Origin: a virus
Length of the DNA stretch: 64,000 nucleotides
Virus record (IMG/VR): IMGVR_UViG_3300008952_002784
Span: 1 to 64,000 of that record
Direction: 5' to 3' (one strand)
Shown: positions 1-64,000 of the stretch, piece by piece
Position numbering within the stretch: the first letter of the stretch is position 1
How the letters are laid out: each line of letters opens with the position of its first letter
Position numbers and translations under genes: made by a program
Notes under the pieces: generated by a model
What the model was told of the DNA's origin: nothing
What the model saw: only the letters and a program-made list of their open reading frames with translations
The model's database searches: none

Positions 1-1
1 C

Positions 2-94
2 GACAGGATGATAGAAGACGACGCGAATTCTCCTATCGACGACACCGAAGGTTACGACGTCGACTTCGACGCCGCGAACCGGCGATTTATGTAA
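2..94 (+). CDS. 3' end of an acidic hypothetical protein (5'-truncated by the window edge)
   Basis: Open frame ...DRMIEDDANSPIDDTEGYDVDFDAANRRFM* ends at TAA 92-94, just before the AGGAG RBS of the next gene. Confidence 0.5.
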   Translation, partial: DRMIEDDANSPIDDTEGYDVDFDAANRRFM

Positions 95-111
95 TCATTC
101 AGGAGAATAAA

Positions 112-375
112 ATGAAAATTACAAAGAGACAACTTAGAAGAATTATCAAAGAAGAGAAGGCTAGAGTATTGAGAGAAGCTGGCCCGAATCTCCCACCAAC
201 ATACCCACTAAATCCTAGTGGCGTCGAATCAATGCTCGCACAGAAGATGGCTAACCTTGATCCGCTCGTCGACGGATTCGACCGAGACTTCATGAGACTA
301 GCAGAGGCCGTTATTGAACTAGAATATAGCGGCTGGGGAGGCATTATTGATGCCTTGATCGATTTAGGGGACTAA
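112..375 (+). CDS. Small protein with conserved MKITKRQLRRIIKEE leader (putative virion internal protein)
   Basis: AGGAG RBS; N-terminal leader shared with the neighbouring ORFs; acidic remainder. Confidence 0.8.
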   Translation: MKITKRQLRRIIKEEKARVLREAGPNLPPTYPLNPSGVESMLAQKMANLDPLVDGFDRDFMRLAEAVIELEYSGWGGIIDALIDLGD

Positions 376-376
376 A

Positions 377-601
377 ATGAAAATTACAAAAAGACAGCTT
401 AGAAGAATCATTAAAGAAGAGAAGCAAAAGCTTAACGAGGGCGCTCGAGAAATGGCGGCGCTCTTGAATGCTGTCGATGCTTTTAAGGCCGCCGGCGGTG
501 CCAATCAGGGGTATGTCATCGATGTACTCAGGACTATCGCTGATGAGATGGAAAACGAGGAATACGGTACCGACATCAGCGACTTCACCGGTCGACGGTA
601 A
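377..601 (+). CDS. Small protein with MKITKRQLRRIIKEE leader
   Basis: Same leader followed by KQKLNE and an unrelated acidic cargo region. Confidence 0.8.
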   Translation: MKITKRQLRRIIKEEKQKLNEGAREMAALLNAVDAFKAAGGANQGYVIDVLRTIADEMENEEYGTDISDFTGRR

Positions 602-615
602 ATAGGAGAACTCAC

Positions 616-1320
616 ATGAAAATCACGAAACGACAGCTTAGAAGAATGATATCAGAGGCAATGCCCCGCGGGAGTGTACCAGACATCGTTGGGGCTCTTA
701 CCAATGTGCCAGGCGGAAATATTCAAAACTTGGTCGACGAGTATAAGAAATGGGCCATGGAGTATATGGGTACATCTAGTGGGCCCAACTCATCGTCTGT
801 TCTCGCGACGTTCCTGGTGGATCAAGGGCTAGACCAAGGACCCACAGCTGAAGACATCATTACAGACATGTCCTCAGCCATGGAGTTCGATAAGCACGAT
901 GTTAATCGTGAAGTATCACACGCAAGAAGAGAGTACGACGCAGGACGGACTCTTCCTGAGGGAAAAGTGAAAATTACAAAACGACAGCTTCATAGAATCA
1001 TCAAGGAAGAGAAAGCTAAGCTTCTCCGCGAATCAGTTGCAGATATACGCCATTTTGAAGAGGCAGCAGACAAATGTGCTGAACGTATGTCTGACTTATT
1101 TTATAATGATATGATGAAGCTTTATGATGAAGAGCCTGATGCCTTTGCACGCCCTGTCCCGGGCTCGGAGGCAATGACTCGCACCGAAAAAGGTGTTTGG
1201 GAACAGCAGGTTGTATACGCTACTCAAGAACTTGAAAATGCTATTTCGTTTTCCATCGCTCAAGCCATCGAGGAAATAGAAATGAAACTACATGATGGCC
1301 AGTATCACGACGACAGGTAA
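616..1320 (+). CDS. Protein with two leader copies (N-terminal MKITKRQLRRMISE and internal VKITKRQLHRIIKEE)
   Basis: AGGAG RBS; second leader copy in frame at GTG 967. Confidence 0.8.
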   Translation: MKITKRQLRRMISEAMPRGSVPDIVGALTNVPGGNIQNLVDEYKKWAMEYMGTSSGPNSSSVLATFLVDQGLDQGPTAEDIITDMSSAMEFDKHDVNREVSHARREYDAGRTLPEGKVKITKRQLHRIIKEEKAKLLRESVADIRHFEEAADKCAERMSDLFYNDMMKLYDEEPDAFARPVPGSEAMTRTEKGVWEQQVVYATQELENAISFSIAQAIEEIEMKLHDGQYHDDR

Positions 1321-1324
1321 TATA

Positions 1325-1729
1325 ATGAAGATCTCAAGAAAACAGCTCAGAAAAATTATTCGAGAAGCTCAGTGGGGAAGATTTACTGGCGGTGCAGCAC
1401 CGCTGGACGAGCCGCCTTTGGATTCCGGAAAGATGGATCCTGAGCAGCAGCAGAAGGTATTCGATATCTTGGTTGATACAGGCTCAGACCCTAAAAAGCT
1501 TCTTGCTTCCGGCGAATTTCCTGATGTCGTAACAGAGGTGAGGCTCAACGAGAGAGGAACTGGTAATCCCGCGCTTCGGGCAGATGAGCAGGCAATAACA
1601 AAAGCAGTAGCGGACTTTGTTGACAAGTACATGATGACTATGGGCATGAACCCAGGTGATGATCGTGACTTACAAAGAGCTCGACGCGTCGTTGATGATA
1701 TCGTCGGCGCAGTATTGGATGTGTTATAA
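1325..1729 (+). CDS. Protein with variant leader MKISRKQLRKIIRE
   Basis: Start moved from 1292 to ATG 1325, where the leader begins; TAATG overlap with the next gene. Confidence 0.75.
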   Translation: MKISRKQLRKIIREAQWGRFTGGAAPLDEPPLDSGKMDPEQQQKVFDILVDTGSDPKKLLASGEFPDVVTEVRLNERGTGNPALRADEQAITKAVADFVDKYMMTMGMNPGDDRDLQRARRVVDDIVGAVLDVL

Positions 1730-2247
1730 TGAAAATTACAAAGAGACAACTCAGAAGAATTATTAAAGAAGAGCTTGACATTATTAATAATGAAACCGGC
1801 CAGGTGTTTGAATTTGGTGACGAACCACTAAGCTCACATACCCCCGAAGCTGCATGGCCTGAATTGGCTAAGCGCTTAGGCATCAAATCGCTACAAGATG
1901 ATCTAGACGACGATGCAATTTATGTTAGTGGCGAAGATTGGGATAAGCTTGATAATGAAGTGATGGGTAAACGCAATGATAGAAATCGTAAGCGAGCTTA
2001 TAAAGAACGTGAAGCTGAAAGAGCCAGGCTAAACATTGACAACCTCAAAGCCCGTCTCGATCAATGGGCTGATGATGCTGGGGCAGATTATTCTGCTGAT
2101 AACCCTGGCGTAGATATGCAGAGTATCGCTTGGGATCTTGCTTCAGGAGCAAAATATTCATTTGCTCCTGATGAGTGGGACGAGCTAGTCTGGGAATTTG
2201 ATGATAGTGAAGATGATCTGATAACATATATTGCAGAGATGATCTAA
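1729..2247 (+). CDS. Acidic protein with MKITKRQLRRIIKEE leader
   Basis: Leader plus a D/E/W-rich body; translationally coupled to the upstream ORF. Confidence 0.8.
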   Translation: MKITKRQLRRIIKEELDIINNETGQVFEFGDEPLSSHTPEAAWPELAKRLGIKSLQDDLDDDAIYVSGEDWDKLDNEVMGKRNDRNRKRAYKEREAERARLNIDNLKARLDQWADDAGADYSADNPGVDMQSIAWDLASGAKYSFAPDEWDELVWEFDDSEDDLITYIAEMI

Positions 2248-2283
2248 TAACATATATCCCATATAACGTTACAGAGTAATTAA

Positions 2284-2397
2284 ATGAAAATTACAAAACA
2301 CCAGCTAAGAAGAATTATTAGAGAAAAGAAGGCTAGGTTACTTCGACAGTCGATTTCTGATGTGCATAATTTGCTAAGTATATATGTTACCTACTAA
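2284..2397 (+). pseudogene. Truncated 37-aa member of the leader family (MKITKHQLRRIIREKKARLLRQSISDV...)
   Basis: Read directly from the sequence (too short for the ORF track); resembles the internal copy at 967 but ends at TAA 2395-2397. Confidence 0.6.
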
Positions 2398-2764
2398 AGA
2401 AAGCATCGAGTCTTTATTCAAAAGTCTAGTTCAAGATATTACAATTTCAATGTTTCCAACGCCATTGGCAATTATAGACGAACAGATTTCTTGTGTCAAT
2501 ACTAATCTAGCTATAGAAAAGTCTTGTTATGGTACTATCGATCTAGATGATAGAACTGATCTTAAGATTTTATCATGCAGAAATTGCGCTTCGTACGATT
2601 GCTCGCCTCGTATTCAAGCAGCTATGAAAAACAAAGCAGGTATAGGTTACTGCTGGATTCACAATATCCCATGTACACTGTCTAGAACATGCAATAAGCA
2701 CTGTACTGGTAAGTCAATTACTAGTGATAATGAGTCTTACAGTAAACAGAAAAATTCACTGTAA
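2384..2764 (+). CDS. Cys-rich hypothetical protein
   Basis: 126-aa ORF with CRNC, CWIH and C..H-C clusters; possibly metal-binding. Confidence 0.5.
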   Translation: MLPTKESIESLFKSLVQDITISMFPTPLAIIDEQISCVNTNLAIEKSCYGTIDLDDRTDLKILSCRNCASYDCSPRIQAAMKNKAGIGYCWIHNIPCTLSRTCNKHCTGKSITSDNESYSKQKNSL

Positions 2765-2815
2765 TATCGAATCACATTGTGTGACAGATTTCTTAAGAAA
2801 ATATTCATATTGTTG

Positions 2816-2844
2816 ATGTACTTTTTGCATATTCTGTCTAGACT
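2816..2844 (+). promoter_or_regulatory. Putative promoter ATGTAC-N17-TAGACT upstream of the Hsp20 gene
   Basis: Intergenic; matches the recurring motif with an exact 17-nt spacer. Confidence 0.6.
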
Positions 2845-2897
2845 ACATTATGTGAATTTCACATCTAGACAACACTAACATCATTAGGACATATTAT

Positions 2898-3353
2898 ATG
2901 AGCAGCCTCTTTCCAATTACTCGAATCAACGAACTGGGATCCATGGACCAAAATTTTGACACTTTTTTTAACACACTGTTTGGTGATTCATCAAATCAGA
3001 CTCGCATTTCTAAAAACAGCGCAATATCTACTGTGCCAAGAGCTAACGTTTCGAAAAACGATCAAGGATACTTGATTACACTAGCAGCACCCGGATTATC
3101 ACGAGAAGACTTTGGTATCAATATTGAAAATAATACACTTTCTATAACATCGAATTATGAAGATGAGTATGTAGAGAAAAAATCTAACTACACGACTCAA
3201 GAATTTGAATATAGCACTTTCACCAGGACATGGTCATTGCCCGAAGGCATAAATCCTGATTCTATTAGTGCTCGTTATGAATCCGGATTACTCAAAGTTG
3301 ATATTCCTGCAGGTGGTGATATCACAAAGAAGGTAATTATCAAAGTAGAATAA
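2898..3353 (+). CDS. Hsp20/alpha-crystallin small heat-shock protein
   Basis: PRANV...APGLSREDF...FTRTWSLPE...ARYESGLLKVDIP alpha-crystallin signature. Confidence 0.93.
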   Translation: MSSLFPITRINELGSMDQNFDTFFNTLFGDSSNQTRISKNSAISTVPRANVSKNDQGYLITLAAPGLSREDFGINIENNTLSITSNYEDEYVEKKSNYTTQEFEYSTFTRTWSLPEGINPDSISARYESGLLKVDIPAGGDITKKVIIKVE

Positions 3354-3374
3354 GCGTTAATTCACTTAAGTTAC

Positions 3375-3408
3375 AAAAGGAGGTTTCGAAAGGAGCCTCC
3401 TTTTTTTT
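3375..3408 (+). terminator. Rho-independent terminator
   Basis: AAAAGGAGGTTTC-GAAA-GGAGCCTCCTTTTTTTT hairpin with U-tract after the Hsp20 gene. Confidence 0.88.
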
Positions 3409-3547
3409 ATATCAAGAACATCTAGATTCACATAGATAAGAGGCAAGGTATACTTAAATGAAAGTTTGATTTACTAAACAATTGCTAGCGCTAATATTTT
3501 CGCTACAATTGCAACCACAGCTTTAGACAACAAGGCGGCTTTCCATT

Positions 3548-3946
3548 ATGTTTCGTACAATATTAATATTGACAGCTTTTTTAACTACCCAACTGGGTAT
3601 TGCCCGGGCGCAAGAATCATGTACTCGAGTATTACTTGAACCAGCTACTAGTACATCACTAAACTTAGACACCACTCAGACTCTTCCACAGCTCAGTACT
3701 GATCCTGGTGAAAATATGACATATTCGTACCCAGTCCTAATTACTAGTAATTCAGAGACTAGACCCACGCATGTTCAAAGAATTATAATCATGAACGTCG
3801 ACGAAGACGGTAGAATTATAATTACGCCCATGTTAATTGATTCAATACCTGAGGCTTTGTGGCCTATTTCAGAAATTCTAGAAGACATTGAAAACGAAGC
3901 GACAACGCCTCTGGACAATATTGAAGAGGCTAAAACTGAAATTTAA
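3548..3946 (+). CDS. Hypothetical exported protein
   Basis: N-terminal signal-peptide-like segment ending in ARA/QE. Confidence 0.6.
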   Translation: MFRTILILTAFLTTQLGIARAQESCTRVLLEPATSTSLNLDTTQTLPQLSTDPGENMTYSYPVLITSNSETRPTHVQRIIIMNVDEDGRIIITPMLIDSIPEALWPISEILEDIENEATTPLDNIEEAKTEI

Positions 3947-3958
3947 ATTCAGCATAAC

Positions 3959-4549
3959 ATGAATTCATCACTAGTAACATATTTTCTAATGTTGTTCGCT
4001 GCGCCGAATGTAAAATATGTCGATCATAGTAGCAGCCAAGAACTAGTTCATATATATCAGGCTAGAAGTTCAGACATACCGGTATCATACACTATTGAAA
4101 GAGATCACACGTGGTCATCTTCTCCGGATATTATTATCTGCACTGAGTTGATGATGGATAAGGCTATCGTTGTCAGAGCACTATCACATTGGGAACAGCT
4201 AGGACACCGATTCCGTGAGGTCAGTATGACTCTGTGTGACTCTAATGAGCTTTATGATGGTTGGTTAGGAGCGATATACTTTGTCAATCCAGAGCAAAAC
4301 TACGACTTCCGGAAGCTTAGTAACTCAATAATATCATACGGCGTAAAAAAAAGTGGTGAGACTAATATTGTAGGCTCAGCTATTATGTTGACATATGACA
4401 GTCGCCGCGATATTCGAATATTAATTCATGAGTTGGGTCATGCACTTGGTTACTCACACTATAATATTCCCGGGCACCTTATGAACCCTGTGCTTCAACA
4501 AATTGGTCAATCAACGACAGGTTTACATGTAACGGAATTATCACAATAA
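3959..4549 (+). CDS. Matrixin-like (M10/metzincin) zinc metalloprotease
   Basis: HELGHALGYSH (HExxHxxGxxH) and Met-turn HLMNP; hydrophobic N-terminus. Confidence 0.85.
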   Translation: MNSSLVTYFLMLFAAPNVKYVDHSSSQELVHIYQARSSDIPVSYTIERDHTWSSSPDIIICTELMMDKAIVVRALSHWEQLGHRFREVSMTLCDSNELYDGWLGAIYFVNPEQNYDFRKLSNSIISYGVKKSGETNIVGSAIMLTYDSRRDIRILIHELGHALGYSHYNIPGHLMNPVLQQIGQSTTGLHVTELSQ

Positions 4550-4625
4550 GCTGGAATTCATTCAAATACATTGCGATAATCATACTGTATTATATTATCA
4601 TGACAGCAAAAAAGAAAAAAGCCGA

Positions 4626-4877
4626 GTGACAAAGAAGAAGACGAAGAAGACAATTGTAAAAGAGCCGGCAGTAACTGAGATGATGGGATTCAAACTAGGA
4701 GATCATGTGTGGGCAATCTACTTAGATAAAAAAGTAATTCAAGGTACTATCGATCGATTCTATCCGAAAAATAAATCAGGGACAGCAGTATCTATAATTA
4801 CTAGTGAGATGGGTTACAGAAATGTGTTGCTAGAAACTCTGAGCAAATCACAAATTAAGATTAGTAGAAAAAAATGA
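4626..4877 (+). CDS. Small basic hypothetical protein (possible SH3/KOW-like barrel)
   Basis: Lys-rich ORF with FKLGDHVW...GTIDRF pattern. Confidence 0.55.
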   Translation: MTKKKTKKTIVKEPAVTEMMGFKLGDHVWAIYLDKKVIQGTIDRFYPKNKSGTAVSIITSEMGYRNVLLETLSKSQIKISRKK

Positions 4878-4879
4878 TG

Positions 4880-5758
4880 TTACTCAGAGGGTGATTCGGG
4901 TGATCTCATAATAATCCAATCAGTATTTGCATTTGATATATCTGAATCTGCTTGAATCATATTTTCAGCATCTATAATTGACGACAAGCTTGTAACAATT
5001 GACATTGTTTCAAAGACTGTGCTAGCCATTGTTATAATTCCAACTATCTCTCCATGAGAATTAATGACAGCCGAACCAGAACTACCTGGTCTGGCAGGAA
5101 TAGTATAGAAGTGAAGGCCTTCATCCATACCTGAATAATATCCGTCAAACGATAGTGTCATTCCAGGAGAGAATATTCCGTACGGCGCTGCCATGTTATA
5201 ATATTTTTGCCCCTGTACAGGATTGTTTTCTGCTATAGGTAGCGGCTGGCCAAGTCTACCCGGGGTGGAAATAAGACATACGTCTCTTTCTTCATCAACA
5301 TAAAATACGTTGCCTGTTGCAACAGTTCCATCATACAGTACTAGATTGATATTAGATATCGACAGTATCTCTAAAATCATCGTGTTGTTTTGTACAGTCT
5401 CGTACGGCTCAACCCAGCAAACATGAGCTGCTGTCAGCACGTATGTCTTTCCATTCTCATGAGAAATTACTGCGCCGCTTCCCGTCGACGTTACTTCGAT
5501 TGTGGGGAAATGTGGAAGCATGTCATCACACGGTTCTTGCAATAGAGAATTATAGCATTCAGTCGGTGTCATTGCAATATCGACTCTTATTTGTGTAAAT
5601 GCATTATAATTTAGAGGTGCAGACTGAGTTTCTACTGCGTACTGAGGATAGAAATCTGTACAGCTTTTCGAAGTTAGACATCCTGTCAATGCTGCTAATA
5701 CCGGTAATAGCATTACAAACATATAGCGAGAATACTCCTTAATCATTTTTGTCTCCAT
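4880..5758 (-). CDS. Trypsin-like (S1) serine protease, probable lipoprotein
   Basis: LTAAHVC (His), RDVCLI (Asp), PGSSGS (Ser); lipobox-like LAALTGC. Confidence 0.88.
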   Translation of the reverse strand: METKMIKEYSRYMFVMLLPVLAALTGCLTSKSCTDFYPQYAVETQSAPLNYNAFTQIRVDIAMTPTECYNSLLQEPCDDMLPHFPTIEVTSTGSGAVISHENGKTYVLTAAHVCWVEPYETVQNNTMILEILSISNINLVLYDGTVATGNVFYVDEERDVCLISTPGRLGQPLPIAENNPVQGQKYYNMAAPYGIFSPGMTLSFDGYYSGMDEGLHFYTIPARPGSSGSAVINSHGEIVGIITMASTVFETMSIVTSLSSIIDAENMIQADSDISNANTDWIIMRSPESPSE

Positions 5759-5798
5759 GTTTTCGTATGTTTATAGTCAATATGTAGCCCAACTATTA

Positions 5799-5827
5799 GT
5801 GTACGATTTTGTGTAAAAAGATAGACT
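5799..5827 (+). promoter_or_regulatory. Putative promoter GTGTAC-N17-TAGACT
   Basis: Intergenic, upstream of the PMM gene; recurring motif. Confidence 0.6.
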
Positions 5828-5843
5828 TGCTACGAGGATAACT

Positions 5844-6638
5844 ATGAAAAACATTATTTTATTTGACTTAGATGGAACTTTAACTCCCGCACGTGGGCGA
5901 GCTGATTGGTCTATGGTTAACGCTCTTCGAAGTCTATCTGAGCATGCTGATATTGGAATTGTATCTGGCAGCTCATGGGAGTATATCAAAGAGCAAACCG
6001 CGTTGTTTTGGGAATTCGGTGCTGTACCGGTAAGAAAAATAAAAATTATGCCATGCAACGGGACTCAATTGTATGAGTTTCACAATTCAGATTTCAAATT
6101 GATAAGCTGTTTAAGCATGAAAGAGTATTTGGACGATGAAGAATACAAGAATCTGATAGCTGTATTATGCACCATTCAGTCTCAATACCTCAATGACAAC
6201 AAGTCTCTTCCCGTTACGGGAAATTTTATTTCATTTCGAAAGAGTTTAATAAACTGGTGCCCAATTGGCAGAGACGCAGAGGACAGTGACAGAGAAGAGT
6301 TTGTCAAAGCAGATCATGATCAAAATATACGTAAAAAATTCAAAGAACTTATTATAGCTTATTTAGATCTTTATGAGCTTTCAGACAAGCTAGAAGTAGT
6401 TATAGGTGGGAACACATCTATAGATATATACCCAATTGGGTGGGACAAGAGAATATCACTATCCCACTTGCCTGCTAGTCAATTGCCATGGTTTGTAGGG
6501 GACAGGTGTACACCAGGGGGAAATGATTACTCGCTGTACTCACATCTGGTGAAAACCGGTCGGGCATATGAAACTTCCGGGCCGAGTCAGACTATTGAAA
6601 TTATCAATAATATTATTAGCAGCATCAAGAAGACATGA
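5844..6638 (+). CDS. HAD-IIB phosphomannomutase (eukaryotic PMM/Sec53 type)
   Basis: FDLDGTL, FISFRKSLINWCPIGR, SIDIYPIGWDK and GDRCTPGGNDY motifs typical of the PMM family. Confidence 0.88.
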   Translation: MKNIILFDLDGTLTPARGRADWSMVNALRSLSEHADIGIVSGSSWEYIKEQTALFWEFGAVPVRKIKIMPCNGTQLYEFHNSDFKLISCLSMKEYLDDEEYKNLIAVLCTIQSQYLNDNKSLPVTGNFISFRKSLINWCPIGRDAEDSDREEFVKADHDQNIRKKFKELIIAYLDLYELSDKLEVVIGGNTSIDIYPIGWDKRISLSHLPASQLPWFVGDRCTPGGNDYSLYSHLVKTGRAYETSGPSQTIEIINNIISSIKKT

Positions 6639-7117
6639 TGACAACAAAGTCTGACAAAATCAAGAAATTTGGCTTTCTAGAGACAAATGTAGTAATGTTA
6701 TGCTGTGACTACACAGATTTGTTTACACTGAAAAGAGAAGATGATTCGTACGAATTATCAATGATCGCATCAAGGTCCGGGCTTGTCAAAGATTTGGCAG
6801 AAATTCTATGTGTTATGAATTCACATCCGGATGATGACTGTGATCACAGTACATTATACTCACTAACAAAGAGTAGTAATCCAAACAATATCGAAAATGT
6901 TGTCAAGAGTCTTCTCTTTTCTCTACCCGACGAAATTATAATTTTTGCTAGCAAATTTGACACAACAAAATGTAAAGTTCATATGCACTTTGAAATGAAA
7001 TTATATTTGAGAGATGCAATTAAATTGTCTGATGAATTTATAAATAAGTGTACAATAGTTAGTGTCATGACAGATATGGGTGACATCCAATTGGAATCGA
7101 ATGATGAGCAAGATTAA
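6635..7117 (+). CDS. Hypothetical protein
   Basis: 160-aa ORF, ATGA overlap with the PMM gene. Confidence 0.6.
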   Translation: MMTTKSDKIKKFGFLETNVVMLCCDYTDLFTLKREDDSYELSMIASRSGLVKDLAEILCVMNSHPDDDCDHSTLYSLTKSSNPNNIENVVKSLLFSLPDEIIIFASKFDTTKCKVHMHFEMKLYLRDAIKLSDEFINKCTIVSVMTDMGDIQLESNDEQD

Positions 7118-7343
7118 TTTACATTCGAGGGTATGTCCACACTGTGCTGGGGCGCTGGTGTGGGTTCTTAGATCTAGAGAGTATAGAGCAACTAGCACAG
7201 TGCGGTGTTCAAATTCCTCGCATGCTACCAGGGTCAATTTTTATAATGATAAAAAGAAATTCTGTACATGGAGTGGTGTTGTAATGAGAGAATACGACGG
7301 TAACGTGTCATTTTTTCATGACGATGGAATTACTAGCATCTGA
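7101..7343 (+). CDS. Small Zn-ribbon-like protein
   Basis: CPHC...RCSN...FCTW; start moved to ATG 7101. Confidence 0.55.
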   Translation: MMSKINLHSRVCPHCAGALVWVLRSREYRATSTVRCSNSSHATRVNFYNDKKKFCTWSGVVMREYDGNVSFFHDDGITSI

Positions 7344-7355
7344 TTTCGCGTCTGT

Positions 7356-7384
7356 TTGTACAGCTTGAGTTTCACGAATAAACT
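7356..7384 (+). promoter_or_regulatory. Putative promoter TTGTAC-N17-TAAACT
   Basis: Intergenic, upstream of the MT-A70 gene; recurring motif. Confidence 0.6.
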
Positions 7385-7444
7385 TATTATATGCTATGTG
7401 CAATGGCATATAATAATTGTAATAATTCGTAAGTATGGACAAAT

Positions 7445-8008
7445 ATGACGTTTAATTCTCATCAAAACAAGAAATATCAGATTATATATGCTGATCCACC
7501 ATGGGACTATAAGGGACAAAAGCAGCATACAGGAAAGGGTGGTGCTGATAGTGGGGGTGCTATTAAACACTATAACTGTCTCAAGCTGCGACAACTGAAG
7601 CTTTTACCTGTTCCTGATATCACAGCTGACAATTGTCTAATGTTTATGTGGGTTACCAGCCCGCACCTTGATCAAGGAATAGAACTCTTGAAAAGCTGGG
7701 GATTTAATTACTGTACGATTGGATTTATTTGGAATAAGGAGAGAGTCAATCCAGGATTCTACACTATGTCACAATGTGAGATTTGCATTATTGGTAAGAA
7801 GGGCAAGATTCCTCAACCTCGAGGTGCGAGAAACATTAGACAGCTTGTTACAGAGCTTAGGGGAAAACACTCGGCTAAGCCTCATCAAGTTAGAGAGCGA
7901 ATAGAGGCAATGTTTCCGTCACAAACCAAAGTCGAATTATTTGCAAGGCAAAAAGTTAGCGGCTGGGATAGACATGGGCTAGAAGTTGATGCAAACGTTG
8001 TACTATAG
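7445..8008 (+). CDS. MT-A70 family N6-adenine methyltransferase
   Basis: IIYADPPW, LMFMWVT, KSWGF, HSAKP and VELFAR...GWD motifs. Confidence 0.9.
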   Translation: MTFNSHQNKKYQIIYADPPWDYKGQKQHTGKGGADSGGAIKHYNCLKLRQLKLLPVPDITADNCLMFMWVTSPHLDQGIELLKSWGFNYCTIGFIWNKERVNPGFYTMSQCEICIIGKKGKIPQPRGARNIRQLVTELRGKHSAKPHQVRERIEAMFPSQTKVELFARQKVSGWDRHGLEVDANVVL

Positions 8009-8054
8009 CTAACTTTAAAGACACTTGCATAAAATCAGATTAAATGGATAACAC

Positions 8055-9671
8055 ATGACACATCGTTTCGAAAAATACTTTCCGTATGATAATATTAGAG
8101 ATCAGCAGACAACTGCAATCAAATTTGCCCTTCAAGAGTTTATCGATAATGACAAGAAATTTGTGATTATTGAGGCCGGTACCGGGTGTGGCAAGTCAGC
8201 AATTGCGTATACTGTATCACAATATATGAATAAGCATATGCCTGACGTCGATGAGTTCGAACAGGGCACATGGTTTGTAACAACGCAAAAAGTGCTTCAA
8301 GATCAGTATGTCAAAGATTATGCAGCTATGGGTATGAAGTCTATTAAAAGTTCGAGCAATTATATGTGTACGTTCAAAAAGGGAAATACATGTCGTGATA
8401 GTGCTAAAGAACTTCGCGCTGAAGAACGGGGTAGCAAATTTTGGAATGCATGCATGATGGGATGTTTATATAAGAAAAAGAAAGAAGCTTTTTTAAGCTC
8501 GAAGAATAGTGTTACTAACTATCCATACTTTTTGACAGAGGCTACTTATTCCGGAAAGATTGGTGCAAGACAACTTCTTGTTATTGATGAAGCACATAAT
8601 ACAGAAACAGAGTTGAGCAAATTTATTGAAGTAGCTATCACAGAAAGATTTGCTAAAAGTACACTCAAAATGAGTATTCCTAAAAATAACACACAAATAC
8701 AAACTTATAAGTGGGTTAGCAATACATACTTTCCAAAGCTAGCTAGTCATAGATCTCATATTAATTCGATGTTAGAAAAATATAGCGGTCTTAAGGACAA
8801 GCTAAAAGATTTTATTTCACTAGCTAGACAAGTAGATCTGATTAATAGTCACTACGAAAAAATAAAAAGATTCTTAGAATTATATGATAAAGATAATTGG
8901 GTCTTTGACTATGAGAAAGGCTACGGTAGAAAAAGTGATAAAATTATTTTTAAGCCTATCGATGTGTCACCATATGGGTCACAGATAGCCTTTAGACTGG
9001 GTCGCAAAATTCTTATGATGTCCGCAACAATATTAGACAAAGATGGGTACTGCCAATCTCTTGGGATCCCTAAAGATCAAACTGCGTTTATATCGATGCC
9101 CTCACCATTTCCTGTCAAGAACAGACCTATATTTTTCTGCCCAATTGGAAAAATGTCAATGAATCAAATCGATGACACACTGCCAAAGTTGACAAAAGCT
9201 ATCAAGGCAATTCTAGAACAACACAAAAATGACAAAGGAATTATTCATACACATTCATTTAAAATTGCAAATCACCTCAAGAAGAGTTTGAAAAGCAGTA
9301 GAATTATAATTCACGACTCAGATAATCGTGAAGCAATGCTTAAAAAACATATAGCATCAAAAAAGTCGACTGTATTGTTATCACCATCAATGACTGAAGG
9401 GATTGATCTAGTGGGCGAAGCTTCGAGGTTTCAAATAGTTTGCAAAGTACCATATCCATATCTCGGTGACAAGCTTGTTAAAAAGAGAATGAATAAGTGG
9501 AAGTGGTGGTACCCATTACAAACTGCAAAAACTATAGTTCAGTCTGTCGGAAGAAGCGTTAGAAATTCTGAAGACCATGCAGTGACATATATACTAGATG
9601 AGAACTGGGAATTATTTTACAGCAGGAATAAAAAATATTTTCCTGATGAATTCCACAAATGTATGATGTAA
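8055..9671 (+). CDS. DinG/XPD-family SF2 helicase with Fe-S cysteines
   Basis: EAGTGCGKS Walker A, IDEAH, MSAT, EGID, KVPYP and QSVGRSVR motifs; four Cys after motif Ia. Confidence 0.9.
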   Translation: MTHRFEKYFPYDNIRDQQTTAIKFALQEFIDNDKKFVIIEAGTGCGKSAIAYTVSQYMNKHMPDVDEFEQGTWFVTTQKVLQDQYVKDYAAMGMKSIKSSSNYMCTFKKGNTCRDSAKELRAEERGSKFWNACMMGCLYKKKKEAFLSSKNSVTNYPYFLTEATYSGKIGARQLLVIDEAHNTETELSKFIEVAITERFAKSTLKMSIPKNNTQIQTYKWVSNTYFPKLASHRSHINSMLEKYSGLKDKLKDFISLARQVDLINSHYEKIKRFLELYDKDNWVFDYEKGYGRKSDKIIFKPIDVSPYGSQIAFRLGRKILMMSATILDKDGYCQSLGIPKDQTAFISMPSPFPVKNRPIFFCPIGKMSMNQIDDTLPKLTKAIKAILEQHKNDKGIIHTHSFKIANHLKKSLKSSRIIIHDSDNREAMLKKHIASKKSTVLLSPSMTEGIDLVGEASRFQIVCKVPYPYLGDKLVKKRMNKWKWWYPLQTAKTIVQSVGRSVRNSEDHAVTYILDENWELFYSRNKKYFPDEFHKCMM

Positions 9672-9691
9672 CAACAATATGAGGTTTAAAC

Positions 9692-10219
9692 ATGCCAGCA
9701 CTGATATTCGAAGATGTTATCGACTTGAAAGCGCATATCGACAGTAACTATGAAGATTTTTCTATCTATGCAACATCTGGTGGCTTTGATCCTCTGCATG
9801 TAGGACATCTTAGATGTATACAAGGGACAGCAGACATGGCATGTGGTGAGAGCGATCTAAGTCTACCAATGGGTATTGTTGTTGTTATTGTCAATGGTGA
9901 TGGGTTTCTAGAACGCAAGAAAGGATTTTCATTTATGCCCCACAATGAAAGACTAGAAATAGCAGCAGGAGTTGAAGGTGTCGACTTTGTTGTTGGGTGG
10001 GATGATGGCAGCCAATTCGTTACTGAAGCGCTGAGGTGTTTAAAGCCTGACTTCTTTACAAAGGGCGGAGACAGAACAGACAAGACAACTGTTCCGGAAT
10101 TTTCGCTTTGTGAGGAAATTGGGTGTAGGGTTATATTTAACGTCGGGGGAGGAAAAGTTCAGAGTAGTTCAGAACTTGTCAAAAATGCGCAGGAAAAAAA
10201 GAAATCTTCACATATTTGA
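9692..10219 (+). CDS. Cytidylyltransferase-like nucleotidyltransferase (TagD/RfaE-C type)
   Basis: SGGFDPLHVGH (HxGH), KGGDR and KVQSSS motifs. Confidence 0.88.
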   Translation: MPALIFEDVIDLKAHIDSNYEDFSIYATSGGFDPLHVGHLRCIQGTADMACGESDLSLPMGIVVVIVNGDGFLERKKGFSFMPHNERLEIAAGVEGVDFVVGWDDGSQFVTEALRCLKPDFFTKGGDRTDKTTVPEFSLCEEIGCRVIFNVGGGKVQSSSELVKNAQEKKKSSHI

Positions 10220-10700
10220 TTTTGATGACACACTAGTAAAGTCAGACTCTAAAGTTATTATTACTCACATCGATGGCTCTGTTGATGAGCTTACTAGTAG
10301 TGAGTATGCAAAGTATGTCCCCAGGCGCGGTGACGAATTCAATTTTGAAAATTTCGAAAAGTATCCGGACAGCATTGAATTAATTCAACACACATATAAT
10401 AATCTAATCGCAGCTATCAATAAAGACGGAATAAGAAATGTAGTTATATTGACTGCACGTTCAAATCCGGCGCCAGTGAAGAAATTTCTCAAAACACTGA
10501 ATTTGGGTGCAATTGATGTAGAGGCAGTAGGAAGCTCTGACCCTATGCTTAAAGCACTTTATGTAATCAGTAGAATCAAAGATGATGACATTACCATGGT
10601 TCACGTGCATGAAGATAATCTATCTAATATTAGAGCGATTCGCAAAGTTGTCGACAATATGGGAAATATAAAATTTCAGTCGACATTAATAAGACACTAA
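10185..10700 (+). CDS. HAD-superfamily phosphatase-like protein
   Basis: FDFDDTL motif I, ILTAR motif II, HEDNLSN motif IV; start moved to ATG 10185. Confidence 0.8.
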   Translation: MRRKKRNLHIFDFDDTLVKSDSKVIITHIDGSVDELTSSEYAKYVPRRGDEFNFENFEKYPDSIELIQHTYNNLIAAINKDGIRNVVILTARSNPAPVKKFLKTLNLGAIDVEAVGSSDPMLKALYVISRIKDDDITMVHVHEDNLSNIRAIRKVVDNMGNIKFQSTLIRH

Positions 10701-10795
10701 TATATTATCAAATGTTTATTTATAAATATGATAATATGCGCGGGATAATTGAAACACTGCACTAATCGATCTCCCAAACCATACTTAGAGGTAAT

Positions 10796-11998
10796 ATGTC
10801 AATTTTTCGTGAACATAAGAGAGTTGCAGATCGATCAGCATCTGACAGACGTCGTCACAAAAAGAAAATTGAGAGAGCGATTAGAGATGGTGTACACCAT
10901 ATTGTCGCAGATGAGTCTATTATTGGTCAAGATGGGACAAAAAAAATAAAAATCCCGGTCCGTGGTATCAAAGAATATAAATTTATCTACGGTGACAACA
11001 AAACTAACAAGAACGTAGGTTCTGCTCCCGGCAAGGACATCAAAAAAGGTCAAGTTATTGGCGATGCTGGTAGTCCCCAACAAGCACCTGGATCGGGTGA
11101 GCCTGGGAATGAAGCTGGTGAAGAGTATTACGAGGTAGAAATTACCCTCGAGGAATTATCATACTACTTGTTCAATGATTTAGAATTACCTGATCTAGAA
11201 AAAAAGACTCTCAAGAATATTGTGGGTGAAAAAATTAAGCGCCATGGCTATAGAAAGAATGGAATTCGGCCGCGACTTGATAAGAAAAAGACGATTATAA
11301 ACAAAATCAAGAGGCAGAAAGCAACTAACCATGAAAATAAATTATCTGGCAGTGTAGGAAACGATGAAGAGAGCTTTCCATTTCATGAAAACGACTTACA
11401 GTACAGGCACATCAAGGTTACAAATAAAGAATCTAGTAACGCTGTAATATTTTTCCTCATGGATGTGTCCGGTTCGATGACACAAGAAAAGAAATTTTTA
11501 GCTAGAAGCTTCTATTTTCTATTGTATCATTTCATTAGACATCGCTATGAAAAAGTCGACGTCATATTTATAGCACATGACTCAGAAGCATATGAAGTTG
11601 ATGAAGAAAAGTTTTTTCAGCGTGGTAATAGTGGCGGTACAATAGTCTCGTCAGGTTTAGTCAAGATTAATAATATTATTGATAAGCGTTATCACCCATC
11701 ATTGTGGAACGTATATGTTTTTCAATGCTCTGATGGTGATAACTGGTCTAGTGATACTCAAAAAACTCTAGAAGAAGCTCAAAAGCTAAAAGACAAAAGC
11801 CAACTATTTGGCTACTGCGAAATTGAGCCTGAGGATGAGAGAATTAAGTGGACAACTAGCGAGTCTAGAATGTCATCTGTATATGAAGTACTTAGTGGCG
11901 GAAATTTTAAAATTGTCAAAGTTTTCAATAAGCATGATATATGGCCAGGGTTTCAGAAACTATTGGGCAAAAAAATGATAGGCAAGGACAATACATAA
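10796..11998 (+). CDS. yeaH: YeaH/YhbH (DUF444) vWA-like protein
   Basis: DRRRH...; FFLMDVSGSM (MIDAS DxSxS), SGGTIVSS and SDGDNW motifs. Confidence 0.92.
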   Translation: MSIFREHKRVADRSASDRRRHKKKIERAIRDGVHHIVADESIIGQDGTKKIKIPVRGIKEYKFIYGDNKTNKNVGSAPGKDIKKGQVIGDAGSPQQAPGSGEPGNEAGEEYYEVEITLEELSYYLFNDLELPDLEKKTLKNIVGEKIKRHGYRKNGIRPRLDKKKTIINKIKRQKATNHENKLSGSVGNDEESFPFHENDLQYRHIKVTNKESSNAVIFFLMDVSGSMTQEKKFLARSFYFLLYHFIRHRYEKVDVIFIAHDSEAYEVDEEKFFQRGNSGGTIVSSGLVKINNIIDKRYHPSLWNVYVFQCSDGDNWSSDTQKTLEEAQKLKDKSQLFGYCEIEPEDERIKWTTSESRMSSVYEVLSGGNFKIVKVFNKHDIWPGFQKLLGKKMIGKDNT

Positions 11999-13311
11999 TG
12001 TTTTTAGAAGACTGGGATTTCAAATTTCTTCAAGAGTGGGATGATAAAATAAAGATTGCAGCTGAAGAAGCTGGATTAGATTGGTTTGACATACATTACG
12101 AGGTATGTGATTACTTGTCAATGATAGGCCACATGTCATACCATGGTATGCCTTCTCATTACGGTCATTGGAGTTTTGGAAAGTCATTTGAAAGAACTCA
12201 ACAGCAATACAATTTGGGCATGTCCGGGCTCCCTTACGAGCTTATAATAAACTCTGATCCCTCGATTGCATATCTCATGCGTGAAAATGCTGCGTACCTT
12301 CAGTTGCTGATTATGTGTCACTGTGTAGGTCACTCTGATTTCTTCAAAAATAATCGTATGTTTAGTCATACTGGGCCCAAGTCTATTGTTCAAAGAATGC
12401 GATCATCTAGAAAAAGAATTCAATCGTACATTGAAGATCCAACTATTGGAATTGTGTTAGTAGAAGAAGTTCTAGATGCTGCGCATGCGATTCAATTCCA
12501 AACTCATAGATATCATATTAATCGACCGTCTGAAGAAGAGCTCAGAGAAAAATATACCAAATTGATAAAAGAAGATGTTGATGGGAAGTACAAAGATTTT
12601 GATCTAGATGATATACCACTTGAGCCTGAGTATGATTTACTCAATTTTGTCATTAATCACGCGCCGAAGATTCCGGACTGGAAAAAAGATATTCTAGAAA
12701 TTGTCCGGAACCAATCACAATATTTTATCCCTCAAATTCAGACAAAAATAATGAATGAGGGCTGGGCATCATTCTGGCACTATAGACTAATGCATACACT
12801 TGATCTTCCACAAGAATATCATCTTCCTTTTTTGAAAAGTCATAATCAAGTTATTAGACCGCATATTGGTGGTCTAAATCCTTACCATCTGGGTTTTGAA
12901 ATGTTCAAAAGAATTGAAGAGCGTCACGGAATAGATGAGTGCTTTATTGCAAGAGAAACATGCCATGATGCATCTTTTCTACGACAATACCTTACACAAA
13001 ATGACTGTTACGAGTTAGGATTGTTTAGTTTTTCTAAACAAAAGGACAAATTTGTCATTGATGAAATATCAAATGATGAAGGATGGAAAAGTGTGAGAAG
13101 TGACTTAATCAACAATGTTGGGACTAATGGTATACCCGTTATCTATATTGATAGTATTGATGACGGTGACATGCTAATATTACGTCATGAGCATGATGGT
13201 AGAGATTTAGATCTTTCACATGCTGACGAGGTTGTTGTACACTTAACAACTTTATGGGGTGACGTCGTCAAATTATACACAATTGTCGAAGGCGACATCT
13301 GGGAGATCTGA
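11998..13311 (+). CDS. spoVR: SpoVR/YcgB family protein
   Basis: HWSFGK, YELIINSDP, HCVGHSDFFKNN, QTKIMNEGWASFWH and NPYHLG; start at the TAATG overlap at 11998. Confidence 0.93.
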   Translation: MFLEDWDFKFLQEWDDKIKIAAEEAGLDWFDIHYEVCDYLSMIGHMSYHGMPSHYGHWSFGKSFERTQQQYNLGMSGLPYELIINSDPSIAYLMRENAAYLQLLIMCHCVGHSDFFKNNRMFSHTGPKSIVQRMRSSRKRIQSYIEDPTIGIVLVEEVLDAAHAIQFQTHRYHINRPSEEELREKYTKLIKEDVDGKYKDFDLDDIPLEPEYDLLNFVINHAPKIPDWKKDILEIVRNQSQYFIPQIQTKIMNEGWASFWHYRLMHTLDLPQEYHLPFLKSHNQVIRPHIGGLNPYHLGFEMFKRIEERHGIDECFIARETCHDASFLRQYLTQNDCYELGLFSFSKQKDKFVIDEISNDEGWKSVRSDLINNVGTNGIPVIYIDSIDDGDMLILRHEHDGRDLDLSHADEVVVHLTTLWGDVVKLYTIVEGDIWEI

Positions 13312-13351
13312 GTTATGAAAAATCAATTAATCACCAAGGGTAAGGTAACCA

Positions 13352-15301
13352 ATGAGTAAGAAAAAAGCTGTGACAGAAAAAGAATTCTTAGACATTATTC
13401 ATAGTCAGCGTTCTGACAGTAGAAAAGAAAAGAAATTTCGAGGCACATTTTTAGAGTATTTAGATCTCGTCAAGAAGAATCCGGAGATCGTAATACTGTC
13501 ACACAAAAGACTTCGAAATGCACTCGAATCCCATGGTGTCCGAACAATGGATAGCAGTGACTCTAGAAAAAACAAGATCTTCGGTGGTGATAATATCAAA
13601 ATATATGATTATTTTGATAGTGAGTTTTTTGGTATGGAACGAGTAATCTCAAAAATAATGAGATTCTTGAATTCAGCTGCTAGTAAGGGAGAAGAGAGTC
13701 GACAAGTTCTACTTCTAATGGGCCCAGTTGGTGCAGGAAAATCTGCGCTTACAGAGCATATCAAAAGCTCCCTAGAGGGATTTACTTACTATCACTTAGA
13801 AAATGATCCTCAAAGAGGTGAGCCGTTACAGCTAATTCCAAGAAGTCTTAGGGATCAGTTCAATAGCATGCTAGGTGTATCGATCGATGGAGATATAAGT
13901 CCAGTAGCTAGATGGAACCTTCTAGAAGACTATGATGGAAAATATGAAGACATGACTGTTGTTGAAACAACATTTTCTCAGCGAGGCCGGAGAGGAATTG
14001 CATCAGTCCCACCAATGGACGCAAATAGTCAGGATGTAGGAGTTTTGATTGGTACAGAGGATATATCTAAGCTTGATAAGTACTCTGAAGATGACCCACG
14101 TGTTCTATCACTTAACGGTGCATTCAATGTCGGTAATCGTGGGATTGTAGAGTTAGTTGAGGTTTTCAAGAACGAAATAGAATTCTTGCACACCATTATC
14201 ACAGCAACACAAGAAAAAAGAATCCCATCACCTGGAAAGAATGACATGTTGCACTTTGACGGTGTTATTCTTGCACACTGTAATGAATCAGAGTGGAATC
14301 GATTCCAGAGTGAGCATACTAACGAAGCTATTATGGATAGAATTGTTAAGATCAATGTTCCCTATATTTTAGAATTAGATAGAGAAGTCATGATTTATGA
14401 GAAAATTCTTAGTAGGTCTGATTTTGACGCCCATATTGCGCCGCATACTCTAGAGGTTGCTAGCATGTTCTCTGTACTTTCTAGACTTAAGCCCTCTAGC
14501 AAGTGTGATCTACTTACAAAGATGAAAATATATAACGGTGATGAAGTTATTGAAAAAGGTCGTGTAAAGAAGGTAGACATTGAAGATCTAAGAGAAGAGT
14601 CTAGCGATGAGGGGATGAAAGGTATATCAACACGATTCATAATGAAAGCTATAGATAATGCACTAACTGACTCTGACAAAAATATCATAACACCTATAGC
14701 GATTATAGATAGTGTTATCAAGCAAGTCAAAGAACAGATTATCAATGAAGAATTCAAGACTAAGTGTCTAGAAATCATTCAGCAAACTGTTAGAGAAGAA
14801 TACTTGAAAATTCTAGAAACAGAAATTGCTAAAGCATTCATATCAGCTTACTCAGAACAGGCTCAGAATTTATTTGATACATACTTGGATAATGCTGAAG
14901 CTTACACAACACGTCAAAAAATGAAAGATAAAGTTACGAAAGAAGAGCGATCTCCCGACGAACACTTCATGAAGATTATCGAAGAGCAAATTGGTATTAT
15001 AGGGTCTGCACGTGATGGATTCAGAAGTGATGTTACTGCTTATATGTTTGCAAAAATGAGACGCAAAGAAACAATCAATTATCAAAGTTATGAGCCGCTC
15101 AAAGAAGCTATAGAGAATTATCTAATAGGCTCAGTCAAAGATATGGCTAGAATTGTTACAAAATCTAAAACCAGAGATGATGACCAACAGAAAAAATATT
15201 CTGAAATGGTACAGACGCTAATTGACGATTATGGTTATAATGAACATAGCGCTGAAGAGATTCTGACGTATGCTAGTAACAATCTTTGGCGAGATAACTA
15301 A
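13352..15301 (+). CDS. prkA: PrkA/YeaG AAA+ ATPase ('serine protein kinase')
   Basis: EFFGME, LLMGPVGAGKS Walker A, GNRGIVELVEVFK, HCNESEW, EAIMDRI and EGMKGISTRF. Confidence 0.93.
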   Translation: MSKKKAVTEKEFLDIIHSQRSDSRKEKKFRGTFLEYLDLVKKNPEIVILSHKRLRNALESHGVRTMDSSDSRKNKIFGGDNIKIYDYFDSEFFGMERVISKIMRFLNSAASKGEESRQVLLLMGPVGAGKSALTEHIKSSLEGFTYYHLENDPQRGEPLQLIPRSLRDQFNSMLGVSIDGDISPVARWNLLEDYDGKYEDMTVVETTFSQRGRRGIASVPPMDANSQDVGVLIGTEDISKLDKYSEDDPRVLSLNGAFNVGNRGIVELVEVFKNEIEFLHTIITATQEKRIPSPGKNDMLHFDGVILAHCNESEWNRFQSEHTNEAIMDRIVKINVPYILELDREVMIYEKILSRSDFDAHIAPHTLEVASMFSVLSRLKPSSKCDLLTKMKIYNGDEVIEKGRVKKVDIEDLREESSDEGMKGISTRFIMKAIDNALTDSDKNIITPIAIIDSVIKQVKEQIINEEFKTKCLEIIQQTVREEYLKILETEIAKAFISAYSEQAQNLFDTYLDNAEAYTTRQKMKDKVTKEERSPDEHFMKIIEEQIGIIGSARDGFRSDVTAYMFAKMRRKETINYQSYEPLKEAIENYLIGSVKDMARIVTKSKTRDDDQQKKYSEMVQTLIDDYGYNEHSAEEILTYASNNLWRDN

Positions 15302-15327
15302 TACCTCAAACAGCAACAGGAGACCAA

Positions 15328-15591
15328 GTGTCAAAAAACAGTATTAACATTCAACTTCCGGAGATTTTGTGCATATGCAGCTGTACACTCCTAATTTCAG
15401 GGTTGACATGGCAAGCCTGGCTATTTTTTGGCTTAGGCCTCTTTGGAGCACTTATTAGAACATCTCTTTTACTACAGACACAGAAATTAGCTAAAGAAAA
15501 AGTTGAAAGCAGTACTGGTATGCTAGCTGACATCGGTAAAGAAATAGTAAATGCTGTTAAGAATTCTGGTAATGATAATCGATATCACTAA
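15328..15591 (+). CDS. Small membrane protein
   Basis: AGGAG RBS with GTG start; two hydrophobic segments. Confidence 0.6.
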   Translation: MSKNSINIQLPEILCICSCTLLISGLTWQAWLFFGLGLFGALIRTSLLLQTQKLAKEKVESSTGMLADIGKEIVNAVKNSGNDNRYH

Positions 15592-15608
15592 AACGAGGTA
15601 CATCTCAT

Positions 15609-17009
15609 ATGAAATCCCGGGTGCTCTCAAGCAGTGATGTTGATAAAAAGCTTATTTCTTATGTTTCAGATTTAGATGAGTATGTAAACTTACTCTTTGA
15701 TGGTAAATCAACTATAGCATATACAGGGGGCGTCATAGGATTAGCACCGATAGATATTCTTCGAATGACAGGAGAATGTCCTCTAAGCAATACTAATGAT
15801 ATCCTCCTAAGGAATGTATTGATAAACTCTATCATTACATCAGAGAACAAGTGGAGCTGCTCTGGTGTTATCACAGTGCTAGCCTTCTTAGAGATGTCTA
15901 AATACTTAATCAAACGTAAAAAATTACGTAATAATGAGACACTCAATGACATCGACGTAATAATTTCTAGACTTTCAAAGCAAACTAGAAGATGCTCATC
16001 ATCTCAAGCACTCACAATATGCGAAAACATAATGAAAGATGACCTGTCTTCACACGCAGTGAAAAAGACAGTTCAGATGTCTGGGGCTGACGGTCAAATT
16101 CATTTTGTACAAAGAGATTCACCATCAAGCTATATTCGTGTAAAGAGTGGATATAAATTTCTGAAATGTGATATTCCTGAAATATTTCAGAAAGAGTATA
16201 GTAATTTGCCATGGATTAGGTCAAATCCCAAAGTATTGATAATCGATGGCATCGTAGAGTCTATAGGTTCAATTCATAATATTTTGGACGCGTCTATAAA
16301 AGATCATGATTCATGTGTGATTATCGCGCGCGGGTTTGGAGGCGATGTTGAAAATACACTAGCTGTCAATATGTCATATGGGCGTCTGAACGTCTTTCCA
16401 ATTGCGGTGCAGTCTGATGAAATTGGTGCTAATCAATTGTTTGATATTGCAGCTGTGTGTAATGCTGATGTTGTCTCTTCTCTTAAGGGTGATGTCATAT
16501 CTTGCAAAACATTTGAAGACTTAGTTAGTATTGATGAAATTGAGATTACTGATCGCGGGGTTACGATTTACAATGACACCACTAAGACTCTTGTCGCAAA
16601 AAGAAGATCATCTCTCAAGAAAAAGCTGGGAAATATCGACACTAGCAATGGATTTGACTCTGCAGAATTTCAAAGGAATATGTTTAGTGAAAGAATTCGA
16701 TCACTAATTGACAAGGGTGTAGAGCTAAATGTTGGATCTGATTTTGGTGTTAGCAGCGGAATTACTAGAGACAGAATAGAGTCAGGAATTAGAGTCTATA
16801 GAGACTCATGTCGCCATGGAATAATAAGCACATCAGATTCTATAAACTATTTGCCGAGACACCTCAGAAGCATAGCTTCCAGACTCGAGTCTGCTGGGAT
16901 ATATAATATGTCAGCGCCCGGATTTCTTGCCGGCCTCAAGATTGGGCATCAAACAGCAATTACTTGTTCTAGGGTGGGTGCATGGGTTGTGTGCGATGAA
17001 TCATACTAA
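15609..17009 (+). CDS. Divergent GroEL/Cpn60-like chaperonin
   Basis: Apical-domain similarity (PKVLIIDG, IIARGFGGDVENTLAVN, LFDIAAVCNADVV, ERIRSL, RDRIESG); GDGTTT motif absent. Confidence 0.7.
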   Translation: MKSRVLSSSDVDKKLISYVSDLDEYVNLLFDGKSTIAYTGGVIGLAPIDILRMTGECPLSNTNDILLRNVLINSIITSENKWSCSGVITVLAFLEMSKYLIKRKKLRNNETLNDIDVIISRLSKQTRRCSSSQALTICENIMKDDLSSHAVKKTVQMSGADGQIHFVQRDSPSSYIRVKSGYKFLKCDIPEIFQKEYSNLPWIRSNPKVLIIDGIVESIGSIHNILDASIKDHDSCVIIARGFGGDVENTLAVNMSYGRLNVFPIAVQSDEIGANQLFDIAAVCNADVVSSLKGDVISCKTFEDLVSIDEIEITDRGVTIYNDTTKTLVAKRRSSLKKKLGNIDTSNGFDSAEFQRNMFSERIRSLIDKGVELNVGSDFGVSSGITRDRIESGIRVYRDSCRHGIISTSDSINYLPRHLRSIASRLESAGIYNMSAPGFLAGLKIGHQTAITCSRVGAWVVCDESY

Positions 17010-17490
17010 TATAGCTAATAGTCACAAATCTATATGGCGTAGATCATATGATGGCAGCAATATTAGTCTAAAAGATATCATCAGCATTATCAAACAAAAG
17101 AAAGATTACACAGTACATGTAGGAACAGATTCTCACAATTCTAGAAGTGTACGAGATCGATATGTCTTCTCTAGCACCATATGTCTTTATCTAGAGGGAA
17201 AGGGCGGATTTTATTTTTTCTGCAGAGATGTACCAGACATAAAATACAGTTCTTTGTCAGGACGATTAACAGAAGAAGTCAATCGATCGCTAGCTGTATC
17301 TAATAGTATTCGTAAAGTGCTAGCTAACAGAAAGATTGCTGTACATGTCGATGTCAATAAAGACACTAAATTCAAGAGCGGTAAATTTTCTTCAATATTT
17401 AAGAGTTGGGTTATGTCTTCTGGTTACTCGTATGTACAGAAGCCAGATTCATGGGCTTCATGTTGTGTTGCCGACCGACATGCTAAGTAA
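16996..17490 (+). CDS. RNase H-like YkuK (DUF458) family protein
   Basis: VHVGTDS, RLTEEVNRS, VHVDVN and KPDSWASCCVADRH; start moved to ATG 16996. Confidence 0.82.
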   Translation: MNHTNIANSHKSIWRRSYDGSNISLKDIISIIKQKKDYTVHVGTDSHNSRSVRDRYVFSSTICLYLEGKGGFYFFCRDVPDIKYSSLSGRLTEEVNRSLAVSNSIRKVLANRKIAVHVDVNKDTKFKSGKFSSIFKSWVMSSGYSYVQKPDSWASCCVADRHAK

Positions 17491-17495
17491 TATTA

Positions 17496-17524
17496 TTTTA
17501 CTTCCTCGCTGCCCAGGTTAATGT
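17496..17524 (+). promoter_or_regulatory. Putative promoter TTTTAC-N17-TAATGT
   Basis: Upstream of the AGGAGG RBS and ATG 17545; recurring motif. Confidence 0.5.
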
Positions 17525-17544
17525 TTCTGAAACAGGAGGATATT

Positions 17545-17763
17545 ATGACATTACAAACTCAAGTTGGCAGAAATGCAATAGATGTTCTAGAAGTTATCAA
17601 AACAGCAGTGGTTACTGAACTACTTGAAGCTAAAGGTGTTGGGGCACTAACACTATCAGATAAGGAAATGTCCGTGCTAGTCAGGTTAGTAACAGGCTCA
17701 ATCGAGAAATCATTTCAGAACGGCTTGAATAGCATACTTTCGCCGCTAGAAAAAGCTTCCTAA
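17545..17763 (+). CDS. Hypothetical protein
   Basis: Strong AGGAGG RBS before ATG 17545. Confidence 0.65.
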   Translation: MTLQTQVGRNAIDVLEVIKTAVVTELLEAKGVGALTLSDKEMSVLVRLVTGSIEKSFQNGLNSILSPLEKAS

Positions 17764-17773
17764 GTGTTATTCA

Positions 17774-18244
17774 GTGTATGGTATTAAGCACATGATTGAT
17801 TGTCACTGCATTCTTCCACAATATAAGCGAAAAAGCAATCCGCTATTTCATAAATTCGTGGTTTTTTCTATTGTAGACGAAAGTGACACTGTAATACCAA
17901 AGTACTCACAATGTAATAATTGTGGTGTGGTTCACAAAGTATACGATTTGTGTAAGTCAGAAATAATTGCGGGAAAAGACGAGACAAGAGCTGTTGCATC
18001 TATTGAAGATGTTAGTTATTCAATACCAGCAGACTTGAGAGACTTATTGAAAACATATGATTGTGACATAGCAACATGGGAACATACAAAATATGCTGTG
18101 GAGCATAGAAAATATGGTGAGAAGATTATCTTGACTAGAGAGATGGTTGACACTGAAATTACCGGCAAGGTTTTGGTTATTAAAGAAAAAGATAAATTTG
18201 TAGTAGAATCATATATTGAAGAAACAGCGACAAGCGAACGATGA
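17774..18244 (+). CDS. Hypothetical Cys-containing (Zn-binding?) protein
   Basis: CHC...CNNC...C pattern. Confidence 0.65.
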   Translation: MYGIKHMIDCHCILPQYKRKSNPLFHKFVVFSIVDESDTVIPKYSQCNNCGVVHKVYDLCKSEIIAGKDETRAVASIEDVSYSIPADLRDLLKTYDCDIATWEHTKYAVEHRKYGEKIILTREMVDTEITGKVLVIKEKDKFVVESYIEETATSER

Positions 18245-18498
18245 CAGATATAATATTTTCAAAGAGCAACCAAAAGATGACTCACGAAGAAGAGGCAGCT
18301 TCTGCAGATAATTTTGTTTCTCGTCAAATTGTCGCTGAGATCATGAACTATGGAATTACACAAATACAAATTCTTAAGATTATTGAATTCTTAGCAATGG
18401 AACTAGAAAATAGAGATTCTTTACTCAGTCTGGTAGAAATTTCTCAGTCGCTTCAAAACAAAGACAATCACAAAAACATAATTATCACAGAGACATAG
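18241..18498 (+). CDS. Hypothetical protein
   Basis: 85-aa ORF, ATGA-coupled. Confidence 0.6.
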   Translation: MTDIIFSKSNQKMTHEEEAASADNFVSRQIVAEIMNYGITQIQILKIIEFLAMELENRDSLLSLVEISQSLQNKDNHKNIIITET

Positions 18499-18507
18499 GA
18501 GGTTAAT

Positions 18508-18702
18508 ATGTCAAAAATACTAGAGAGCTGGGACGAAATTAAAGTGCTGGTTGAATCAATTGATCTAGATGTACACAAAAACGCTAGCGGTAATGCATCT
18601 GCAGGTGTTCGTGCAAGAAAGGGTCTGCGCTTACTCAAAAATACTACAGCTGAATTAGTCAAACTAACTATTGTAGAAGAAAAGTCTAGAAAAGCAGACT
18701 AG
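18508..18702 (+). CDS. Hc1-like (histone H1-like) small DNA-binding protein
   Basis: DVHKNASGNASAGVRARKGLRLLK matches the Hc1-family GNxxAGxRAR motif; GGAGG RBS. Confidence 0.78.
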   Translation: MSKILESWDEIKVLVESIDLDVHKNASGNASAGVRARKGLRLLKNTTAELVKLTIVEEKSRKAD

Positions 18703-18719
18703 CTTGACAACAAGATTAA

Positions 18720-19081
18720 GGGGACGCACCGGTTTCGACAGGGTAGTCTAGAAGGATAGTGCAAGTGCTCTAATGATGATTCGAGCTAAAAGATTTATCA
18801 AAAAAATAATTGCTAATAACAATAATTTCTACAACGTAGCTCTAGCAGCTTAGTAGTGGGGTTTTCAATAACCTTATTACCCAATATTGAATAATAGGTA
18901 GAGATCCTATGAAAATAACAAATCAAAAATGGTTACCCTGGAAACAGGTGGAATCCGAGGCAACATAGGAATGGGAATTTTGTTGCTACCTTTTTAGTTT
19001 GGGAATAAGCTAAATAAACTTGTGAATGACTTGAATTTAACGTTATCTTGGACAGGAGTTCGACTCTCCTCGTCTCCACCA
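18720..19081 (+). ncRNA. ssrA: tmRNA; tag peptide (A)ANNNNFYNVALAA encoded at 18812-18850 followed by TAG TAG
   Basis: 5' GGGGACG pairs with 3' CGTCTCC-ACCA with a G3.U wobble (Ala identity); GGTTTCGAC near the 5' end; T-arm AGGAGTTCGACTCTCCT; tag ends in ALAA. Confidence 0.96.
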
Positions 19082-19161
19082 TTTTTAAAAATAGAGATTT
19101 GTGGGTTCAAATTGATGATCATCAGTTGCTTGATATATGCATAGACATCCAGAGTAGTGGA

Positions 19162-19190
19162 TTTTACCGCAATTTTAGGCTAGTTAGTAT
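19162..19190 (+). promoter_or_regulatory. Putative promoter TTTTAC-N17-TAGTAT
   Basis: Intergenic, upstream of the tubulin-like gene; recurring motif. Confidence 0.55.
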
Positions 19191-19242
19191 TATCGTATAG
19201 ACATATTTATAGTCGTCAGCATTAGATCAGGATTCAATATCA

Positions 19243-20454
19243 TTGGCTTCATCAACAAAAAGTTTGTTTTCAAAAAGAAGCAATGCAGTTGTAACCAAAC
19301 CCAAGATCATCAACAATGTTATAGAGACACATAATAGCTTAGTTATAAACGACAAGGAAAAAGAAATGGCTGGACAAGAAGATACAAAAGAAGACACTTA
19401 CATAAACCCTGCGGATGATCTTGGGTTTGACTTTGTCGAAGCATATGACGATGATCCCGTAGAAGCAGATGAACGGATGTTACCTGAGAATTCATCTGCT
19501 TGTGCTATTAAGTGTGCATTTATTGGTGTTGGCGGAGGTGGTGGTAAATTAGCTAAAGCATTTCTAGATTTAGGATTTTCGAAAACAATATTGGTAAATA
19601 CAACAGTCAAAGATCAGCCTGCAGGTGTAGCGCCCGAAAACTTTTTACTTATGCCTGGTGCTGACGGTGTGGGAAAAGATATAGATGTGGGTCGTCAAGT
19701 GCTCAAGGAAAATAGTACTCTATTAGAAGACGCGCTTAGAACACGAATTGGGCCGGTTGATTGGGTATTTGTTCTAGCGGGTGGCGGAGGTGGTACAGGT
19801 AGTGCGTGTTCAACACTACACAATTCTATTGATAGACACCTAAAATCATGTGAATCAACTGGGAAGGTTGTCTATGTTATAACAAAACCATCTGCTCAAG
19901 AACTACTAAATCCTACGATATCATCAAATTATAAATCTACAATCGAAGATGTTTCTAGACATCCCCATATTGTAATTGACAATGAACGACAACTTCAATT
20001 GCTCAGAGGCAAGGTAGGGATGCTTGATTTGTATCCGTCTGCTAATAGAAATTTTGCTAAGTTAATGGCGCAAATATTTAAACTCTCATCAGAAAGTTCG
20101 CCTATTCAATCATTTGACACTAAAGACTTAGAACGATGTTTGGGTACACCAGGAAGAATGGTTGTGGGTAGTACTATAGCTAGAGATACTAACATTAGAG
20201 ACTTAGGATCTTCCTTATTTCAGGGTTGTATCAAATCATCGCCGTGTTCTGCCCCACGAGGATCGATAGCTACTGGAGCTATGTTACTAGTAGTTACATC
20301 TAACATGGCAAATGATCCAGTGGTTAGCAAAAAATTAGAAGCAGCTCTTTCATATGTCGGTGGCAGAACTGAGACATTATTCTCAGGAATCTATGTTAAT
20401 GAATCCGTTCCGGGACTAATAGCTATTACATTACTTGGCGGCATTGAATCATAA
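19243..20454 (+). CDS. Tubulin/FtsZ-family GTPase (PhuZ/TubZ/CetZ-like); alternative start ATG 19366
   Basis: IGVGGGGGK (T1), GADGVGKD, GGGGGTGS tubulin signature, IDNE and SFDTKDL (T7-like). Confidence 0.88.
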   Translation: MASSTKSLFSKRSNAVVTKPKIINNVIETHNSLVINDKEKEMAGQEDTKEDTYINPADDLGFDFVEAYDDDPVEADERMLPENSSACAIKCAFIGVGGGGGKLAKAFLDLGFSKTILVNTTVKDQPAGVAPENFLLMPGADGVGKDIDVGRQVLKENSTLLEDALRTRIGPVDWVFVLAGGGGGTGSACSTLHNSIDRHLKSCESTGKVVYVITKPSAQELLNPTISSNYKSTIEDVSRHPHIVIDNERQLQLLRGKVGMLDLYPSANRNFAKLMAQIFKLSSESSPIQSFDTKDLERCLGTPGRMVVGSTIARDTNIRDLGSSLFQGCIKSSPCSAPRGSIATGAMLLVVTSNMANDPVVSKKLEAALSYVGGRTETLFSGIYVNESVPGLIAITLLGGIES

Positions 20455-20739
20455 ATCTGATATTTTTCCGGTCTTGACTGCTAGCTTTTGAATTACAGCT
20501 TTTTCTATTTGGCACACTCTCATTCTAGTCACACCGAATATATCGCCTATTTCTTGTAAAGTCATCGGGCCGTGTCTGGCTGCTATCATAGAGCAGTTAT
20601 TACTGTCTTTGCTATCTATCCAATATTTACAAGATGCTTTCTTGCATGAAATATTTAGCTTATCATGTTCATGAAAACATGTTGTACCTTCAACTATATT
20701 ATTACTGTCTAAAATGGGGTTTGTCGCTGTGTTATTCAT
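20449..20739 (-). CDS. Stand-alone sigma-70 region-4 HTH protein with Cys-rich N-terminus
   Basis: MTLQEIGDIFGVTRMRVCQIEKAVIQKL is a region 4.2 HTH; no region 2. Confidence 0.82.
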   Translation of the reverse strand: MNNTATNPILDSNNIVEGTTCFHEHDKLNISCKKASCKYWIDSKDSNNCSMIAARHGPMTLQEIGDIFGVTRMRVCQIEKAVIQKLAVKTGKISDL

Positions 20740-20765
20740 ATAATCATTTCCTACTTAGTAGAAAT

Positions 20766-20794
20766 ATAATATCGTCGAATAGAAATATGTACAT
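20766..20794 (-). promoter_or_regulatory. Putative promoter ATGTAC-N17-TATTAT (minus strand) for the sigma-4 gene
   Basis: Reverse complement of 20766-20794; recurring motif. Confidence 0.6.
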
Positions 20795-20825
20795 AAAACA
20801 CTAGTAGTTCAGGAGCAGTTTAAAC

Positions 20826-22124
20826 GTGAGAAAGTCTTTAATTTTAGATACATCAGTACTTTTATATGATAAAAATTCAATTCATTCATTTCCGGGTAAC
20901 GATGTTATTTTGCCCTTTGTCGTCTTAGATGAACTCGATAGATTTAAAGACAAGCAGGGTATATTAGGTGAGTCAGCTAGACATGTCAATAGATATCTAG
21001 ACGATCTAAGAGGTTTGGGAAGACTGGATGTGGGTGTTCACATAGTAGAAACAGATCAAACTATAAGGGTTATGACACAAGACTTTGTCAAACCAGGGCT
21101 TGATCTGGGACTGGATATTACATTTGGTGATAACAGAATTATATCAACAGCTCTAAAGCTTAAAGTTGAGTCTGGCTCAACTATTAAGGTCATTACAAAA
21201 GATATAAATCTTAGAGTAAAATGTGATGCGCTCGGAATTGCTGCAGAAGATTACTACAAGGATCATATTTCTATAGAAACAACTGAAGAGAAAACGGGTG
21301 TATGCGAATTGCAGCTTAGTGACAGTCAGATCGACAGAATATTTTCAGATGGAAGTATTGTTTTAGGTGACAGCAATGATAACAATTTATTCGAAAATTG
21401 CTATGTTGTTGCCAAGTCATGTTCAAACAAGTCAGCGCTGTGTGTCTATAAAAATAAAAAGATTCATAAAATTAAAGATAGCGTACATGGTGATGTGACT
21501 AGCATTACACCCAAAAACAAAGAACAAACATTTGCTATGCATGCACTAAGTGATTTAGATATTGACTTAGTTTGCTTAACAGGTATCGCGGGCTCTGGCA
21601 AAACGTTCTTGACATTGGCGTCTGCGTTGGACGCACTCCATAAAAAACAATATGATAGAATAGTCTTCACCAGATCAATTCAGCCCGTAGGCAGAGAGAT
21701 GGGTTTCTTACCTGGTGATATGAATGAAAAGATGCACCCGTGGATTATGCCGCTTATTGATAACTTTAGACACACATATAAAGACATATCATATTTCAAT
21801 ATTATGATAGAAAAGGGTCAAATCGATATCGCTCCGTTAAGTTATATTAGAGGGAGAACGTTTAATAATTCTTTTATAATTGTTGACGAAGCACAAAATG
21901 CAACAATTCATGAACTCAAAACTGTCATAACACGAGTAGGAAAAGATTCAAAAATTGTTTTGTTAGGCGATACTGACCAGATCGATACACCCTATATTGA
22001 CAAGCGATCCAATGGTTTGTCAGTTGTTTCTAAGAAGTTGGCCGGTAGTAAATTAACAGCTCATGTCAACTTAAGTAAGGGTGAAAGATCTGATCTAGCG
22101 ACACTAGCGTCACTGAAACTCTAA
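20826..22124 (+). CDS. phoH: PIN-domain PhoH-family ATPase (PhoH2/YlaK type)
   Basis: ILDTSVL...LDELDRFK...DNRII...TKDINLRVK (PIN); GIAGSGKT, GFLPG, YIRGRTF, VDEAQN and GDTDQID. Confidence 0.93.
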   Translation: MRKSLILDTSVLLYDKNSIHSFPGNDVILPFVVLDELDRFKDKQGILGESARHVNRYLDDLRGLGRLDVGVHIVETDQTIRVMTQDFVKPGLDLGLDITFGDNRIISTALKLKVESGSTIKVITKDINLRVKCDALGIAAEDYYKDHISIETTEEKTGVCELQLSDSQIDRIFSDGSIVLGDSNDNNLFENCYVVAKSCSNKSALCVYKNKKIHKIKDSVHGDVTSITPKNKEQTFAMHALSDLDIDLVCLTGIAGSGKTFLTLASALDALHKKQYDRIVFTRSIQPVGREMGFLPGDMNEKMHPWIMPLIDNFRHTYKDISYFNIMIEKGQIDIAPLSYIRGRTFNNSFIIVDEAQNATIHELKTVITRVGKDSKIVLLGDTDQIDTPYIDKRSNGLSVVSKKLAGSKLTAHVNLSKGERSDLATLASLKL

Positions 22125-22171
22125 TCTCATAGTACGAAGTGCATACTTATCAATAAATATTGGAGTATGTT

Positions 22172-22522
22172 ATGGCATCAGTAAGAATGCGTGTTAGAGA
22201 CGGTAATAGATATCAAAAGCGCTATCCGTATACTAGACACCCTGTTAGACGTCAATTGTTTTCGGACAAGTCTGTTGAAATTGAAGTGAAACAATTGACT
22301 GTCTCAGATCAAAGTACAGTTGATTGGGAATTTGACGAGACATTCAATTCAGAACCCACAGTTACAGTGACTGTAGTCGGTACTAGTGGAAATACTTCTT
22401 CTGGAAATCAGGCAAATATTAATTGTTATGTAGCAGAGGTGTCAACTTCTAAAGCAACAATCAGATTTTCTAGCAATTTCAGCGGATTGGTTCACTGTCA
22501 AGCAATTAATGTGATTGGATAA
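22172..22522 (+). CDS. Putative virion fibre-associated protein (H-type-lectin-like beta fold)
   Basis: GGAG RBS at ATG 22172; FDETFNSEPTVTVT pattern; upstream of the fibre genes. Confidence 0.5.
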   Translation: MASVRMRVRDGNRYQKRYPYTRHPVRRQLFSDKSVEIEVKQLTVSDQSTVDWEFDETFNSEPTVTVTVVGTSGNTSSGNQANINCYVAEVSTSKATIRFSSNFSGLVHCQAINVIG

Positions 22523-22525
22523 AGA

Positions 22526-22849
22526 ATGCCAAGACTACTAACATATTCTGCTGAGTCGGGTACTGCGATATGTGATTCCACAGGGTTTGTAACAGTTAGC
22601 TTGGGTGGAGAATATAATGAAACGCCTATAGTTTGTGTAGTTACATCAGGGACTCACATAGGGTCATCTGGATCTCTTCATAACACAGACCCAGGAAGTG
22701 GTGGGGGTTTTATGCAAGATGATGACAATACTAATGCGTTTATTGTATCATCAACAAAAACAAGCGGGCAATGGTCTGTCATCATGGGAACTAGTGTTTC
22801 TGGATCGGCCATAAATTACACTGCCTGGGGCACAAGGCTACGAGGATAG
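22526..22849 (+). CDS. Putative virion fibre-associated protein
   Basis: G/S/T-rich; YNETPIVCVV and INYTAWG resemble the upstream ORF. Confidence 0.5.
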   Translation: MPRLLTYSAESGTAICDSTGFVTVSLGGEYNETPIVCVVTSGTHIGSSGSLHNTDPGSGGGFMQDDDNTNAFIVSSTKTSGQWSVIMGTSVSGSAINYTAWGTRLRG

Positions 22850-22864
22850 TTCGGAGATTAATCA

Positions 22865-25800
22865 ATGGCTAAGGATTTTAGATCAGATCAGATAAGAGTT
22901 ACCAAGATTATTGGTGAGGGTGGTCTTACCCAAATATACTCTTCTTCTAATGCAGCAAATTATGACGGTGAGCTTTCTAGCTCAAATACCGGTGTTGGTA
23001 ATGACGTTTGGTTACTAATTTCTGGCAGCTCTAGTGAAGAGTATGACGGAAATAGAAATGACGGATCAACAGTGCTGTTTTCAGGTGATGTTGTCGTTTC
23101 AGGTACTTTATATGCCGAGCGGAGTGTCATTGAAGTAGACGAATCTGTTGTGGGTAATTTACGTGTTCCAAATAAGCTACTAGTTTCAGGTGCTGCTGTA
23201 TTCAACACAGATGCAGGATCAACAGCAGACTTTCAAGTAAAGGGTGATTCTACTACAAACTTATTATTTGTTGATGTTTCTGCTGATAAAGTTGGAATTG
23301 GTACAGCATCACCAACTTATACACTCGATGTTGTTGGAGATATTGGCCTAGATGAATATCTTTATCACAATGATGATTCAGACACAAACATTAGATTCTC
23401 TCCAGATAACATTAGTATGCATGCGGGAGGCGCGCACTTTGTTGATTTCGACGAGTTATCAGGTAGTAATGATAGAGTTGTTTTCAACCCCTCTGGCAGT
23501 ACTATCAATTTTCAAGTTGAGGGCACCTCAGATGAACATGCTATATTTGTTAATGCTTCGACAGACAGAGTCGGTATTGGTAGCAGTGAGCCGGCTGCTA
23601 AACTGCATGTTGCACATTCAGGATCTGATGCTCACTTACGATTAGAGTATGGTGGGCCCACATCTGGCAGTGCTTATGCACAGTGGACTATTGATGCATC
23701 TAATAATCTAAGACTAGAGATACCGACAGGATTAGCAGAATATGCTGTAGAAGCTGATCTTGCTGTTTCTGGTAACTTTTATGTAACGGGAACATTTTCG
23801 CCGTCATCACTAGTCATTAATGAAGAGGGTGCTACTTCGGGAGATTTCAGATCAGAAGGTAACACTAATACACACTTGTTATTTGTTGATGCTAGCAGAG
23901 AATCTATTGGTATTAATAATGATAGTCCTGTATATAAGTTAGATCTAATAGAGACTGGATCACAGCTTAAGCTTGGCTACGATAGTGTTGACGGTGGGTA
24001 TGCTACATTTGATGTTACATCTAGCGGCGCACTAACAATTGCCTCAACTGACAACTCTGCAGCTGCCGGACACATTACTTTAGATGCAGACGGTGACATT
24101 ATCTTAGATGCTGATTCTGCGGATATTATATTCAAGGACGGCGGCACAGATCTTCTGCACTTCACTAATTCATCATCAAGTGTGATTATGTCAGCTTCTG
24201 TTTCTGACGCTGATATTATTTTCAAAGGATCAACCGGGGGGTCTAGCGTAGAGATTGCTAGATTTGACACATCACAAACGGGTCTATTGATGGCTTCATC
24301 CAAGAAGATTATGTTTGCAGACTCAAATGCTTACATATACGGCGATGGTACAGACGTTCATATAGGCGTAACAGATGCTGGTGATATCAATATTCCCGCG
24401 AGTATCGGTCTTACGTTTGGAGATGATGGCGAAAAGATTGAGGGCGATGGCTCTGCGCTTACAATATCTGGTGGCACAGTTACTATAGACTCAGAAGGTG
24501 ATATATTTTTAGATACTGACGGCGCGGATGTTGTACTGAAAGAAGCCGGAACTGAATATGGTAGGCTTACACAGACAGGTGGAGAACTAGTTGTCAAAAG
24601 TAGTGCTTCTTCTACCACAGCAATAACATTTTCTGGTGCTAATGCTACATTTGCCGGCAATACTACAATTGAGGGAACACTTACAGTTCAGGGGTCAACA
24701 ACTACTTTAGACTCTACTAACTTACTAATTGAAGATCCTGTGATTCTGCTGGCGTCAGGGACTACATCTACAAACTCTAATGGCGGAATTGCCATTGCTT
24801 CTGGATCAAGCTCAGCTGACAAAGCTTTAGTTTTTGGAAGAGTTGCAGATGATACGTGGGGTGTGGGAACAAAGGACATCACAGATGGAACTGTGACTAC
24901 TTTGGCAGACATGTATTTGACTAAATTTCGTGCTAGTCAATTGCAGTTAACTGGGACTAATCACTATATCGACGTTGCTTCAGATAATCTTACTTTTACA
25001 ACCGCAGGTGATGCTCACATAGACGCAACAGGGGATATCATACTTGATGCTGACGGGGACAACGTTACACTCAAGGATGGAAGTAATACAGTATTAGATA
25101 TTGTGATGAACAGTACAACAGAGATTACGCTAGACGCACCAGGGAACATCAATTTAGATGCTGACGGTGGTAAGATCGATCTACAGGACGGCGGAACAAC
25201 ATTCTTAAGATTTCAGCAATCTGGTGGGAGCGTAATTCTTACATCTTCAATAGATACTAAAGATATTATTTTCAACGGCGACGACGAAGCAGAAGTTTTT
25301 AGAATTGACTCATCTGCTAAATCGCTTAAGATGGGATCCAACAGAAAGATAGAATTTGCAGATACTGGTGAGAGCATTGTAAGTGATGGAACAGACTTGA
25401 CTATTGAGTCTGCAGGTGACATTAAGCTTTCCTCGGGTGGAAATAATATTACGTTCATCACTGGAAGTACTACTGCACTAGACTTTGTCATTAACGGCAG
25501 TACTGATATTACTTTAGACGCCCCCGGAGACATAAAGTTTGATGCTGCTGGGAATGACTATATTTTCAATCCTGGCGGGACTGAGTCATTTAGATTTACT
25601 GCAAACGCTGAAACTGACATGAAGATCAATGTAGCTGGCGACATGAAACTGGACGCTGCGGGGAATGACTATATATTTGATCCCTCTGGGACTGAGTCAT
25701 TTAGATTTACAGCGAATAGTACAACAAGTGCAACTTGGGATGTTGTTGGCGATGCCATTATAGATGCAGGTGGCGGTGATCTAGAACTCAAAGATGACGG

Positions 25801-27145
25801 AACCAGCATACTGAAAATATCAAATAGTTCTTCTGATATTGTCTTTCAACCGCAAGTAAGCAATAAAGATCTCATATTCAAAGGTGCTGGTGGCGATGAA
25901 GTCTTTAGACTTGATACCAGCGCTGATACTTTGAGAATAGCTGATTCAAGTAAAATTATATTGGGCGGTACAGATTATGATGGTGACAGTATAGGTGAAA
26001 ATGCTATATGGTCTGCTAGTAATAAGCTTCACATATCGGGAACACAAATATTATTTATGTCAGGAGGTGCATCTACAGTAGATGAAAGCTCCGGAGCTGA
26101 TATCAATTTTTATGTTTCTGGGACATCATCATCTCAGGGATCATCAGTACGTGGGACATCGCTATTTGGTGGTGACGTGATGATTTCAGGATCACTCAAA
26201 CTTGGGGGTAGCGCAGACTTTTCTTCTGTTACAAACTTGGATATAAGTTCTGCAGGATCTTATAGATTTGGTGATGCTACTGCGAGAATGTATAGAAGCT
26301 CTGATGATTTGATGTTTGATGACGGTAATGTAGTAACAGCTAAATCTTTATCTGATCTGGCTTCGTCGACTACAAATACAACAGCTGCTTTCTTCATACA
26401 GCATGATTCGCTTAGATCAATGATAAGAACAACAGGATCTGTTTCGTTTGATACAGATGGAAATTATACAAACATGTATGGTGACGATGTATATTTCTTT
26501 GTATCTGGTGCAGTAGGAAAGAAAGGCAGTACTGTTGTTTCAGGAACTGCAGTATTTGGTGGTGATGTTGTTTTATCTGGTGCAGCTTATATAGGGACTG
26601 GATCATTTGGTCATATTGGTGCAGCAAACAACACTGTACTAGAAATGAAAGCTAGTGCAGCAAATCACTTCAACATTGATCAAAAAGTAGCTGATAAAGA
26701 CATTAGGTTTAGAGTAAATGATTCAGATGGTGGTGGTGAAGGGCAAGAGGTATTACGACTCAAGGGTGATACTCAAGCTGTTAGAGTAATAGCTGGAGCT
26801 AACTTCGAACTTGGTGGCTCAACAAGATATCTTCATTCGTCGGCATCAACTGCAATAGATATCGTTAATAACAATGCTAGTGGTCAGCTAAACTTACTAG
26901 CAGGAACTTCAGGAACTCCCGGTAATGTAAATGTTCGAGGGACATTATTACCTACTCAGGATGCTACATTTGATTTAGGTTCTTCAACATATCGATGGGC
27001 AAATATATATACAGGTGACCTCCACCTCAAAAATGATAGAGGTGATTGGACAATTGTTGAGGAAGAAAACATGTTAACTGTTGTCAATAATCTTACTGGA
27101 AAAAGATATAAAATGATGCTTGAATTACTAGAAGGAGATGAATAA
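22865..27145 (+). CDS. Long tail/head fibre-like protein (1426 aa)
   Basis: G/S/T/D-rich beta repeats (LLFVDxSxxxVGIG, LDAxGDIILDA, FGGDVxxSG); C-terminal LPTQDATFDLGSSTYRWANIYTGDLHL typical of phage fibre tips. Confidence 0.75.
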   Translation: MAKDFRSDQIRVTKIIGEGGLTQIYSSSNAANYDGELSSSNTGVGNDVWLLISGSSSEEYDGNRNDGSTVLFSGDVVVSGTLYAERSVIEVDESVVGNLRVPNKLLVSGAAVFNTDAGSTADFQVKGDSTTNLLFVDVSADKVGIGTASPTYTLDVVGDIGLDEYLYHNDDSDTNIRFSPDNISMHAGGAHFVDFDELSGSNDRVVFNPSGSTINFQVEGTSDEHAIFVNASTDRVGIGSSEPAAKLHVAHSGSDAHLRLEYGGPTSGSAYAQWTIDASNNLRLEIPTGLAEYAVEADLAVSGNFYVTGTFSPSSLVINEEGATSGDFRSEGNTNTHLLFVDASRESIGINNDSPVYKLDLIETGSQLKLGYDSVDGGYATFDVTSSGALTIASTDNSAAAGHITLDADGDIILDADSADIIFKDGGTDLLHFTNSSSSVIMSASVSDADIIFKGSTGGSSVEIARFDTSQTGLLMASSKKIMFADSNAYIYGDGTDVHIGVTDAGDINIPASIGLTFGDDGEKIEGDGSALTISGGTVTIDSEGDIFLDTDGADVVLKEAGTEYGRLTQTGGELVVKSSASSTTAITFSGANATFAGNTTIEGTLTVQGSTTTLDSTNLLIEDPVILLASGTTSTNSNGGIAIASGSSSADKALVFGRVADDTWGVGTKDITDGTVTTLADMYLTKFRASQLQLTGTNHYIDVASDNLTFTTAGDAHIDATGDIILDADGDNVTLKDGSNTVLDIVMNSTTEITLDAPGNINLDADGGKIDLQDGGTTFLRFQQSGGSVILTSSIDTKDIIFNGDDEAEVFRIDSSAKSLKMGSNRKIEFADTGESIVSDGTDLTIESAGDIKLSSGGNNITFITGSTTALDFVINGSTDITLDAPGDIKFDAAGNDYIFNPGGTESFRFTANAETDMKINVAGDMKLDAAGNDYIFDPSGTESFRFTANSTTSATWDVVGDAIIDAGGGDLELKDDGTSILKISNSSSDIVFQPQVSNKDLIFKGAGGDEVFRLDTSADTLRIADSSKIILGGTDYDGDSIGENAIWSASNKLHISGTQILFMSGGASTVDESSGADINFYVSGTSSSQGSSVRGTSLFGGDVMISGSLKLGGSADFSSVTNLDISSAGSYRFGDATARMYRSSDDLMFDDGNVVTAKSLSDLASSTTNTTAAFFIQHDSLRSMIRTTGSVSFDTDGNYTNMYGDDVYFFVSGAVGKKGSTVVSGTAVFGGDVVLSGAAYIGTGSFGHIGAANNTVLEMKASAANHFNIDQKVADKDIRFRVNDSDGGGEGQEVLRLKGDTQAVRVIAGANFELGGSTRYLHSSASTAIDIVNNNASGQLNLLAGTSGTPGNVNVRGTLLPTQDATFDLGSSTYRWANIYTGDLHLKNDRGDWTIVEEENMLTVVNNLTGKRYKMMLELLEGDE
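25541..25720 (+). repeat. 111-bp (37-aa) tandem duplication within the fibre gene
   Basis: DAAGNDYIFnP.GTESFRFTAN twice, starting at 25541 and 25652; GGGACTGAGTCATTTAGATTTAC identical in both. Confidence 0.8.
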
Positions 27146-29499
27146 TGGCAATAGTCGTTGATAATATTACAATTGACGGTACTGAGATTGATCTCTCATC
27201 AGGGAGTCTTACACTAGATGTTGCAGGTGACATTATACTAGATGCTGCTGGAGATCAGATATACTTCAAAGATGCAGGTTCTACTAGATTTACCTTCAAT
27301 TTAGACTCAACTCCGGAGCTTGACGTTACAGGAGATTTCACAATCGACTGTTCAGGTGACATTGTATTAGATGCTGCTGGAGATCAAATTACTTTCAAAG
27401 ATGCAGGTTCTACTAGATATGTTTTCAATTTAGACTCAACTCCGGAGCTTGATATTACAGGAGATTTCACAATCGACTGTTCAGGTGACATTGTATTAGA
27501 TGCAGATGGTGGTCAGATTACATTTAAAGACGGCACAGCATCACACTTCTTATTTGACTGTGATAATACTGCACTCACAATATATGATGATTTCAACTCT
27601 AGCGACTATCTTAAGATTGCTGTCGGTACCAACGGTGGATCAACTATATCAACATATGATAACGATGGGGAATTAGGAACCCTAACTCTAGACGTTGATG
27701 GAGACATTACTTTAGATGCTGACGGCGGGCAAATATACTTCAAAGACGCAGGTGTGGCTAGTTTTACCTTCAATTTAGACTCAACTCCGGAGCTTGACGT
27801 TACAGGAGATTTCACAATCGACTGTTCAGGTGACATTGTATTAGATGCCGCCGGCAGTAACATCACATTCAAAGAAACTGGCACAACTAGATTTGATTTT
27901 ACGCTAGACGCAACGCCAGAAATAGCTATTACTGGTAGTACTTTTACACTAGACTGTTCAGGTGACATTGTATTAGATGCAGATGGCGGGCAAATTCACA
28001 TGAAAGATGGTGGAGCGTCACAGTTTCTATTTGACATGGATAATACATCGTTTGTAATATATGACGATGTAACATCTTCTGACTATTTGAAATTTCTAGT
28101 TACAGCTAACGCAGCTACTACAATTTCTACTGTAGACAACGACGGAGAGTTAGGACATCTAACCCTAGATATTGATGGTGACATTGTACTAGATGCTGAT
28201 GGTGGTCAGATTACATTTAAAGACGGTGGAACATCACGTTTTGTTTTCAATCTAGATAGCACGCCAGAAGTTGACATCACGGGAGATTTTACTCTAGACT
28301 GTTCAGCTGACGTTTATATTGATGCCGGTGGCTCGCAAATATATTTTCAGACCGGTGCGAATTACCCACTTAAGTTTTCGAACAGTGCGGGTGAATGGAC
28401 AATTGAGAATGAAACGTCGAATAAAGATATTATTTTCAAGGTCAATGACGGCGGTGTGTCTACAGAAGTTATGAGATTAGACGGCACCACCGGGTGGGTG
28501 GGAATTGGTGACACAACGCCGTCTGCCAAAATAGAGCTCTATCAAGACACTAATAGTATTGCATTTAGGGCTACAAGTGACTCCACTAGTCAAAAAGTTG
28601 TATCGATTGTTGGTGACTCGCTAACATCTGGCAATGCATTATATGTCAAATCAAATTCTAGTTCAACTAGCACTCGCTCTATAGCAAAAATACATCAAGA
28701 CCATGGTAGTGCAACAGGGACTACTACCCTAGAATTAGTTAATGACTCTTCAACTGCTGATCTTCTAAATTGTAAATACGCGTCGACGTCTAGATTCAGA
28801 ATTCAAACAGACGGTAAGGTGGGAATAGGATCTACTGCGCCGACATCTTTATTTCATGTATTTGGAAGTACCTCACATACATCACCAATGATTAAATTTG
28901 AGAGTGGTGATACTTCACTGTCTGCTGATCAAGCAATATTAGAAATTGATTCTGGGGATTCATCGTTTTTGTCTAACAATTATTTTATTGAATTTACGTG
29001 TAATGGAACAATATTGGGATCTATTAATTCTGAGGTTGCTTACAGTACATTTACCGGACAGCATCCTACACAATTACTAAACAATAACGTTCCAGTAAGC
29101 GGCTCTATACTTAAGTCGACAGGAAATGTAATATACCGAAGCGGCTTGTCAAATGCGTGGGTTGAGACGACTGAGACTACCTCTGAAAAAGACAAGTCAG
29201 TTGTTGGTGTTTATCGCGGTGAGTGGTCAACGAAGACTGAAATTTCCGGAATGACACACATATACAATGCATTAGGAGAAGGACAGATTTTAGTAACAGA
29301 TTCAGGTGGTAATATAGAAGCTGGTGATTACATATGCAGTAGTGCTCGACCTGGCCATGGAATGCTGCAAGATGATGACATATTACACAATTACACGGTA
29401 GCTAAGTCGACTGAAACTATTGATTTTTTAGACGTTTCGATCGATCCAGTATTGGGTTACAAATCTTATCTTTTAGCATGCACATACCACGCAGGTTAG
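27145..29499 (+). CDS. Repeat-rich fibre protein with putative C-terminal chaperone/auto-processing domain
   Basis: 43-aa and ~72-aa repeats; C-terminal YSTFTGQH...NALGEGQI...IEAGDYICSS...QDDDILHNYTVAK...ACTYHAG. Confidence 0.72.
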   Translation: MAIVVDNITIDGTEIDLSSGSLTLDVAGDIILDAAGDQIYFKDAGSTRFTFNLDSTPELDVTGDFTIDCSGDIVLDAAGDQITFKDAGSTRYVFNLDSTPELDITGDFTIDCSGDIVLDADGGQITFKDGTASHFLFDCDNTALTIYDDFNSSDYLKIAVGTNGGSTISTYDNDGELGTLTLDVDGDITLDADGGQIYFKDAGVASFTFNLDSTPELDVTGDFTIDCSGDIVLDAAGSNITFKETGTTRFDFTLDATPEIAITGSTFTLDCSGDIVLDADGGQIHMKDGGASQFLFDMDNTSFVIYDDVTSSDYLKFLVTANAATTISTVDNDGELGHLTLDIDGDIVLDADGGQITFKDGGTSRFVFNLDSTPEVDITGDFTLDCSADVYIDAGGSQIYFQTGANYPLKFSNSAGEWTIENETSNKDIIFKVNDGGVSTEVMRLDGTTGWVGIGDTTPSAKIELYQDTNSIAFRATSDSTSQKVVSIVGDSLTSGNALYVKSNSSSTSTRSIAKIHQDHGSATGTTTLELVNDSSTADLLNCKYASTSRFRIQTDGKVGIGSTAPTSLFHVFGSTSHTSPMIKFESGDTSLSADQAILEIDSGDSSFLSNNYFIEFTCNGTILGSINSEVAYSTFTGQHPTQLLNNNVPVSGSILKSTGNVIYRSGLSNAWVETTETTSEKDKSVVGVYRGEWSTKTEISGMTHIYNALGEGQILVTDSGGNIEAGDYICSSARPGHGMLQDDDILHNYTVAKSTETIDFLDVSIDPVLGYKSYLLACTYHAG
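27241..28323 (+). repeat. Higher-order intragenic repeats (A-A-B-A-A-B-A)
   Basis: A = 43-aa unit (129-bp period, 27241/27370); 86 bp identical between 27289-27374 and 27763-27848. Confidence 0.88.
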
Positions 29500-29592
29500 T
29501 ACTTAATTATCTCAACTTTATTTAAACCGTGACTTTCCCACTTTTACGTAACGTTCAGATCTGATAAATCACCTTTACCTCATCTTATTCAT

Positions 29593-29740
29593 TTAATTAA
29601 GTAATTGTTTAATTAAGTAATTGTTTAATTAAGTAATTAGAGAATTTAAGTAATTGTTTAATTTAAGTAATTGTTTAATTTAAGTAATTGTTTAATTTAA
29701 GTAATTGTTTTAATTGAGTAATTGTTTTAATTGAGAATTC
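29593..29740. repeat. AT-rich tandem array of 16-18-bp units (AATT[T]AAGTAATTGTTT), about 8 copies plus one degenerate; candidate replication origin
   Basis: Directly visible head-to-tail repeats in the largest non-coding gap; no spacers. Confidence 0.9.
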
Positions 29741-29816
29741 TTAAGATGTTTTAAAGATAAGATCAATTTCAGCAATTGTATAAATTATAATTTCAGAATT
29801 ATAATACAAATTATAA

Positions 29817-29845
29817 TTGAACACTACTCAAATCGTACGTAATTT
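29817..29845 (+). promoter_or_regulatory. Putative promoter TTGAAC-N17-TAATTT for the glycan island
   Basis: Upstream of the GAGG RBS and ATG 29888; recurring motif. Confidence 0.5.
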
Positions 29846-29887
29846 CTTTAATAGAATTCTCTTAAGATAGAATTGTGAGGAAATTAT

Positions 29888-31843
29888 ATGTTTGGTAACA
29901 GCCCATTTGATTCAGAGCAGCGTAAACTAATAACTGTGCCTGAATCTGCAAAAATAATATTCGTCTCAGACATGTTTGTTGAAGACTACGTAGGGGGAGC
30001 AGAATTGACATCTGAGGCACTAATAGAAGCCTCTCCGTTTGAAGTTTTTAAGTTACATGCTCGTGATGTAGATCTCAGGCTTCTAGAAGAAGCTCAGAAT
30101 TGTCATTGGATATTCGGAAATTTTGCTTCTTTGAATATGGAATTAATTCCAACTATCTGCGCAAATATCAGATACTCTATTTTAGAGTATGATTATAAAT
30201 TCTGCAAGTACAGATCTCCGGAAAAACATTATGCGTTAGAGAATTCTGATTGTGACTGTGTTGATCAGATAAATGGAAAGATGATATCAGCTTTCTTTTA
30301 CGGTGCTAAATCACTTTGGTGGATGTCAGAAAAACAAATGGAGAGATATCACGAATACTTTCCGTTCCTATCTGAAGTCAACAATGTAGTTCTAAGTTCT
30401 GTCTTTGATGATAAATTTTTCTTAGCACTCAAACTCCTCAAGAAGAAAAACAAAGACATTGAGAGAAAGGGGTGGGTCGTTTTAGGATCAGCTAGCTGGA
30501 TTAAGGGAGCAGATGATGCTAAACAGTGGTGCGAAGATAATAATAAAGATTATCAGATACTTTGGGACACACCCTACGAGTATGTTCTAGAAACTTTGGC
30601 AAAATCTGAAGGTTTTGTCTATCTACCTAAGGGCGGTGACACCTGCCCCAGAATGGTAATAGAAGCTAAATTATTGGGTTGTAAATTACACATCAATGAT
30701 TTTGTTGAGCATAAAGATGAGATATGGTTTGACACATCTGATGAATTTGACACTGAGGCTTATCTTTACGCAGCTAGAGACAGATTCTGGGGCGGCATAA
30801 AATCAGATATGGAATGGTGCCCAACACTTAGCGGCTATATAACTACTCTAGACTGTGATAAAAATAATTATCCATGGCAAGCTTCTATTGAGTCGATGTT
30901 GGGCTTTTGTGATGAAGTCGTAGTTATGGATGGCGGCTCTAAAGATGGCACATGGGAAAAACTTCTAGATTGGTCAAGCAAAGAAGACAATTTACATGCG
31001 CATCAAGTCAAGAGAGACTGGTCGCACCCAAGATTCGCAGTTTACGATGGCGCGAACAAAGCACTAGCACGAGATAAATGCAGTATGGATTTTTGCTGGC
31101 AGCAAGATGCAGACGAAATAGTTCATGAGAATGATTTTCAAAAGATCAAGAATCTGATGATATCATTTCCGGGCAATATTGACATTGTTTGTCTTCCAGT
31201 TGTAGAATACTGGGGAGGAGAAGAAAAAGTCAGGATGGATATCAATCCATGGAAGTGGAGGATAAGCAGAAATATGCCTCACATTACACACGGAATCCCA
31301 GGTGCACTGAGACTTAAAGATGAAGATGGTTCACTATATGCTCAACCAGGCACAGACGGATGTGACTACATAGATTCTAATACATATGACCCAATTCCTC
31401 ATGCTACTTTCTACAATACTGAAGCTCACAATTGCAAGATCAAGGCATTAGAGGGAGACACGGTATCACATACAAATTATTCTAAGTGGTTTGAAAGATG
31501 TGTTGATTTACTTCCGACAGTGCATCATTACTCATGGTTTGATTTAACTAGAAAGATTAAGACATACAGAGACTACTGGTCACAACATTGGCAAAGTCTG
31601 TACAATATTGAACAAGAAGATACAGCAGAGAATAACATGTTTTTTCAAAAACCATGGTCAGAAGTATCAGATGATGACATTCAAAGTCTATCAGAAGCAC
31701 TTCGTGATAAAACAGGCGGCTGGGTATTTCACACTCCAATCGATTTTTCGAAACCCAACCCCCATGTAACACTCAAATCAGATCACCCAAAGTATATATG
31801 GTCATGGCTGGGTCGCACTCAAGAGAGCACTAATGAAGGATAA
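29888..31843 (+). CDS. Two-domain glycosyltransferase (GT-B/GT4-like fused to GT-A/GT2-like)
   Basis: N-terminal VGGAE...DTCPRMVIEAKLLGC; C-terminal DEVVVMDGGSKDGT...QQDADE. Confidence 0.8.
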   Translation: MFGNSPFDSEQRKLITVPESAKIIFVSDMFVEDYVGGAELTSEALIEASPFEVFKLHARDVDLRLLEEAQNCHWIFGNFASLNMELIPTICANIRYSILEYDYKFCKYRSPEKHYALENSDCDCVDQINGKMISAFFYGAKSLWWMSEKQMERYHEYFPFLSEVNNVVLSSVFDDKFFLALKLLKKKNKDIERKGWVVLGSASWIKGADDAKQWCEDNNKDYQILWDTPYEYVLETLAKSEGFVYLPKGGDTCPRMVIEAKLLGCKLHINDFVEHKDEIWFDTSDEFDTEAYLYAARDRFWGGIKSDMEWCPTLSGYITTLDCDKNNYPWQASIESMLGFCDEVVVMDGGSKDGTWEKLLDWSSKEDNLHAHQVKRDWSHPRFAVYDGANKALARDKCSMDFCWQQDADEIVHENDFQKIKNLMISFPGNIDIVCLPVVEYWGGEEKVRMDINPWKWRISRNMPHITHGIPGALRLKDEDGSLYAQPGTDGCDYIDSNTYDPIPHATFYNTEAHNCKIKALEGDTVSHTNYSKWFERCVDLLPTVHHYSWFDLTRKIKTYRDYWSQHWQSLYNIEQEDTAENNMFFQKPWSEVSDDDIQSLSEALRDKTGGWVFHTPIDFSKPNPHVTLKSDHPKYIWSWLGRTQESTNEG

Positions 31844-32558
31844 TCGATTTGTTTTCATAATGCCGGCATTCAATGCCGAAGCTACAATTGCCAGAAGTAT
31901 AATGTCAGTTTGGTTTCAAACTCATGAAAACTGGAAGATTATAATTCGTGATGACTGTTCAACAGATAGAACTCCTGATATGGTCAACCTTATCAAGCAG
32001 CAGCTAGCTATCCCTGATGATAAAATATCGCTAACAGTTAATAGTGAAAAGCACTGGGAAGTGAAGAATATTGTTGAGTCTTTGAAAGAATGTGATTCGA
32101 ATGACATTATTTGTAGGCTAGACGGCGATGACTGGCTTTGTGACTGTGATGCGCTCAGTATCATTAACAATCGATACCAGCAGAAAAATTATGACGCAAT
32201 TTGGACAGCACATCGATGGGATTATACACACAATAATATATCCCGGTCATTGCCGACAACCGCAGATCCATACAAACATCAATGGGTCTCTTCACATCTT
32301 AAAACGTTTAGAAAAAGAATCATTGAAGACGTAAAAGATGAAAACTTTAGAGGTCCAGATGGAGATTACTTCAAGAGGATAGGTGATCAAACAATATACT
32401 TGCCAGTATTACATCAAGCCGCCGGCAATTGGCATTATGAGCCAATAGTTGCATATCACTACTCTATAGACATGAGCCCAAATACATTCCAGTCAGATGA
32501 TGCCAAATTTCAGAAGTCCGAGGGTGAATTTCTCCGGACACGAGGTTTTATTTCATGA
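31833..32558 (+). CDS. Glycosyltransferase family 2
   Basis: IMPAFNAE, RDDCSTD and RLDGDDWL. Confidence 0.88.
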   Translation: MKDNRFVFIMPAFNAEATIARSIMSVWFQTHENWKIIIRDDCSTDRTPDMVNLIKQQLAIPDDKISLTVNSEKHWEVKNIVESLKECDSNDIICRLDGDDWLCDCDALSIINNRYQQKNYDAIWTAHRWDYTHNNISRSLPTTADPYKHQWVSSHLKTFRKRIIEDVKDENFRGPDGDYFKRIGDQTIYLPVLHQAAGNWHYEPIVAYHYSIDMSPNTFQSDDAKFQKSEGEFLRTRGFIS

Positions 32559-33481
32559 AAGTATTCTTCAATAGAGTCCCTCGAGATGAACCGTACGGCG
32601 GCGGCAATCAATTTTTATCTGCTATGGTCAAACATCTTGTCAATCATGATCATGAAGTTACTTTCAATCTTGAGGAAAATATTGACATAATATTTTTGAT
32701 GGATCCTCGGCCTGGTGACATAGGATACTCAATTGAGCATGTTTCTAGATATAAATCAGCGCATCCAGAAACTAAAATACTACACAGAGTAAATGAATGC
32801 GACAAAAGAAAAGATACTAGCTTTATCGATAAGATTTTACTAGACTCAGCAAATATTTCTGACGAAGTAGTTTTTATAAGCCAGTGGTTGGCAGACTATT
32901 TTGTGAACGCCGGTTACGACAAAGATTATCATGTAATTTATAATGGCTGCAATGCAGATCATTTCTATCCAGGTAACAGAAAAATAGTTACACATAAACC
33001 GAAATTAGTAACACATCACTGGTCTGACAACTGGATGAAGGGGTTTGATTTGTATACAGAGATAGATCGTTATCTTCAAGACAATGACGACTTTGAATTT
33101 ACGTATGTAGGTAGGTATAATAAAACCTACTCTCCAAGCGCTACATCAATTGTTGGCCCGCTTTCCGGAGCATCACTCGGTAATGAACTAAGAAAGCATG
33201 ACATATATGTTACAGCTAGCAAATTTGAGCCGTGCGGAATGCATCATATTGAAGGCGCTGCGTCAGGAATGCCTGTTATATATCACACTGATACAGGGGG
33301 AATAAAAGAGCTATGCAAACAGCATGGCGAAGAGTACGAGACATTTCATCAGTTTCTTAATGCTATCGATATTATTGTCAAAGATTATAAATCCTATGTA
33401 TCAAAAATTGACACCGAATTTATGAATATTGATAGATGTGTATCACAATACTACAATATAATTGAATCAATGGTGAATTAG
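32555..33481 (+). CDS. Glycosyltransferase (GT4-like)
   Basis: YGGGNQF, KGFD and EPCGMHHIEGAASGMPV (Ex7E). Confidence 0.85.
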   Translation: MKVFFNRVPRDEPYGGGNQFLSAMVKHLVNHDHEVTFNLEENIDIIFLMDPRPGDIGYSIEHVSRYKSAHPETKILHRVNECDKRKDTSFIDKILLDSANISDEVVFISQWLADYFVNAGYDKDYHVIYNGCNADHFYPGNRKIVTHKPKLVTHHWSDNWMKGFDLYTEIDRYLQDNDDFEFTYVGRYNKTYSPSATSIVGPLSGASLGNELRKHDIYVTASKFEPCGMHHIEGAASGMPVIYHTDTGGIKELCKQHGEEYETFHQFLNAIDIIVKDYKSYVSKIDTEFMNIDRCVSQYYNIIESMVN

Positions 33482-34401
33482 TGAATATTCATTTTTCTAA
33501 TGTCAATTTTTCTTCGTCCACGGGACCCAATACATTTGCTGCAAGACTAGCTAGCGAGTTGATGTCATTTGGCCACGAGCTAGTACCAGCTAGTGATCAG
33601 TATGATTCTTTGCTAGCATTTATTGAGCCGGTTACTATTCCACGCCCAAATGCCAAAACAATTCAGCGTCTAGACGGAATTTGGTTCAAGCCAGATGAGT
33701 TTTATATCAAGAATCAACATATCAAGTGGGCATACGATAATTTTGATCACATCATATGGCAGTCTGAGTTTGATAAAAAAATGACAGAGTATCACTGGGG
33801 CGCCCGGGTCGGCTCAGTGATAAGAAATGGAATTGCTATTGAGCGATCGATACCCTCTAATGAAAATTTACTAAAACTTAGAAAGAAATATGACTACCTA
33901 TTTGTTTGTTCTGCCAATTGGCATCGACAAAAGCGCCTAAGAGAAAATATAGATCTATTTCTGAATCTCAAAAAGAACTCAAAGTATGAAAATTCAGGAC
34001 TCATTGTGTTAGGCAATAACCCTGATCATATAGTAGATAATTCTAGTATATACTACGCAGGCTCAGTTCCACACAGCTTATGTCTAGAAATATATTCAGC
34101 AGCAGACTGGATGATACACTTAGCTTGGTTAGATCACTGTCCAAATGTTGTTGTTGAGTCTTTATCACAGCAGTGTCCTGTTATATGCTCTTCTTCAGGG
34201 GGCACAAAAGAAATAGTAAAAAATAACGGATTGATTATCCAAGAAGATAAAGAGTACAAGTATGAGCTTCTAGACTATGATTCTCCCTATAAATTAGATA
34301 TATCTAAAATTACAGACTTGCCAACCATCGATGTATCTTGCGATTATCTCAACATAAACACTATTGCGAAAGAATATGAGCGTATTTGTACTAGCACCTA
34401 A
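33481..34401 (+). CDS. Glycosyltransferase (GT4-like)
   Basis: IRNG, QKRL and DHCPNVVVESLSQQCPVI...GGTKE. Confidence 0.85.
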   Translation: MNIHFSNVNFSSSTGPNTFAARLASELMSFGHELVPASDQYDSLLAFIEPVTIPRPNAKTIQRLDGIWFKPDEFYIKNQHIKWAYDNFDHIIWQSEFDKKMTEYHWGARVGSVIRNGIAIERSIPSNENLLKLRKKYDYLFVCSANWHRQKRLRENIDLFLNLKKNSKYENSGLIVLGNNPDHIVDNSSIYYAGSVPHSLCLEIYSAADWMIHLAWLDHCPNVVVESLSQQCPVICSSSGGTKEIVKNNGLIIQEDKEYKYELLDYDSPYKLDISKITDLPTIDVSCDYLNINTIAKEYERICTST

Positions 34402-35326
34402 AGAAGACTGGATATGTGATAGATTTGTAACTGAGTGGAATCAGGCACAACCCTACCCTACATCAACATCTATAGAAGACTCGAGTGTCATTTGGTTGTT
34501 GGCTGACTGGTGCTGGAATAAAGTAAGTCCCAATCTACTCATACAAAAAAAAGTTGTTGCATCTGTTCACCATATTGTACCTAACAAATTTGATAAACAG
34601 CAGAAAGAAGATTTTCTAGAAAGAGACAAGTACGTCGATTTATATCATGTCCCATGTGAGAAAACAAAAGAGCAAATATTACCGTATACCAAAAAGCCCA
34701 TATGGGTCCAGCCTTTTTGGGTAAATCAAAACATATGGAAGGGGTTATCTAAAAAGTTACGTCAAGATATACGAACTCAATATGGTATTTCTGACAATTG
34801 TTTCCTTATAGGATCGTTCCAGAGAGACACAGAGGGCCATGATCTTAAGAGTCCCAAATTAGAAAAAGGTCCAGATCTTTTTTGTGATGCTGTTGAAGAG
34901 CTTAGAGACTTCTACAAGACAAAGAATGTAGAGGTTCGTGTGCTTCTAGCAGGGTGGCGACGTCAGTATGTCATTCGAAGATTGAAAGATGCTAATATTC
35001 CGTATTACTATTCTGAGCTTCCGCCGATGTCTGACATCAATACATTTTATAATATTTTAGATCTATACATTGTTGCAGCAAGGTTTGAAGGTGGACCACA
35101 ATCAATTGTTGAATGTGCACTTACAAAAACACCAATTGTGTCAACAGATGTAGGAATATCTGATATAATTCTAAGCCCAGGTTCAATATTTCAACCCGGA
35201 AATGTAAAAATGGCTAAGCCTGATGTAGAATATGCATATGAAAGTGTGTCCCAATACTCTATGCCTACCGGATTTATGCCGTTTGTTACAATGTTTGAAA
35301 AGCTCATGAGCACTAGCAATGACTAA
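34376..35326 (+). CDS. Glycosyltransferase (GT4-like)
   Basis: EKGPD and EGGPQSIVECALTKTPIVSTDVG; start moved to ATG 34376. Confidence 0.85.
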   Translation: MSVFVLAPKEDWICDRFVTEWNQAQPYPTSTSIEDSSVIWLLADWCWNKVSPNLLIQKKVVASVHHIVPNKFDKQQKEDFLERDKYVDLYHVPCEKTKEQILPYTKKPIWVQPFWVNQNIWKGLSKKLRQDIRTQYGISDNCFLIGSFQRDTEGHDLKSPKLEKGPDLFCDAVEELRDFYKTKNVEVRVLLAGWRRQYVIRRLKDANIPYYYSELPPMSDINTFYNILDLYIVAARFEGGPQSIVECALTKTPIVSTDVGISDIILSPGSIFQPGNVKMAKPDVEYAYESVSQYSMPTGFMPFVTMFEKLMSTSND

Positions 35327-35663
35327 TCAGCGTCCATGGGGAACGTATACTGTTTTGCACGACCCAGATGACTGCAAAGTTAAAAGAATATCAGTGCTAC
35401 CGGGACAACAGTTAAGCTACCAATATCACCATCATAGATCTGAAGTGTGGGTATTTTTATCAGGCATAGGAAAAGTAATTCTAGACGGGCATGAAATAGA
35501 CGTATCACCTGGAAAGATTGTCCAAATACCCGCCCTGTCTAAACATAGAATTAGAAATACAGGAAACAAGAATCTAGACCTAATTGAAGTACAATTAGGT
35601 GCCTATTTCGGTGAAGATGACATCGTCAGGCTAGAAGATGATTACGACAGAGTACAAACATAG
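35319..35663 (+). CDS. Mannose-6-phosphate isomerase type II cupin domain
   Basis: RPWG, LSYQYHHHRSEVW, HRIRN and IEVQLGAYFGEDDIVRLEDDY. Confidence 0.9.
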   Translation: MTNQRPWGTYTVLHDPDDCKVKRISVLPGQQLSYQYHHHRSEVWVFLSGIGKVILDGHEIDVSPGKIVQIPALSKHRIRNTGNKNLDLIEVQLGAYFGEDDIVRLEDDYDRVQT

Positions 35664-35676
35664 TGAGAGTATTATA

Positions 35677-37605
35677 ATGAGACATATACACATTAGAGAT
35701 AAATTATCTGAATTGAACATAAACCTTGAAGACTTAGCTTTGGGTGACTTCGACTACATAGGAGAATTTACAGCAAAAAAGCAAAGAGAAGCTAGTCATC
35801 CTTACTTCAAAACCCATGGGTGTTTCTTCAGGCCAAACTATGAAAGAGGTATCTTGATATATTCTCTAATAAGAAAATATAACTTGACATCTATGCTTGA
35901 GATCGGCTTCGGTCGTGGGTATGGAACTATGTGTGCTGCTAAGGCATTTCATGATATGGGAATTGAGGGAAAAATTGTAACTATAGATCCAAATTTGGAC
36001 GAAGATTTTGTTAGAAATCTTACACAAGTGTTTCCCAAATCATGGTTTTCAATGATTCAGTTCGCAAAAGGAACATCAAACAATGTTCTGCCTCAAGTAA
36101 AAGAAAATTTCGACATGATATACATTGACGGAGATCATACATACGAGGGTGTAAAATCTGACTGGAATAACTGTAAAGACAAGTTCAATAAATTTTTACT
36201 ATTTGATGATTATCATTTGCCAACCAAGAACGACCCGGGTATACAATGTGCTAAGGCAATTGATGAAATAGATGCACCTAAAGATCTAATCATCATGGAT
36301 AGAAGAATATTTCATGATGATTTGTGCCGCGAAGATAAAGAGGTTGACTACGGACAAGTTCTTATTGAACGAGAGGGTGATGCATTACACAGCATGCCAA
36401 AAAACCAGTCACCCTTTTCTGAAGTCTGGAGCCCGGAAGATAATGTTCCAGAAGCAGATAGTGAATTGATGTCCTATAGAAATGAGTGGATGGATGAAGA
36501 CGAAGATGTCGACGCAATATTTCCAAGTAGCATTACTATGGGTGCATTAGAATCATCTCTAGTGAATAGAGAAAAATCATGGCCAAAAAGAGGTGAATCA
36601 TACATCAAGCTAATGAATTCACTATCTGATTTTTCTGCAGATTTAGTTAGCAAGTCTGATTCTAGCAATATTGATGTCGACAAAATAACTAGTTTGTCTA
36701 GCAACATGGACGATCCTGTGTTTATATTTGGAAACATGAAGGCCGGTACTTCATTATTGTTGTGTCTCTTAGATGGTCACAATAGCTTACTAGCACTCCC
36801 AGTTGATTCTCATCTGATGAAGCATCACTCACCTGAGGCAACAGTGCCATCCAGGACAATGATCAACGAGGCAAGATCACGCTGGCTGGGGAAACTTATA
36901 AGCCCTACGGGTTACAGCCCATACCTACTATTGGGGAAAGATAGAGGTGCATATCAGAAGTTCACTGATGCTTACGAATGGGCTTCTATGAACCTGCTAG
37001 ACGAAGCTCCATTCTCATTATTCAAGGTAGCCGCGTCAGCGTTCGCATTATCATATCCACATAAGCTCAATAAAGATTTTCGTGTTGTAGAAAAAACACC
37101 AGAAAATGAAAGATTCTTTTCGCAGATAAGTAAAAACTTTACTAATGCATCTTATGTACACGTGCTTAGAAACCCTATTGACAATGTTGCTAGTATGAAA
37201 AAATTGTGTGAATCTCGAGACGAATCATTCAACTTGAGGCATGTTGCACATTCTATCAACACTGGCTTAGAATTAGCTATAGACAATTCTGCATCTTCAG
37301 AACAGTATAAGCTGGTGAAATATGAAGATTTAGTTGAAAACACAGAAGATGTTATGCGTGAAGTTTCTAAGCACGTTGGAATAAGTTATACAAAATCACT
37401 TTTAAAACCAACTTCACTCAAATTGTCAAATAAGTCAAATTCAATGTTCGATTCTAGAAGAGTTACTGGCGAAATATGTGTTGAAGAAAAAGAAGAAAGG
37501 CAGAATAGAATAAATAGCACACTCACAGACAGTGAAATATCTGAAGTCATCAGAATCTGTGGTGAGAATGCTAAGAAGCTAGGCTACACTTTAGATTCTG
37601 CATGA
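35677..37605 (+). CDS. Class I SAM methyltransferase (Methyltransf_24-like) fused to a sulfotransferase
   Basis: LEIGFGRG...IYIDGDHTYEGV; then PVFIFGNMKAGTSLL (5'-PSB), EKTP, VLRNPIDNVAS (3'-PB) and KYEDLV. Confidence 0.85.
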   Translation: MRHIHIRDKLSELNINLEDLALGDFDYIGEFTAKKQREASHPYFKTHGCFFRPNYERGILIYSLIRKYNLTSMLEIGFGRGYGTMCAAKAFHDMGIEGKIVTIDPNLDEDFVRNLTQVFPKSWFSMIQFAKGTSNNVLPQVKENFDMIYIDGDHTYEGVKSDWNNCKDKFNKFLLFDDYHLPTKNDPGIQCAKAIDEIDAPKDLIIMDRRIFHDDLCREDKEVDYGQVLIEREGDALHSMPKNQSPFSEVWSPEDNVPEADSELMSYRNEWMDEDEDVDAIFPSSITMGALESSLVNREKSWPKRGESYIKLMNSLSDFSADLVSKSDSSNIDVDKITSLSSNMDDPVFIFGNMKAGTSLLLCLLDGHNSLLALPVDSHLMKHHSPEATVPSRTMINEARSRWLGKLISPTGYSPYLLLGKDRGAYQKFTDAYEWASMNLLDEAPFSLFKVAASAFALSYPHKLNKDFRVVEKTPENERFFSQISKNFTNASYVHVLRNPIDNVASMKKLCESRDESFNLRHVAHSINTGLELAIDNSASSEQYKLVKYEDLVENTEDVMREVSKHVGISYTKSLLKPTSLKLSNKSNSMFDSRRVTGEICVEEKEERQNRINSTLTDSEISEVIRICGENAKKLGYTLDSA

Positions 37606-38618
37606 AGATAATTGCTATAACACCAGACAATAAGATGGATGCAGTTGTCCCAATTGTTATCGAAGGTCTGTATGATTTGGGTGTAGAAGTAATTGCAACA
37701 GACTATGGTAACAGTGTAAGAAGAGTGTATGCAGACGAAGATGTGATTGAGCATTCTAAAACAGCAGACTTTATTTTTGTGTTGTGGGGTAAGATAAGAG
37801 ACAACAATCCTCCCAAATACTATCTTTTAAACAAAATAAACAGGCCGGAGATCACTGCTTACATTGACGGAAGTGAATGGACAGCAACAGGGTACCCTGA
37901 TGACAAAGAAAGAGTATCAGCACCATGGGCAAAAAATGGAACTATTGCTAAGCAAGTCTATGAATCAAAATTTAATCCCAGCAGGTGTAAGGGCACTCCA
38001 TGGATTAATGATGTTATGTATGATTATTGTCGTTGGTACTTCAAGAGAGAATGTTATCAATCAGATGCTGATATAGGAATAATACCTTTCAACATAGGCT
38101 GCAAGATGTCTTATTTGTCTGATGACTTTTGTGATAAGTCAGTTGACGTAGTATGCTCATTTGGGCATCTCCACACAGGACTTCGCTGGGAAGTATATCA
38201 TTTTTGCAAAAGACTGGAGAAAGAAGGTTACACTGTCGACTTTGTAAGTAACGTTTCGTATAGCGAATACAGAAAACGTCTATCAAGAGCATATATTGGA
38301 GTCGACGCTTGGGGTGCTGGAAATAGCTCAATGAGAACGTGGGAAATTATGGGAAACAAAACATGCTGCTTTACACAAAGCGCAGAGATACTATTTCCTA
38401 ACAAGCCAACAGACAACGTGCATTGGATAGAGTACTCAAATATGAAAGAATTTGAGTTAAAAATATATGATATGCTTAATAATAAACAAAAATGTAAAGA
38501 TATCGGTATTGCCGGTTATGATTACACAGTCAAGTATCACACAGGAAAGCCACGTGTAAGATATATGCTAGACATCATGAGGAAGGATATAGATGAAGAT
38601 ACACACAGACTTAAGTGA
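37602..38618 (+). CDS. Glycosyltransferase-like protein (GT-B, CgeB-like C-terminus)
   Basis: YFKRE, GAGNSSMRTWEIMG and IGIAGYDYTVKYHT. Confidence 0.7.
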   Translation: MKIIAITPDNKMDAVVPIVIEGLYDLGVEVIATDYGNSVRRVYADEDVIEHSKTADFIFVLWGKIRDNNPPKYYLLNKINRPEITAYIDGSEWTATGYPDDKERVSAPWAKNGTIAKQVYESKFNPSRCKGTPWINDVMYDYCRWYFKRECYQSDADIGIIPFNIGCKMSYLSDDFCDKSVDVVCSFGHLHTGLRWEVYHFCKRLEKEGYTVDFVSNVSYSEYRKRLSRAYIGVDAWGAGNSSMRTWEIMGNKTCCFTQSAEILFPNKPTDNVHWIEYSNMKEFELKIYDMLNNKQKCKDIGIAGYDYTVKYHTGKPRVRYMLDIMRKDIDEDTHRLK

Positions 38619-39354
38619 TTTAGCCCTTCTAACTTATACACATACAGCATGCAAAGATATATGGCCAATCTATTTTGGGCAAGTAAAAAAATATCTACCG
38701 GGTGATATATCCAGTTACGTATTGTCAAATGATACAGGTCCGGACTACACTAAAGATAATACATTCTTGATATATGATGAATCTGATCCGTACTATATTC
38801 AGTATACATCTGGGCTAAAGAAAATAGACCAAAAATATATACTGTATGCACAAGAAGATTTTATATTGTATGATTCACCAAACGTTGATCGCTTAAAGCG
38901 ATATATTAATTTTCTAGAAAACTCAGATTTTTCCTTCATAAGACTTATACGCTCCGGTTTTACTGATATTGACTTTGGTCTTCACAAAATCGAAGATGAC
39001 CTATATGATGCAAATACTCTAAACCCAAAATCTTTCCCTTTCCAAATGCAGGCAACAATATGGAAGAAGAGTGATATGATGTCATTGTACAGAACAGCTA
39101 AATCTCCTCTTCACTTAGAACCAGCTGCAGATTGGCCTGGGTGTATGAGATCACTAGGGATAAAAGGCGCATATTGTTACAATAATGAGCCCAAGCAAGG
39201 AAAATATCACTGGGGCACTTCAACATACCCACATATCGTTTCAGCTGTACAACGTGGAAAGTGGAATACTTTCCAGCACAATGGGATAATTTTAGACATC
39301 TTGTCAGAATACAATGTTGATCCAAACATACGTGGTACTAGAACTCAGTACTAA
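38593..39354 (+). CDS. Putative GT-A fold glycosyltransferase-like protein
   Basis: YILYAQEDF, QATIWKK and AVQRGKW; glycan-cluster context. Confidence 0.55.
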   Translation: MKIHTDLSDLALLTYTHTACKDIWPIYFGQVKKYLPGDISSYVLSNDTGPDYTKDNTFLIYDESDPYYIQYTSGLKKIDQKYILYAQEDFILYDSPNVDRLKRYINFLENSDFSFIRLIRSGFTDIDFGLHKIEDDLYDANTLNPKSFPFQMQATIWKKSDMMSLYRTAKSPLHLEPAADWPGCMRSLGIKGAYCYNNEPKQGKYHWGTSTYPHIVSAVQRGKWNTFQHNGIILDILSEYNVDPNIRGTRTQY

Positions 39355-39365
39355 AAGGATATACT

Positions 39366-40160
39366 ATGAAAATTGTAAGCTTAGTTTTCAATTATGATTT
39401 AGACAAACAGAGAGATAGCGGTCGCTTGTGGGGGAAGCAAGGATATAGAAACAAAGATTATATTTTTGAGTACTCTGCAGCATCTATTTCTACATTTTTG
39501 CATCACAATCCAAGTAGACATTATGTTGTCAATACAGATGATGTAGATTTATTGAATAACAAGATATCACAATATAATGTTCCCACATCAAATCTTGAAT
39601 TGGTCGATTCTAGTGATCGATTAGAAGAGTGGAAGAAGCATAAGTACTGTTTCAATCCTGCAATGATGCACTTTAAAGAGCATTTAGTCCCCGGGGAGAA
39701 GATTATAAAACTAGACAATGACCTAACATGTCTTAAGCCGATTGATGAAGTTGCTGACTTTGAAGGTGCATTGATTTGGGAGACTGAGTTTCCTATTGCA
39801 AATGGTCGAGAATATTGGGGAGAAAGACACGTAGCTAGAGCAGTTGTTGGCACAGAAGACTTCAACTCGTATAATATTGGTGTCTTTGGCTTAAGCCCAA
39901 ATTACCTTCCACTAGTTGATAAAATGATAGACATTGCATATAAAATGCTAGATGTTGACATCAGCAATATTGTTTACTTCAAAGAAGATCCTGAGTTTAA
40001 ATCTAAGATGTGGTCATGCTCTGAACAAACAGCTTACAGTTACGTGTTAGATGCGGAAAAAGTTCCAATCCGTGAAATGAATGATTTTTTCAAGCATCAC
40101 TGCTACGGATTTGAAGCAAAAGATAATTGTATATCAGAAGCAGCTTGGCTAAGAAAGTAA
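39366..40160 (+). CDS. Putative GT-A fold (GT8-like) protein
   Basis: KLDND (DxD), YNIGVFG and SEQ...HH pattern. Confidence 0.5.
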   Translation: MKIVSLVFNYDLDKQRDSGRLWGKQGYRNKDYIFEYSAASISTFLHHNPSRHYVVNTDDVDLLNNKISQYNVPTSNLELVDSSDRLEEWKKHKYCFNPAMMHFKEHLVPGEKIIKLDNDLTCLKPIDEVADFEGALIWETEFPIANGREYWGERHVARAVVGTEDFNSYNIGVFGLSPNYLPLVDKMIDIAYKMLDVDISNIVYFKEDPEFKSKMWSCSEQTAYSYVLDAEKVPIREMNDFFKHHCYGFEAKDNCISEAAWLRK

Positions 40161-40170
40161 GGAGAATAAT

Positions 40171-40884
40171 ATGAATATTAATGAAAAATCTCACGGTTTT
40201 AAAACAAGAACCGTCAACTCAGGCCCAAAGTGGAGGTTACCATGGCCCCCAAAATACCCTGAGTATTATAACAAGACATGCTTTTATCTAGACGCGTTAT
40301 ACGAAACACTCATTCAGATGAATCCCAAGTATTGTTTAGAGATAGGCACACATAAGGGTGATATGTCAACAGCTATATTTCAAAAGTATTTTGATAATCA
40401 CCGCCCTGACGGATTACTCATAACTCTAGACATTAACCCATGCAATGATCTAGATCTTAAGAATGTTGAGCAAGTTATTGTATACCCACATCATAACAGA
40501 ATATATGAGACATGCGGCGCAAACGGATCATGGTTTTCAGAAACTGACTTACCAGATGATTTTAAGACCGCATCTGCTTCATCTGTTCAAACAAACACTG
40601 ACATCGTACGATTAGCAATGGATAAGCACAATATATCTGGTTTTGACTTAGCATTTATAGATGGCGATCACGAAAGAGAATCATTCCTCCGTGACATAGA
40701 AATGTGTATGTCTATAACATCTGATCCTCACTATGTTTTAATTGATGACACTAAAGAAGAATATCACCCATGCTGTCACATATATCAAGAAGAAATAAAG
40801 CCTTCTAGTGAATATGAAACTTATGATTTTGATAATTGGGATAGATTTGTAGGCTGTTCACTAGTATGGAAAAGTAAGGTATAA
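40171..40884 (+). CDS. Class I SAM methyltransferase (Methyltransf_24-like)
   Basis: CLEIGTHKG, FDLAFIDGDH and LIDDT. Confidence 0.82.
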   Translation: MNINEKSHGFKTRTVNSGPKWRLPWPPKYPEYYNKTCFYLDALYETLIQMNPKYCLEIGTHKGDMSTAIFQKYFDNHRPDGLLITLDINPCNDLDLKNVEQVIVYPHHNRIYETCGANGSWFSETDLPDDFKTASASSVQTNTDIVRLAMDKHNISGFDLAFIDGDHERESFLRDIEMCMSITSDPHYVLIDDTKEEYHPCCHIYQEEIKPSSEYETYDFDNWDRFVGCSLVWKSKV

Positions 40885-40888
40885 CAAA

Positions 40889-41320
40889 ATGATTCAAATT
40901 CATTCTAAGCTGAATCCAAGCAAAGTACTTCATATAATACATAAAAGATATGAATTTGAAGGCGAAGTGTCTAGAAACGACATTGTCGACGGAGATCAGT
41001 ATATACAGCTTTCCACATTGAGTATGAACAAAGGGAAGACATTTCGTCCACACAGGCACATATGGAAACAAGGCCCTGAGACATGCATTGCACAAGAGTC
41101 ATGGGTAATAATCTCTGGAAAAGTTAGGGTGTATCTTTATGATACAGACGACTCTCTTCTCTACAAGGCAGACTTATCCCATGGCGATGCTAGTATTACT
41201 CTAGAGGGCGGTCATACATACGAAATATTGGAGGATAATACATACGTGTATGAGTATAAAACTGGACCGTATCAAGGACAAGAGCTAGATAAGGTTTTCA
41301 TCGATGACACAAGAGACTAA
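40889..41320 (+). CDS. WbuC-like cupin (sugar isomerase/epimerase?)
   Basis: PHRH, QESW, GGHTY and EYKTGPY...DK. Confidence 0.75.
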   Translation: MIQIHSKLNPSKVLHIIHKRYEFEGEVSRNDIVDGDQYIQLSTLSMNKGKTFRPHRHIWKQGPETCIAQESWVIISGKVRVYLYDTDDSLLYKADLSHGDASITLEGGHTYEILEDNTYVYEYKTGPYQGQELDKVFIDDTRD

Positions 41321-41915
41321 AATATATATTGCTTCAAATAGAAGCATAGGGAAGAAGTGTCTAGAGTTTGCTCGCGAGTCATGCCCCAAGGGTTATGCAA
41401 TGACAGATTCTATAGAAGAGTCAGACATTGTCTTTTCTGTAGTATATGACAAGATATTTACCGAGTCATTTCTAGTCAACAGAAGATGTTATAATTTTCA
41501 CTATGGAATATTACCAGATTACGGTGGAGTAGGGTCAGCTACATGGGTTATTATAAACGGTGAAAAAGAACACGGTGTCACACTGCATGAAATAACACCC
41601 GGGCTTGATCAAGGCCCAATTATCTTTCTAGAGAAGTTTGATGTAGGTGACAATGATACTGCACTTTTTCTTTACGAAAAGTGCGAAAATATTTTATATC
41701 AAATGTTCAAGAAGTACTTTGTCAAAATTGTAACAAACGATTATACTTCGCAGCCACAATCTAAAAAGCCTACAATTTATAGACGGCGCAAATTAGACAA
41801 AGCAAAAGACATAACAACATTAATGAGGGCTTTTTATTTCCCTGGGAAAGAAAGCGTATACTTTTATAACAAGACAGGCAACAAGATAAGCATTAGCTAT
41901 GATGATAAGGAGTAA
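41304..41915 (+). CDS. Sugar N-formyltransferase (Fmt-like)
   Basis: YNFHYGILPDYGG and GVTLHEITPGLDQGPI. Confidence 0.85.
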   Translation: MTQETKIYIASNRSIGKKCLEFARESCPKGYAMTDSIEESDIVFSVVYDKIFTESFLVNRRCYNFHYGILPDYGGVGSATWVIINGEKEHGVTLHEITPGLDQGPIIFLEKFDVGDNDTALFLYEKCENILYQMFKKYFVKIVTNDYTSQPQSKKPTIYRRRKLDKAKDITTLMRAFYFPGKESVYFYNKTGNKISISYDDKE

Positions 41916-41917
41916 TA

Positions 41918-43033
41918 ATGGCAAATCCAAAAGAGTGGTCTAATGACTATAACGGATTTAATGACTGGAAAATACTACTTCACAAGGACAAACTAGAAGG
42001 TTGTGCTACTGGCGATCTTTTAGCACCAATTGCTGTTGATACTGATCCAAGCAATATATGTCAACAGAGGTGTATATATTGTAACGCATATGACTATAGA
42101 GACAAGTCGGGATTTGAAAACATGCCGCCAGGTCACCTACTTAAGTTAGCAGATTTTTATGCAGATTGGGGTGTAAAAAGTACATGTATCGCCGGCGGCG
42201 GCGAGCCGTTAGTTAATAAAGATACTCTGCAAATGATTCCAAGACTTCATAAGCATAATATAGAGGTCGGAATGATTACAAATGGAGCTCTATTAGATGA
42301 AAGATATGCTGAAGAGCTTACTAACGGTGCTAGATTTTGTGGCATTAGTATTGACGGCACCAACGAAGAGACATACAAGAGAATGCGAGGGCAAAACCAC
42401 TACAAGCAAGTTGTGAAAAATGTCACTCACTTGAATGAGACTAAATATAGAAAAGGCAGTAAGCTAGATACTAACTTAAAATTTCTAATTCATCCATTCA
42501 ATTATGAAGAAACTTATAAGATAGCCAAGTTAGCAAAAGATACGGGTTGCGACGGCGTGCACATCCGTCCTGCAGGCTTAGAAAATATCCCGGGAGTGGT
42601 AGACTATCTCAAACCAGAAAACAACCCGGGCTTTGACATCGATGAATACATGAAAATAACACTGGAACACATTGAAAAAGCATATGAACTAGAAGATGAA
42701 AATTTCAAAGTGTATGCTGTAAGACACAAGTTTGGCAAAAACTTCAAAAGAGTAGTCAAATTTGACTCATGCAAGGCCACACCGCTCTCGGGTGTCTTTG
42801 GTGCAGACGGTTGGTTCCACATATGCTTTAGCATGCGCGGAAGAAAAGGCTTTAGATTAGCACGTCATTATCCCGACCCATGGGAAATAATGAGAGTGTG
42901 GGGATCAGAAGATCATATGAAGCTGATAAATGATATTCAGCCTGATAAGTGTATGCGATGTGCATTTACGCGATATAATGAAGTAATTGAGAACGTAATT
43001 GAAAAAGACAAAATATTTGGAAACTTTATTTGA
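41918..43033 (+). CDS. Radical SAM enzyme with SPASM/twitch-like C-terminus
   Basis: CQQRCIYC, GGGEP, ITNG and ISIDG; extra C-terminal Cys. Confidence 0.9.
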   Translation: MANPKEWSNDYNGFNDWKILLHKDKLEGCATGDLLAPIAVDTDPSNICQQRCIYCNAYDYRDKSGFENMPPGHLLKLADFYADWGVKSTCIAGGGEPLVNKDTLQMIPRLHKHNIEVGMITNGALLDERYAEELTNGARFCGISIDGTNEETYKRMRGQNHYKQVVKNVTHLNETKYRKGSKLDTNLKFLIHPFNYEETYKIAKLAKDTGCDGVHIRPAGLENIPGVVDYLKPENNPGFDIDEYMKITLEHIEKAYELEDENFKVYAVRHKFGKNFKRVVKFDSCKATPLSGVFGADGWFHICFSMRGRKGFRLARHYPDPWEIMRVWGSEDHMKLINDIQPDKCMRCAFTRYNEVIENVIEKDKIFGNFI

Positions 43034-43042
43034 GGGTATGTT

Positions 43043-43762
43043 ATGAAAGAAAAAACGCAATACAATGTTTGGCCTGTAGGAAAGCTACCCAAAGAGTGGC
43101 AGCGAACAGAATTAGATGATCTTAGTGCAGCTGGATATCACTTAGACGATCCACGAGATGCTGTTGATATATTTGAAAAAAAGCTGGCAGAATTTGCTGG
43201 TAGCAAGTATGCAGTAACAGTTGACTGTTGTTCAAATGGATTGTTCTTAGCATTGAAGTATTATAATGCCAAGGGTGTGATCACAATACCCTCACGAACA
43301 TATGTTTCAACACCGATGCAAATTTTGCATGCTGGTTGTCAAGTTCAATTCGAAGATTACGAATGGTCAGGTGTATACCATCTATCACCATATCCTATAG
43401 TCGATGGTGCAGTTAGATTTACAAAAGACATGTACGTTCCCGGTACATTGCACGTAGTATCATTTCAAATTAAAAAACGACTGCCTATAGGCCGCGGCGG
43501 CGTAATATTGACAGATAATGAAGAAGAGTACAGATGGCTCAAGAAAGCGTCATATGACGGTAGAGATCTTACAAAAGCTTATATGGACGATGAATTTGAA
43601 ATGATAGGGTATCATATGTATATGACACCCGAAGATGCTGCGAGAGGGATATTGATAATGGATCAACTGCCTCTTGAGAATGAAGATACTGGGTGTTCGA
43701 AAAATTACTCTAACTTATCAACTAAAAAAGTATTTATGAACCATGATAACGTGCGAAATTAA
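43043..43762 (+). CDS. Short DegT/DnrJ-family PLP sugar aminotransferase
   Basis: FEKKLAEFAGSKYAVTVDCCSNGL and SFQIKKRLPIGRGG; only 239 aa. Confidence 0.82.
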   Translation: MKEKTQYNVWPVGKLPKEWQRTELDDLSAAGYHLDDPRDAVDIFEKKLAEFAGSKYAVTVDCCSNGLFLALKYYNAKGVITIPSRTYVSTPMQILHAGCQVQFEDYEWSGVYHLSPYPIVDGAVRFTKDMYVPGTLHVVSFQIKKRLPIGRGGVILTDNEEEYRWLKKASYDGRDLTKAYMDDEFEMIGYHMYMTPEDAARGILIMDQLPLENEDTGCSKNYSNLSTKKVFMNHDNVRN

Positions 43763-44543
43763 ACATGTCATAGTCGACTCTCCAAATACGACTACACAAA
43801 ATAGAGGCTTAGGGAACAGATTGTTCAAAGTTTGCGCAACTTTATCACATGCAATTGACTGTAATGATAGAGCAGTTTTCCCAGATTTGAAAGATGATGT
43901 TCATGCAGAAACTATATTTAGAAACTTAGATCTCGGTGAAGATAAATCATTCGTTGAGCATCGTCACAACTGGTTTAAGCCCGGCTTCTGTAAGATCCCA
44001 ATTGTGCAGAATCTAGAACTAGCCGGCGATTTTCAATCATACAAGTACTTTGAGCATAATCAAGATCAAGTCTTGAAAGTCTTGAAACCATCATACAGTA
44101 CTGTAACTTACCTTAGAGAAAAATATTCTATACTAACCAAGCTTCCAACTGTTAGCATACATGTTCGTCGAGGTGACTATGTCAACAATCAAGATTCATA
44201 TGTACCTACAACTATAGATTACGTGAAAAAATCTCGGGAAAGATTTAGTGATATGTACACATTTGTGTATTTTAGTGATGACATAGAATGGTGTAGAGAA
44301 AATATGACAATGTCAGATAGAGATGTGTTTATTGAAGGTGAGACAGATGTGATGGATATGTACCTTATGTCTATGATGCACCACAATATTATTTCAAATA
44401 GCACGTTTTCGTGGTGGGCTGCGTATCTCAATAATAATAAAACCAAAACCGTAATAGCACCCAAAACATGGTACGGTCAAAAAATGTCAGACTGGCACAT
44501 AGATGATCTAATTCCACCCCAGTGGACGATGATAGACAATTAA
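43743..44543 (+). CDS. GT11 alpha-1,2-fucosyl/colitosyltransferase
   Basis: GLGNRLF, FQSYKYF, SIHVRRGDY, FSDDIEWC and NSTFSWWAAYL. Confidence 0.92.
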   Translation: MITCEIKHVIVDSPNTTTQNRGLGNRLFKVCATLSHAIDCNDRAVFPDLKDDVHAETIFRNLDLGEDKSFVEHRHNWFKPGFCKIPIVQNLELAGDFQSYKYFEHNQDQVLKVLKPSYSTVTYLREKYSILTKLPTVSIHVRRGDYVNNQDSYVPTTIDYVKKSRERFSDMYTFVYFSDDIEWCRENMTMSDRDVFIEGETDVMDMYLMSMMHHNIISNSTFSWWAAYLNNNKTKTVIAPKTWYGQKMSDWHIDDLIPPQWTMIDN

Positions 44544-44600
44544 GGCGTAATCTTTGACAGTACTGCATATATTATAGTCTTTAAAGGAAAGTGAGGACAA

Positions 44601-45329
44601 ATGCGCTTAGTCAAAGATCAAAACGGAATAAAGTATTACAAGTATGATGATGTCAAATACCCGTTTGTGAAGATAGTTACAGATTTTTTCAATATTGAAA
44701 ATCTAGAGGATTTACACAATATAATTCCCAAAGATTCTATAAATCAGATAAAAAACGAATTATTCACAAATGAAAACGATGCTCATACTCTTTTACATAG
44801 TCTCTTTTACAAGAAGTTAAATGAGGGTTGGCCAGAGCTAGTTGATGCTTATCACCGCTTCATAAAAGATGTCATGACTGATATTATGGGAACAAATGAT
44901 TTAATTTATCAATCATTCCCATCATTCAGAATTCAATTTCCAGATAATATTGCAGTTGGAGGAAATCCAGGAGACACTAAAGAAGAGTACGGTTGGCATA
45001 AAGATTCTGACCCTGGGTATAATCACCCAATAGTTGAAAAAAACTTTATAATACCCCTTACTAGATCTCGTGATACAGCATCTGTATATATTGAGACAGA
45101 CCCGGGAACAAGAGAATATTATCCAGCTATTATGAATCCAGGCGAGATTTTTAATTTCAGGGGTTCAACATGCCGACACGGAAACAAAAAAAATGAATCT
45201 GGAAAGTGTCGTGTAAGTTTTGACTTTAGAGTGATCTTACCAGACGATTACGACGAAAATTATGTAAAAAATTCTAAGCTAAGTACAAAGAAATTTACTG
45301 TAGGGGAATATTATGAAAGAACAATCTAG
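44601..45329 (+). CDS. StrG-like putative 2OG-Fe(II) oxygenase
   Basis: YQSFPSFRIQFP, WHKDSD (HxD), HGN and RVSFDFRV. Confidence 0.72.
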   Translation: MRLVKDQNGIKYYKYDDVKYPFVKIVTDFFNIENLEDLHNIIPKDSINQIKNELFTNENDAHTLLHSLFYKKLNEGWPELVDAYHRFIKDVMTDIMGTNDLIYQSFPSFRIQFPDNIAVGGNPGDTKEEYGWHKDSDPGYNHPIVEKNFIIPLTRSRDTASVYIETDPGTREYYPAIMNPGEIFNFRGSTCRHGNKKNESGKCRVSFDFRVILPDDYDENYVKNSKLSTKKFTVGEYYERTI

Positions 45330-46077
45330 TATTCCAAAAATAACAATAATCACACCTACTCACTACCGCCCGGATTTGTTGAGGAGATGTATACAATCAG
45401 TGCAATTGCAGACTTTTAATGAATATGAGCACATAATCGTTGCAGATCATTGTCCGTATGCATTCAGTGTTTATAAAGAATTTGCATCTGACAAAAGAAT
45501 ACGTTTTATAAACAATGAGCAACCACATGTACCAAATGTAGGTTCTGTTGGAAAAAATATCGGTGTAAATAATGCGAAGTCTGACATTATCGCATATTGT
45601 GATGATGATAATGTTCTACTACCTAATCATACACAGGTAATATGGGAAACAATGAGCAAACATATATGTGATGTAATGTACACACAGTACTATCATGTTA
45701 CGATAGGTAAGGGTGATGGAATGATTGAGAAGATTGTCGATCGAGATATAGATGATTATTCTGGATATGACCATATTGGAAATACAGATAATCTTAACAT
45801 GGCACATACACTCGATGCTTTGACAAAGTATGGGTCGTGGAAAAGAGATTCACCAGGCAGCAGAGATGGGGAAGATACAGAATTGATGAAACGATTTGAA
45901 AAATCAGGAGCTGTTATAAGATACGTTGACATACCGACGTGTGTGTATTATGCCAGATCCGCATGTATTATTGATGATAGAGAGTACAAAAATAAACTTC
46001 AAAATCTTCCAATTAATGAATATTATGTATTTTGTCAATCGCATGAAAAAAATTCTAATCACATAAAATCGAATTGA
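45313..46077 (+). CDS. Glycosyltransferase family 2
   Basis: IITPTHYRP, EHIIVAD, IAYCDDDN and GED. Confidence 0.87.
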   Translation: MKEQSSIPKITIITPTHYRPDLLRRCIQSVQLQTFNEYEHIIVADHCPYAFSVYKEFASDKRIRFINNEQPHVPNVGSVGKNIGVNNAKSDIIAYCDDDNVLLPNHTQVIWETMSKHICDVMYTQYYHVTIGKGDGMIEKIVDRDIDDYSGYDHIGNTDNLNMAHTLDALTKYGSWKRDSPGSRDGEDTELMKRFEKSGAVIRYVDIPTCVYYARSACIIDDREYKNKLQNLPINEYYVFCQSHEKNSNHIKSN

Positions 46078-46093
46078 CAAAGGTAATAAAAAT

Positions 46094-47071
46094 ATGAAAA
46101 AAAAGAGAGCACTAATCACCGGAATTACAGGACAAGACGGAAGTTACCTTTCAGAATATTTAATATCACAAGGCTATGATGTTTTTGGAATGGTGAGACG
46201 CCAGTCTGTTGCAGAAAATCAGAATACTAGAATCTACAATCTACAGCAAAGTAGTGACATTACAACATATTACGGCGATATGCTCGATGCGCCATCACTT
46301 ATAAGGATAGTGTCAGAGGTCAAACCAGATGAAATATATAATTTAGCTGCTATGAGTCACGTTAGAATTAGCTTTGATGTACCATCTTTTACGATCAAGA
46401 CTAACGGAATTGGCGTTTTGAATTTGCTAGAAGCATATAGGTTGTTTGCCCCAGAAGCTAAATTTTATCAAGCTAGCTCGTCTGAAATGTTTGGAAACTC
46501 AGTTGATGATGACGGGTGTCAAAGACTTACAACCCCTATGAATCCAGTAAGTCCTTACGGTTGTGCTAAGGTTATGGGCTACAATTTAGTTAGACACTAT
46601 AGACATGCATACGGACTTCATGCTTGTAATGGGATTCTTTTTAATCATGAGTCGCCACGAAGAGGATCAAATTTTGTCACAAATAAGGTTGTCAAGACTG
46701 CAGTACAAATTCATAAAGGCTTACGTGACAATTTAGAACTGGGAAATATGGATTCAAGTAGAGATTGGGGGCATTCAAAAGACTATGTAAGAGCTATGCA
46801 CATGATAACAAATCATGATAAGGCATCTGACTTTATTGTAGCAACCGGAAAGACTCACACGGTTAGAGACTTGTGTGAATATGTATTTACTAAGCTGGAT
46901 ATGGACTATAGAGAGTACGTAACTCAGAACCCTAAGTATATGAGGCCGGAAGAGTTGAAGTACCTCAGAGGTGATTCTCAGCTTACTAGAGATACTCTGG
47001 GTTGGGTACCAGACTACACATTTGAGTCAATGCTTGATGAGATGATATCATCATGGATGGAAAAACTTTGA
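46094..47071 (+). CDS. gmd: GDP-mannose 4,6-dehydratase
   Basis: ITGITGQDGSYL, NLAAMSHV, YQASSSEMFG, SPYGCAK, NHESPRRG and RDWGH. Confidence 0.96.
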   Translation: MKKKRALITGITGQDGSYLSEYLISQGYDVFGMVRRQSVAENQNTRIYNLQQSSDITTYYGDMLDAPSLIRIVSEVKPDEIYNLAAMSHVRISFDVPSFTIKTNGIGVLNLLEAYRLFAPEAKFYQASSSEMFGNSVDDDGCQRLTTPMNPVSPYGCAKVMGYNLVRHYRHAYGLHACNGILFNHESPRRGSNFVTNKVVKTAVQIHKGLRDNLELGNMDSSRDWGHSKDYVRAMHMITNHDKASDFIVATGKTHTVRDLCEYVFTKLDMDYREYVTQNPKYMRPEELKYLRGDSQLTRDTLGWVPDYTFESMLDEMISSWMEKL

Positions 47072-47973
47072 TAACATTTATTGGTATGAAAGCTAGATCC
47101 TCTGGTCAAGTCAGAGGAATTCAAATGTGTGCACCGGTAGGAGGCAATTTTTATGACACTGATACAAGATCATTTGTAGGTCAATCCGGATTTCATAAGA
47201 CAATTGTGTTTGTAAGAAGCTTTGAACCAGGACTAGCTCACCAGCTTAGACAGCGAGGACATATCATTGGGTTTGATATAATTGATCAGCCGGTCGCAAT
47301 ATTACACAAACTACAAAAGAAGAATCCCGAAGCAGACGAAATCGATTGGTCAACTCTGTCGCATGGTCTTATTGATTTTTACATAGTCAATAACACAAAA
47401 TCTAAGGATAGACTAGCAGATCACATCACATCGTCGCAGAAAGTATACGTTATTCCACACCATGCTGCAACATATAATTTAGTCACACGAGATGACAGAG
47501 TACCGGCGACAGTTGGTTATGTAGGTCTACCAGATCAGATAGATTGCTTAGACAAAATTAGAATTCATGTTGAAAGCTTGGGATTATCTCTATTTACAGG
47601 CCATCCATCATCTAGAGAAGAATGCTGCGAAATGTTAGAAGGAATTGATATAGGTATAATATTTCTAGAGAGGAACAAAAGAACAACATACGTTTTAGAT
47701 TATAAACCAAACCAAAAGCTTTCGAATTTTCAATGCTTTGGTATTCCCACAATAGCGTGCAATTATAATAGCTTTCATGAATTTGGTGATAACGCGTTTA
47801 TATCTGTAGAATCTATAGACGATGTTATGAGTTCTCTGACTCAACTATGCTCATCTACAGATATGAGAGTTGACTTACGTAAAAAAGGGTACAAAGCTGG
47901 AGAGAATCTTCTTATATCTGCTGTCTCTTCTAAATACAAGGATATGATAAATGAAGTCCAAACAAAACAATAG
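47053..47973 (+). CDS. Glycosyltransferase-like protein (GT-B)
   Basis: SGQVRG, DIGII and YKPNQKLSNFQCFGIPTI. Confidence 0.6.
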   Translation: MDGKTLITFIGMKARSSGQVRGIQMCAPVGGNFYDTDTRSFVGQSGFHKTIVFVRSFEPGLAHQLRQRGHIIGFDIIDQPVAILHKLQKKNPEADEIDWSTLSHGLIDFYIVNNTKSKDRLADHITSSQKVYVIPHHAATYNLVTRDDRVPATVGYVGLPDQIDCLDKIRIHVESLGLSLFTGHPSSREECCEMLEGIDIGIIFLERNKRTTYVLDYKPNQKLSNFQCFGIPTIACNYNSFHEFGDNAFISVESIDDVMSSLTQLCSSTDMRVDLRKKGYKAGENLLISAVSSKYKDMINEVQTKQ

Positions 47974-48799
47974 ACTTTTAGTCGGTTATCTATCTTTTAT
48001 CAATGAAGATAACAGCAAAAGAAGGCAGTCTGTTTTTGACAGTACATTTCCGACATTAGAAAATCTAAGATCTCAACCTTGTGACATTCTAAGTGTTGAT
48101 AATAATTCTTTGAATGAAGTAACAAACAAAATAAAAGAATCAGGGCTTTTTCGATATTATCTTCACTTTGACAAGAATTACTATGACACTGCAGTCATAT
48201 ATTGTTCTGCAAAGCTAGCACAAGACAAGGGTTATCCGTATGTCATGTACATGTATGATGATTTTCATGTATACGATAATGATTTTGTAAAAGATTGTTT
48301 AGATTTTATGGATATGAATACTAACATACACTGTCTCAGAGTACCATCATATGACTATTGTGCCTCTGAAAAATTTGATCCGACCTACACACCCAAAAGT
48401 GTAAACCCGGATTCTGTAAGACACTATAATACTGTGACTAACGAAAAATTGAAATGGTCAGATCCCATACATGTAGGATCAAAGACATTCTATTATAACA
48501 ATTGGCATTATACATCTCGTCCAACTATATGGAGAACTGATACGCTCATGACCTTGTTCAATGGTGTCAATGAAATTCCTATTCTCAACATGTTTGAGAG
48601 ACATGCAACACATACACTGACTAGATTGCCGCTAGTAACTGGTGTTCTAGATAAGGGTGTCATGCACACTGTAATGCAAAGTGAAAGAATACGCCTCGTG
48701 GAAAAAGATAGAATCGATCTCAAAATAAGAGTAAATAAAATAGAAATTCAGCACGAATATGAACAAAAGATCAGAGACATACAAGGGAACACAGAATGA
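47951..48799 (+). CDS. Putative GT2-like glycosyltransferase
   Basis: SVDNNS, YMYDDF and PTIWR. Confidence 0.55.
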   Translation: MKSKQNNRLLVGYLSFINEDNSKRRQSVFDSTFPTLENLRSQPCDILSVDNNSLNEVTNKIKESGLFRYYLHFDKNYYDTAVIYCSAKLAQDKGYPYVMYMYDDFHVYDNDFVKDCLDFMDMNTNIHCLRVPSYDYCASEKFDPTYTPKSVNPDSVRHYNTVTNEKLKWSDPIHVGSKTFYYNNWHYTSRPTIWRTDTLMTLFNGVNEIPILNMFERHATHTLTRLPLVTGVLDKGVMHTVMQSERIRLVEKDRIDLKIRVNKIEIQHEYEQKIRDIQGNTE

Positions 48800-49518
48800 A
48801 AGGAATAATCCTTGCAGGTGGAACCGGATCAAGGCTTTCACCTTTGACAAAAGTGACAAATAAACACTTATTACCTGTTGGTCAAAAACCAATGATAATT
48901 CACAGCGTAGATAAGCTAGTATCTGCGGGAGTCACTGACATTATGGTTATCACAGGCACAGAGCATATGGGTGACATGATAACACTTTTGGGAAGTGGTA
49001 GAGATTATAAATGTAGCTTCACATTTAGAGTACAAGATAAGCCTGACGGAATAGCGGGAGCTTTACTGCTTTGCGAAAATTTCTCAAACAACGACAATAT
49101 TGTTGTAATATTGGGTGACAACATATTTGAAGATAATTTGCTTGACATTATAACTCAATTTGACTCACGTGACAACAGTGTAAGTACATGTCTTCTTTGT
49201 CTCAAAGAAGTTGATGATCCGACTAGATTTGGTGTACCTGAAATCTTTGAGAATAAAGTAATTCGAATCGTAGAAAAACCCGTAAAACCCCCAAGCAATT
49301 ATTGTGTAACTGGAATATACATTTATGATAATAATGTCTTTGATTATATTAGAGATTTGCAAAAATCAGAAAGGGGTGAGTACGAAATAACTGACGTCAA
49401 TAATGTGTATATTTCATCTGGTGAAGCACTATCTTATTCTCTCACTGGCCAGTGGACTGATGCAGGAACTCATGAATCATATTATTGCGCTAACAAACTA
49501 ATGAGTGAACTACAATGA
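48796..49518 (+). CDS. rfbA: Glucose-1-phosphate thymidylyltransferase (RmlA/SpsI type)
   Basis: GIILAGGTGSRL, NKHLLPV, LGDNIF, EKP, RGEYEITD and WTDAGT. Confidence 0.92.
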   Translation: MKGIILAGGTGSRLSPLTKVTNKHLLPVGQKPMIIHSVDKLVSAGVTDIMVITGTEHMGDMITLLGSGRDYKCSFTFRVQDKPDGIAGALLLCENFSNNDNIVVILGDNIFEDNLLDIITQFDSRDNSVSTCLLCLKEVDDPTRFGVPEIFENKVIRIVEKPVKPPSNYCVTGIYIYDNNVFDYIRDLQKSERGEYEITDVNNVYISSGEALSYSLTGQWTDAGTHESYYCANKLMSELQ

Positions 49519-50330
49519 ATCGACTAGTATTCGGAACAGGAAAAGTAGCAAGTCAATTAAGAAGATCTGACACAACTCTAATATCACACAAAGAGTGTGA
49601 TATCACAGATAGATCTTCAGTTGAAAAATATATTGTTGATATCATGCCAGATATTGTTATAAACTGTGCTGCAAAAACCAATTTAGAATACTGTCAGGAA
49701 AATAGATTTGAAGCATACAATGTTAATACTGTAGGACCACTAAATATTCTCAGTATATGCGCAAAATTAGGAATCAAATACGTTCATATTAGCAGCGGTT
49801 GCTTATTTGATGGCAATGATACAGAGTCATATGAAGACAGTATCCCAACACCCAAGGTGTGGTATACATGGACTAAGAAATGGGCTGATGAACAAATAAC
49901 AGAGTTTGGGTATGAAAATTATCTAATACTTCGCCCTAGACAATTAATATCTGCTGTATCATATCCATCAAATCTGATTACAAAGTTTATTTCCATGGAT
50001 TACATACCTGCAATTGATGAGATAAACTCAATCACATGCATAGAAGATTTTATTGACATGATGAATCACTTGATAGTCAATGACTGTACAGGAATATACA
50101 ATACAGCAAATTCTGGTCATATAACACCATATGATATTGCAATAATGATAAAGCAAAAAATCAAACCAGATCTTGAAGTAATAAAAACTGACTATGAAGA
50201 GCTCCTTGAGATATTACCAAATCGTAGAGTAAATACTCTCCTGAACATTGATAAGTTGCTAGCCACGGGTTACAAAGGAAGATCAGCAATTGAAGCATTG
50301 AATTGGTGTCTAGACAAATATGAAGACTAA
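49515..50330 (+). CDS. dTDP-4-dehydrorhamnose reductase-like SDR
   Basis: CDITD, PDIVINCAAKT, VHISSG and YTWTK. Confidence 0.78.
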   Translation: MNRLVFGTGKVASQLRRSDTTLISHKECDITDRSSVEKYIVDIMPDIVINCAAKTNLEYCQENRFEAYNVNTVGPLNILSICAKLGIKYVHISSGCLFDGNDTESYEDSIPTPKVWYTWTKKWADEQITEFGYENYLILRPRQLISAVSYPSNLITKFISMDYIPAIDEINSITCIEDFIDMMNHLIVNDCTGIYNTANSGHITPYDIAIMIKQKIKPDLEVIKTDYEELLEILPNRRVNTLLNIDKLLATGYKGRSAIEALNWCLDKYED

Positions 50331-51147
50331 AACATCAGTATTTGGTGGGACAGGTTTTATAGGATCAAACTATGTAAATCTAAAACCAGACGAGTGTATT
50401 GTGATCCCAAGAGAATCCAGAAAGCCAATGTCTGATTCAATTCTCTACTTCATAAGTACAACACATAACTACCATGTGCTTGATGATGTTCATAAAGATG
50501 TCTCTACCAATTTGAGTGTCTTATTAGAAGTTCTAGAACAGTGCAAAGACAGAGACGTTGTATTTAATTTCATCAGCTCATGGTTTGTTTACGGTGATAC
50601 GACTTTGCCGGCATTAGAAACTAGCTGCTGTAAACCCAAGGGATTCTACTCTATCACAAAATTATGTGCTGAGCAGCTAATAGAATCTTTTTGTAAAACG
50701 TACAATATACATTATAGAATTCTACGTTTGTGCAATGTTTACGGCACAGGAGATATTCTTGCTTCTAAAAAGAAAAATGCTTTGCAGTATCTAATAGATC
50801 AGATAAAGTGTGACAAACCCATCGACTTATATCACGGGGGAGACTTTATAAGAGATTATCTTCATGTAACAGATGTTTGTCAAGCAATTGATTTAATTCT
50901 AAAAGAAGGCGACTTGGATCAGATTTATAATGTTGGCAGCGGAATTCCGCACAGGTTTCGTGATATGATTGATGAAGCAATTAATACTGTAAATTCAAAA
51001 ACAGTCATTACTGATGTCTCCCCACCAGATTTTCACAATATAGTTCAGGTAAAAGACATGTTTTTAGATACACAGAAATTAATCAATTTGGGATTTGAAC
51101 CAAAGATATCAATTAATGAAGGAATAAGTTTGTTATGTCAACCTTGA
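50320..51147 (+). CDS. NAD-dependent epimerase/reductase (extended SDR)
   Basis: GGTGFIG, YSITK, RLCNVYG and RDYLHVTD. Confidence 0.88.
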   Translation: MKTKTSVFGGTGFIGSNYVNLKPDECIVIPRESRKPMSDSILYFISTTHNYHVLDDVHKDVSTNLSVLLEVLEQCKDRDVVFNFISSWFVYGDTTLPALETSCCKPKGFYSITKLCAEQLIESFCKTYNIHYRILRLCNVYGTGDILASKKKNALQYLIDQIKCDKPIDLYHGGDFIRDYLHVTDVCQAIDLILKEGDLDQIYNVGSGIPHRFRDMIDEAINTVNSKTVITDVSPPDFHNIVQVKDMFLDTQKLINLGFEPKISINEGISLLCQP

Positions 51148-52454
51148 ACGAAATGATAGTAGAATTTATAAAAAAGTGCGCAGAAGAGTATGACGGCATG
51201 CCTGACTATATCACTGGCCCGGAGAAGAAATCGCAGGGGAAATACCCACGTGTGTTATATTCTGGACCTGTGTGGGACGAAAAAGAAATAGCTGCGTCTA
51301 TTGAATCGTTAATGTCGGGAAAATGGGTTTCCGCAGGAGAAAAAGTTCGTCTATTTGAAAGAAAGTTTTCGGAAAAAATAGATGTCAAGCATTCATTGAT
51401 GGTAAATTCCGGAAGCTCAGCTAATTTAGTGATGATATCTGCCCTCAAAGAGTGCATGGGGTGGAACGATGGCGACGAAATAATATTATCAGTAGTAGGA
51501 TTTCCTACATCACTAAATCCGATTATCCAGTGTGGCCTCAAGCCTGTTTTTGTTGATATCGACATGAACGATCTAAACTGGAATCTAGATGAAATTAAAA
51601 AGAAAATTACTGACAAGACAGTAGCAGTATTTTCATCACCCGTATTAGGTAATCCCTATGATTTAGACGCCCTGTCTGATCTTTGCAAAAAACACAATAT
51701 TGAAATGATAGGTGACAATTGCGATAGCTTGGGCACTACGTGGAAGGGTAAAGACTTTGCAAAATATTTTATTGCTAGTTCGTGTTCTTTTTATCCGGCA
51801 CATCATATGACTACTGGTGAGGGTGGAATGGTATCTTCTGATAGAGCAGATATTATAAGGTCAGCTAGAAGCTTCGCCTACTGGGGCCGCGATTGTTATT
51901 GCGTTGGATCAGCAAACTTACTTTCTGAGGGTACATGTGGAAAAAGATTTGACAAATGGCTCAAAGGATACTATAACGGAGTGATAGATCACAAGTACTA
52001 TTTCGTCAATATGGGTTACAATCTCAAGCCCTTAGATTTGCAGGGGTCAATAGGACTAGTCCAGATAGAAAAGCTTGATCGAATTCACAAAGCTAGAAGA
52101 AGTAACAAGACTAAAATTGAAAGTTACTTTCATGACATTATGGGTGTTAGAATTCCCCAAGAATTAGACAGTGCAGAGACTAGTTGGTTTGGTGTACCTG
52201 TCATTTGTGAATCAGGGGACTTGAAGCGACAGCTAGTTCAGCACTTGGAAACTAATGGCATTCAAACAAGAAATTATTTTGCGGGAAACATATTAGTACA
52301 TCCAGCATACAGAGGATTGGGAAACTTCAAAGACTATCCCAATGCAAATAAAGTATTAGATCAAGTATTTTTTGTAGGCTGTTCGCCGAATTACACGAGG
52401 GATACTTTGGAGTATATTAAAGAAGTTCTTAGTAGCTTTTCTAAAGAGGTGTGA
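51135..52454 (+). CDS. rfbH: RfbH/DdhC-type NDP-4-keto-6-deoxyhexose 3-dehydratase
   Basis: NSGSSANL, DNCDSLG, SFYPAHH (His in place of the PLP Lys), RDCYC...TCGKRF and DHKY. Confidence 0.88.
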   Translation: MSTLNEMIVEFIKKCAEEYDGMPDYITGPEKKSQGKYPRVLYSGPVWDEKEIAASIESLMSGKWVSAGEKVRLFERKFSEKIDVKHSLMVNSGSSANLVMISALKECMGWNDGDEIILSVVGFPTSLNPIIQCGLKPVFVDIDMNDLNWNLDEIKKKITDKTVAVFSSPVLGNPYDLDALSDLCKKHNIEMIGDNCDSLGTTWKGKDFAKYFIASSCSFYPAHHMTTGEGGMVSSDRADIIRSARSFAYWGRDCYCVGSANLLSEGTCGKRFDKWLKGYYNGVIDHKYYFVNMGYNLKPLDLQGSIGLVQIEKLDRIHKARRSNKTKIESYFHDIMGVRIPQELDSAETSWFGVPVICESGDLKRQLVQHLETNGIQTRNYFAGNILVHPAYRGLGNFKDYPNANKVLDQVFFVGCSPNYTRDTLEYIKEVLSSFSKEV

Positions 52455-53389
52455 GTTTGAATCAAGTAGTAGCAATTACAGGGTGTGCCGGTTTCATCGG
52501 CAGTCATGCAACAGATCTGTATTTACAGTCTGGTTACATGGTACACGGAATTGATAAATTCACATATGCAGCGAATGAAAAGAATTTAGCTGCTGCTTTG
52601 AATAACTCTAATTTTGTGCTAAGCAGAACAGATATTTGTAATCAAAGTACTCTAGAATCGATATTGACTACTACCCCGTGGATAATCAATTTTGCAGCAG
52701 AGACACATGTTGATAACTCAATAGATTCATCAGAAGCATTCATCAAATCAAACATAATGGGTGTTAAATCTATTCTAGAAGCATGTAGAAAAACAAACAC
52801 TAAATTGCTTCATGTGTCGACAGACGAAGTTTATGGATCGATACAATATGGGTCGCACCATGAAGTGTCTAGATTCAATCCAAAGAATCCATACTCTGCA
52901 ACAAAAGCAGCTGCAGAACACCTCATAAAATCATATTCAAATACACACGGTATTGAATATATCATAGTCAGACCGTCTAATAATTTTGGGCCAAGGCAGC
53001 ATTCAGAAAAGCTTCTACCCACAATTGTAAGATCGCTCAAATCTGGCAAAAAGATTCCATTATATGGTGACGGTACTAACGTTAGAGACTGGTTATATGT
53101 AGAAGACAATGTAGCTGCTATTCGCTATATAATGGAAAACTCTGATCTAAATCAGACGTACAACATAACTAGAAAAAAAGAAATTACAAATATTCAGATA
53201 TGTCGCCTTATATGTGATATTTTAGAAAAAGACTTTGATAGTAGCGTTGAGTTTGTTGATGATAGACTTGGCCATGATTTTAGATACTCAATTACTAATC
53301 AAAAACTAAAAGACTTGGGGTACACTTCAAATAGCGTGTTTGAAGATGTGCTAGCTAAAACAGTTAAGAAATTATGGAGAGACGCATGA
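52451..53389 (+). CDS. rfbB: dTDP-glucose 4,6-dehydratase
   Basis: GCAGFIG, FAAETHVDNSI, HVSTDEVYG, YSATKA and DRLGHDFRY. Confidence 0.93.
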   Translation: MSLNQVVAITGCAGFIGSHATDLYLQSGYMVHGIDKFTYAANEKNLAAALNNSNFVLSRTDICNQSTLESILTTTPWIINFAAETHVDNSIDSSEAFIKSNIMGVKSILEACRKTNTKLLHVSTDEVYGSIQYGSHHEVSRFNPKNPYSATKAAAEHLIKSYSNTHGIEYIIVRPSNNFGPRQHSEKLLPTIVRSLKSGKKIPLYGDGTNVRDWLYVEDNVAAIRYIMENSDLNQTYNITRKKEITNIQICRLICDILEKDFDSSVEFVDDRLGHDFRYSITNQKLKDLGYTSNSVFEDVLAKTVKKLWRDA

Positions 53390-54234
53390 TAGGAATAGTA
53401 GGGCAGGGATTTGTGGGGTCGGCTATTAGAGAGGGCCTCAAGGACTTTTACAATATATTGACTTATGATATCGATGAGTCTAAGTGCAATAGTACACACA
53501 AAGAAGTGTGCAGAAAATCTGAGATTATATTTGTGTGCATACCTACCCCGATGAGAAAGTCAGGGGAGTGTGACACTAGACTTTTAGAAAGTGTGATAGC
53601 AGGCATTGAAGCTGAATGTACCACCCTAGATCAAAGTCCCACGTTAGTTATAAAGTCGACAGTCCCACCTGGTACTACTAAGCGAATAAATAGCACTAGC
53701 AAACTAGATGTATGCTTTAGTCCTGAGTTCTTGACAGAGGCAAATTCATTCAATGACTTTATTAATCAAACAAGAATAATACTTGGTGGTAATCCTGACG
53801 TGAATTGCCGCGGTGCCAAGCGTGTCAAATCAATGTTTCGAAAACCGTTTCCAGAAATACCAATTATCATAACTAAGTCAGAGACTGCCGAAATGGTAAA
53901 GTATTTCATCAATTGCTTCTTAGCAACTAAAGTGACATTTGCAAATGAAATGTATCAATTATGTTCTGCATCTAGCTTAGACTATGATAAAGTCTGTGAG
54001 TACGCACTTTATGACACAAGAATTGGCCAGAGTCATGTTACAGTACCCGGTCCAGATGGTGACTTTGCTTTTGGGGGACATTGTTTACCAAAAGACTTAG
54101 CAGCAATGATACACTTTGGATCTAAAAACAATGTAGACACAAGTTTGCTATCCTCTGTACAGACAAAAAACAATGAGTTGAGATCAAATAGAGACTGGGA
54201 ATCTATGTCTGGGAGGGCGGTTAGCAATGACTAG
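53386..54234 (+). CDS. Short UDP-glucose/GDP-mannose dehydrogenase-family protein (no C-terminal domain)
   Basis: GQGFVG, KSTVPPG, SPEFL, AEMVKY...NE and FGGHCLPKD; start at the ATGA overlap at 53386. Confidence 0.85.
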   Translation: MIGIVGQGFVGSAIREGLKDFYNILTYDIDESKCNSTHKEVCRKSEIIFVCIPTPMRKSGECDTRLLESVIAGIEAECTTLDQSPTLVIKSTVPPGTTKRINSTSKLDVCFSPEFLTEANSFNDFINQTRIILGGNPDVNCRGAKRVKSMFRKPFPEIPIIITKSETAEMVKYFINCFLATKVTFANEMYQLCSASSLDYDKVCEYALYDTRIGQSHVTVPGPDGDFAFGGHCLPKDLAAMIHFGSKNNVDTSLLSSVQTKNNELRSNRDWESMSGRAVSND

Positions 54235-55093
54235 AGTATTAGTGACAGGAGGCTTGGGCTTTGTAGGGTCACATTTGGTTGAGCAGCTGTTGTATGATCC
54301 TGAAAATGAAATTACTGTAATAGATAATCTGTGCTCAGAATCAAGCAACATAAACAACAAGCGAGAGGGTGTTACATATTGGATTGATGATATACGCAAT
54401 CTCAATACATATCGATTTGAATCTAACTTTGATGTAATATATCATTTAGCTGCACTAGCTAGAATTCAACCAAGTTTTGAAGATCCTCTTAGATACTTCT
54501 CTATAGATGCAATGGGAACTGCAGAAGTTCTAGAATTTGCCAGAAGCTCAAATGCAAAAGTAATATATGCAGGATCTAGTTCTGCTTACGGTGGACCCAA
54601 ACTAAATCCGTATTCATTTGCAAAATATACAGGAGAGGAATTGTGCAAAATGTACTCAGAAGTCTATGGGCTGAGTACTGTCACAGCAAGATTTTTTAAT
54701 GTATACGGTGTTAGACAGCCAACTAGCGGCCCATACGCTACAATTGTAGGAATATTTGAAAATTTGACGAGAGCGGGTCAAAAATTGACAGTTACTGGCG
54801 ACGGAACTCAACGACGAGATTTTACACATGTCAAAGATATAGTTCGTGGGTTTACTTTGTTATCAGAAAAAGAATATTCAGGAGATGTATTCAATCTAGG
54901 CACGGGAACAAATTACTCTATAAATGAGTTGGCAGAAATGTTCGGCGGCAAAATAGAATATATACCGGCCCGCCCCGGGGAAGCAAAGAACACCCTGGCA
55001 GATATTTCCAACATCACAGCGAAGACAGGTTGGATGCCATTGTTACGACTAGAGAAGTATGTATCAACATGGCTGTCTGCAAATATTTTATAG
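54227..55093 (+). CDS. NAD-dependent epimerase (GalE/WbpP-like)
   Basis: TGGLGFVGSH, HLAA, YSFAK, RFFNVYG and GDGTQRRDFTHV. Confidence 0.9.
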   Translation: MTRVLVTGGLGFVGSHLVEQLLYDPENEITVIDNLCSESSNINNKREGVTYWIDDIRNLNTYRFESNFDVIYHLAALARIQPSFEDPLRYFSIDAMGTAEVLEFARSSNAKVIYAGSSSAYGGPKLNPYSFAKYTGEELCKMYSEVYGLSTVTARFFNVYGVRQPTSGPYATIVGIFENLTRAGQKLTVTGDGTQRRDFTHVKDIVRGFTLLSEKEYSGDVFNLGTGTNYSINELAEMFGGKIEYIPARPGEAKNTLADISNITAKTGWMPLLRLEKYVSTWLSANIL

Positions 55094-55102
55094 ATCTGCT
55101 GC

Positions 55103-55131
55103 TTGAACTAAGTTGTAATGCATGTTATAAT
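55103..55131 (+). promoter_or_regulatory. Promoter TTGAAC-N17-TATAAT with extended -10 TG
   Basis: Near-consensus sigma-70 promoter upstream of the nuclease gene. Confidence 0.72.
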
Positions 55132-55159
55132 TCATATGAACAATAAAAAAAGGCAGCAT

Positions 55160-55984
55160 ATGAAAGAACTACCCACCGGAAAGCCCCACGTTTCTTATAG
55201 TGAAGTGAGATGCTGGAAAGAATGTCCATGGCGTCACAAGTTAGTACATATTGATAAAATATCTATTTTTGAGCCATCACCCTATTTAGACTTTGGCACC
55301 AACGTTCATGAAGGTTGCGAAAGCTTCTTGAATACCGGCAACATTCCCAAAGAGGCACTTCTGAACAATATTAGAAATGCATGGGAAAAAAATGGATTTG
55401 ATGACCCCGACTGGGTTAAGAAGCAACCCGGGTGGTACAAATACTCTCCTGTTGAAGAGTGGTGTACATGGGCATCCAATATGTGGGATGACATTCCACG
55501 ATACTTAGATGAAACGTTTCCAGGGTGGGAGCGTGTCAGTGCAGAAGAAATGCTCTATGAGGAAATCCCTGGCAAAGATGCTCTATTCAAGGGCTACATC
55601 GATGTAATTATAAAAGTACCCAGAAAAAATGGCACATGGAAATACTGGATACTTGATTGGAAGACATCAAAAGCATACGGTTGGGATAGGAGAAAAAAGC
55701 AAGATTTTCTAACTCAAGCACAAATAATTCTCTATAAAGACTACTGGGCAACTAAAAATGATATTCCGCTCCGAGACGTGGGGTGTGGTTTCATACTTTT
55801 GAAAAGAGGCGGAAAACCTGGGAATATGTGTGATCTTGTACAAGTATCGTCAGGGCCAAAGTCTATAGAGAAGGCTCAAAAGATGGTGACTAGCATGATA
55901 AGCACCATCAGAAGAAGCTTTTTTATAAAAAATAGAGAATCATGCAGGTTTTGTGAATTTGCTAATACAGAACACTGCAAATAA
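55160..55984 (+). CDS. PD-(D/E)XK exonuclease, Cas4/RecB-like with Fe-S cysteines
   Basis: SYSEVRCWKECP, FGTNVH, GYIDV, ILDWKT and CRFCEF...C; start placed downstream of the promoter. Confidence 0.85.
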   Translation: MKELPTGKPHVSYSEVRCWKECPWRHKLVHIDKISIFEPSPYLDFGTNVHEGCESFLNTGNIPKEALLNNIRNAWEKNGFDDPDWVKKQPGWYKYSPVEEWCTWASNMWDDIPRYLDETFPGWERVSAEEMLYEEIPGKDALFKGYIDVIIKVPRKNGTWKYWILDWKTSKAYGWDRRKKQDFLTQAQIILYKDYWATKNDIPLRDVGCGFILLKRGGKPGNMCDLVQVSSGPKSIEKAQKMVTSMISTIRRSFFIKNRESCRFCEFANTEHCK

Positions 55985-55992
55985 TAACTATC

Positions 55993-56021
55993 TTTTACTG
56001 GTACCATGTTATGAATATGAT
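55993..56021 (+). promoter_or_regulatory. Putative promoter TTTTAC-N17-TATGAT
   Basis: Intergenic, upstream of the GT at 56039; recurring motif. Confidence 0.55.
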
Positions 56022-56038
56022 ACTATAGTGGGTGAAAT

Positions 56039-57286
56039 ATGACAAAAAAATACAAAGTATTAATGCTTTCAGATCACGCTTTAAGCACATCTGGAGTGGG
56101 CTGTCAAAGTAGATTTTTGATTGACGGCTTAATAAAGAAGGGCTGCTGGTCATTTCGACAATTTGGCGCGGCAATTAAGCATGATGATTATAGAATGATT
56201 ACTGTCAATGATGACTTTATTATTAAGCCAATTGATGGATTCGGCAATAGAGAGCTAATCAGATCAACTTTAGTCGCAGAAAAACCAGATGTTGTCCTAA
56301 TCTTTACAGACCCCAGATTCTTTATTTGGCTCTGGGAAATGGAAGATGAAATACATCAAGTTTGTCCTATTGCTTATTGGCATGTATGGGATAATCTTCC
56401 TGTTCCCACCTTCAATAAAGTTTTGTATGATTCTACAGACTTAATTAACTGTCACTCTTATCTTACATATGAATTTTTAAAAGATCTAGCCCCGGGGAGA
56501 GCAAATTTTGTTCCTCATTCATTACCTGACGGATTGTTTTATCCCATCAAGCGAGATGAGCAAATCAAGTGGAGAAATGAAGTTATTGGGCGTGAAAGAG
56601 CAGATCATTTTGTAGCATTTTGGGTAAATAGAAACGCTAAAAGAAAGCGACCCAATGATCTACTATTAGCATGGAAGACATTCATAGACATGCTAGAAGA
56701 GAAGCATGGTCACAAGAAGGCATCACTACTGATGCATACTCAACCAGATGATCCTGAGGGACCTAATTTATATGCCACATGTGACTTATTAGGCATAAAA
56801 GATAACGTTGTTTTCTCACCTGACAGGCTTGAATTTGAAAAAATGAATATATTGCACAACATAAGTGATGTATGTGTCAATGTAAGCTATGCAGAAGGAT
56901 TTGGTTTGTCAACACTAGAAGCAATGTCATGTGCTAAGCCAATTATCGCACTCAAGACAGGGGGACTTACGCGTCAAGTTGTAGATCATAGAGATGAATC
57001 AGAGAACGGAATTGCACTCCCAGTAGAATTCAAGTCATTGGTAGGCTCTCAACAGGTACCGTACATATATGAAGATTATTGTTCAGCTGAGACTACTGCT
57101 AAAGCTTTCTTAGACATGTACGAAATGGGACATGAGAAGAGAGTAGAATTGGGAAAGAAAGCAAAGGAGTACGTAGACTCTGAATTCAATCATCAAACAA
57201 CAATCGACTTGTGGCATGACACTTTGCTAGACTTAGTTGAAAATAAACAGAGTAACAATAAGCTCTGGGAGATTCAAGAAATATGA
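56039..57286 (+). CDS. Glycosyltransferase family 4
   Basis: NRNAKRKR and EGFGLSTLEAMSCAKPII. Confidence 0.9.
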   Translation: MTKKYKVLMLSDHALSTSGVGCQSRFLIDGLIKKGCWSFRQFGAAIKHDDYRMITVNDDFIIKPIDGFGNRELIRSTLVAEKPDVVLIFTDPRFFIWLWEMEDEIHQVCPIAYWHVWDNLPVPTFNKVLYDSTDLINCHSYLTYEFLKDLAPGRANFVPHSLPDGLFYPIKRDEQIKWRNEVIGRERADHFVAFWVNRNAKRKRPNDLLLAWKTFIDMLEEKHGHKKASLLMHTQPDDPEGPNLYATCDLLGIKDNVVFSPDRLEFEKMNILHNISDVCVNVSYAEGFGLSTLEAMSCAKPIIALKTGGLTRQVVDHRDESENGIALPVEFKSLVGSQQVPYIYEDYCSAETTAKAFLDMYEMGHEKRVELGKKAKEYVDSEFNHQTTIDLWHDTLLDLVENKQSNNKLWEIQEI

Positions 57287-58452
57287 TGAAAAAAAGAGTA
57301 CTTGTTAGAGCACCACTACTGACAATGTCAGGATACGGCGTACACTCTAGACAGATCTATAGATGGGCAAGATCTAGATCTGATTTCGATGTCGAAGCTC
57401 AAATATTGTCATGGGGAATGACACCCTGGATGCTTAACGAAGAGTCTGAAGACGGTTTGATAGGCGATATCATAAGTAGAACATGCAAGCCTGTAGAGGG
57501 TAATAAGTGGGACGTTACTGTACAAGTTCAATTACCGGATGAGTGGGATCCCAATTTGGGAACCATCAATATAGGTGTTACAGCTGCAGTTGAGTCAGAT
57601 AGGTGTAATCCAAATTGGATTGACAGATGTAATAAAATGACTGCAGTTGTTGTACCCTCAAGACATACAAAAAAAGTACTTGAAGATACAGGTAGTGTTA
57701 CTGTGCCTATTCATGTAATTCCGGAAACATATCACAAGTCAGTAACGAATGACGATCTTTCCCCGCTTGACATTGACTTGTCGACAAGCTTTAATTTTCT
57801 TTTATTTGCTCAATTCACAGGCCAGACACCGGATACAGATAGAAAGAATTTATTCAATACAGTCAAGTGGATGTGTGAGACATTCACCGGAGATTCTGAA
57901 GTTGGAATTATTCTTAAGACAAACTCAGGTTGCAATACTAAAATTGATCGATCAATAACAGAAAAATTATTGAGAAATCTAATATCAGAAGTTAGAAAAG
58001 GACCATATCCTCGATTTTATTTTTTGCATGGAGCAATGTCTGAAGAAGAAGTATCTTCGCTTTATAAAGTACCGTCAGTAAAAGCCCTAGTATCACTCAC
58101 AAGAGGTGAAGGGTTTGGGCTACCTCTTTTAGAGGCTGCTGCTAGTGGACTACCGGTAATTGCAACTGGATGGAGCGGTCACCTAGATTTTCTAAAATAC
58201 GGAAAGTTTATCGCTGTCAAGCATAGATTAACAGAAATTCCAAAAGCACGAGCCGACGGCAGAGTTTGGGTTGAAAATTCTAGATGGGCTGAACCGATAG
58301 AAGATGATGCTAAGAAGTGTTTGCAGAGATTCCGGAAAAAGCCCAGTCTTCCCAAACAGTGGGCTAACGATTTGAAAGAAAAGATTAGAAAAAACTTTTC
58401 TGAGAAGTCTATTAATCAACACTATAACAAGCTTATGAGGAATCTCACCTAA
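57283..58452 (+). CDS. Glycosyltransferase family 4
   Basis: SGYGVHSR, DRKN and RGEGFGLPLLEAAASGLPVIATGWSGHLDF. Confidence 0.9.
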   Translation: MMKKRVLVRAPLLTMSGYGVHSRQIYRWARSRSDFDVEAQILSWGMTPWMLNEESEDGLIGDIISRTCKPVEGNKWDVTVQVQLPDEWDPNLGTINIGVTAAVESDRCNPNWIDRCNKMTAVVVPSRHTKKVLEDTGSVTVPIHVIPETYHKSVTNDDLSPLDIDLSTSFNFLLFAQFTGQTPDTDRKNLFNTVKWMCETFTGDSEVGIILKTNSGCNTKIDRSITEKLLRNLISEVRKGPYPRFYFLHGAMSEEEVSSLYKVPSVKALVSLTRGEGFGLPLLEAAASGLPVIATGWSGHLDFLKYGKFIAVKHRLTEIPKARADGRVWVENSRWAEPIEDDAKKCLQRFRKKPSLPKQWANDLKEKIRKNFSEKSINQHYNKLMRNLT

Positions 58453-58457
58453 ACATT

Positions 58458-58760
58458 ATGTCTTCAACAGCCATCATAATTACATGCCTAATCTCAATGT
58501 TAGCACTGTCTTTGTTCTATTTAGTAAGATTTGGGCTCATAATTCTTCAGATACAAGATGCAATCGAAGAGTCACTAGATGTAATGGATGAGAAGTACAA
58601 ATCAATGTCAAGTATACTAGAACGACCGCTCTATTATGATAGTCCTGAAGTGCGCCAGGTAGTGCAAGATATAAGAGATACTAGAGCATCAATATTATAT
58701 ATTGCTAATGCATTCTCGCTGTCCGGTGAACCCATTCATGATGATCTACCAGGAGAGTAA
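58458..58760 (+). CDS. Single-pass membrane protein with coiled coil
   Basis: N-terminal hydrophobic helix. Confidence 0.6.
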   Translation: MSSTAIIITCLISMLALSLFYLVRFGLIILQIQDAIEESLDVMDEKYKSMSSILERPLYYDSPEVRQVVQDIRDTRASILYIANAFSLSGEPIHDDLPGE

Positions 58761-58761
58761 A

Positions 58762-59535
58762 TTGAAAAAACTAGTGAGTAAAAAGCGAAAAATACGTCGT
58801 AAGAGGGGCACAGGCCCTAGAAACATGTATTTCACTATGGATACCCAAGCCGCAATTCAAACGTATCAGGGTTTTGAAAAGATTGAGTCTGAGCAAGAAT
58901 CAAAAGATCTGACAGATGATAAACATAATGTCTATATAAAAGAAATTCAACCTGCATTTGAAAAATTGGTTGAAAATCTTATTTTTGTTTATGGTTTCAA
59001 GTCTCCTCTAGATACGTTTCATGATATGAAGTCAGACTGTGTATCATTTTTATATGAGTCTATGCATAAATGGAAGCCAGAACGAGGTACCAAAGCATTT
59101 TCATACTTCAATGTTGTGGCTAAGAACTGGCTCATTATACGGTCTAGAAAACAAAAGAAAAGAGTAAAGCGACATGTGAGCTCTGACAATCCTGACAGTA
59201 TGACAACTCTGCAACGAGAAATGTATGAAAGTCATGATGTAATCCCACCGCCAGATATCTTACTCATCAATAGGAATCTAAGAAATGAGATTCAAAATCT
59301 TTTGACAGAAATTCAGGGAATAGTGACTAGTGAGTCTGAAAAATCTTGTATCAATGCAGTCATTACAGTATTTGAAAATATAGACGATTTAGACTTTCTG
59401 AATAAGCGTGCAATACTAGTATACGTCAGAGAGATCTCCGGGCTTTCGCCGAAGCAATTGTCTGTTGCAATGTCGTCAATAAGAAAGCACTATAGGCGAT
59501 TGACAGGTGCATCTGGTGACTTTAATCTTTTTTAG
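58762..59535 (+). CDS. Phage late-transcription sigma factor (T4 gp55-like)
   Basis: MYFT, AFEKLVENL, DMKSDCV and KWKPERGTKAFSYFNVVAKN resemble gp55 region 2; TTG start after AGGAG. Confidence 0.7.
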   Translation: MKKLVSKKRKIRRKRGTGPRNMYFTMDTQAAIQTYQGFEKIESEQESKDLTDDKHNVYIKEIQPAFEKLVENLIFVYGFKSPLDTFHDMKSDCVSFLYESMHKWKPERGTKAFSYFNVVAKNWLIIRSRKQKKRVKRHVSSDNPDSMTTLQREMYESHDVIPPPDILLINRNLRNEIQNLLTEIQGIVTSESEKSCINAVITVFENIDDLDFLNKRAILVYVREISGLSPKQLSVAMSSIRKHYRRLTGASGDFNLF

Positions 59536-59544
59536 GAGGAAATC

Positions 59545-59931
59545 ATGAGTAATGATATCTTGGGAGATGCCCTTACACGTGCTGACAAAACAAAAGCAAA
59601 ATTAGATAAATTTTCTGACATTCTAGATCATCTTCATTCTACAGAAGAAAAAAGAAAATTACTGTGGAAAGAAATATACGAAAATGCTCTAAATGACAGG
59701 GAGAGTGCATCCATGCTATTTACTGATGCATGGAGCCAAATGAAGGGTGGCACAATTGAGCATGCTACAGTTGGCCCCACGATGTCAAAGTATTTAGAGC
59801 GAATGAATAAGTCAAATGAGCAAATTTTAAGACTTGCAGAGCTTATAACAAAAGCAGAAGAACAAGAAGCCAAAATCGATCCCGACGATATATTCTCCCA
59901 GATAGGTGATGGAAAAAAGGGAGCTACATAA
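59545..59931 (+). CDS. Hypothetical alpha-helical protein
   Basis: GGAGG RBS; lies between the sigma and baseplate genes. Confidence 0.65.
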   Translation: MSNDILGDALTRADKTKAKLDKFSDILDHLHSTEEKRKLLWKEIYENALNDRESASMLFTDAWSQMKGGTIEHATVGPTMSKYLERMNKSNEQILRLAELITKAEEQEAKIDPDDIFSQIGDGKKGAT

Positions 59932-61634
59932 TGACAACAGACGTTCAGCGAAATTTACTGGGCGCACAGTCAGACCTTTCAGAAGATGTACTCTCGATAC
60001 GAGATGCACCATCATCATCAGTATTTCAGAAAGCCATAGTAAAAGATATCTTGTATGACATTTCAGTCTTGGGATATCCAACCGTGGGTGAGGGCGATGA
60101 CAACTCAGATCCATATGTAGACGAGCTGCTATCTAGATTATCGAATTCACTAGAATTGTCACAAGCACCCAGAAATTCTATAATAGTACAATTTTCTTCT
60201 GAATCAGAGGGTGAATTTCTATGCTATCCATTTTTTCCGCCTCATTTATCTATGCCAATCAAGCAGGGGGAAAGAGTTTGGGTCTTACGAGAGCCAGGGT
60301 CAAATGTCGGATACTGGTTTTGCAGAATGCAAGCACCTCAACATGTAGATGATGTAAATTACACACATGACGATAGACGATGGGATTACTCAATTGGTGA
60401 CTATCGTCAAACATCAGATGAAGATTCAGAAAAAATACCTGACTTTCCAAACGGCCCTGAGGGCAATGTGCCAGGTCAAGAAATTATTCCTACATTGGGC
60501 CCAACCGCGAACGGTGATCTGCCTTTCGAAAGGGTATATACAGGATCATTAGCAGCCGGTTCTGTAGTTGCAGAGCCAGTGCCAAGATTCACTAAACGCC
60601 CCGGGGATTTAGTATTACAGGGTTCTAATAACACCCTGATATGTCTAGGGCAAGATCGTGGCTGGAATTCAGAGTTTTCACCAGTACCTTCTGACCCTCA
60701 TCAGCTTAGCAATGCGTCTTTAGATACTAGTACGAACGATGTTATTGTAGGCGAAGATCCAAAAATATCTGAAAATTCTTACGAGAACATACTAAAAGAG
60801 TTAGCCGGCGCAATCGACATTGTCGCCGGCCGCGGCCGAATATATTTGAACACCTCCGGCGATCCAATATTTGAAACTAAGTCTAGTGGTGAACCATCTA
60901 GAACAGAACCAAGGGTTATTCTCAACTCTCGAGGATTTTATGAAACTGACAAAAATCCAACATTGCGAGGTTTGGGCGCGGGAACAATAAATCGTTTGTG
61001 TGATACAGCCGAGGGGGATCCCGACTTTATATACGATGCTAGCAGGATATATGTATCTATGCGATCAGATGTCGATCATGATTACGGCTTGTCAGCATCA
61101 TATCCAAACCCATTTGAAGCAAAAATAGAAGAAATAGAAGATGCAGCATGCATAGTTGTTAAGTCTGACGAGATAAGAATTGTAGCAAGAAAAAAAGATA
61201 TTGATGTGCCATATGATGATGCTGCTGCAATTAATGGGTCTATACGTATAATAAAAGAGGGCACGCCTGATGATGATGCTGCTTCAATTATTATTCTACC
61301 TGATGGCACAGTTCAAATTTCAGGATCAAAGATATTTTTAGGGCGTACTACAAAAGACGGCGGCGCCGGCAAAGGCCCTGGCCCGGGAGGCTCCCAGCCA
61401 TATGTAAAGTATCAAGAGCTTGAAGATCTGCTAACAGAAGTGTTGACCAACATTAAATCATTTGGCACTAGCTTGCAATCAACATTTGCAGGAAATACAA
61501 CCCCGGGTTTTGGTGCGCCAAACCCGTCAATACTTGTATCGTCAACTGCAGAATGCATGACGTTACAGACTGACATGGATGCCAGAATAAATCAAATAAA
61601 AAGTATAAAATCAGATCGAATATTCGGAGAATAG
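59931..61634 (+). CDS. Baseplate central spike/hub protein (gp5/VgrG-like)
   Basis: MPIKQGERVWV OB-fold motif, PGDLVLQGSNNTLICLG and C-terminal QPYVKYQELEDLL; precedes gp25. Confidence 0.62.
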   Translation: MTTDVQRNLLGAQSDLSEDVLSIRDAPSSSVFQKAIVKDILYDISVLGYPTVGEGDDNSDPYVDELLSRLSNSLELSQAPRNSIIVQFSSESEGEFLCYPFFPPHLSMPIKQGERVWVLREPGSNVGYWFCRMQAPQHVDDVNYTHDDRRWDYSIGDYRQTSDEDSEKIPDFPNGPEGNVPGQEIIPTLGPTANGDLPFERVYTGSLAAGSVVAEPVPRFTKRPGDLVLQGSNNTLICLGQDRGWNSEFSPVPSDPHQLSNASLDTSTNDVIVGEDPKISENSYENILKELAGAIDIVAGRGRIYLNTSGDPIFETKSSGEPSRTEPRVILNSRGFYETDKNPTLRGLGAGTINRLCDTAEGDPDFIYDASRIYVSMRSDVDHDYGLSASYPNPFEAKIEEIEDAACIVVKSDEIRIVARKKDIDVPYDDAAAINGSIRIIKEGTPDDDAASIIILPDGTVQISGSKIFLGRTTKDGGAGKGPGPGGSQPYVKYQELEDLLTEVLTNIKSFGTSLQSTFAGNTTPGFGAPNPSILVSSTAECMTLQTDMDARINQIKSIKSDRIFGE

Positions 61635-61641
61635 AAACATT

Positions 61642-61932
61642 ATGTCACTATCAAATGCTAAAATTACACTACAAGCAACATTATTTTCAATATTTGAGGA
61701 AAGAAAATTAGAGGGTGAAGATAATGCAAAAATGGCATTAGATATGGCTAATGCAATTCATGACTACATAACAAGCGCTGATGTCGATATTACTCTAGTG
61801 TCATCTGTGACACCACCAGGAACAACGTTGTCAACTGTTGTAGTAACTCCAACAGGCCCAGGAACCGGAACAGGTGCTACAGTAGCACCCACCTCGCCTG
61901 CTCTACATACCGGATTTGGAAAGCTATTATAG
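61642..61932 (+). CDS. Small putative baseplate/spike-tip protein
   Basis: MANAIHDYI plus a G/T/P-rich tail; baseplate context. Confidence 0.5.
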   Translation: MSLSNAKITLQATLFSIFEERKLEGEDNAKMALDMANAIHDYITSADVDITLVSSVTPPGTTLSTVVVTPTGPGTGTGATVAPTSPALHTGFGKLL

Positions 61933-61995
61933 AAATTCTATTCACTGCAACTTGATACAGATTATATTTACGTCTAACAAGGACCGGATAATCCA

Positions 61996-62499
61996 ATGGC
62001 AGAAATAGCACAAAATAGAAGGACGTACGACTTCAATAGTGTCGGCGATCTAGATTTAGACGAGAAAGAAAGATCTAGAAAAGCAAAGCTTGAGTCTGTA
62101 CGTCTTCCAATTGGTATAAGAACACCGTTGCAATTGTCAGACAATTCCAACTCTTTGTTTAGAATGAATACTGTATTATTAGATCAAATATCAGACAATC
62201 TACGCAATCTTATCATGACAAACCATGGTGAGCGTTTAGGTTTTTATGACTTTGGCGCAAACTTGATGGAGTTATGTTTTGAGTTAGGCGCAGAAAGTGC
62301 TGATAAAGTTGCAGTACAAAGAATTAAAAAAGCAGTTGACAAATACATGCCATATGTCAACTTAGAGACGTTTGAGCCAATTGTAGATCGTCATGATAAT
62401 GAGCATACAGCTAAAGTCGGTGTAAAAGTTACTTATGGCATACCGAAGCTAACACAAAAAAAACGTGAAATAGAAGTAATTCTATACGTAGCAGGATAA
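61996..62499 (+). CDS. Baseplate wedge protein (gp25/GPW-like)
   Basis: QISDNLRNLIMTNHGERLGFYDFGANL...IKKAVDKYMPYV. Confidence 0.9.
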   Translation: MAEIAQNRRTYDFNSVGDLDLDEKERSRKAKLESVRLPIGIRTPLQLSDNSNSLFRMNTVLLDQISDNLRNLIMTNHGERLGFYDFGANLMELCFELGAESADKVAVQRIKKAVDKYMPYVNLETFEPIVDRHDNEHTAKVGVKVTYGIPKLTQKKREIEVILYVAG

Positions 62500-62500
62500 T

Positions 62501-64000
62501 ATGTCTATAGATGTAAAGAAAAAGCTAAAAAGAAAGAACAATAGAACGTACCTGGCTAAAGATTTCAATAGCTTTAGGTCAGAACTTCTTCGATATGCCA
62601 AGACATATTTTCCAAACCAGATACAAGACTTCTCAGAAGCATCTTTAGGGGGTTTGTTATTAGATATGGCAGCAATGGTCGGCGATACAATGACATTCTA
62701 TCTAGATCATCAATTCAATGAGCTCAACGCATACACAGCAGTTGAGAGCAAGAATCTCATTAGGCATTTAAGGTCTGCGGGAATTCAAATATCTGGTGCA
62801 TCACCAGCATCAGTTTACTCAACATTTTTTATAAAAGTATATTCTGAACAACTTTCTGACGGATCGTATGCTCCAAAGAGAAGTGCTTTACCGGTGATAT
62901 TAGCAGGAACGCAATGTGAATCTTTCAATGGTGTAAAATTTAACTTGACAGAAGATCTAGACTTTGCCAAGCAAGACGACGGAGGAAATTACGATGCATC
63001 ATATGTTGTTGAAGATGTTAACTCAGACGGCTCCCCAGCATCATATATCATGACATTGGAAGGATTGATGGTCTCTGGAGATGAGTCTGAAGATTCATTC
63101 AGCATAGGCACAACTCATGTGCCGTTTAGAGAGGTTTCGCTTAAGCGATCTGATGTGTCTGACATTATGTCTGTTACAGATTCGGATGGAAATCAGTACT
63201 ACGAAGTAGAATCACTGTCACAAGACACTGTATTCAAGGCAGTCATGAATTTAAATGAAGATAGCGATCTTGTTCAGAGCAATCTTGAAGTTGCCCCAGC
63301 ACCGTATAGATTCGTACGTATTGTTGATCCCAATACTCGAGTTACTCGAGTGAAGTTTGGTTCTGGAGATGCTGACTCGCTAGATGACGATATTATTCCC
63401 GATCCCAGCAAGCTATCTTTACCGCTGTATGGTAAGACAACATTTTCTAGATTTTCTATCGACCCTAATGACCTTATAAAGAGCAGAACATTAGGAATAT
63501 CACCAAAGAACACAACAATAAGGATAAGATATAGATCAGGCGGAGGACTATCTCACAACGTTCCTGCAAGTGCGATTAGAAAAATATCAAATATTAAAAT
63601 ATCTTTTAGAAGAAATCCGTCTATGGCAGATGCTACATATGTTAGATCATCACTTGATGTGAAGAATCATGATCCTGCGCGAGGAGGAGATTCTGCACCT
63701 ACTTTATCTGAATTGCGAGAAAAAATACCGGTGGCACGCCAGCAACAGTCTAGAATTGTTAGCAAACAAGACTTACTAGCAAGGATATACACTTTGCCGG
63801 CCCAGTTTGGAAGAGTTTATCGAGCGGGAATATCTGACAATCCTGAGAATCCGCTATCTTCTTTATTGTATGTTATTTCTAGAAATAGAATGGGTCAATT
63901 AGATATCACTCCGGATTCTCTCAAGAAAAACATAGCCAAATATCTAAATGAATTCAGGCTCATATCAGACGCGATAGATATATTAGACGCTAGCGTTGTT
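62501..64000 (+). CDS. Baseplate wedge protein (T4 gp6-like), 3'-truncated by the window edge
   Basis: Absent from the ORF track (no stop codon); translates MSIDVKKKL...YLAKDFNSFRSELLRYAKTYFP...DFSEASLGGLLLDMAAMVGD...FYLDHQFNE...GGDSAPT...QQSRIVSKQD. Confidence 0.88.
   Translation, partial: MSIDVKKKLKRKNNRTYLAKDFNSFRSELLRYAKTYFPNQIQDFSEASLGGLLLDMAAMVGDTMTFYLDHQFNELNAYTAVESKNLIRHLRSAGIQISGASPASVYSTFFIKVYSEQLSDGSYAPKRSALPVILAGTQCESFNGVKFNLTEDLDFAKQDDGGNYDASYVVEDVNSDGSPASYIMTLEGLMVSGDESEDSFSIGTTHVPFREVSLKRSDVSDIMSVTDSDGNQYYEVESLSQDTVFKAVMNLNEDSDLVQSNLEVAPAPYRFVRIVDPNTRVTRVKFGSGDADSLDDDIIPDPSKLSLPLYGKTTFSRFSIDPNDLIKSRTLGISPKNTTIRIRYRSGGGLSHNVPASAIRKISNIKISFRRNPSMADATYVRSSLDVKNHDPARGGDSAPTLSELREKIPVARQQQSRIVSKQDLLARIYTLPAQFGRVYRAGISDNPENPLSSLLYVISRNRMGQLDITPDSLKKNIAKYLNEFRLISDAIDILDASVV

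Follow-up and report, generated by a model that had tools for sequence, protein, structure and literature searches.

The closest systems described so far are found among the internal and head proteins of T4 and of some giant phages. Published passages on T4 describe capsid-targeting sequences of 10-20 residues that are removed by the protease gp21 (PMC9026906, PMC3012670, PMC5694885), and the sets of internal proteins are described as varying among T-even phages (PMC9026906, PMC3012670). In the T4 record itself, IPII and IPIII both begin with MKTYQEFIAE↓A, after which their bodies are unrelated. In the giant phages phiKZ, 201phi2-1 and SPN3US, a protease related to T4 gp21 is described as cutting after the Glu of a short motif, and the first 15 residues of the SPN3US paralogues gp53 and gp54 are identical, a stretch that the authors of that passage likened to the T4 sequence (PMC5694885). 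Polyvalent proteins of phages and conjugative elements are described as carrying several conflict-related domains in one polypeptide that is delivered together with the DNA (PMC5512222).

The window analyzed here is a stretch of 64,000 nt that begins at base 1 of a contig of 136,953 bp. This contig comes from a giant T4-superfamily myovirus and covers part of its genome. Among its products are a major capsid protein of the gp23 type (PF07068, E 4.1e-76) and a prohead protease of the gp21 type (Peptidase_S77, contig positions 107668-108282, E 2e-26); a portal, a large terminase, two tail sheaths and a baseplate wedge are encoded as well. The leader MKITKRQLRRIIKEE, whose 14-residue consensus is M-K-I-T-K-R-Q-L-R-R-I-I-K-E, is present in the window in seven copies, at 112, 377, 616, 967, 1325, 1729 and 2284. 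Six matches to a degenerate back-translation of the leader were found in the window, compared with none in 100 shuffled versions; the pattern did not catch the copy at 1325, which is divergent. In a six-frame search of the whole contig with a leader HMM, the seven copies scored 31.6-38.3 bits and the runner-up stretch 4.8 bits; no further copy was found elsewhere on the 137 kb with an 18-residue HMM in six frames. The leader is basic (net charge about +5.3), and a helical structure is predicted for it; a secretion signal was rejected because it has no hydrophobic stretch.

The array is encoded on the plus strand. An open 5' frame at 2..94, with its stop at 94, encodes the C-terminal 30 aa of an acidic protein (pI 4.1) that is probably another array member, and since the window starts at the first base of the contig, this tail suggests that the array continued past the end of the contig. 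ORFs with ATG starts at 112, 377, 616, 1325 and 1729 encode proteins of 87, 74, 234, 134 and 172 aa, respectively. The first gene (112..375) has its leader at 112-156 (38.3 bits), a second L-x-E site, VLRE, at residues 19-22 and an acidic cargo of pI 4.3, while the second (377..601) has its leader at 377-421 (37.0 bits), followed by KLNE, and a cargo of pI 4.5; neither matched a Pfam or PHROG family. The gene at 616..1320 is a fusion in which a leader-module at 616-966 is in frame with another at 967-1317. Its internal leader copy VKITKRQLHRIIKEE (967..1011, 36.9 bits) begins with a GTG codon, with GAGGG 6 nt upstream, and might serve as a start site within the gene in addition to an internal site for the protease; the second unit is found elsewhere as stand-alone genes of 111-117 aa starting at its leader. 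The gene at 1325..1729 bears the most divergent leader, MKISRKQLRKIIREA (31.6 bits), and its cargo (pI 4.4) is also present within the multi-unit proteins P0041 and P0059. The gene at 1729..2247 encodes a cargo of a conserved family, with 38 full-length relatives of 42-56% identity. The array closes with a 37-aa stub at 2284..2397, composed of a leader (33.2 bits) and the degenerate beginning of a module similar to that at 967, to which 17 of its 37 residues are identical; E15 is changed to K, the second site reads LLRQ, and the stub is probably a remnant at the array edge.

The sequence-only reading had listed these seven copies as preceding unrelated, mostly acidic cargos, each intact leader ending in an [I/L]-x-E motif. 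The copies lie where it placed them, well beyond chance expectation, and every motif that it named is present. The six intact cargos of the window are acidic (pI 4.1-4.6) and belong to different BLASTP clusters; the stub resembles the module at 967.

AlphaFold models suggest how leader and cargo are arranged. The 172-aa protein encoded at 1729..2247 has a mean pLDDT of 79.5, above 90 in the C-terminal half of the cargo and below 50 at residues 1-3 and 7-14, so that its leader is modelled as flexible and outside the fold. The fusion at 616..1320 is modelled as two helical modules with a linker (residues 112-118) likewise below 50. From these features the leader looks detachable from the cargo fold. 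In the same fusion model, the internal leader, which belongs to the longer leader class, runs directly into the first cargo helix (helix 122-172), and this continuity speaks against a capsid-targeting reading of the leader.

The family extends well beyond the seven copies first noted, to thousands of members, including in-frame multi-unit fusions. Grouped at 50% identity, the proteins with the leader make up about 3,900 clusters, and over these otherwise unrelated clusters 13-14 leader residues are near-invariant; in a complete relative of 293 kb, 33 leader modules are spread over three arrays. A search of 185,579 species genomes yielded only 6 leader loci, on 5 contigs, all in metagenome bins, two of the five bins also having gp23, and with this result a cellular protein motif was rejected. 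In a collection of 50,697 phage records the leader is present in no cultured phage and gave one weak match, in a distant, uncultured 484-kb phage that keeps the peptide as MRLSERKLRRIVKEE, with differing codons and residues. In the collections searched, the leader is seen solely on giant-phage contigs or metagenome bins, and in no isolate genome. The string KITKRQL was absent from the roughly 8.4 million papers and preprints searched, and topical searches of the literature returned no description of such arrays (supplementary files were outside the scope of both). The leader apparently represents a large, undescribed family.

Leader residues 12-14 are nearly always [I/V]-x-E, which is the site type of the T4 protease. 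Of 29 homologues, all retrieved via the cargo and not via the leader, none departs from I12 or E14; [LIVM]-x-E stands at these positions in 357 of 372 modules, a partly circular count because the HMM that found the modules had been seeded only with sequences having Glu at residue 14. A second [LIVM]-x-E site is present in 194 of the 225 modules having E15, and its Glu is residue 21 or 22 in 161 of them. The motif is common as such, being found in 482 of 1,973 fifteen-residue cargo windows (24%). The phage's own capsid protein has VLKE↓ASS before a conserved VRR..QPM block, in the same place as LTE↓AEIGG in T4 gp23. The fixed motif of the leader matches this cleavage-site type, and its sites are predicted ones.

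A connection with the head module was provided by the N-termini of other genes of the contig. We built a 24-residue leader HMM from 347 instances, all of them from related viral loci, and ran it on the N-termini of 110 contig ORFs. Below the array genes it ranked the ORFs at 108750-109196 (12.6 bits, E 4.8e-4) and 109238-109564 (7.5 bits, E 0.019), and the next N-terminus had an E of 0.77; both matches are conserved small ORFs directly downstream of the prohead protease. The likeness had been spotted by eye before the profile test, the earlier 18-residue HMM had missed it, and the scores are modest. Of 33,000 shuffled N-termini, not one scored 10 bits, and 7 scored 7.5 bits or more. Peptidase_S77 is also encoded in all five related records with leader arrays, where the best 8 of 66 ORF N-termini belong to the same two protease-adjacent gene families (for example MAKITKRMLKGIVKECLVEIL); in the first of these families (108750-109196), the N-terminus is the most conserved part. 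When the two families and a scaffold-like family were compared with T4 gp68, gp67 and gp22, hhalign gave no match (probability <=0.4%), so it is by their position that the two protease-adjacent genes suggest a core-protein role. Neither of the two proteins had a tblastn match in the 50,697 phage records. A complex prediction that paired a 45-aa leader segment with the scaffold-like protein (562 aa; alignment of six rows) scored 0.00, which gives no answer either way.

We consider it on balance probable that the leader is an N-terminal capsid-targeting propeptide of a giant T4-superfamily phage lineage, a variant of the T4 principle. The sequence-only reading had proposed a capsid-targeting signal that might double as a homology block; the gp21-family protease, the fixed [I/V]-x-E, the leader-like N-termini beside the protease and the hypervariable arrays are consistent with the first part of this proposal, whereas the second part gained little from the DNA comparisons given below. 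The restriction of the leader to these phages and its modelled position outside the cargo fold also speak for capsid targeting. The mechanism that we propose, drawn from sequence comparison, would begin when the basic amphipathic leader brings each small acidic cargo to the prohead core during assembly and docks it there, through the same recognition that would serve the two conserved, putative core-module proteins with a related N-terminus. The gp21-type prohead protease would then cut behind the Glu of [I/V]-x-E at residues 12-14 and, in the longer leader class, additionally after the second [L/I/V/M]-x-E at residues ~20-22, releasing the cargo within the head; in-frame multi-unit fusions would likewise be cut into their units. 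Once released, the cargos would exit the head together with the DNA and take effect at an early stage in the host. Packing acidic proteins alongside DNA is difficult, a point that counts against a capsid-targeting reading of acidic cargos.

Some 100 kb separate the arrays, which are set amid non-structural genes, from the genes for the head; this remoteness counts against capsid targeting and is one of the observations that would suit proteins that are not virion components at all. According to such an explanation, which we judge unlikely, the basic helix would be the nucleic-acid-binding, host-target-binding or oligomerisation part of a cytoplasmic, fast-evolving multigene family, and its likeness to the head-module N-termini would be convergent. 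The charge and predicted helicity of the leader, the extension of the long-class helix into the cargo and the modest profile scores (12.6 and 7.5 bits) would all fit; nevertheless, the near-invariance of 13-14 residues in about 3,900 clusters argues for one conserved receptor and not for many targets, a fixed Glu14 with a spaced second site suits a protease while a binding helix needs neither, and the profile selects exactly the two protease-adjacent genes in 6 of 6 genomes examined.

Returning to the leader as a capsid-targeting propeptide, the nature of the cargos bears on what such a signal would load. The 406 cargos analyzed form 220 clusters, of which 140 are singletons, and the leader-family cargos are mostly acidic. 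They fall in hundreds of unrelated families that are shuffled between genomes: the flanks of the array are collinear with the complete relative, yet just 2 of 3 compared array ORFs were matched there. In-frame cargo fusions are frequent, each unit keeping its own leader, and units are exchanged, fused and split precisely at the leader boundaries. Fillers of the core or scaffold should be conserved, and this turnover, together with the well-folded conserved domain of at least one cargo (pLDDT >90 over its C-terminal half), makes it quite improbable that the leader targets the prohead only to bring in disposable fillers for a very large capsid, to be degraded and expelled like T4 gp22, gp67 and gp68, and not effectors for injection. 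Such a filler role would share all the evidence for head targeting, namely the profile matches and the site motif, and would agree with the acidity that the cargos have in common with the scaffold-like protein (pI 4.5) and the acidic tail of T4 gp67, and with the further [LIVM]-x-E motifs that many cargos hold at the background frequency given above.

At the DNA level, the copies have a mean pairwise identity of 0.77 within the leader, and this falls to 0.40 over the 20 nt ahead of it and to 0.30 over the 45 nt behind it. Synonymous codon differences outnumber non-synonymous ones in leader codons 2-15 (92 versus 69), so that the tendency to synonymous change noted earlier was right and the word 'largely' overstated it; third codon positions account for 119 of the 212 base differences, a pattern in line with selection on the peptide. 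A known RNA element was rejected, Rfam giving only a tmRNA in 1-22000. That the conserved unit is a nucleic-acid element, whether a block for recombination or homology by which cassettes are shuffled or a conserved translation-initiation region, is very improbable, since most codon differences (92 of 161) are synonymous, exact in-register runs between leader pairs are only 6-24 nt, the 484-kb phage conserves the peptide with other codons and residues and no Rfam family matches at the array, even if the identity of the leader DNA above its flanks, the SD-like GGAG or GAGG ahead of the copies, the exchanges at leader boundaries and the break of the contig within the array would be in its favor. 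As a secondary recombination block, the leader DNA is a weak candidate.

Expression signals were also considered for the array. The core TATAAATA, which we take to be that of the T4 late promoter, occurs only twice on the plus strand of the contig; the sole plus-strand sigma-70-like site in 1-2283 falls inside a gene, at 1100, and no common motif was evident by eye in 36 intergenic regions.

If the leader is a capsid-targeting propeptide, one universal, tightly conserved tag of giant marine T4-like phages might load dozens of small acidic effectors per genome, belonging to thousands of cargo families and partly made as polyproteins to be cut by the prohead protease at every internal tag, which would be injected with the DNA as a first-strike counter-defence; we advance this extended reading only tentatively. 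A counter-defence role, for instance through DNA mimicry, is a guess that we make because the cargos are acidic and turn over rapidly between genomes. The array proteins of the window matched no Pfam or PHROG family, and among 120 listed members of the leader family four have a Pfam domain (EF-hand, zinc ribbon, DUF6240). Foldseek searches of PDB and BFVD with the 172-aa cargo returned nothing at E<=0.001. A comparison of cargo with the protein atlas returned nothing usable (best feature score 0.75, TM-scores <0.5). No cargo resembled a known defence inhibitor in Pfam and PHROG, nor did the 172-aa cargo in the fold search of PDB and BFVD.

Should the proposal be true, a 14-residue tag would mark every head-packaged protein of an uncultured lineage of giant ocean phages, a set of about 3,900 clusters (at 50% identity) without known function. 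Candidate injected effectors, possibly of counter-defence, could then be listed from sequence in phages that cannot be cultivated, and the tag would be a search key to a large unexplored pool of them. It would also offer a compact, portable packaging signal that could be tried for bringing foreign proteins into large capsids. Delivery in the style of a polyprotein, as the in-frame multi-unit fusions suggest it, is to our knowledge undescribed for T4-type internal proteins.

Several known systems share parts of this organization. Encapsulin cargo-loading peptides embody a similar idea, as a short conserved terminal peptide brings varied cargo into an HK97-fold shell, but they mostly sit at the C-terminus, are not known to be cut off by a protease, serve cellular nanocompartments and have no sequence relation to the leader. 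Polyvalent proteins are large and have known enzymatic domains (PMC5512222), without a repeated leader for each unit, unlike the arrays found here. In the phiKZ, 201phi2-1 and SPN3US group, propeptides are described as mostly longer than 100 residues, with an A/S-x-E motif and in small families (PMC5694885), whereas the present phage is of the gp23-type T4 superfamily and has a different leader on many tandem genes. The closest parallel is with T4 itself: both the capsid-targeting sequence of IPI, IPII, IPIII and Alt and the leader are short N-terminal peptides that precede unrelated small proteins and end in I-x-E, both phages have a prohead protease of the gp21 family and gp23 as capsid protein, and the arrays are hypervariable between collinear genomes, as are the T-even internal-protein loci. 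Apart from the terminal I-x-E, the leader has no sequence similarity to MKTYQEFIAE; it is 14 to ~22 residues long, strongly basic and far more tightly conserved. Moreover, its cargos are acidic, whereas published passages give the T-even internal proteins as basic; in-frame multi-unit fusions are common, unlike in T4; and leader proteins number dozens per genome (33 in the complete relative), compared with a handful in T4.

Seven copies of a 15-residue peptide lie within 112-2397, at the positions proposed by the sequence-only reading. Copies of MKITKRQLRRIIKEE or near variants open plus-strand ORFs starting at 112, 377, 616, 1325 and 1729; a further copy, at 967 (VKITKRQLHRIIKEE), is internal and in frame with ORF 616-1320, and the one at 2284 stands in front of a 37-aa stub. 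This leader repeats far above chance expectation: a degenerate DNA pattern of it gave six matches in the window and none in 100 shuffles, and a leader HMM run over the six frames of the 136,953-bp contig scored the seven copies at 31.6-38.3 bits, the next stretch reaching 4.8 bits. The protein bodies behind the leader (cargos) were indeed found to be acidic and unrelated, since the six intact ones have a pI of 4.1-4.6 and fall into separate BLASTP clusters; the leader charge is +5 to +6. As had been proposed, selection acts on the leader at the peptide level, the pairwise codon differences being synonymous in 92 cases versus non-synonymous in 69, with 119 of 212 base differences in third positions; DNA identity among copies falls from 0.77 within the leader to 0.40 on its upstream side and 0.30 on its downstream side. 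Part of the array is probably missing, apparently cut off by the contig end, because the window opens at contig base 1 and the tail of an acidic ORF stops close to it, at 94.

G+C is 0.456 in the array region (1-2250) versus 0.376 in the remaining window, and third-codon-position G+C is 0.32-0.53 versus 0.27-0.32 in three reference genes; one possible cause of this offset is exchange with other phages, another a different codon bias. Four plus-strand genes (2384-4549) separate the array from the conserved flank; they encode a cysteine-rich ORF of 126 aa without family, an Hsp20 protein followed by a strong terminator-like hairpin (3375-3404), an ORF of 132 aa and a matrixin-like metallopeptidase remnant; none of the four is matched in G001, a complete relative of 293,409 bp with direct terminal repeats.

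The contig, a virus record with a CheckV completeness estimate of 40%, has nearly all its genes on the plus strand and, by its predicted genes, is assigned to the giant myoviruses of the T4 superfamily. It encodes a Gp23 capsid protein (contig 113310-115175; PF07068, E 4.1e-76), a T4 gp21-type prohead protease (Peptidase_S77, contig 107668-108282, E 2e-26), large terminase, two tail sheaths, baseplate wedge and tail fibre. The sheath paralogues (1,064 and 1,012 aa) are adjacent at contig 121634-127915, outside the window. The 1,884-aa portal (contig 101179-106833) has several HNH-endonuclease-like insertions, which may be inteins, and a free-standing HNH homing-endonuclease gene (contig 115280-116695) comes after the capsid gene, both also outside the window; G001, in contrast, has two tandem capsid-gene paralogues (its locus L051, 5770-7668 and 7762-9651). 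Among 50,697 phage records the nearest capsid-protein relatives are distant: the uncultured 484-kb phage LR756508.1 (38% identity), Microcystis phage Mel-JY01 (37%) and Flavobacterium 'immuto' phages (44% over 76% of the query). G001 is collinear with the contig, 69 of 110 ORFs being matched.

Several other plus-strand features were observed in the window. Adjoining DUF444 (YeaH-like), SpoVR and PrkA kinase genes (10796-15301), with very strong Pfam matches, are kept in G001 at 57-74% identity. A complete tmRNA gene (18720-19081; Rfam RF00023, 106 bits) has the ARAGORN tag peptide ANNNNFYNVALAA, and a weak Tubulin/FtsZ match (31.1 bits, under the 33-bit cut-off) precedes a PIN-PhoH fusion (19243-20454, 20826-22124). 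Several glycosyltransferases, among them two with an additional match to the GT4 'conflict systems' family, belong to a long run of sugar-modification genes (29888-58452), together with a methyltransferase-sulfotransferase fusion, a radical SAM enzyme, GDP-mannose 4,6-dehydratase and a DegT-type aminotransferase; a eukaryotic-type phosphomannomutase lies apart from them, at 5844-6638.

A profile from the seven N-termini was run against a 90%-identity collection, where 4,431 of 7,479 candidate proteins matched at E<=1, and in an exhaustive search of 1.84 billion representative clusters it matched 3,895 at E<=0.001; Pfam domains (EF-hand, zinc ribbon, DUF6240) occur in 4 of 120 listed family proteins. 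Leader arrays were found in 33 viral loci (three being duplicates of others); the largest comprise about 25 leader genes in tandem, and each array keeps to a single strand. G001 has 33 leader matches in three arrays of 24 (47.6-57.8 kb), 2 (267 kb) and 7 (284.5-286.3 kb), and 26 of its 33 cargos have a pI <=5.0. A set of 372 modules (leader plus cargo) has a median length of 110 aa, and in 87% the cargo is net-negative. The leader is not cellular: a motif of cellular proteins, which the sequence-only reading had named as a refutation, was not borne out in 185,579 species genomes, where it occurs at only six loci on five contigs, all in metagenome bins with inconsistent labels, two of which contain gp23. 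No cultured carrier was found among the 50,697 phage records.

Cargos vary strongly among relatives, as expected from the first reading: 406 cargos from viral loci form 220 BLASTP clusters, 140 of them singletons, and cluster order varies between genomes. The array occupies the same position as in G001, left of the trypsin-like peptidase, helicase and PrkA; despite this, only two of three array ORFs compared were matched there. Among 176 stored family proteins, a sample skewed to high scorers and thus favouring multi-copy proteins, 88 have two leaders, six have three and two have four. The second unit of ORF 616-1320 has nine stand-alone homologues of 111-117 aa starting at the leader (E 1.5e-71 to 1.1e-44), and is also found fused downstream of other cargos. 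In most cases an internal leader comes directly after E-G/S/N-K, which is the in-frame translation of an SD-like GGAG or GAGG spacer. AlphaFold predicts two helical modules for this fused gene, with a weak linker (112-118) and the internal leader continuous with the first cargo helix; the 172-aa protein of gene 1729..2247 is modelled at a mean pLDDT of 79.5, values under 50 being confined to the leader stretches reported, residues 1-3 and 7-14. In these models the leader looks detachable from its cargo.

T4 cleavage occurs after (L/I)-x-E, as in gp23 (LTE/AEIGG); gp22 begins MLKEQLIAEA, and IPII and IPIII have the common start MKTYQEFIAE/A. The contig capsid protein has VLKE/ASS where T4 gp23 has LTE/AEIGG. 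In the leader family, [LIVM]-x-E stands at residues 12-14 in 357 of 372 modules, a partly circular count as the HMM seed demanded Glu14. I12 and E14 are invariant in all 29 relatives of the 172-aa protein, retrieved via cargo and not leader. A second [LIVM]-x-E is present in 194 of the 225 modules with E15, against a background of 24% of 15-residue windows, and in 161 of these the Glu of the second site is residue 21 or 22.

The leader profile, with modest scores, points to the head module. A scan for head-protein matches, suggested by the sequence-only reading, used an HMM of 347 leaders taken from other viral loci against the N-termini of the 110 contig ORFs, and beyond the array genes it retrieved exactly two proteins, ORF 108750-109196 (MAKLTRSKLKSLVKECLVEILEEG, 12.6 bits, E 4.8e-4) and ORF 109238-109564 (..KLTPSLLRKMVMQERKRIMRE, 7.5 bits, E 0.019), the third-ranked having E 0.77; shuffled N-termini reached >=10 bits in 0 of 33,000 and >=7.5 bits in 7 of 33,000. 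The first begins 468 bases past the protease gene end and the second is next; downstream of both lie a scaffold-like gene, whose 562-aa product is acidic, and the capsid gene. Five relatives have identical gene order, and the top eight of their 66 N-termini belong to these two gene families; in the family of ORF 108750-109196, conservation is highest at the N-terminus. In LR756508.1, two tandem genes begin MRLSERKLRRIVKEE and MTLSERKLRRIVKEE, and six tandem ORFs lie about 7 kb upstream of the scaffold-like and capsid genes, four matching the profile with diverged leaders. Immediately upstream of its two leader genes is a pair of paralogous ORFs, each about 245 aa long (locus L012, 3593-5073).

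The best-supported mechanism, which we consider somewhat probable, is that the leader is a capsid-targeting propeptide. All its steps, from docking and cleavage to packaging and injection, are inferences, as is the role of the cargos: the leader's basic helix would attach the cargo to the prohead core through a recognition common with the pair of head-module proteins, the leader would be cut off by the gp21-type protease behind Glu14 (in the long class, behind Glu21/22), and multi-unit fusions would be cleaved into units by the same route. Counterpoints are the modest head-module scores, the commonness of [LIVM]-x-E, the acidity of the cargos and the ~100 kb between arrays and head genes; moreover, no homology was detected between the leader and the T4 targeting sequence, or between the head-module and scaffold-like proteins and T4 gp67, gp68 and gp22. 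The site motif, the head-module likeness and the variable cargos lend indirect support to part of the sequence-only interpretation. Among the rival readings, a cytoplasmic family with a common functional basic helix is unlikely, and disposable core fillers are a still more doubtful identity for the array proteins. The longest exact runs between copies are only 6-24 nt, which makes a DNA- or RNA-level element very improbable and gives little support to the DNA homology block also envisaged in the sequence-only interpretation.

A literature search, supplementary files being outside its reach, found no published description of the leader or its arrays. The same principle underlies T4 capsid targeting by a short peptide sequence and the variable sets of internal proteins in T-even phages, as outlined in PMC3012670, PMC9026906 and PMC5694885. 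What is new here is the leader's own sequence and its tight conservation, together with the acidity of the cargos, the occurrence of in-frame multi-unit genes and the scale, with dozens per genome and cargo clusters in the thousands.

Follow-up and report, generated by a model that had tools for sequence, protein, structure and literature searches.

A soluble glycosylation gene island with a replaceable cassette between fiber and baseplate genes of a large marine phage

Examination of the 64-kb window, the whole stretch of DNA analyzed here, revealed that a large marine phage devotes a 28-kb block to soluble enzymes that make and attach sugars (Table 1). The contig represents approximately 40% of a jumbo myovirus genome, and the family to which this phage belongs is widespread and uncultured. 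Exactly 31 ORFs lie between positions 29888 and 58452, all on the plus strand, and 21 of the 30 junctions overlap, in keeping with an earlier sequence-only reading of the locus as 31 co-oriented, mostly overlapping ORFs. At seven further junctions the ORFs are no more than 25 bp apart, the widest gap measures 57 bp, and this is not exceeded as the gene array continues into the baseplate genes. Terminator-like sites along the array were no more frequent than expected by chance. The placement between fiber and baseplate genes was likewise borne out, by weak tail-fiber and baseplate PHROG matches upstream and gp25- and gp6-like proteins downstream. The upstream pair has a serine plus threonine content of 21 to 22% and lies in a fiber region that varies among relatives, and phoH is found approximately 8 kb upstream of the island. 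The four proteins directly downstream of the island, which gave no Pfam or PHROG match, are present in 78 to 80 of 80 related loci; the TM segment of the 100-aa protein was located by a Kyte-Doolittle scan. GC content is uniform over the island and its flanks and matches the rest of the contig which, together with synteny in 26 family members, argues that the island is no assembly chimera.

Table 1 Features of the island and its flanks
Position	Strand	Feature	Evidence or remark
22865..29499	+	Two large fiber/baseplate-like proteins, 1426 and 784 aa; upstream flank	Weak PHROG matches: baseplate assembly, tail fiber
29500..29887	.	388-bp non-coding gap ahead of island; possible promoter region	Gap list
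29888..31843	+	Left frame gene, 651-aa two-part protein: N half alpha/beta fold without assignment, C half GT2/GT-A	
31833..35326	+	Four GTs: GT2 (31833), GT4 (32555, 33481, 34364)	Pfam
35319..35663	+	Mannose-6-phosphate isomerase (MPI)-type cupin, 114 aa	PF01050, E 3.8e-33
35638..37605	+	Methyltransferase (Methyltransf_24)-sulfotransferase fusion, 655 aa	Pfam
37602..38618	+	GT (Glyco_trans_1_2), one weak N-terminal hydrophobic segment	Pfam, Kyte-Doolittle
38593..40160	+	Two ORFs (253, 264 aa) without assigned function	
40171..40884	+	Methyltransferase (Methyltransf_24)	Also weak CmcI/rhamnosyl O-methyltransferase match
40889..41320	+	143-aa ORF; possible cupin, e.g. sugar ketoisomerase/epimerase (lead)	PHROG cysteine dioxygenase, E 0.034
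41304..41915	+	Formyltransferase, ArnA-N/dTDP-amino-sugar formyltransferase-like	Pfam, NCBIfam
41918..43033	+	Radical SAM enzyme	PF04055, E 1.6e-25
43043..43762	+	Short DegT-family aminotransferase-like protein, 239 aa	PF01041
43743..44543	+	GT11 fucosyltransferase-like GT	PF01531, E 8e-32
44601..45329	+	242-aa ORF without assignment	Common to a few relatives
45313..46077	+	GT2	Pfam
46094..47071	+	GDP-mannose 4,6-dehydratase (Gmd)	TIGR01472, 369 bits (cut-off 415)
47053..48799	+	GT-B/GT4-like GT (47053) and possible GT2-like protein (47951)	Atlas
48796..53389	+	Deoxy-sugar block: RmlA-like 48796, RmlD-like 49515, compact SDR 50320, RfbH-like PLP enzyme 51135, RmlB-like 52451	
53374..55093	+	UDP-glucose dehydrogenase-like (286 aa, without C-terminal domain) and SDR epimerase/dehydratase	Near-core pair
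55118..55984	+	PD-(D/E)XK nuclease, no glyco gene	Syntenic with frame GTs
56039..58452	+	Right frame, two GT4 enzymes, 415 and 389 aa	Conserved family-wide
58458..61634	+	Small single-TM protein (100 aa) and three proteins without assignment (277, 128, 567 aa)	Conserved
61996..64000	+	gp25-like and gp6-like baseplate wedge proteins; downstream flank	

Glycosyltransferases (GTs) are numerous, as the sequence-only reading had claimed, but its count of about 14 GT or GT-like genes fell to 11 to 12. Ten are supported by Pfam (29888, 31833, 32555, 33481, 34364, 37602, 43743, 45313, 56039, and 57283), an eleventh (47053) was found to be GT-B/GT4-like by Atlas structure search (TM 0.75-0.80), and the twelfth (47951) is an Atlas lead, with GT2 in 14-25% of cluster members; neither 47053 nor 47951 had a Pfam, PHROG, or PDB sequence match. 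The 11 to 12 island GTs are mutually unrelated. The nucleotide-sugar enzymes named earlier were recovered at the family level, as RmlA-, RmlB-, RmlD-, and RfbH-like proteins, Gmd, a UDP-sugar dehydrogenase-like protein, SDR epimerases, and an MPI-type cupin, the last aligning to the C-terminal end of the TIGR01479 profile. A second cupin (40889) is a lead, and the "oxygenase" of the earlier reading fell away, since the sole hint of it was the cysteine dioxygenase match of the same ORF. Also present at the family level are the expected decorating enzymes: two methyltransferase domains, a sulfotransferase, a formyltransferase, two DegT aminotransferases, and a radical SAM enzyme, for which no NCBIfam equivalog was found. 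All NCBIfam matches of island enzymes lie under the equivalog cut-offs. The ORFs at 38593 and 39366 matched neither Pfam nor PHROG, and 39366 has one homolog among related loci. The gene at 55118 was rejected as a sugar gene.

The block has a fixed frame, which in 26 family members consists of the 651-aa GT2-domain protein on one side and the two GT4 enzymes beside baseplate genes on the other. Homologs of the 651-aa protein were found in 33 of 53 relatives, 25 of them full-length (53-67% identity) and seven split into two ORFs. Its match to PF13704 was 27.7 bits, barely over the cut-off of 27.5, and its AF2 model was poor (pLDDT 55), with a C-domain resembling GT-A enzymes; the N-domain gave an hhalign probability of 0.3% against a GT4 profile. 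The right-hand GT4 pair occurs in all 80 loci, with 241 relatives in IMG/VR, and a tblastn search with the frame GT4 matched immuto, Mel-JY01, LR756508, and RM378. The frame GT4 was modeled by AF2 with a pLDDT of 80, and the nearest folds to this model were MshA, sucrose-phosphate synthase, a chlorovirus NY2A GT, and WaaG, with BshA and PimB' also among the neighbors. The nuclease next to the pair was found in 64 of 80 loci, and in immuto and Mel-JY01 a nuclease also lies close upstream of the GT pair, with one gene intervening.

Cassette content between the frame genes is largely replaced between relatives, even the closest, which has only 7 of 36 cassette ORFs in common, mostly at the edges. 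The cassette spans 24 kb here and 1-32 kb among family members, with 20-32 kb cassettes being common, and in one relative the frame is present and the cassette wholly absent. The GTs between 31833 and 35326 have homologs in only one to six of 80 related loci, Gmd in 37, and the near-core pair in 44 and 41. In 13 records, all 51 PF00534 matches fell within the locus, 26 in the frame and 25 in the cassette, and none elsewhere.

The earlier statements that the island encodes no multi-pass membrane protein and that the priming transferase, flippase, and polymerase are missing both held. By Kyte-Doolittle scan, no island protein has more than one hydrophobic segment, and the one multi-TM protein of the contig is a giant tape-measure-like protein outside the island. 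Searches of 54 related contigs, totaling 4.59 Mb and including no relative more than 76% complete, with our own contig at about 40%, gave no match for the undecaprenyl-phosphate priming transferase (PF02397) or the flippase Wzx (PF01943) and none over the cut-off for Wzy/ligase (PF04932); WecA (PF00953) was not found in the 22 related contigs searched. In two relatives of 75-76% completeness, hydropathy scanning revealed only small proteins or the tape-measure-like protein as multi-TM, and the small hydrophobic proteins matched no flippase family. Priming and export genes were not found anywhere in the family, within genomes at most 76% complete.

The gene content, the protein solubility, the frame-plus-cassette architecture, and this family-wide lack of priming and export genes are supported directly. 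We propose, with a probability of roughly 0.4, that the block encodes a phage-autonomous, cytoplasmic pathway that glycosylates an acceptor carried by the phage, probably virion proteins. The frame would attach a core glycan to a conserved acceptor that the phage encodes, with fibers, baseplate, or capsid the likeliest, and the cassette would supply dTDP-6-deoxy, amino, and formamido hexoses, GDP-6-deoxyhexoses, a 3,6-dideoxy branch, and UDP-uronic-acid derivatives. From these, approximately eight cassette GTs, two O-methyltransferases, and the sulfotransferase would build a strain-specific outer glycan. Lipid carrier, flippase, and polymerase would not be needed because soluble enzymes would add the sugars singly before lysis, and the island would be co-expressed late with the baseplate genes. 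The frame GT4 co-occurs with the capsid lineage in phages of three host phyla (Flavobacterium, Microcystis, and Rhodothermus), which is most easily explained by a phage-borne acceptor. Against virion proteins as the acceptor, the nuclease-GT-GT module of immuto and Mel-JY01 lies among replication and lysis genes rather than structural genes, and thus baseplate adjacency is not conserved. The interpretation given in the sequence-only reading is thereby upheld in part, for its soluble pathway genes and missing priming and export genes, and not for an unusual scale or for DNA as the acceptor.

A serious rival, although we consider it rather unlikely, is remodeling of the host envelope, in which phage enzymes would build a foreign oligosaccharide on the host undecaprenyl-phosphate primer and a host flippase, ligase, or ABC exporter would display it, altering the LPS, capsule, or glycoprotein surface. 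Superinfection would then be blocked, or progeny kept from sticking to debris, and cassette diversity would track host serotype. The island enzymes belong to families commonly encoded in O-antigen and capsule loci. In bacteria, the usual acceptors of such GT4 and GT2 enzymes are undecaprenyl-linked sugars, and WecA, Wzx, or ABC exporters could be provided by the host. The LPS enzyme WaaG and PimB' are among the fold neighbors of the modeled frame GT4, besides the soluble-acceptor enzymes, and the variable cassette adjoins variable fiber genes, as expected if both track the host surface. This is also the standing view of comparable cyanomyovirus clusters (PMC3037559), with similar clusters published as host-surface genes (PMC9602691, PMC12801897), and one P-SSM2 LPS cluster is reported near phoH (Sullivan et al., PMC3037559), to which our island is also close. 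Nonetheless, the host flippase and ligase would have to accept a foreign unit, the priming transferase, Wzx, Wzy/ligase, and WecA were not found in up to 54 related contigs, and the frame GTs are kept across hosts of three phyla. Repeat-unit O-antigens usually need fewer GTs than 11 to 12, a number of distinct GTs that would be high for a single repeat unit and that fits a long non-repeating glycan.

It is improbable, in our estimation, that the glycan is attached to a non-virion phage or host protein, a lipid, or a small molecule, or that the cassette is mostly recent, weakly selected cargo. The best folds for the frame GT4 model (MshA, sucrose-phosphate synthase, and BshA) glycosylate small soluble acceptors, and the short UDP-glucose dehydrogenase-like and DegT-like enzymes are unusual in length. 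For cyanophages, Sullivan et al. raised the question of "stuffer DNA", and the role of the clusters is putative (PMC3037559). Against cargo of little function, none of the 31 closely spaced ORFs is disrupted, the GC content does not depart from that of the contig, and the SDRs and the dehydrogenase-like protein carry catalytic motifs. Of 27 homologs of the latter at 45% identity or more, 25 keep its short form, at 277-299 aa, which argues for selection.

Glycosylation of hydroxymethylated pyrimidines against restriction, with the adjacent nuclease destroying unmodified DNA, is very improbable, even with a PD-(D/E)XK nuclease near the two GT4 genes in distant relatives, phage DNA reported with up to trisaccharides added by GT-plus-epimerase clusters (preprint 10.1101/2023.12.21.572611), and a ThyA-family enzyme in three of five large relatives, the one copy tested (G002) being closest to CMP 5-hydroxymethylase. 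LC-UV-MS of DNA from the cultured relative immuto_2-6A, which was also among the tblastn matches of the frame GT4 (the locus described here for immuto comes from a sister strain), gave dA, dC, dT, and fdPreQ1 replacing dG, with sugar-bearing nucleosides not reported in the available part of the preprint (10.1101/2023.04.13.536721). The G002 hydroxymethylase is more than 100 kb from the glyco locus with its own UDP-galactopyranose mutase gene adjacent, and none was found on our contig or in the relative G001. A Tet/JBP search gave no match in five large relatives, the control genomes being equally silent, and 11 to 12 GTs with sulfo- and methyltransferases are far above the DNA glycan systems described in preprint 10.1101/2023.12.21.572611.

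Bacterial O-antigen and capsule loci and flagellin islands resemble the phage locus in their conserved flanks, swapped serotype-like center, and enzyme families. Flagellin glycosylation islands are likewise soluble-only; O-antigen and capsule loci include genes for a priming transferase and for Wzx/Wzy or an ABC exporter, whereas the priming transferase, Wzx, and Wzy were not found here. Mycobacteriophage glycosylation systems have few genes and are not known to include nucleotide-sugar pathways. Modification of capsid and tail-tube proteins inside the cell is ascribed to their soluble GTs (Freeman et al. 2023, via PMC12619734), similarly with phage-encoded enzymes and no export step, but a sequence relationship was not detected, with mycobacteriophages making up none of the 12 records matching the frame GT4 by tblastn. 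Giant viruses, in their chlorovirus capsid and Megavirinae fibril glycans, likewise use their own rare bacterial-like sugar pathways and soluble GTs, with gene sets that differ by clade in Megavirinae (PMC10117803), and among the fold matches of the frame GT4 the chlorovirus NY2A GT ranks sixth (TM 0.68-0.72). They differ in infecting eukaryotes and belonging to another realm, and their glycans and acceptors are chemically established, as compared to genes alone here.

The claim of an unusually large scale for a bacteriophage is weakened by the cassettes of 20-32 kb in the phage's own family and by precedent in cyanomyoviruses. S-SSM7 and P-SSM2 carry large "LPS" clusters (PMC3037559), 13 GTs are reported for S-SCSM2R (PMC12801897), and S-SCSM1 has a cluster of approximately 19 kb without an annotated exporter, with no annotated flippase or polymerase in a 41-kb stretch. 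As in our phage, these big aquatic myoviruses devote tens of kb to GTs, nucleotide-sugar enzymes, and methyltransferases, and function is putative on both sides; S-SCSM1 further shares Gmd (44% identity), a stand-alone MPI cupin, and GT11 fucosyltransferases. The phage lineage is nonetheless distinct (capsid protein approximately 30% identical), and the genes here form a single replaceable cassette within a conserved GT frame between fiber and baseplate genes, whereas hli, phoH, and tRNA genes are the reported neighbors of cyanophage clusters (PMC3037559). Unlike the cyanophage clusters, the island encodes the methyltransferase-sulfotransferase fusion, which had no tblastn match in 50,697 phage records and occurs in none of 80 related loci. 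The nearest cultured relative is the Flavobacterium phage vB_FspM_immuto (Immutovirus), whose capsid protein shows 44% identity across 76% of the query. In its 160-kb genome the locus lies among replication and lysis genes, and the 651-aa frame protein was not found there by tblastn. Like our phage, immuto encodes a PD-(D/E)XK nuclease upstream of a GT pair, of which one member is homologous to the frame GT4 (35% identity). Its cassette, with GT2, aminotransferase, methyltransferase, and epimerase genes over approximately 9 kb, follows on the downstream side of this pair.

The main new result is that a conserved frame and a swappable cassette make up the glycosylation locus across dozens of related contigs. 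The frame comprises a 651-aa protein with a GT2 domain and two GT4 glycosyltransferases (GTs), and the replaceable genes lie between them. Two large relatives share the gene order found here: PhoH, the fibre genes, the 651-aa homolog, a variable stretch, a nuclease, the GT4 pair, a small TM protein, three conserved unknowns, gp25 and gp6. Homologs were counted in 80 IMG/VR loci retrieved with the family-conserved frame GT4 out of 241 relatives; these loci reach only 10 kb upstream, and therefore long cassettes are under-sampled at their distant end. Genes from 56039 to 62501 had homologs in 70 to 80 of the 80 loci, except a 96-aa ORF at 61642 (3/80). The nuclease followed with 64, then a short dehydrogenase-like gene (44/80), the neighbouring SDR (41/80), and the RmlB-like (40/80) and Gmd (37/80) genes. 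All other cassette genes had homologs in 0 to 22 loci, and in at most eight for all but one SDR. Conserved edges around a replaced centre are the pattern of bacterial O-antigen loci, which the glycosylation locus resembles.

Homologs of the 651-aa protein were present in 33 of 53 related records, split into N- and C-terminal ORFs in seven of these. Twenty-six family members allowed the interval between its end and the first frame GT4 to be measured. One had 1.0 kb, four had 3.6 kb, six had 9-14 kb and 15 had 20-32 kb; the median was 20.6 kb, and the contig studied here has 24.2 kb. Since the nuclease is all that the 1-kb case contains, the frame can occur with no cassette at all; the 3.6-kb cases have, besides the nuclease, a GT2, an SDR and the short dehydrogenase-like gene. 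In the closest relative with sequence, the frame proteins were 58-74% identical to those here, and its 31-kb cassette of 36 ORFs had only seven with a homolog in the island (four above 50% identity), and these seven lie mostly near the edges. The Glycos_transf_1 family gave 51 matches in 13 records, all inside the locus (frame 26, cassette 25, elsewhere 0).

The window opens a single contig of 136,953 bp, on which 116 of 123 called ORFs are on the + strand. Gene content identifies a myovirus, with PhoH, a helicase and a SpoVR-, YeaH- and PrkA-like triad upstream of the island and a large terminase, a 621-aa major capsid protein and two tail-sheath paralogs further down. CheckV rated the contig at 40% of a genome and relatives of 255-257 kb at 75-76%, from which the full genome probably exceeds 300 kb. 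At least 599 relatives of the capsid protein were found in IMG/VR, the best 80 at 62-72% identity; the cultured kin by capsid are all distant, namely Flavobacterium phage vB_FspM_immuto (44% identity), Microcystis phage Mel-JY01 and Rhodothermus phage RM378. A search of the phage collection for near-identical DNA gave no match, and the 567-aa flank protein had no close relatives in IMG/VR. GC content is even over the island and both flanks, and this uniformity together with the conserved synteny ruled out an assembly chimera with a bacterial O-antigen locus. The PrkA-like protein is 29-34% identical to Thermus-phage 'serine kinase' genes and to proteins of several huge uncultured phages. The sheath paralogs are adjacent, and since sheath families match only the C-terminal ~315 aa, each has a very large N-terminal extension. 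An HNH/homing-endonuclease gene directly follows the major capsid gene.

The island holds exactly 31 + strand ORFs, with 21 of 30 junctions overlapping and a largest gap of 57 bp, in line with the 31 co-oriented, mostly overlapping ORFs of the sequence-only reading. That reading had also counted about 14 GT or GT-like genes; the number came to 11-12, with ten assigned by Pfam, one by structure and one lead. The sequences of the last two gave nothing meaningful against the PDB. The island GTs have almost no detectable mutual similarity and are thus not recent duplicates. The claimed nucleotide-sugar enzymes were recovered at family level, all slightly under NCBIfam equivalog cut-offs. Among the proposed decorating enzymes, the methyl-, sulfo- and formyltransferases, the radical SAM enzyme and the DegT-like protein were found, and the oxygenase was unsupported.

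Features of the locus and contig (single numbers are ORF start coordinates in the window; L-numbers denote stretches of the contig, G000, or of related records)
Feature	Position	Strand	Basis
GT2-type	29888 (just over cut-off), 31833, 45313	+	Pfam
GT4/GT1-type	32555, 33481, 34364, 37602, 56039, 57283	+	Pfam
GT11	43743	+	Pfam
GT-B enzyme	47053	+	Atlas structure search, TM 0.75-0.80 to GT4 clusters
Weak GT2 lead	47951	+	Atlas structure search
RmlA-like	48796	+	family level
RmlB-like	52451	+	family level
RmlD-like	49515	+	family level
Gmd	46094	+	family level
RfbH-like PLP enzyme	51135	+	family level
Two further SDRs	50320, 54227	+	
Short UDP-glucose-dehydrogenase-like protein	53374-54234	+	
Stand-alone MPI-type cupin	35319	+	
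Methyltransferase-sulfotransferase fusion	35638	+	
Second methyltransferase	40171	+	
Formyltransferase	41304	+	
Radical SAM enzyme	41918	+	
Short DegT-like protein	43043-43762	+	
PD-(D/E)XK nuclease	55118-55984	+	
Nuclease of immuto	L089:12801-13742		
Nuclease of Mel-JY01	L198:9932-10828		
96-aa ORF	61642-61932		
gp25- and gp6-like baseplate proteins	61996-64348		
SpoVR-, YeaH- and PrkA-like triad	10796-15301		
Tail-sheath paralogs (1064 and 1012 aa)	contig G000 121634-124828, 124877-127915; L004:4634-10915		
HNH/homing-endonuclease gene	contig G000 115280-116695 (L003:17280-18695)		
ThyA-family protein and UDP-galactopyranose mutase of the large relative G002	L098:6249-8389; contig 197249-199392		

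Several island proteins are unusual. The UDP-glucose-dehydrogenase-like protein (286 aa) keeps the Rossmann motif and the GGxCxxKD cysteine motif and lacks the C-terminal UDP-binding domain. Because 25 of its 27 homologs are 277-299 aa long, it is predicted to be a functional short form rather than a pseudogene. The DegT-family protein has only 239 aa, and the immuto cassette carries a 214-aa 'WecE' annotation (L089:21528-22172). ORF 40889 gave only a weak cupin lead, and 38593, 39366 and 44601 received no family assignment. The RfbH-like protein was compared with bacterial genomes for a hint of donor or host, and none of 19 pattern matches was confirmed. ORF 55118 was rejected as a glycosylation gene, being the nuclease that shortly precedes the two frame GT genes. 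A nuclease of the same type is found in immuto and Mel-JY01, with one gene intervening before the GT pair, a long-range synteny with sugar enzymes.

The gene array passes without interruption to the baseplate genes and has terminator-like sites at no more than chance frequency, which suggests that the island may be co-transcribed with late genes. The T4 late-promoter motif TATAAATA has two sites on the contig and none in the island. Sigma-70-like promoter sites exceeded the shuffle mean only in 27000-46900 (104 versus 77.4, sd 7.1). The two longest non-coding gaps of the window are 18663-19242 (580 bp) and 29500-29887 (388 bp, directly before the island); neither contains the T4-type motif.

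The absence of priming and export machinery, proposed by the sequence-only reading, was supported by profile searches and hydropathy scans. In a Kyte-Doolittle scan, no island protein had more than one hydrophobic segment, and the sole strongly multi-hydrophobic protein on the contig was a 1658-aa tape-measure-like protein. Profile searches for initiating transferases found PF02397 (Bac_transf) in 0 of 5 and 0 of 49 records and the WecA/MraY-type PF00953 in 0 of 22. Wzx (Polysacc_synt, PF01943) was found in 0 of 54, and Wzy_C (PF04932) in 0 of 54 over the cut-off, the one 18-bit match being a sequence with stop codons. Controls were positive in each of these searches, with 10 and 12 of 14 control genomes for the initiating-transferase profiles. 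With these profiles, which cover initiating transferases, Wzx and Wzy_C but not ABC transporters such as ABC2_membrane, no priming or export gene was found on the contig or in up to 54 related records, each an incomplete genome (4.59 Mb in all). Hydropathy scans of two relatives at 75-76% completeness found only small proteins and a tape-measure-like protein. The small multi-TM proteins of G002 were considered as flippases and proved MotA/ExbB-like, fatty-acid-hydroxylase-like or unassigned.

Hydrophobic proteins (167-566 aa) did occur in 17 of the 80 related loci. One lies elsewhere, and 16 (190-566 aa, in L116, L130, L160, L163, L190 and others, of at least three unrelated groups) occupy a variable slot between the 567-aa protein and gp25, where the contig has the 96-aa ORF with a Thr/Pro/Gly-rich tail. 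Considered as hidden exporters, these gained no support: among ten that were scanned, the one Pfam match was to a portal family at 14 bits, and three inspected sequences were Pro/Ile/Leu-rich and not transporter-like. The locus has the clustered nucleotide-sugar genes and several GTs of an O-antigen or capsule locus and, in the records searched, lacks its priming and flippase/polymerase genes. It has what is found in virion glycosylation, phage-encoded soluble GTs without lipid-carrier machinery.

We read the locus as most likely a two-layer cytoplasmic glycosylation system. The frame, in which the two GT4 enzymes join a two-part protein whose C-domain is GT-A, would lay down a common core. 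A degenerate GT-B domain was considered for the N half of the 651-aa protein and gained no support (hhalign probability 0.3%); the AF2 model of the protein is too poor to decide. The AF2 model of the frame GT4 (pLDDT 80) had as nearest folds the retaining GT4 enzymes MshA, sucrose-phosphate synthase, a chlorovirus NY2A GT, BshA, WaaG and PimB', and these modelled neighbours do not tell the acceptor. The cassette would supply special sugars through putative branches: a dTDP-6-deoxy and amino-formamido branch (RmlA/RmlB-like, a possible cupin, DegT, formyltransferase), a GDP-6-deoxyhexose branch (MPI cupin, Gmd, an SDR, GT11), a 3,6-dideoxy branch via the RfbH-like enzyme, and a UDP-uronic-acid branch. 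Cassette GTs, methyltransferases and the sulfotransferase may then build a strain-specific outer part. We infer that a set of 11-12 unrelated GTs is better suited to a single long glycan without repeats than to a repeat unit that is polymerised.

As to where this glycan goes, a far-reaching reading, tentatively held at a probability of about 0.35, is that a widespread marine jumbo phage family wears a serotype-like coat in which four conserved GT domains place a common core on virion proteins in the cytoplasm and a recombining cassette (0-31 kb) sets a strain-specific outer glycan. Frame and capsid lineage are conserved together, even out to phages that infect Flavobacterium, Microcystis and Rhodothermus. 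Few surface acceptors are common to hosts of three phyla, whereas the phages have their own proteins in common, which makes a phage-borne acceptor the simpler reading. S/T-rich tracts in the fibre-like proteins are candidate glycosylation sites only. If such a coat exists, the outer glycan of this member would be methylated, formylated and sulfated, surface chemistry would vary among related phages in the way O-antigen varies among bacteria, and particles would bear an antigen-like, hypervariable layer on which host receptors, grazers or particle stickiness may act as shaping forces.

Remodelling of the host surface, in which phage GTs build a glycan shown on the host envelope, is a serious alternative, because a lipid carrier primed by the host could be extended by soluble GTs, with the remaining steps left to host exporters. 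It is the published view of similar cyanophage clusters in the available text of PMC3037559, PMC9602691 and PMC12801897. The position beside baseplate genes, moreover, is not kept in immuto and Mel-JY01, whose modules are surrounded by replication and lysis genes. A different acceptor, or cargo under weak selection, is a further possibility, against which stand intact ORFs, retained motifs and a short dehydrogenase-like protein of conserved length.

Glycosylation of DNA by the island GTs, the second option of the sequence-only reading, is unlikely given the immuto nucleosides and a missing or distant hydroxymethylase. LC-UV-MS of immuto DNA detected dA, dC, dT and fdPreQ1 only, according to the accessible part of a preprint (10.1101/2023.04.13.536721). 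DNA glycan systems, as the available portion of Pyle et al. describes them (preprint, 10.1101/2023.12.21.572611), consist of a handful of genes near a hydroxymethylase or dioxygenase. ThyA-type hydroxymethylase matches (PF00303) occurred in three of five records searched, with none on the contig or on G001, another large relative. The hydroxymethylase-like gene of G002 lies more than 100 kb from its glycosylation locus, well beyond the distance of about 10 kb to a GT that is taken to mark a DNA glycan cluster, and beside its own UDP-galactopyranose mutase. PF12851 (5-methylpyrimidine dioxygenase) gave 0 of 5 records, with control genomes silent too. The G002 ThyA-family protein scored best against CMP 5-hydroxymethylase (150 bits versus at most 86 for thymidylate synthases) and is directly followed by the mutase gene (425 bits); from sequence, the pair looks like a separate DNA-hypermodification module, possibly for a galactofuranosylated hydroxymethyl-pyrimidine.

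A literature search found no description of the frame-plus-cassette arrangement. New here are the lineage, the arrangement with its 1-32-kb length variation, and the family-wide absence of priming and export genes among incomplete records. Big glycan clusters of large aquatic phages have been noted since 2005-2010 and are still filed as "LPS genes" without test. The conserved frame, the swappable cassette and the lack of priming or export genes open the choice between virion coat and host surface to a clean experiment, and the question is sharply testable in the cultured relative immuto, which carries the frame. A glycan on the virion would mean marine phage particles with variable sugar coats, bearing on host recognition, decay, aggregation and viral-particle chemistry. 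The cassettes are also a source of rare-sugar enzymes.

Compared by description only, the recently named 'moraphages', an aquatic jumbo phage lineage, have compatible features in PhoH, gp25, gp6 and jumbo size, and the four core GT orthogroups given in the available text (PMC12619734) stand beside four conserved GT-type units here if the split frame gene is included. That available text (PMC12619734) does not use 'sugar', 'rhamnose' or 'hypervariable'. No homology to the characterised mycobacteriophage GTs emerged from a tblastn search with the frame GT4, the sole GT queried, in which 12 phage records matched and none was a mycobacteriophage. Like the 'LPS' clusters of cyanomyoviruses, the island is a multi-kb cluster of GT and GDP/dTDP-sugar genes in an aquatic T4-like myovirus. 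However, the contig lies outside that lineage, its capsid protein being about 30% identical to cyanophage capsids, and cyanomyovirus insertion sites are near hli, phoH and tRNAs, whereas the site here is between fibre and baseplate genes; phoH 8 kb upstream of the island is a partial likeness. The scale, which had been called unusually large for a bacteriophage, has precedents in comparable clusters. Such clusters account for most of the extra genome size of S-SSM7 and P-SSM2 (available text of PMC3037559), and 13 GTs are reported for S-SCSM2R (available text of PMC12801897). The S-SCSM1 cluster of ~19 kb has an MPI cupin, Gmd, fucose synthase and about nine GTs, with no annotated exporter.
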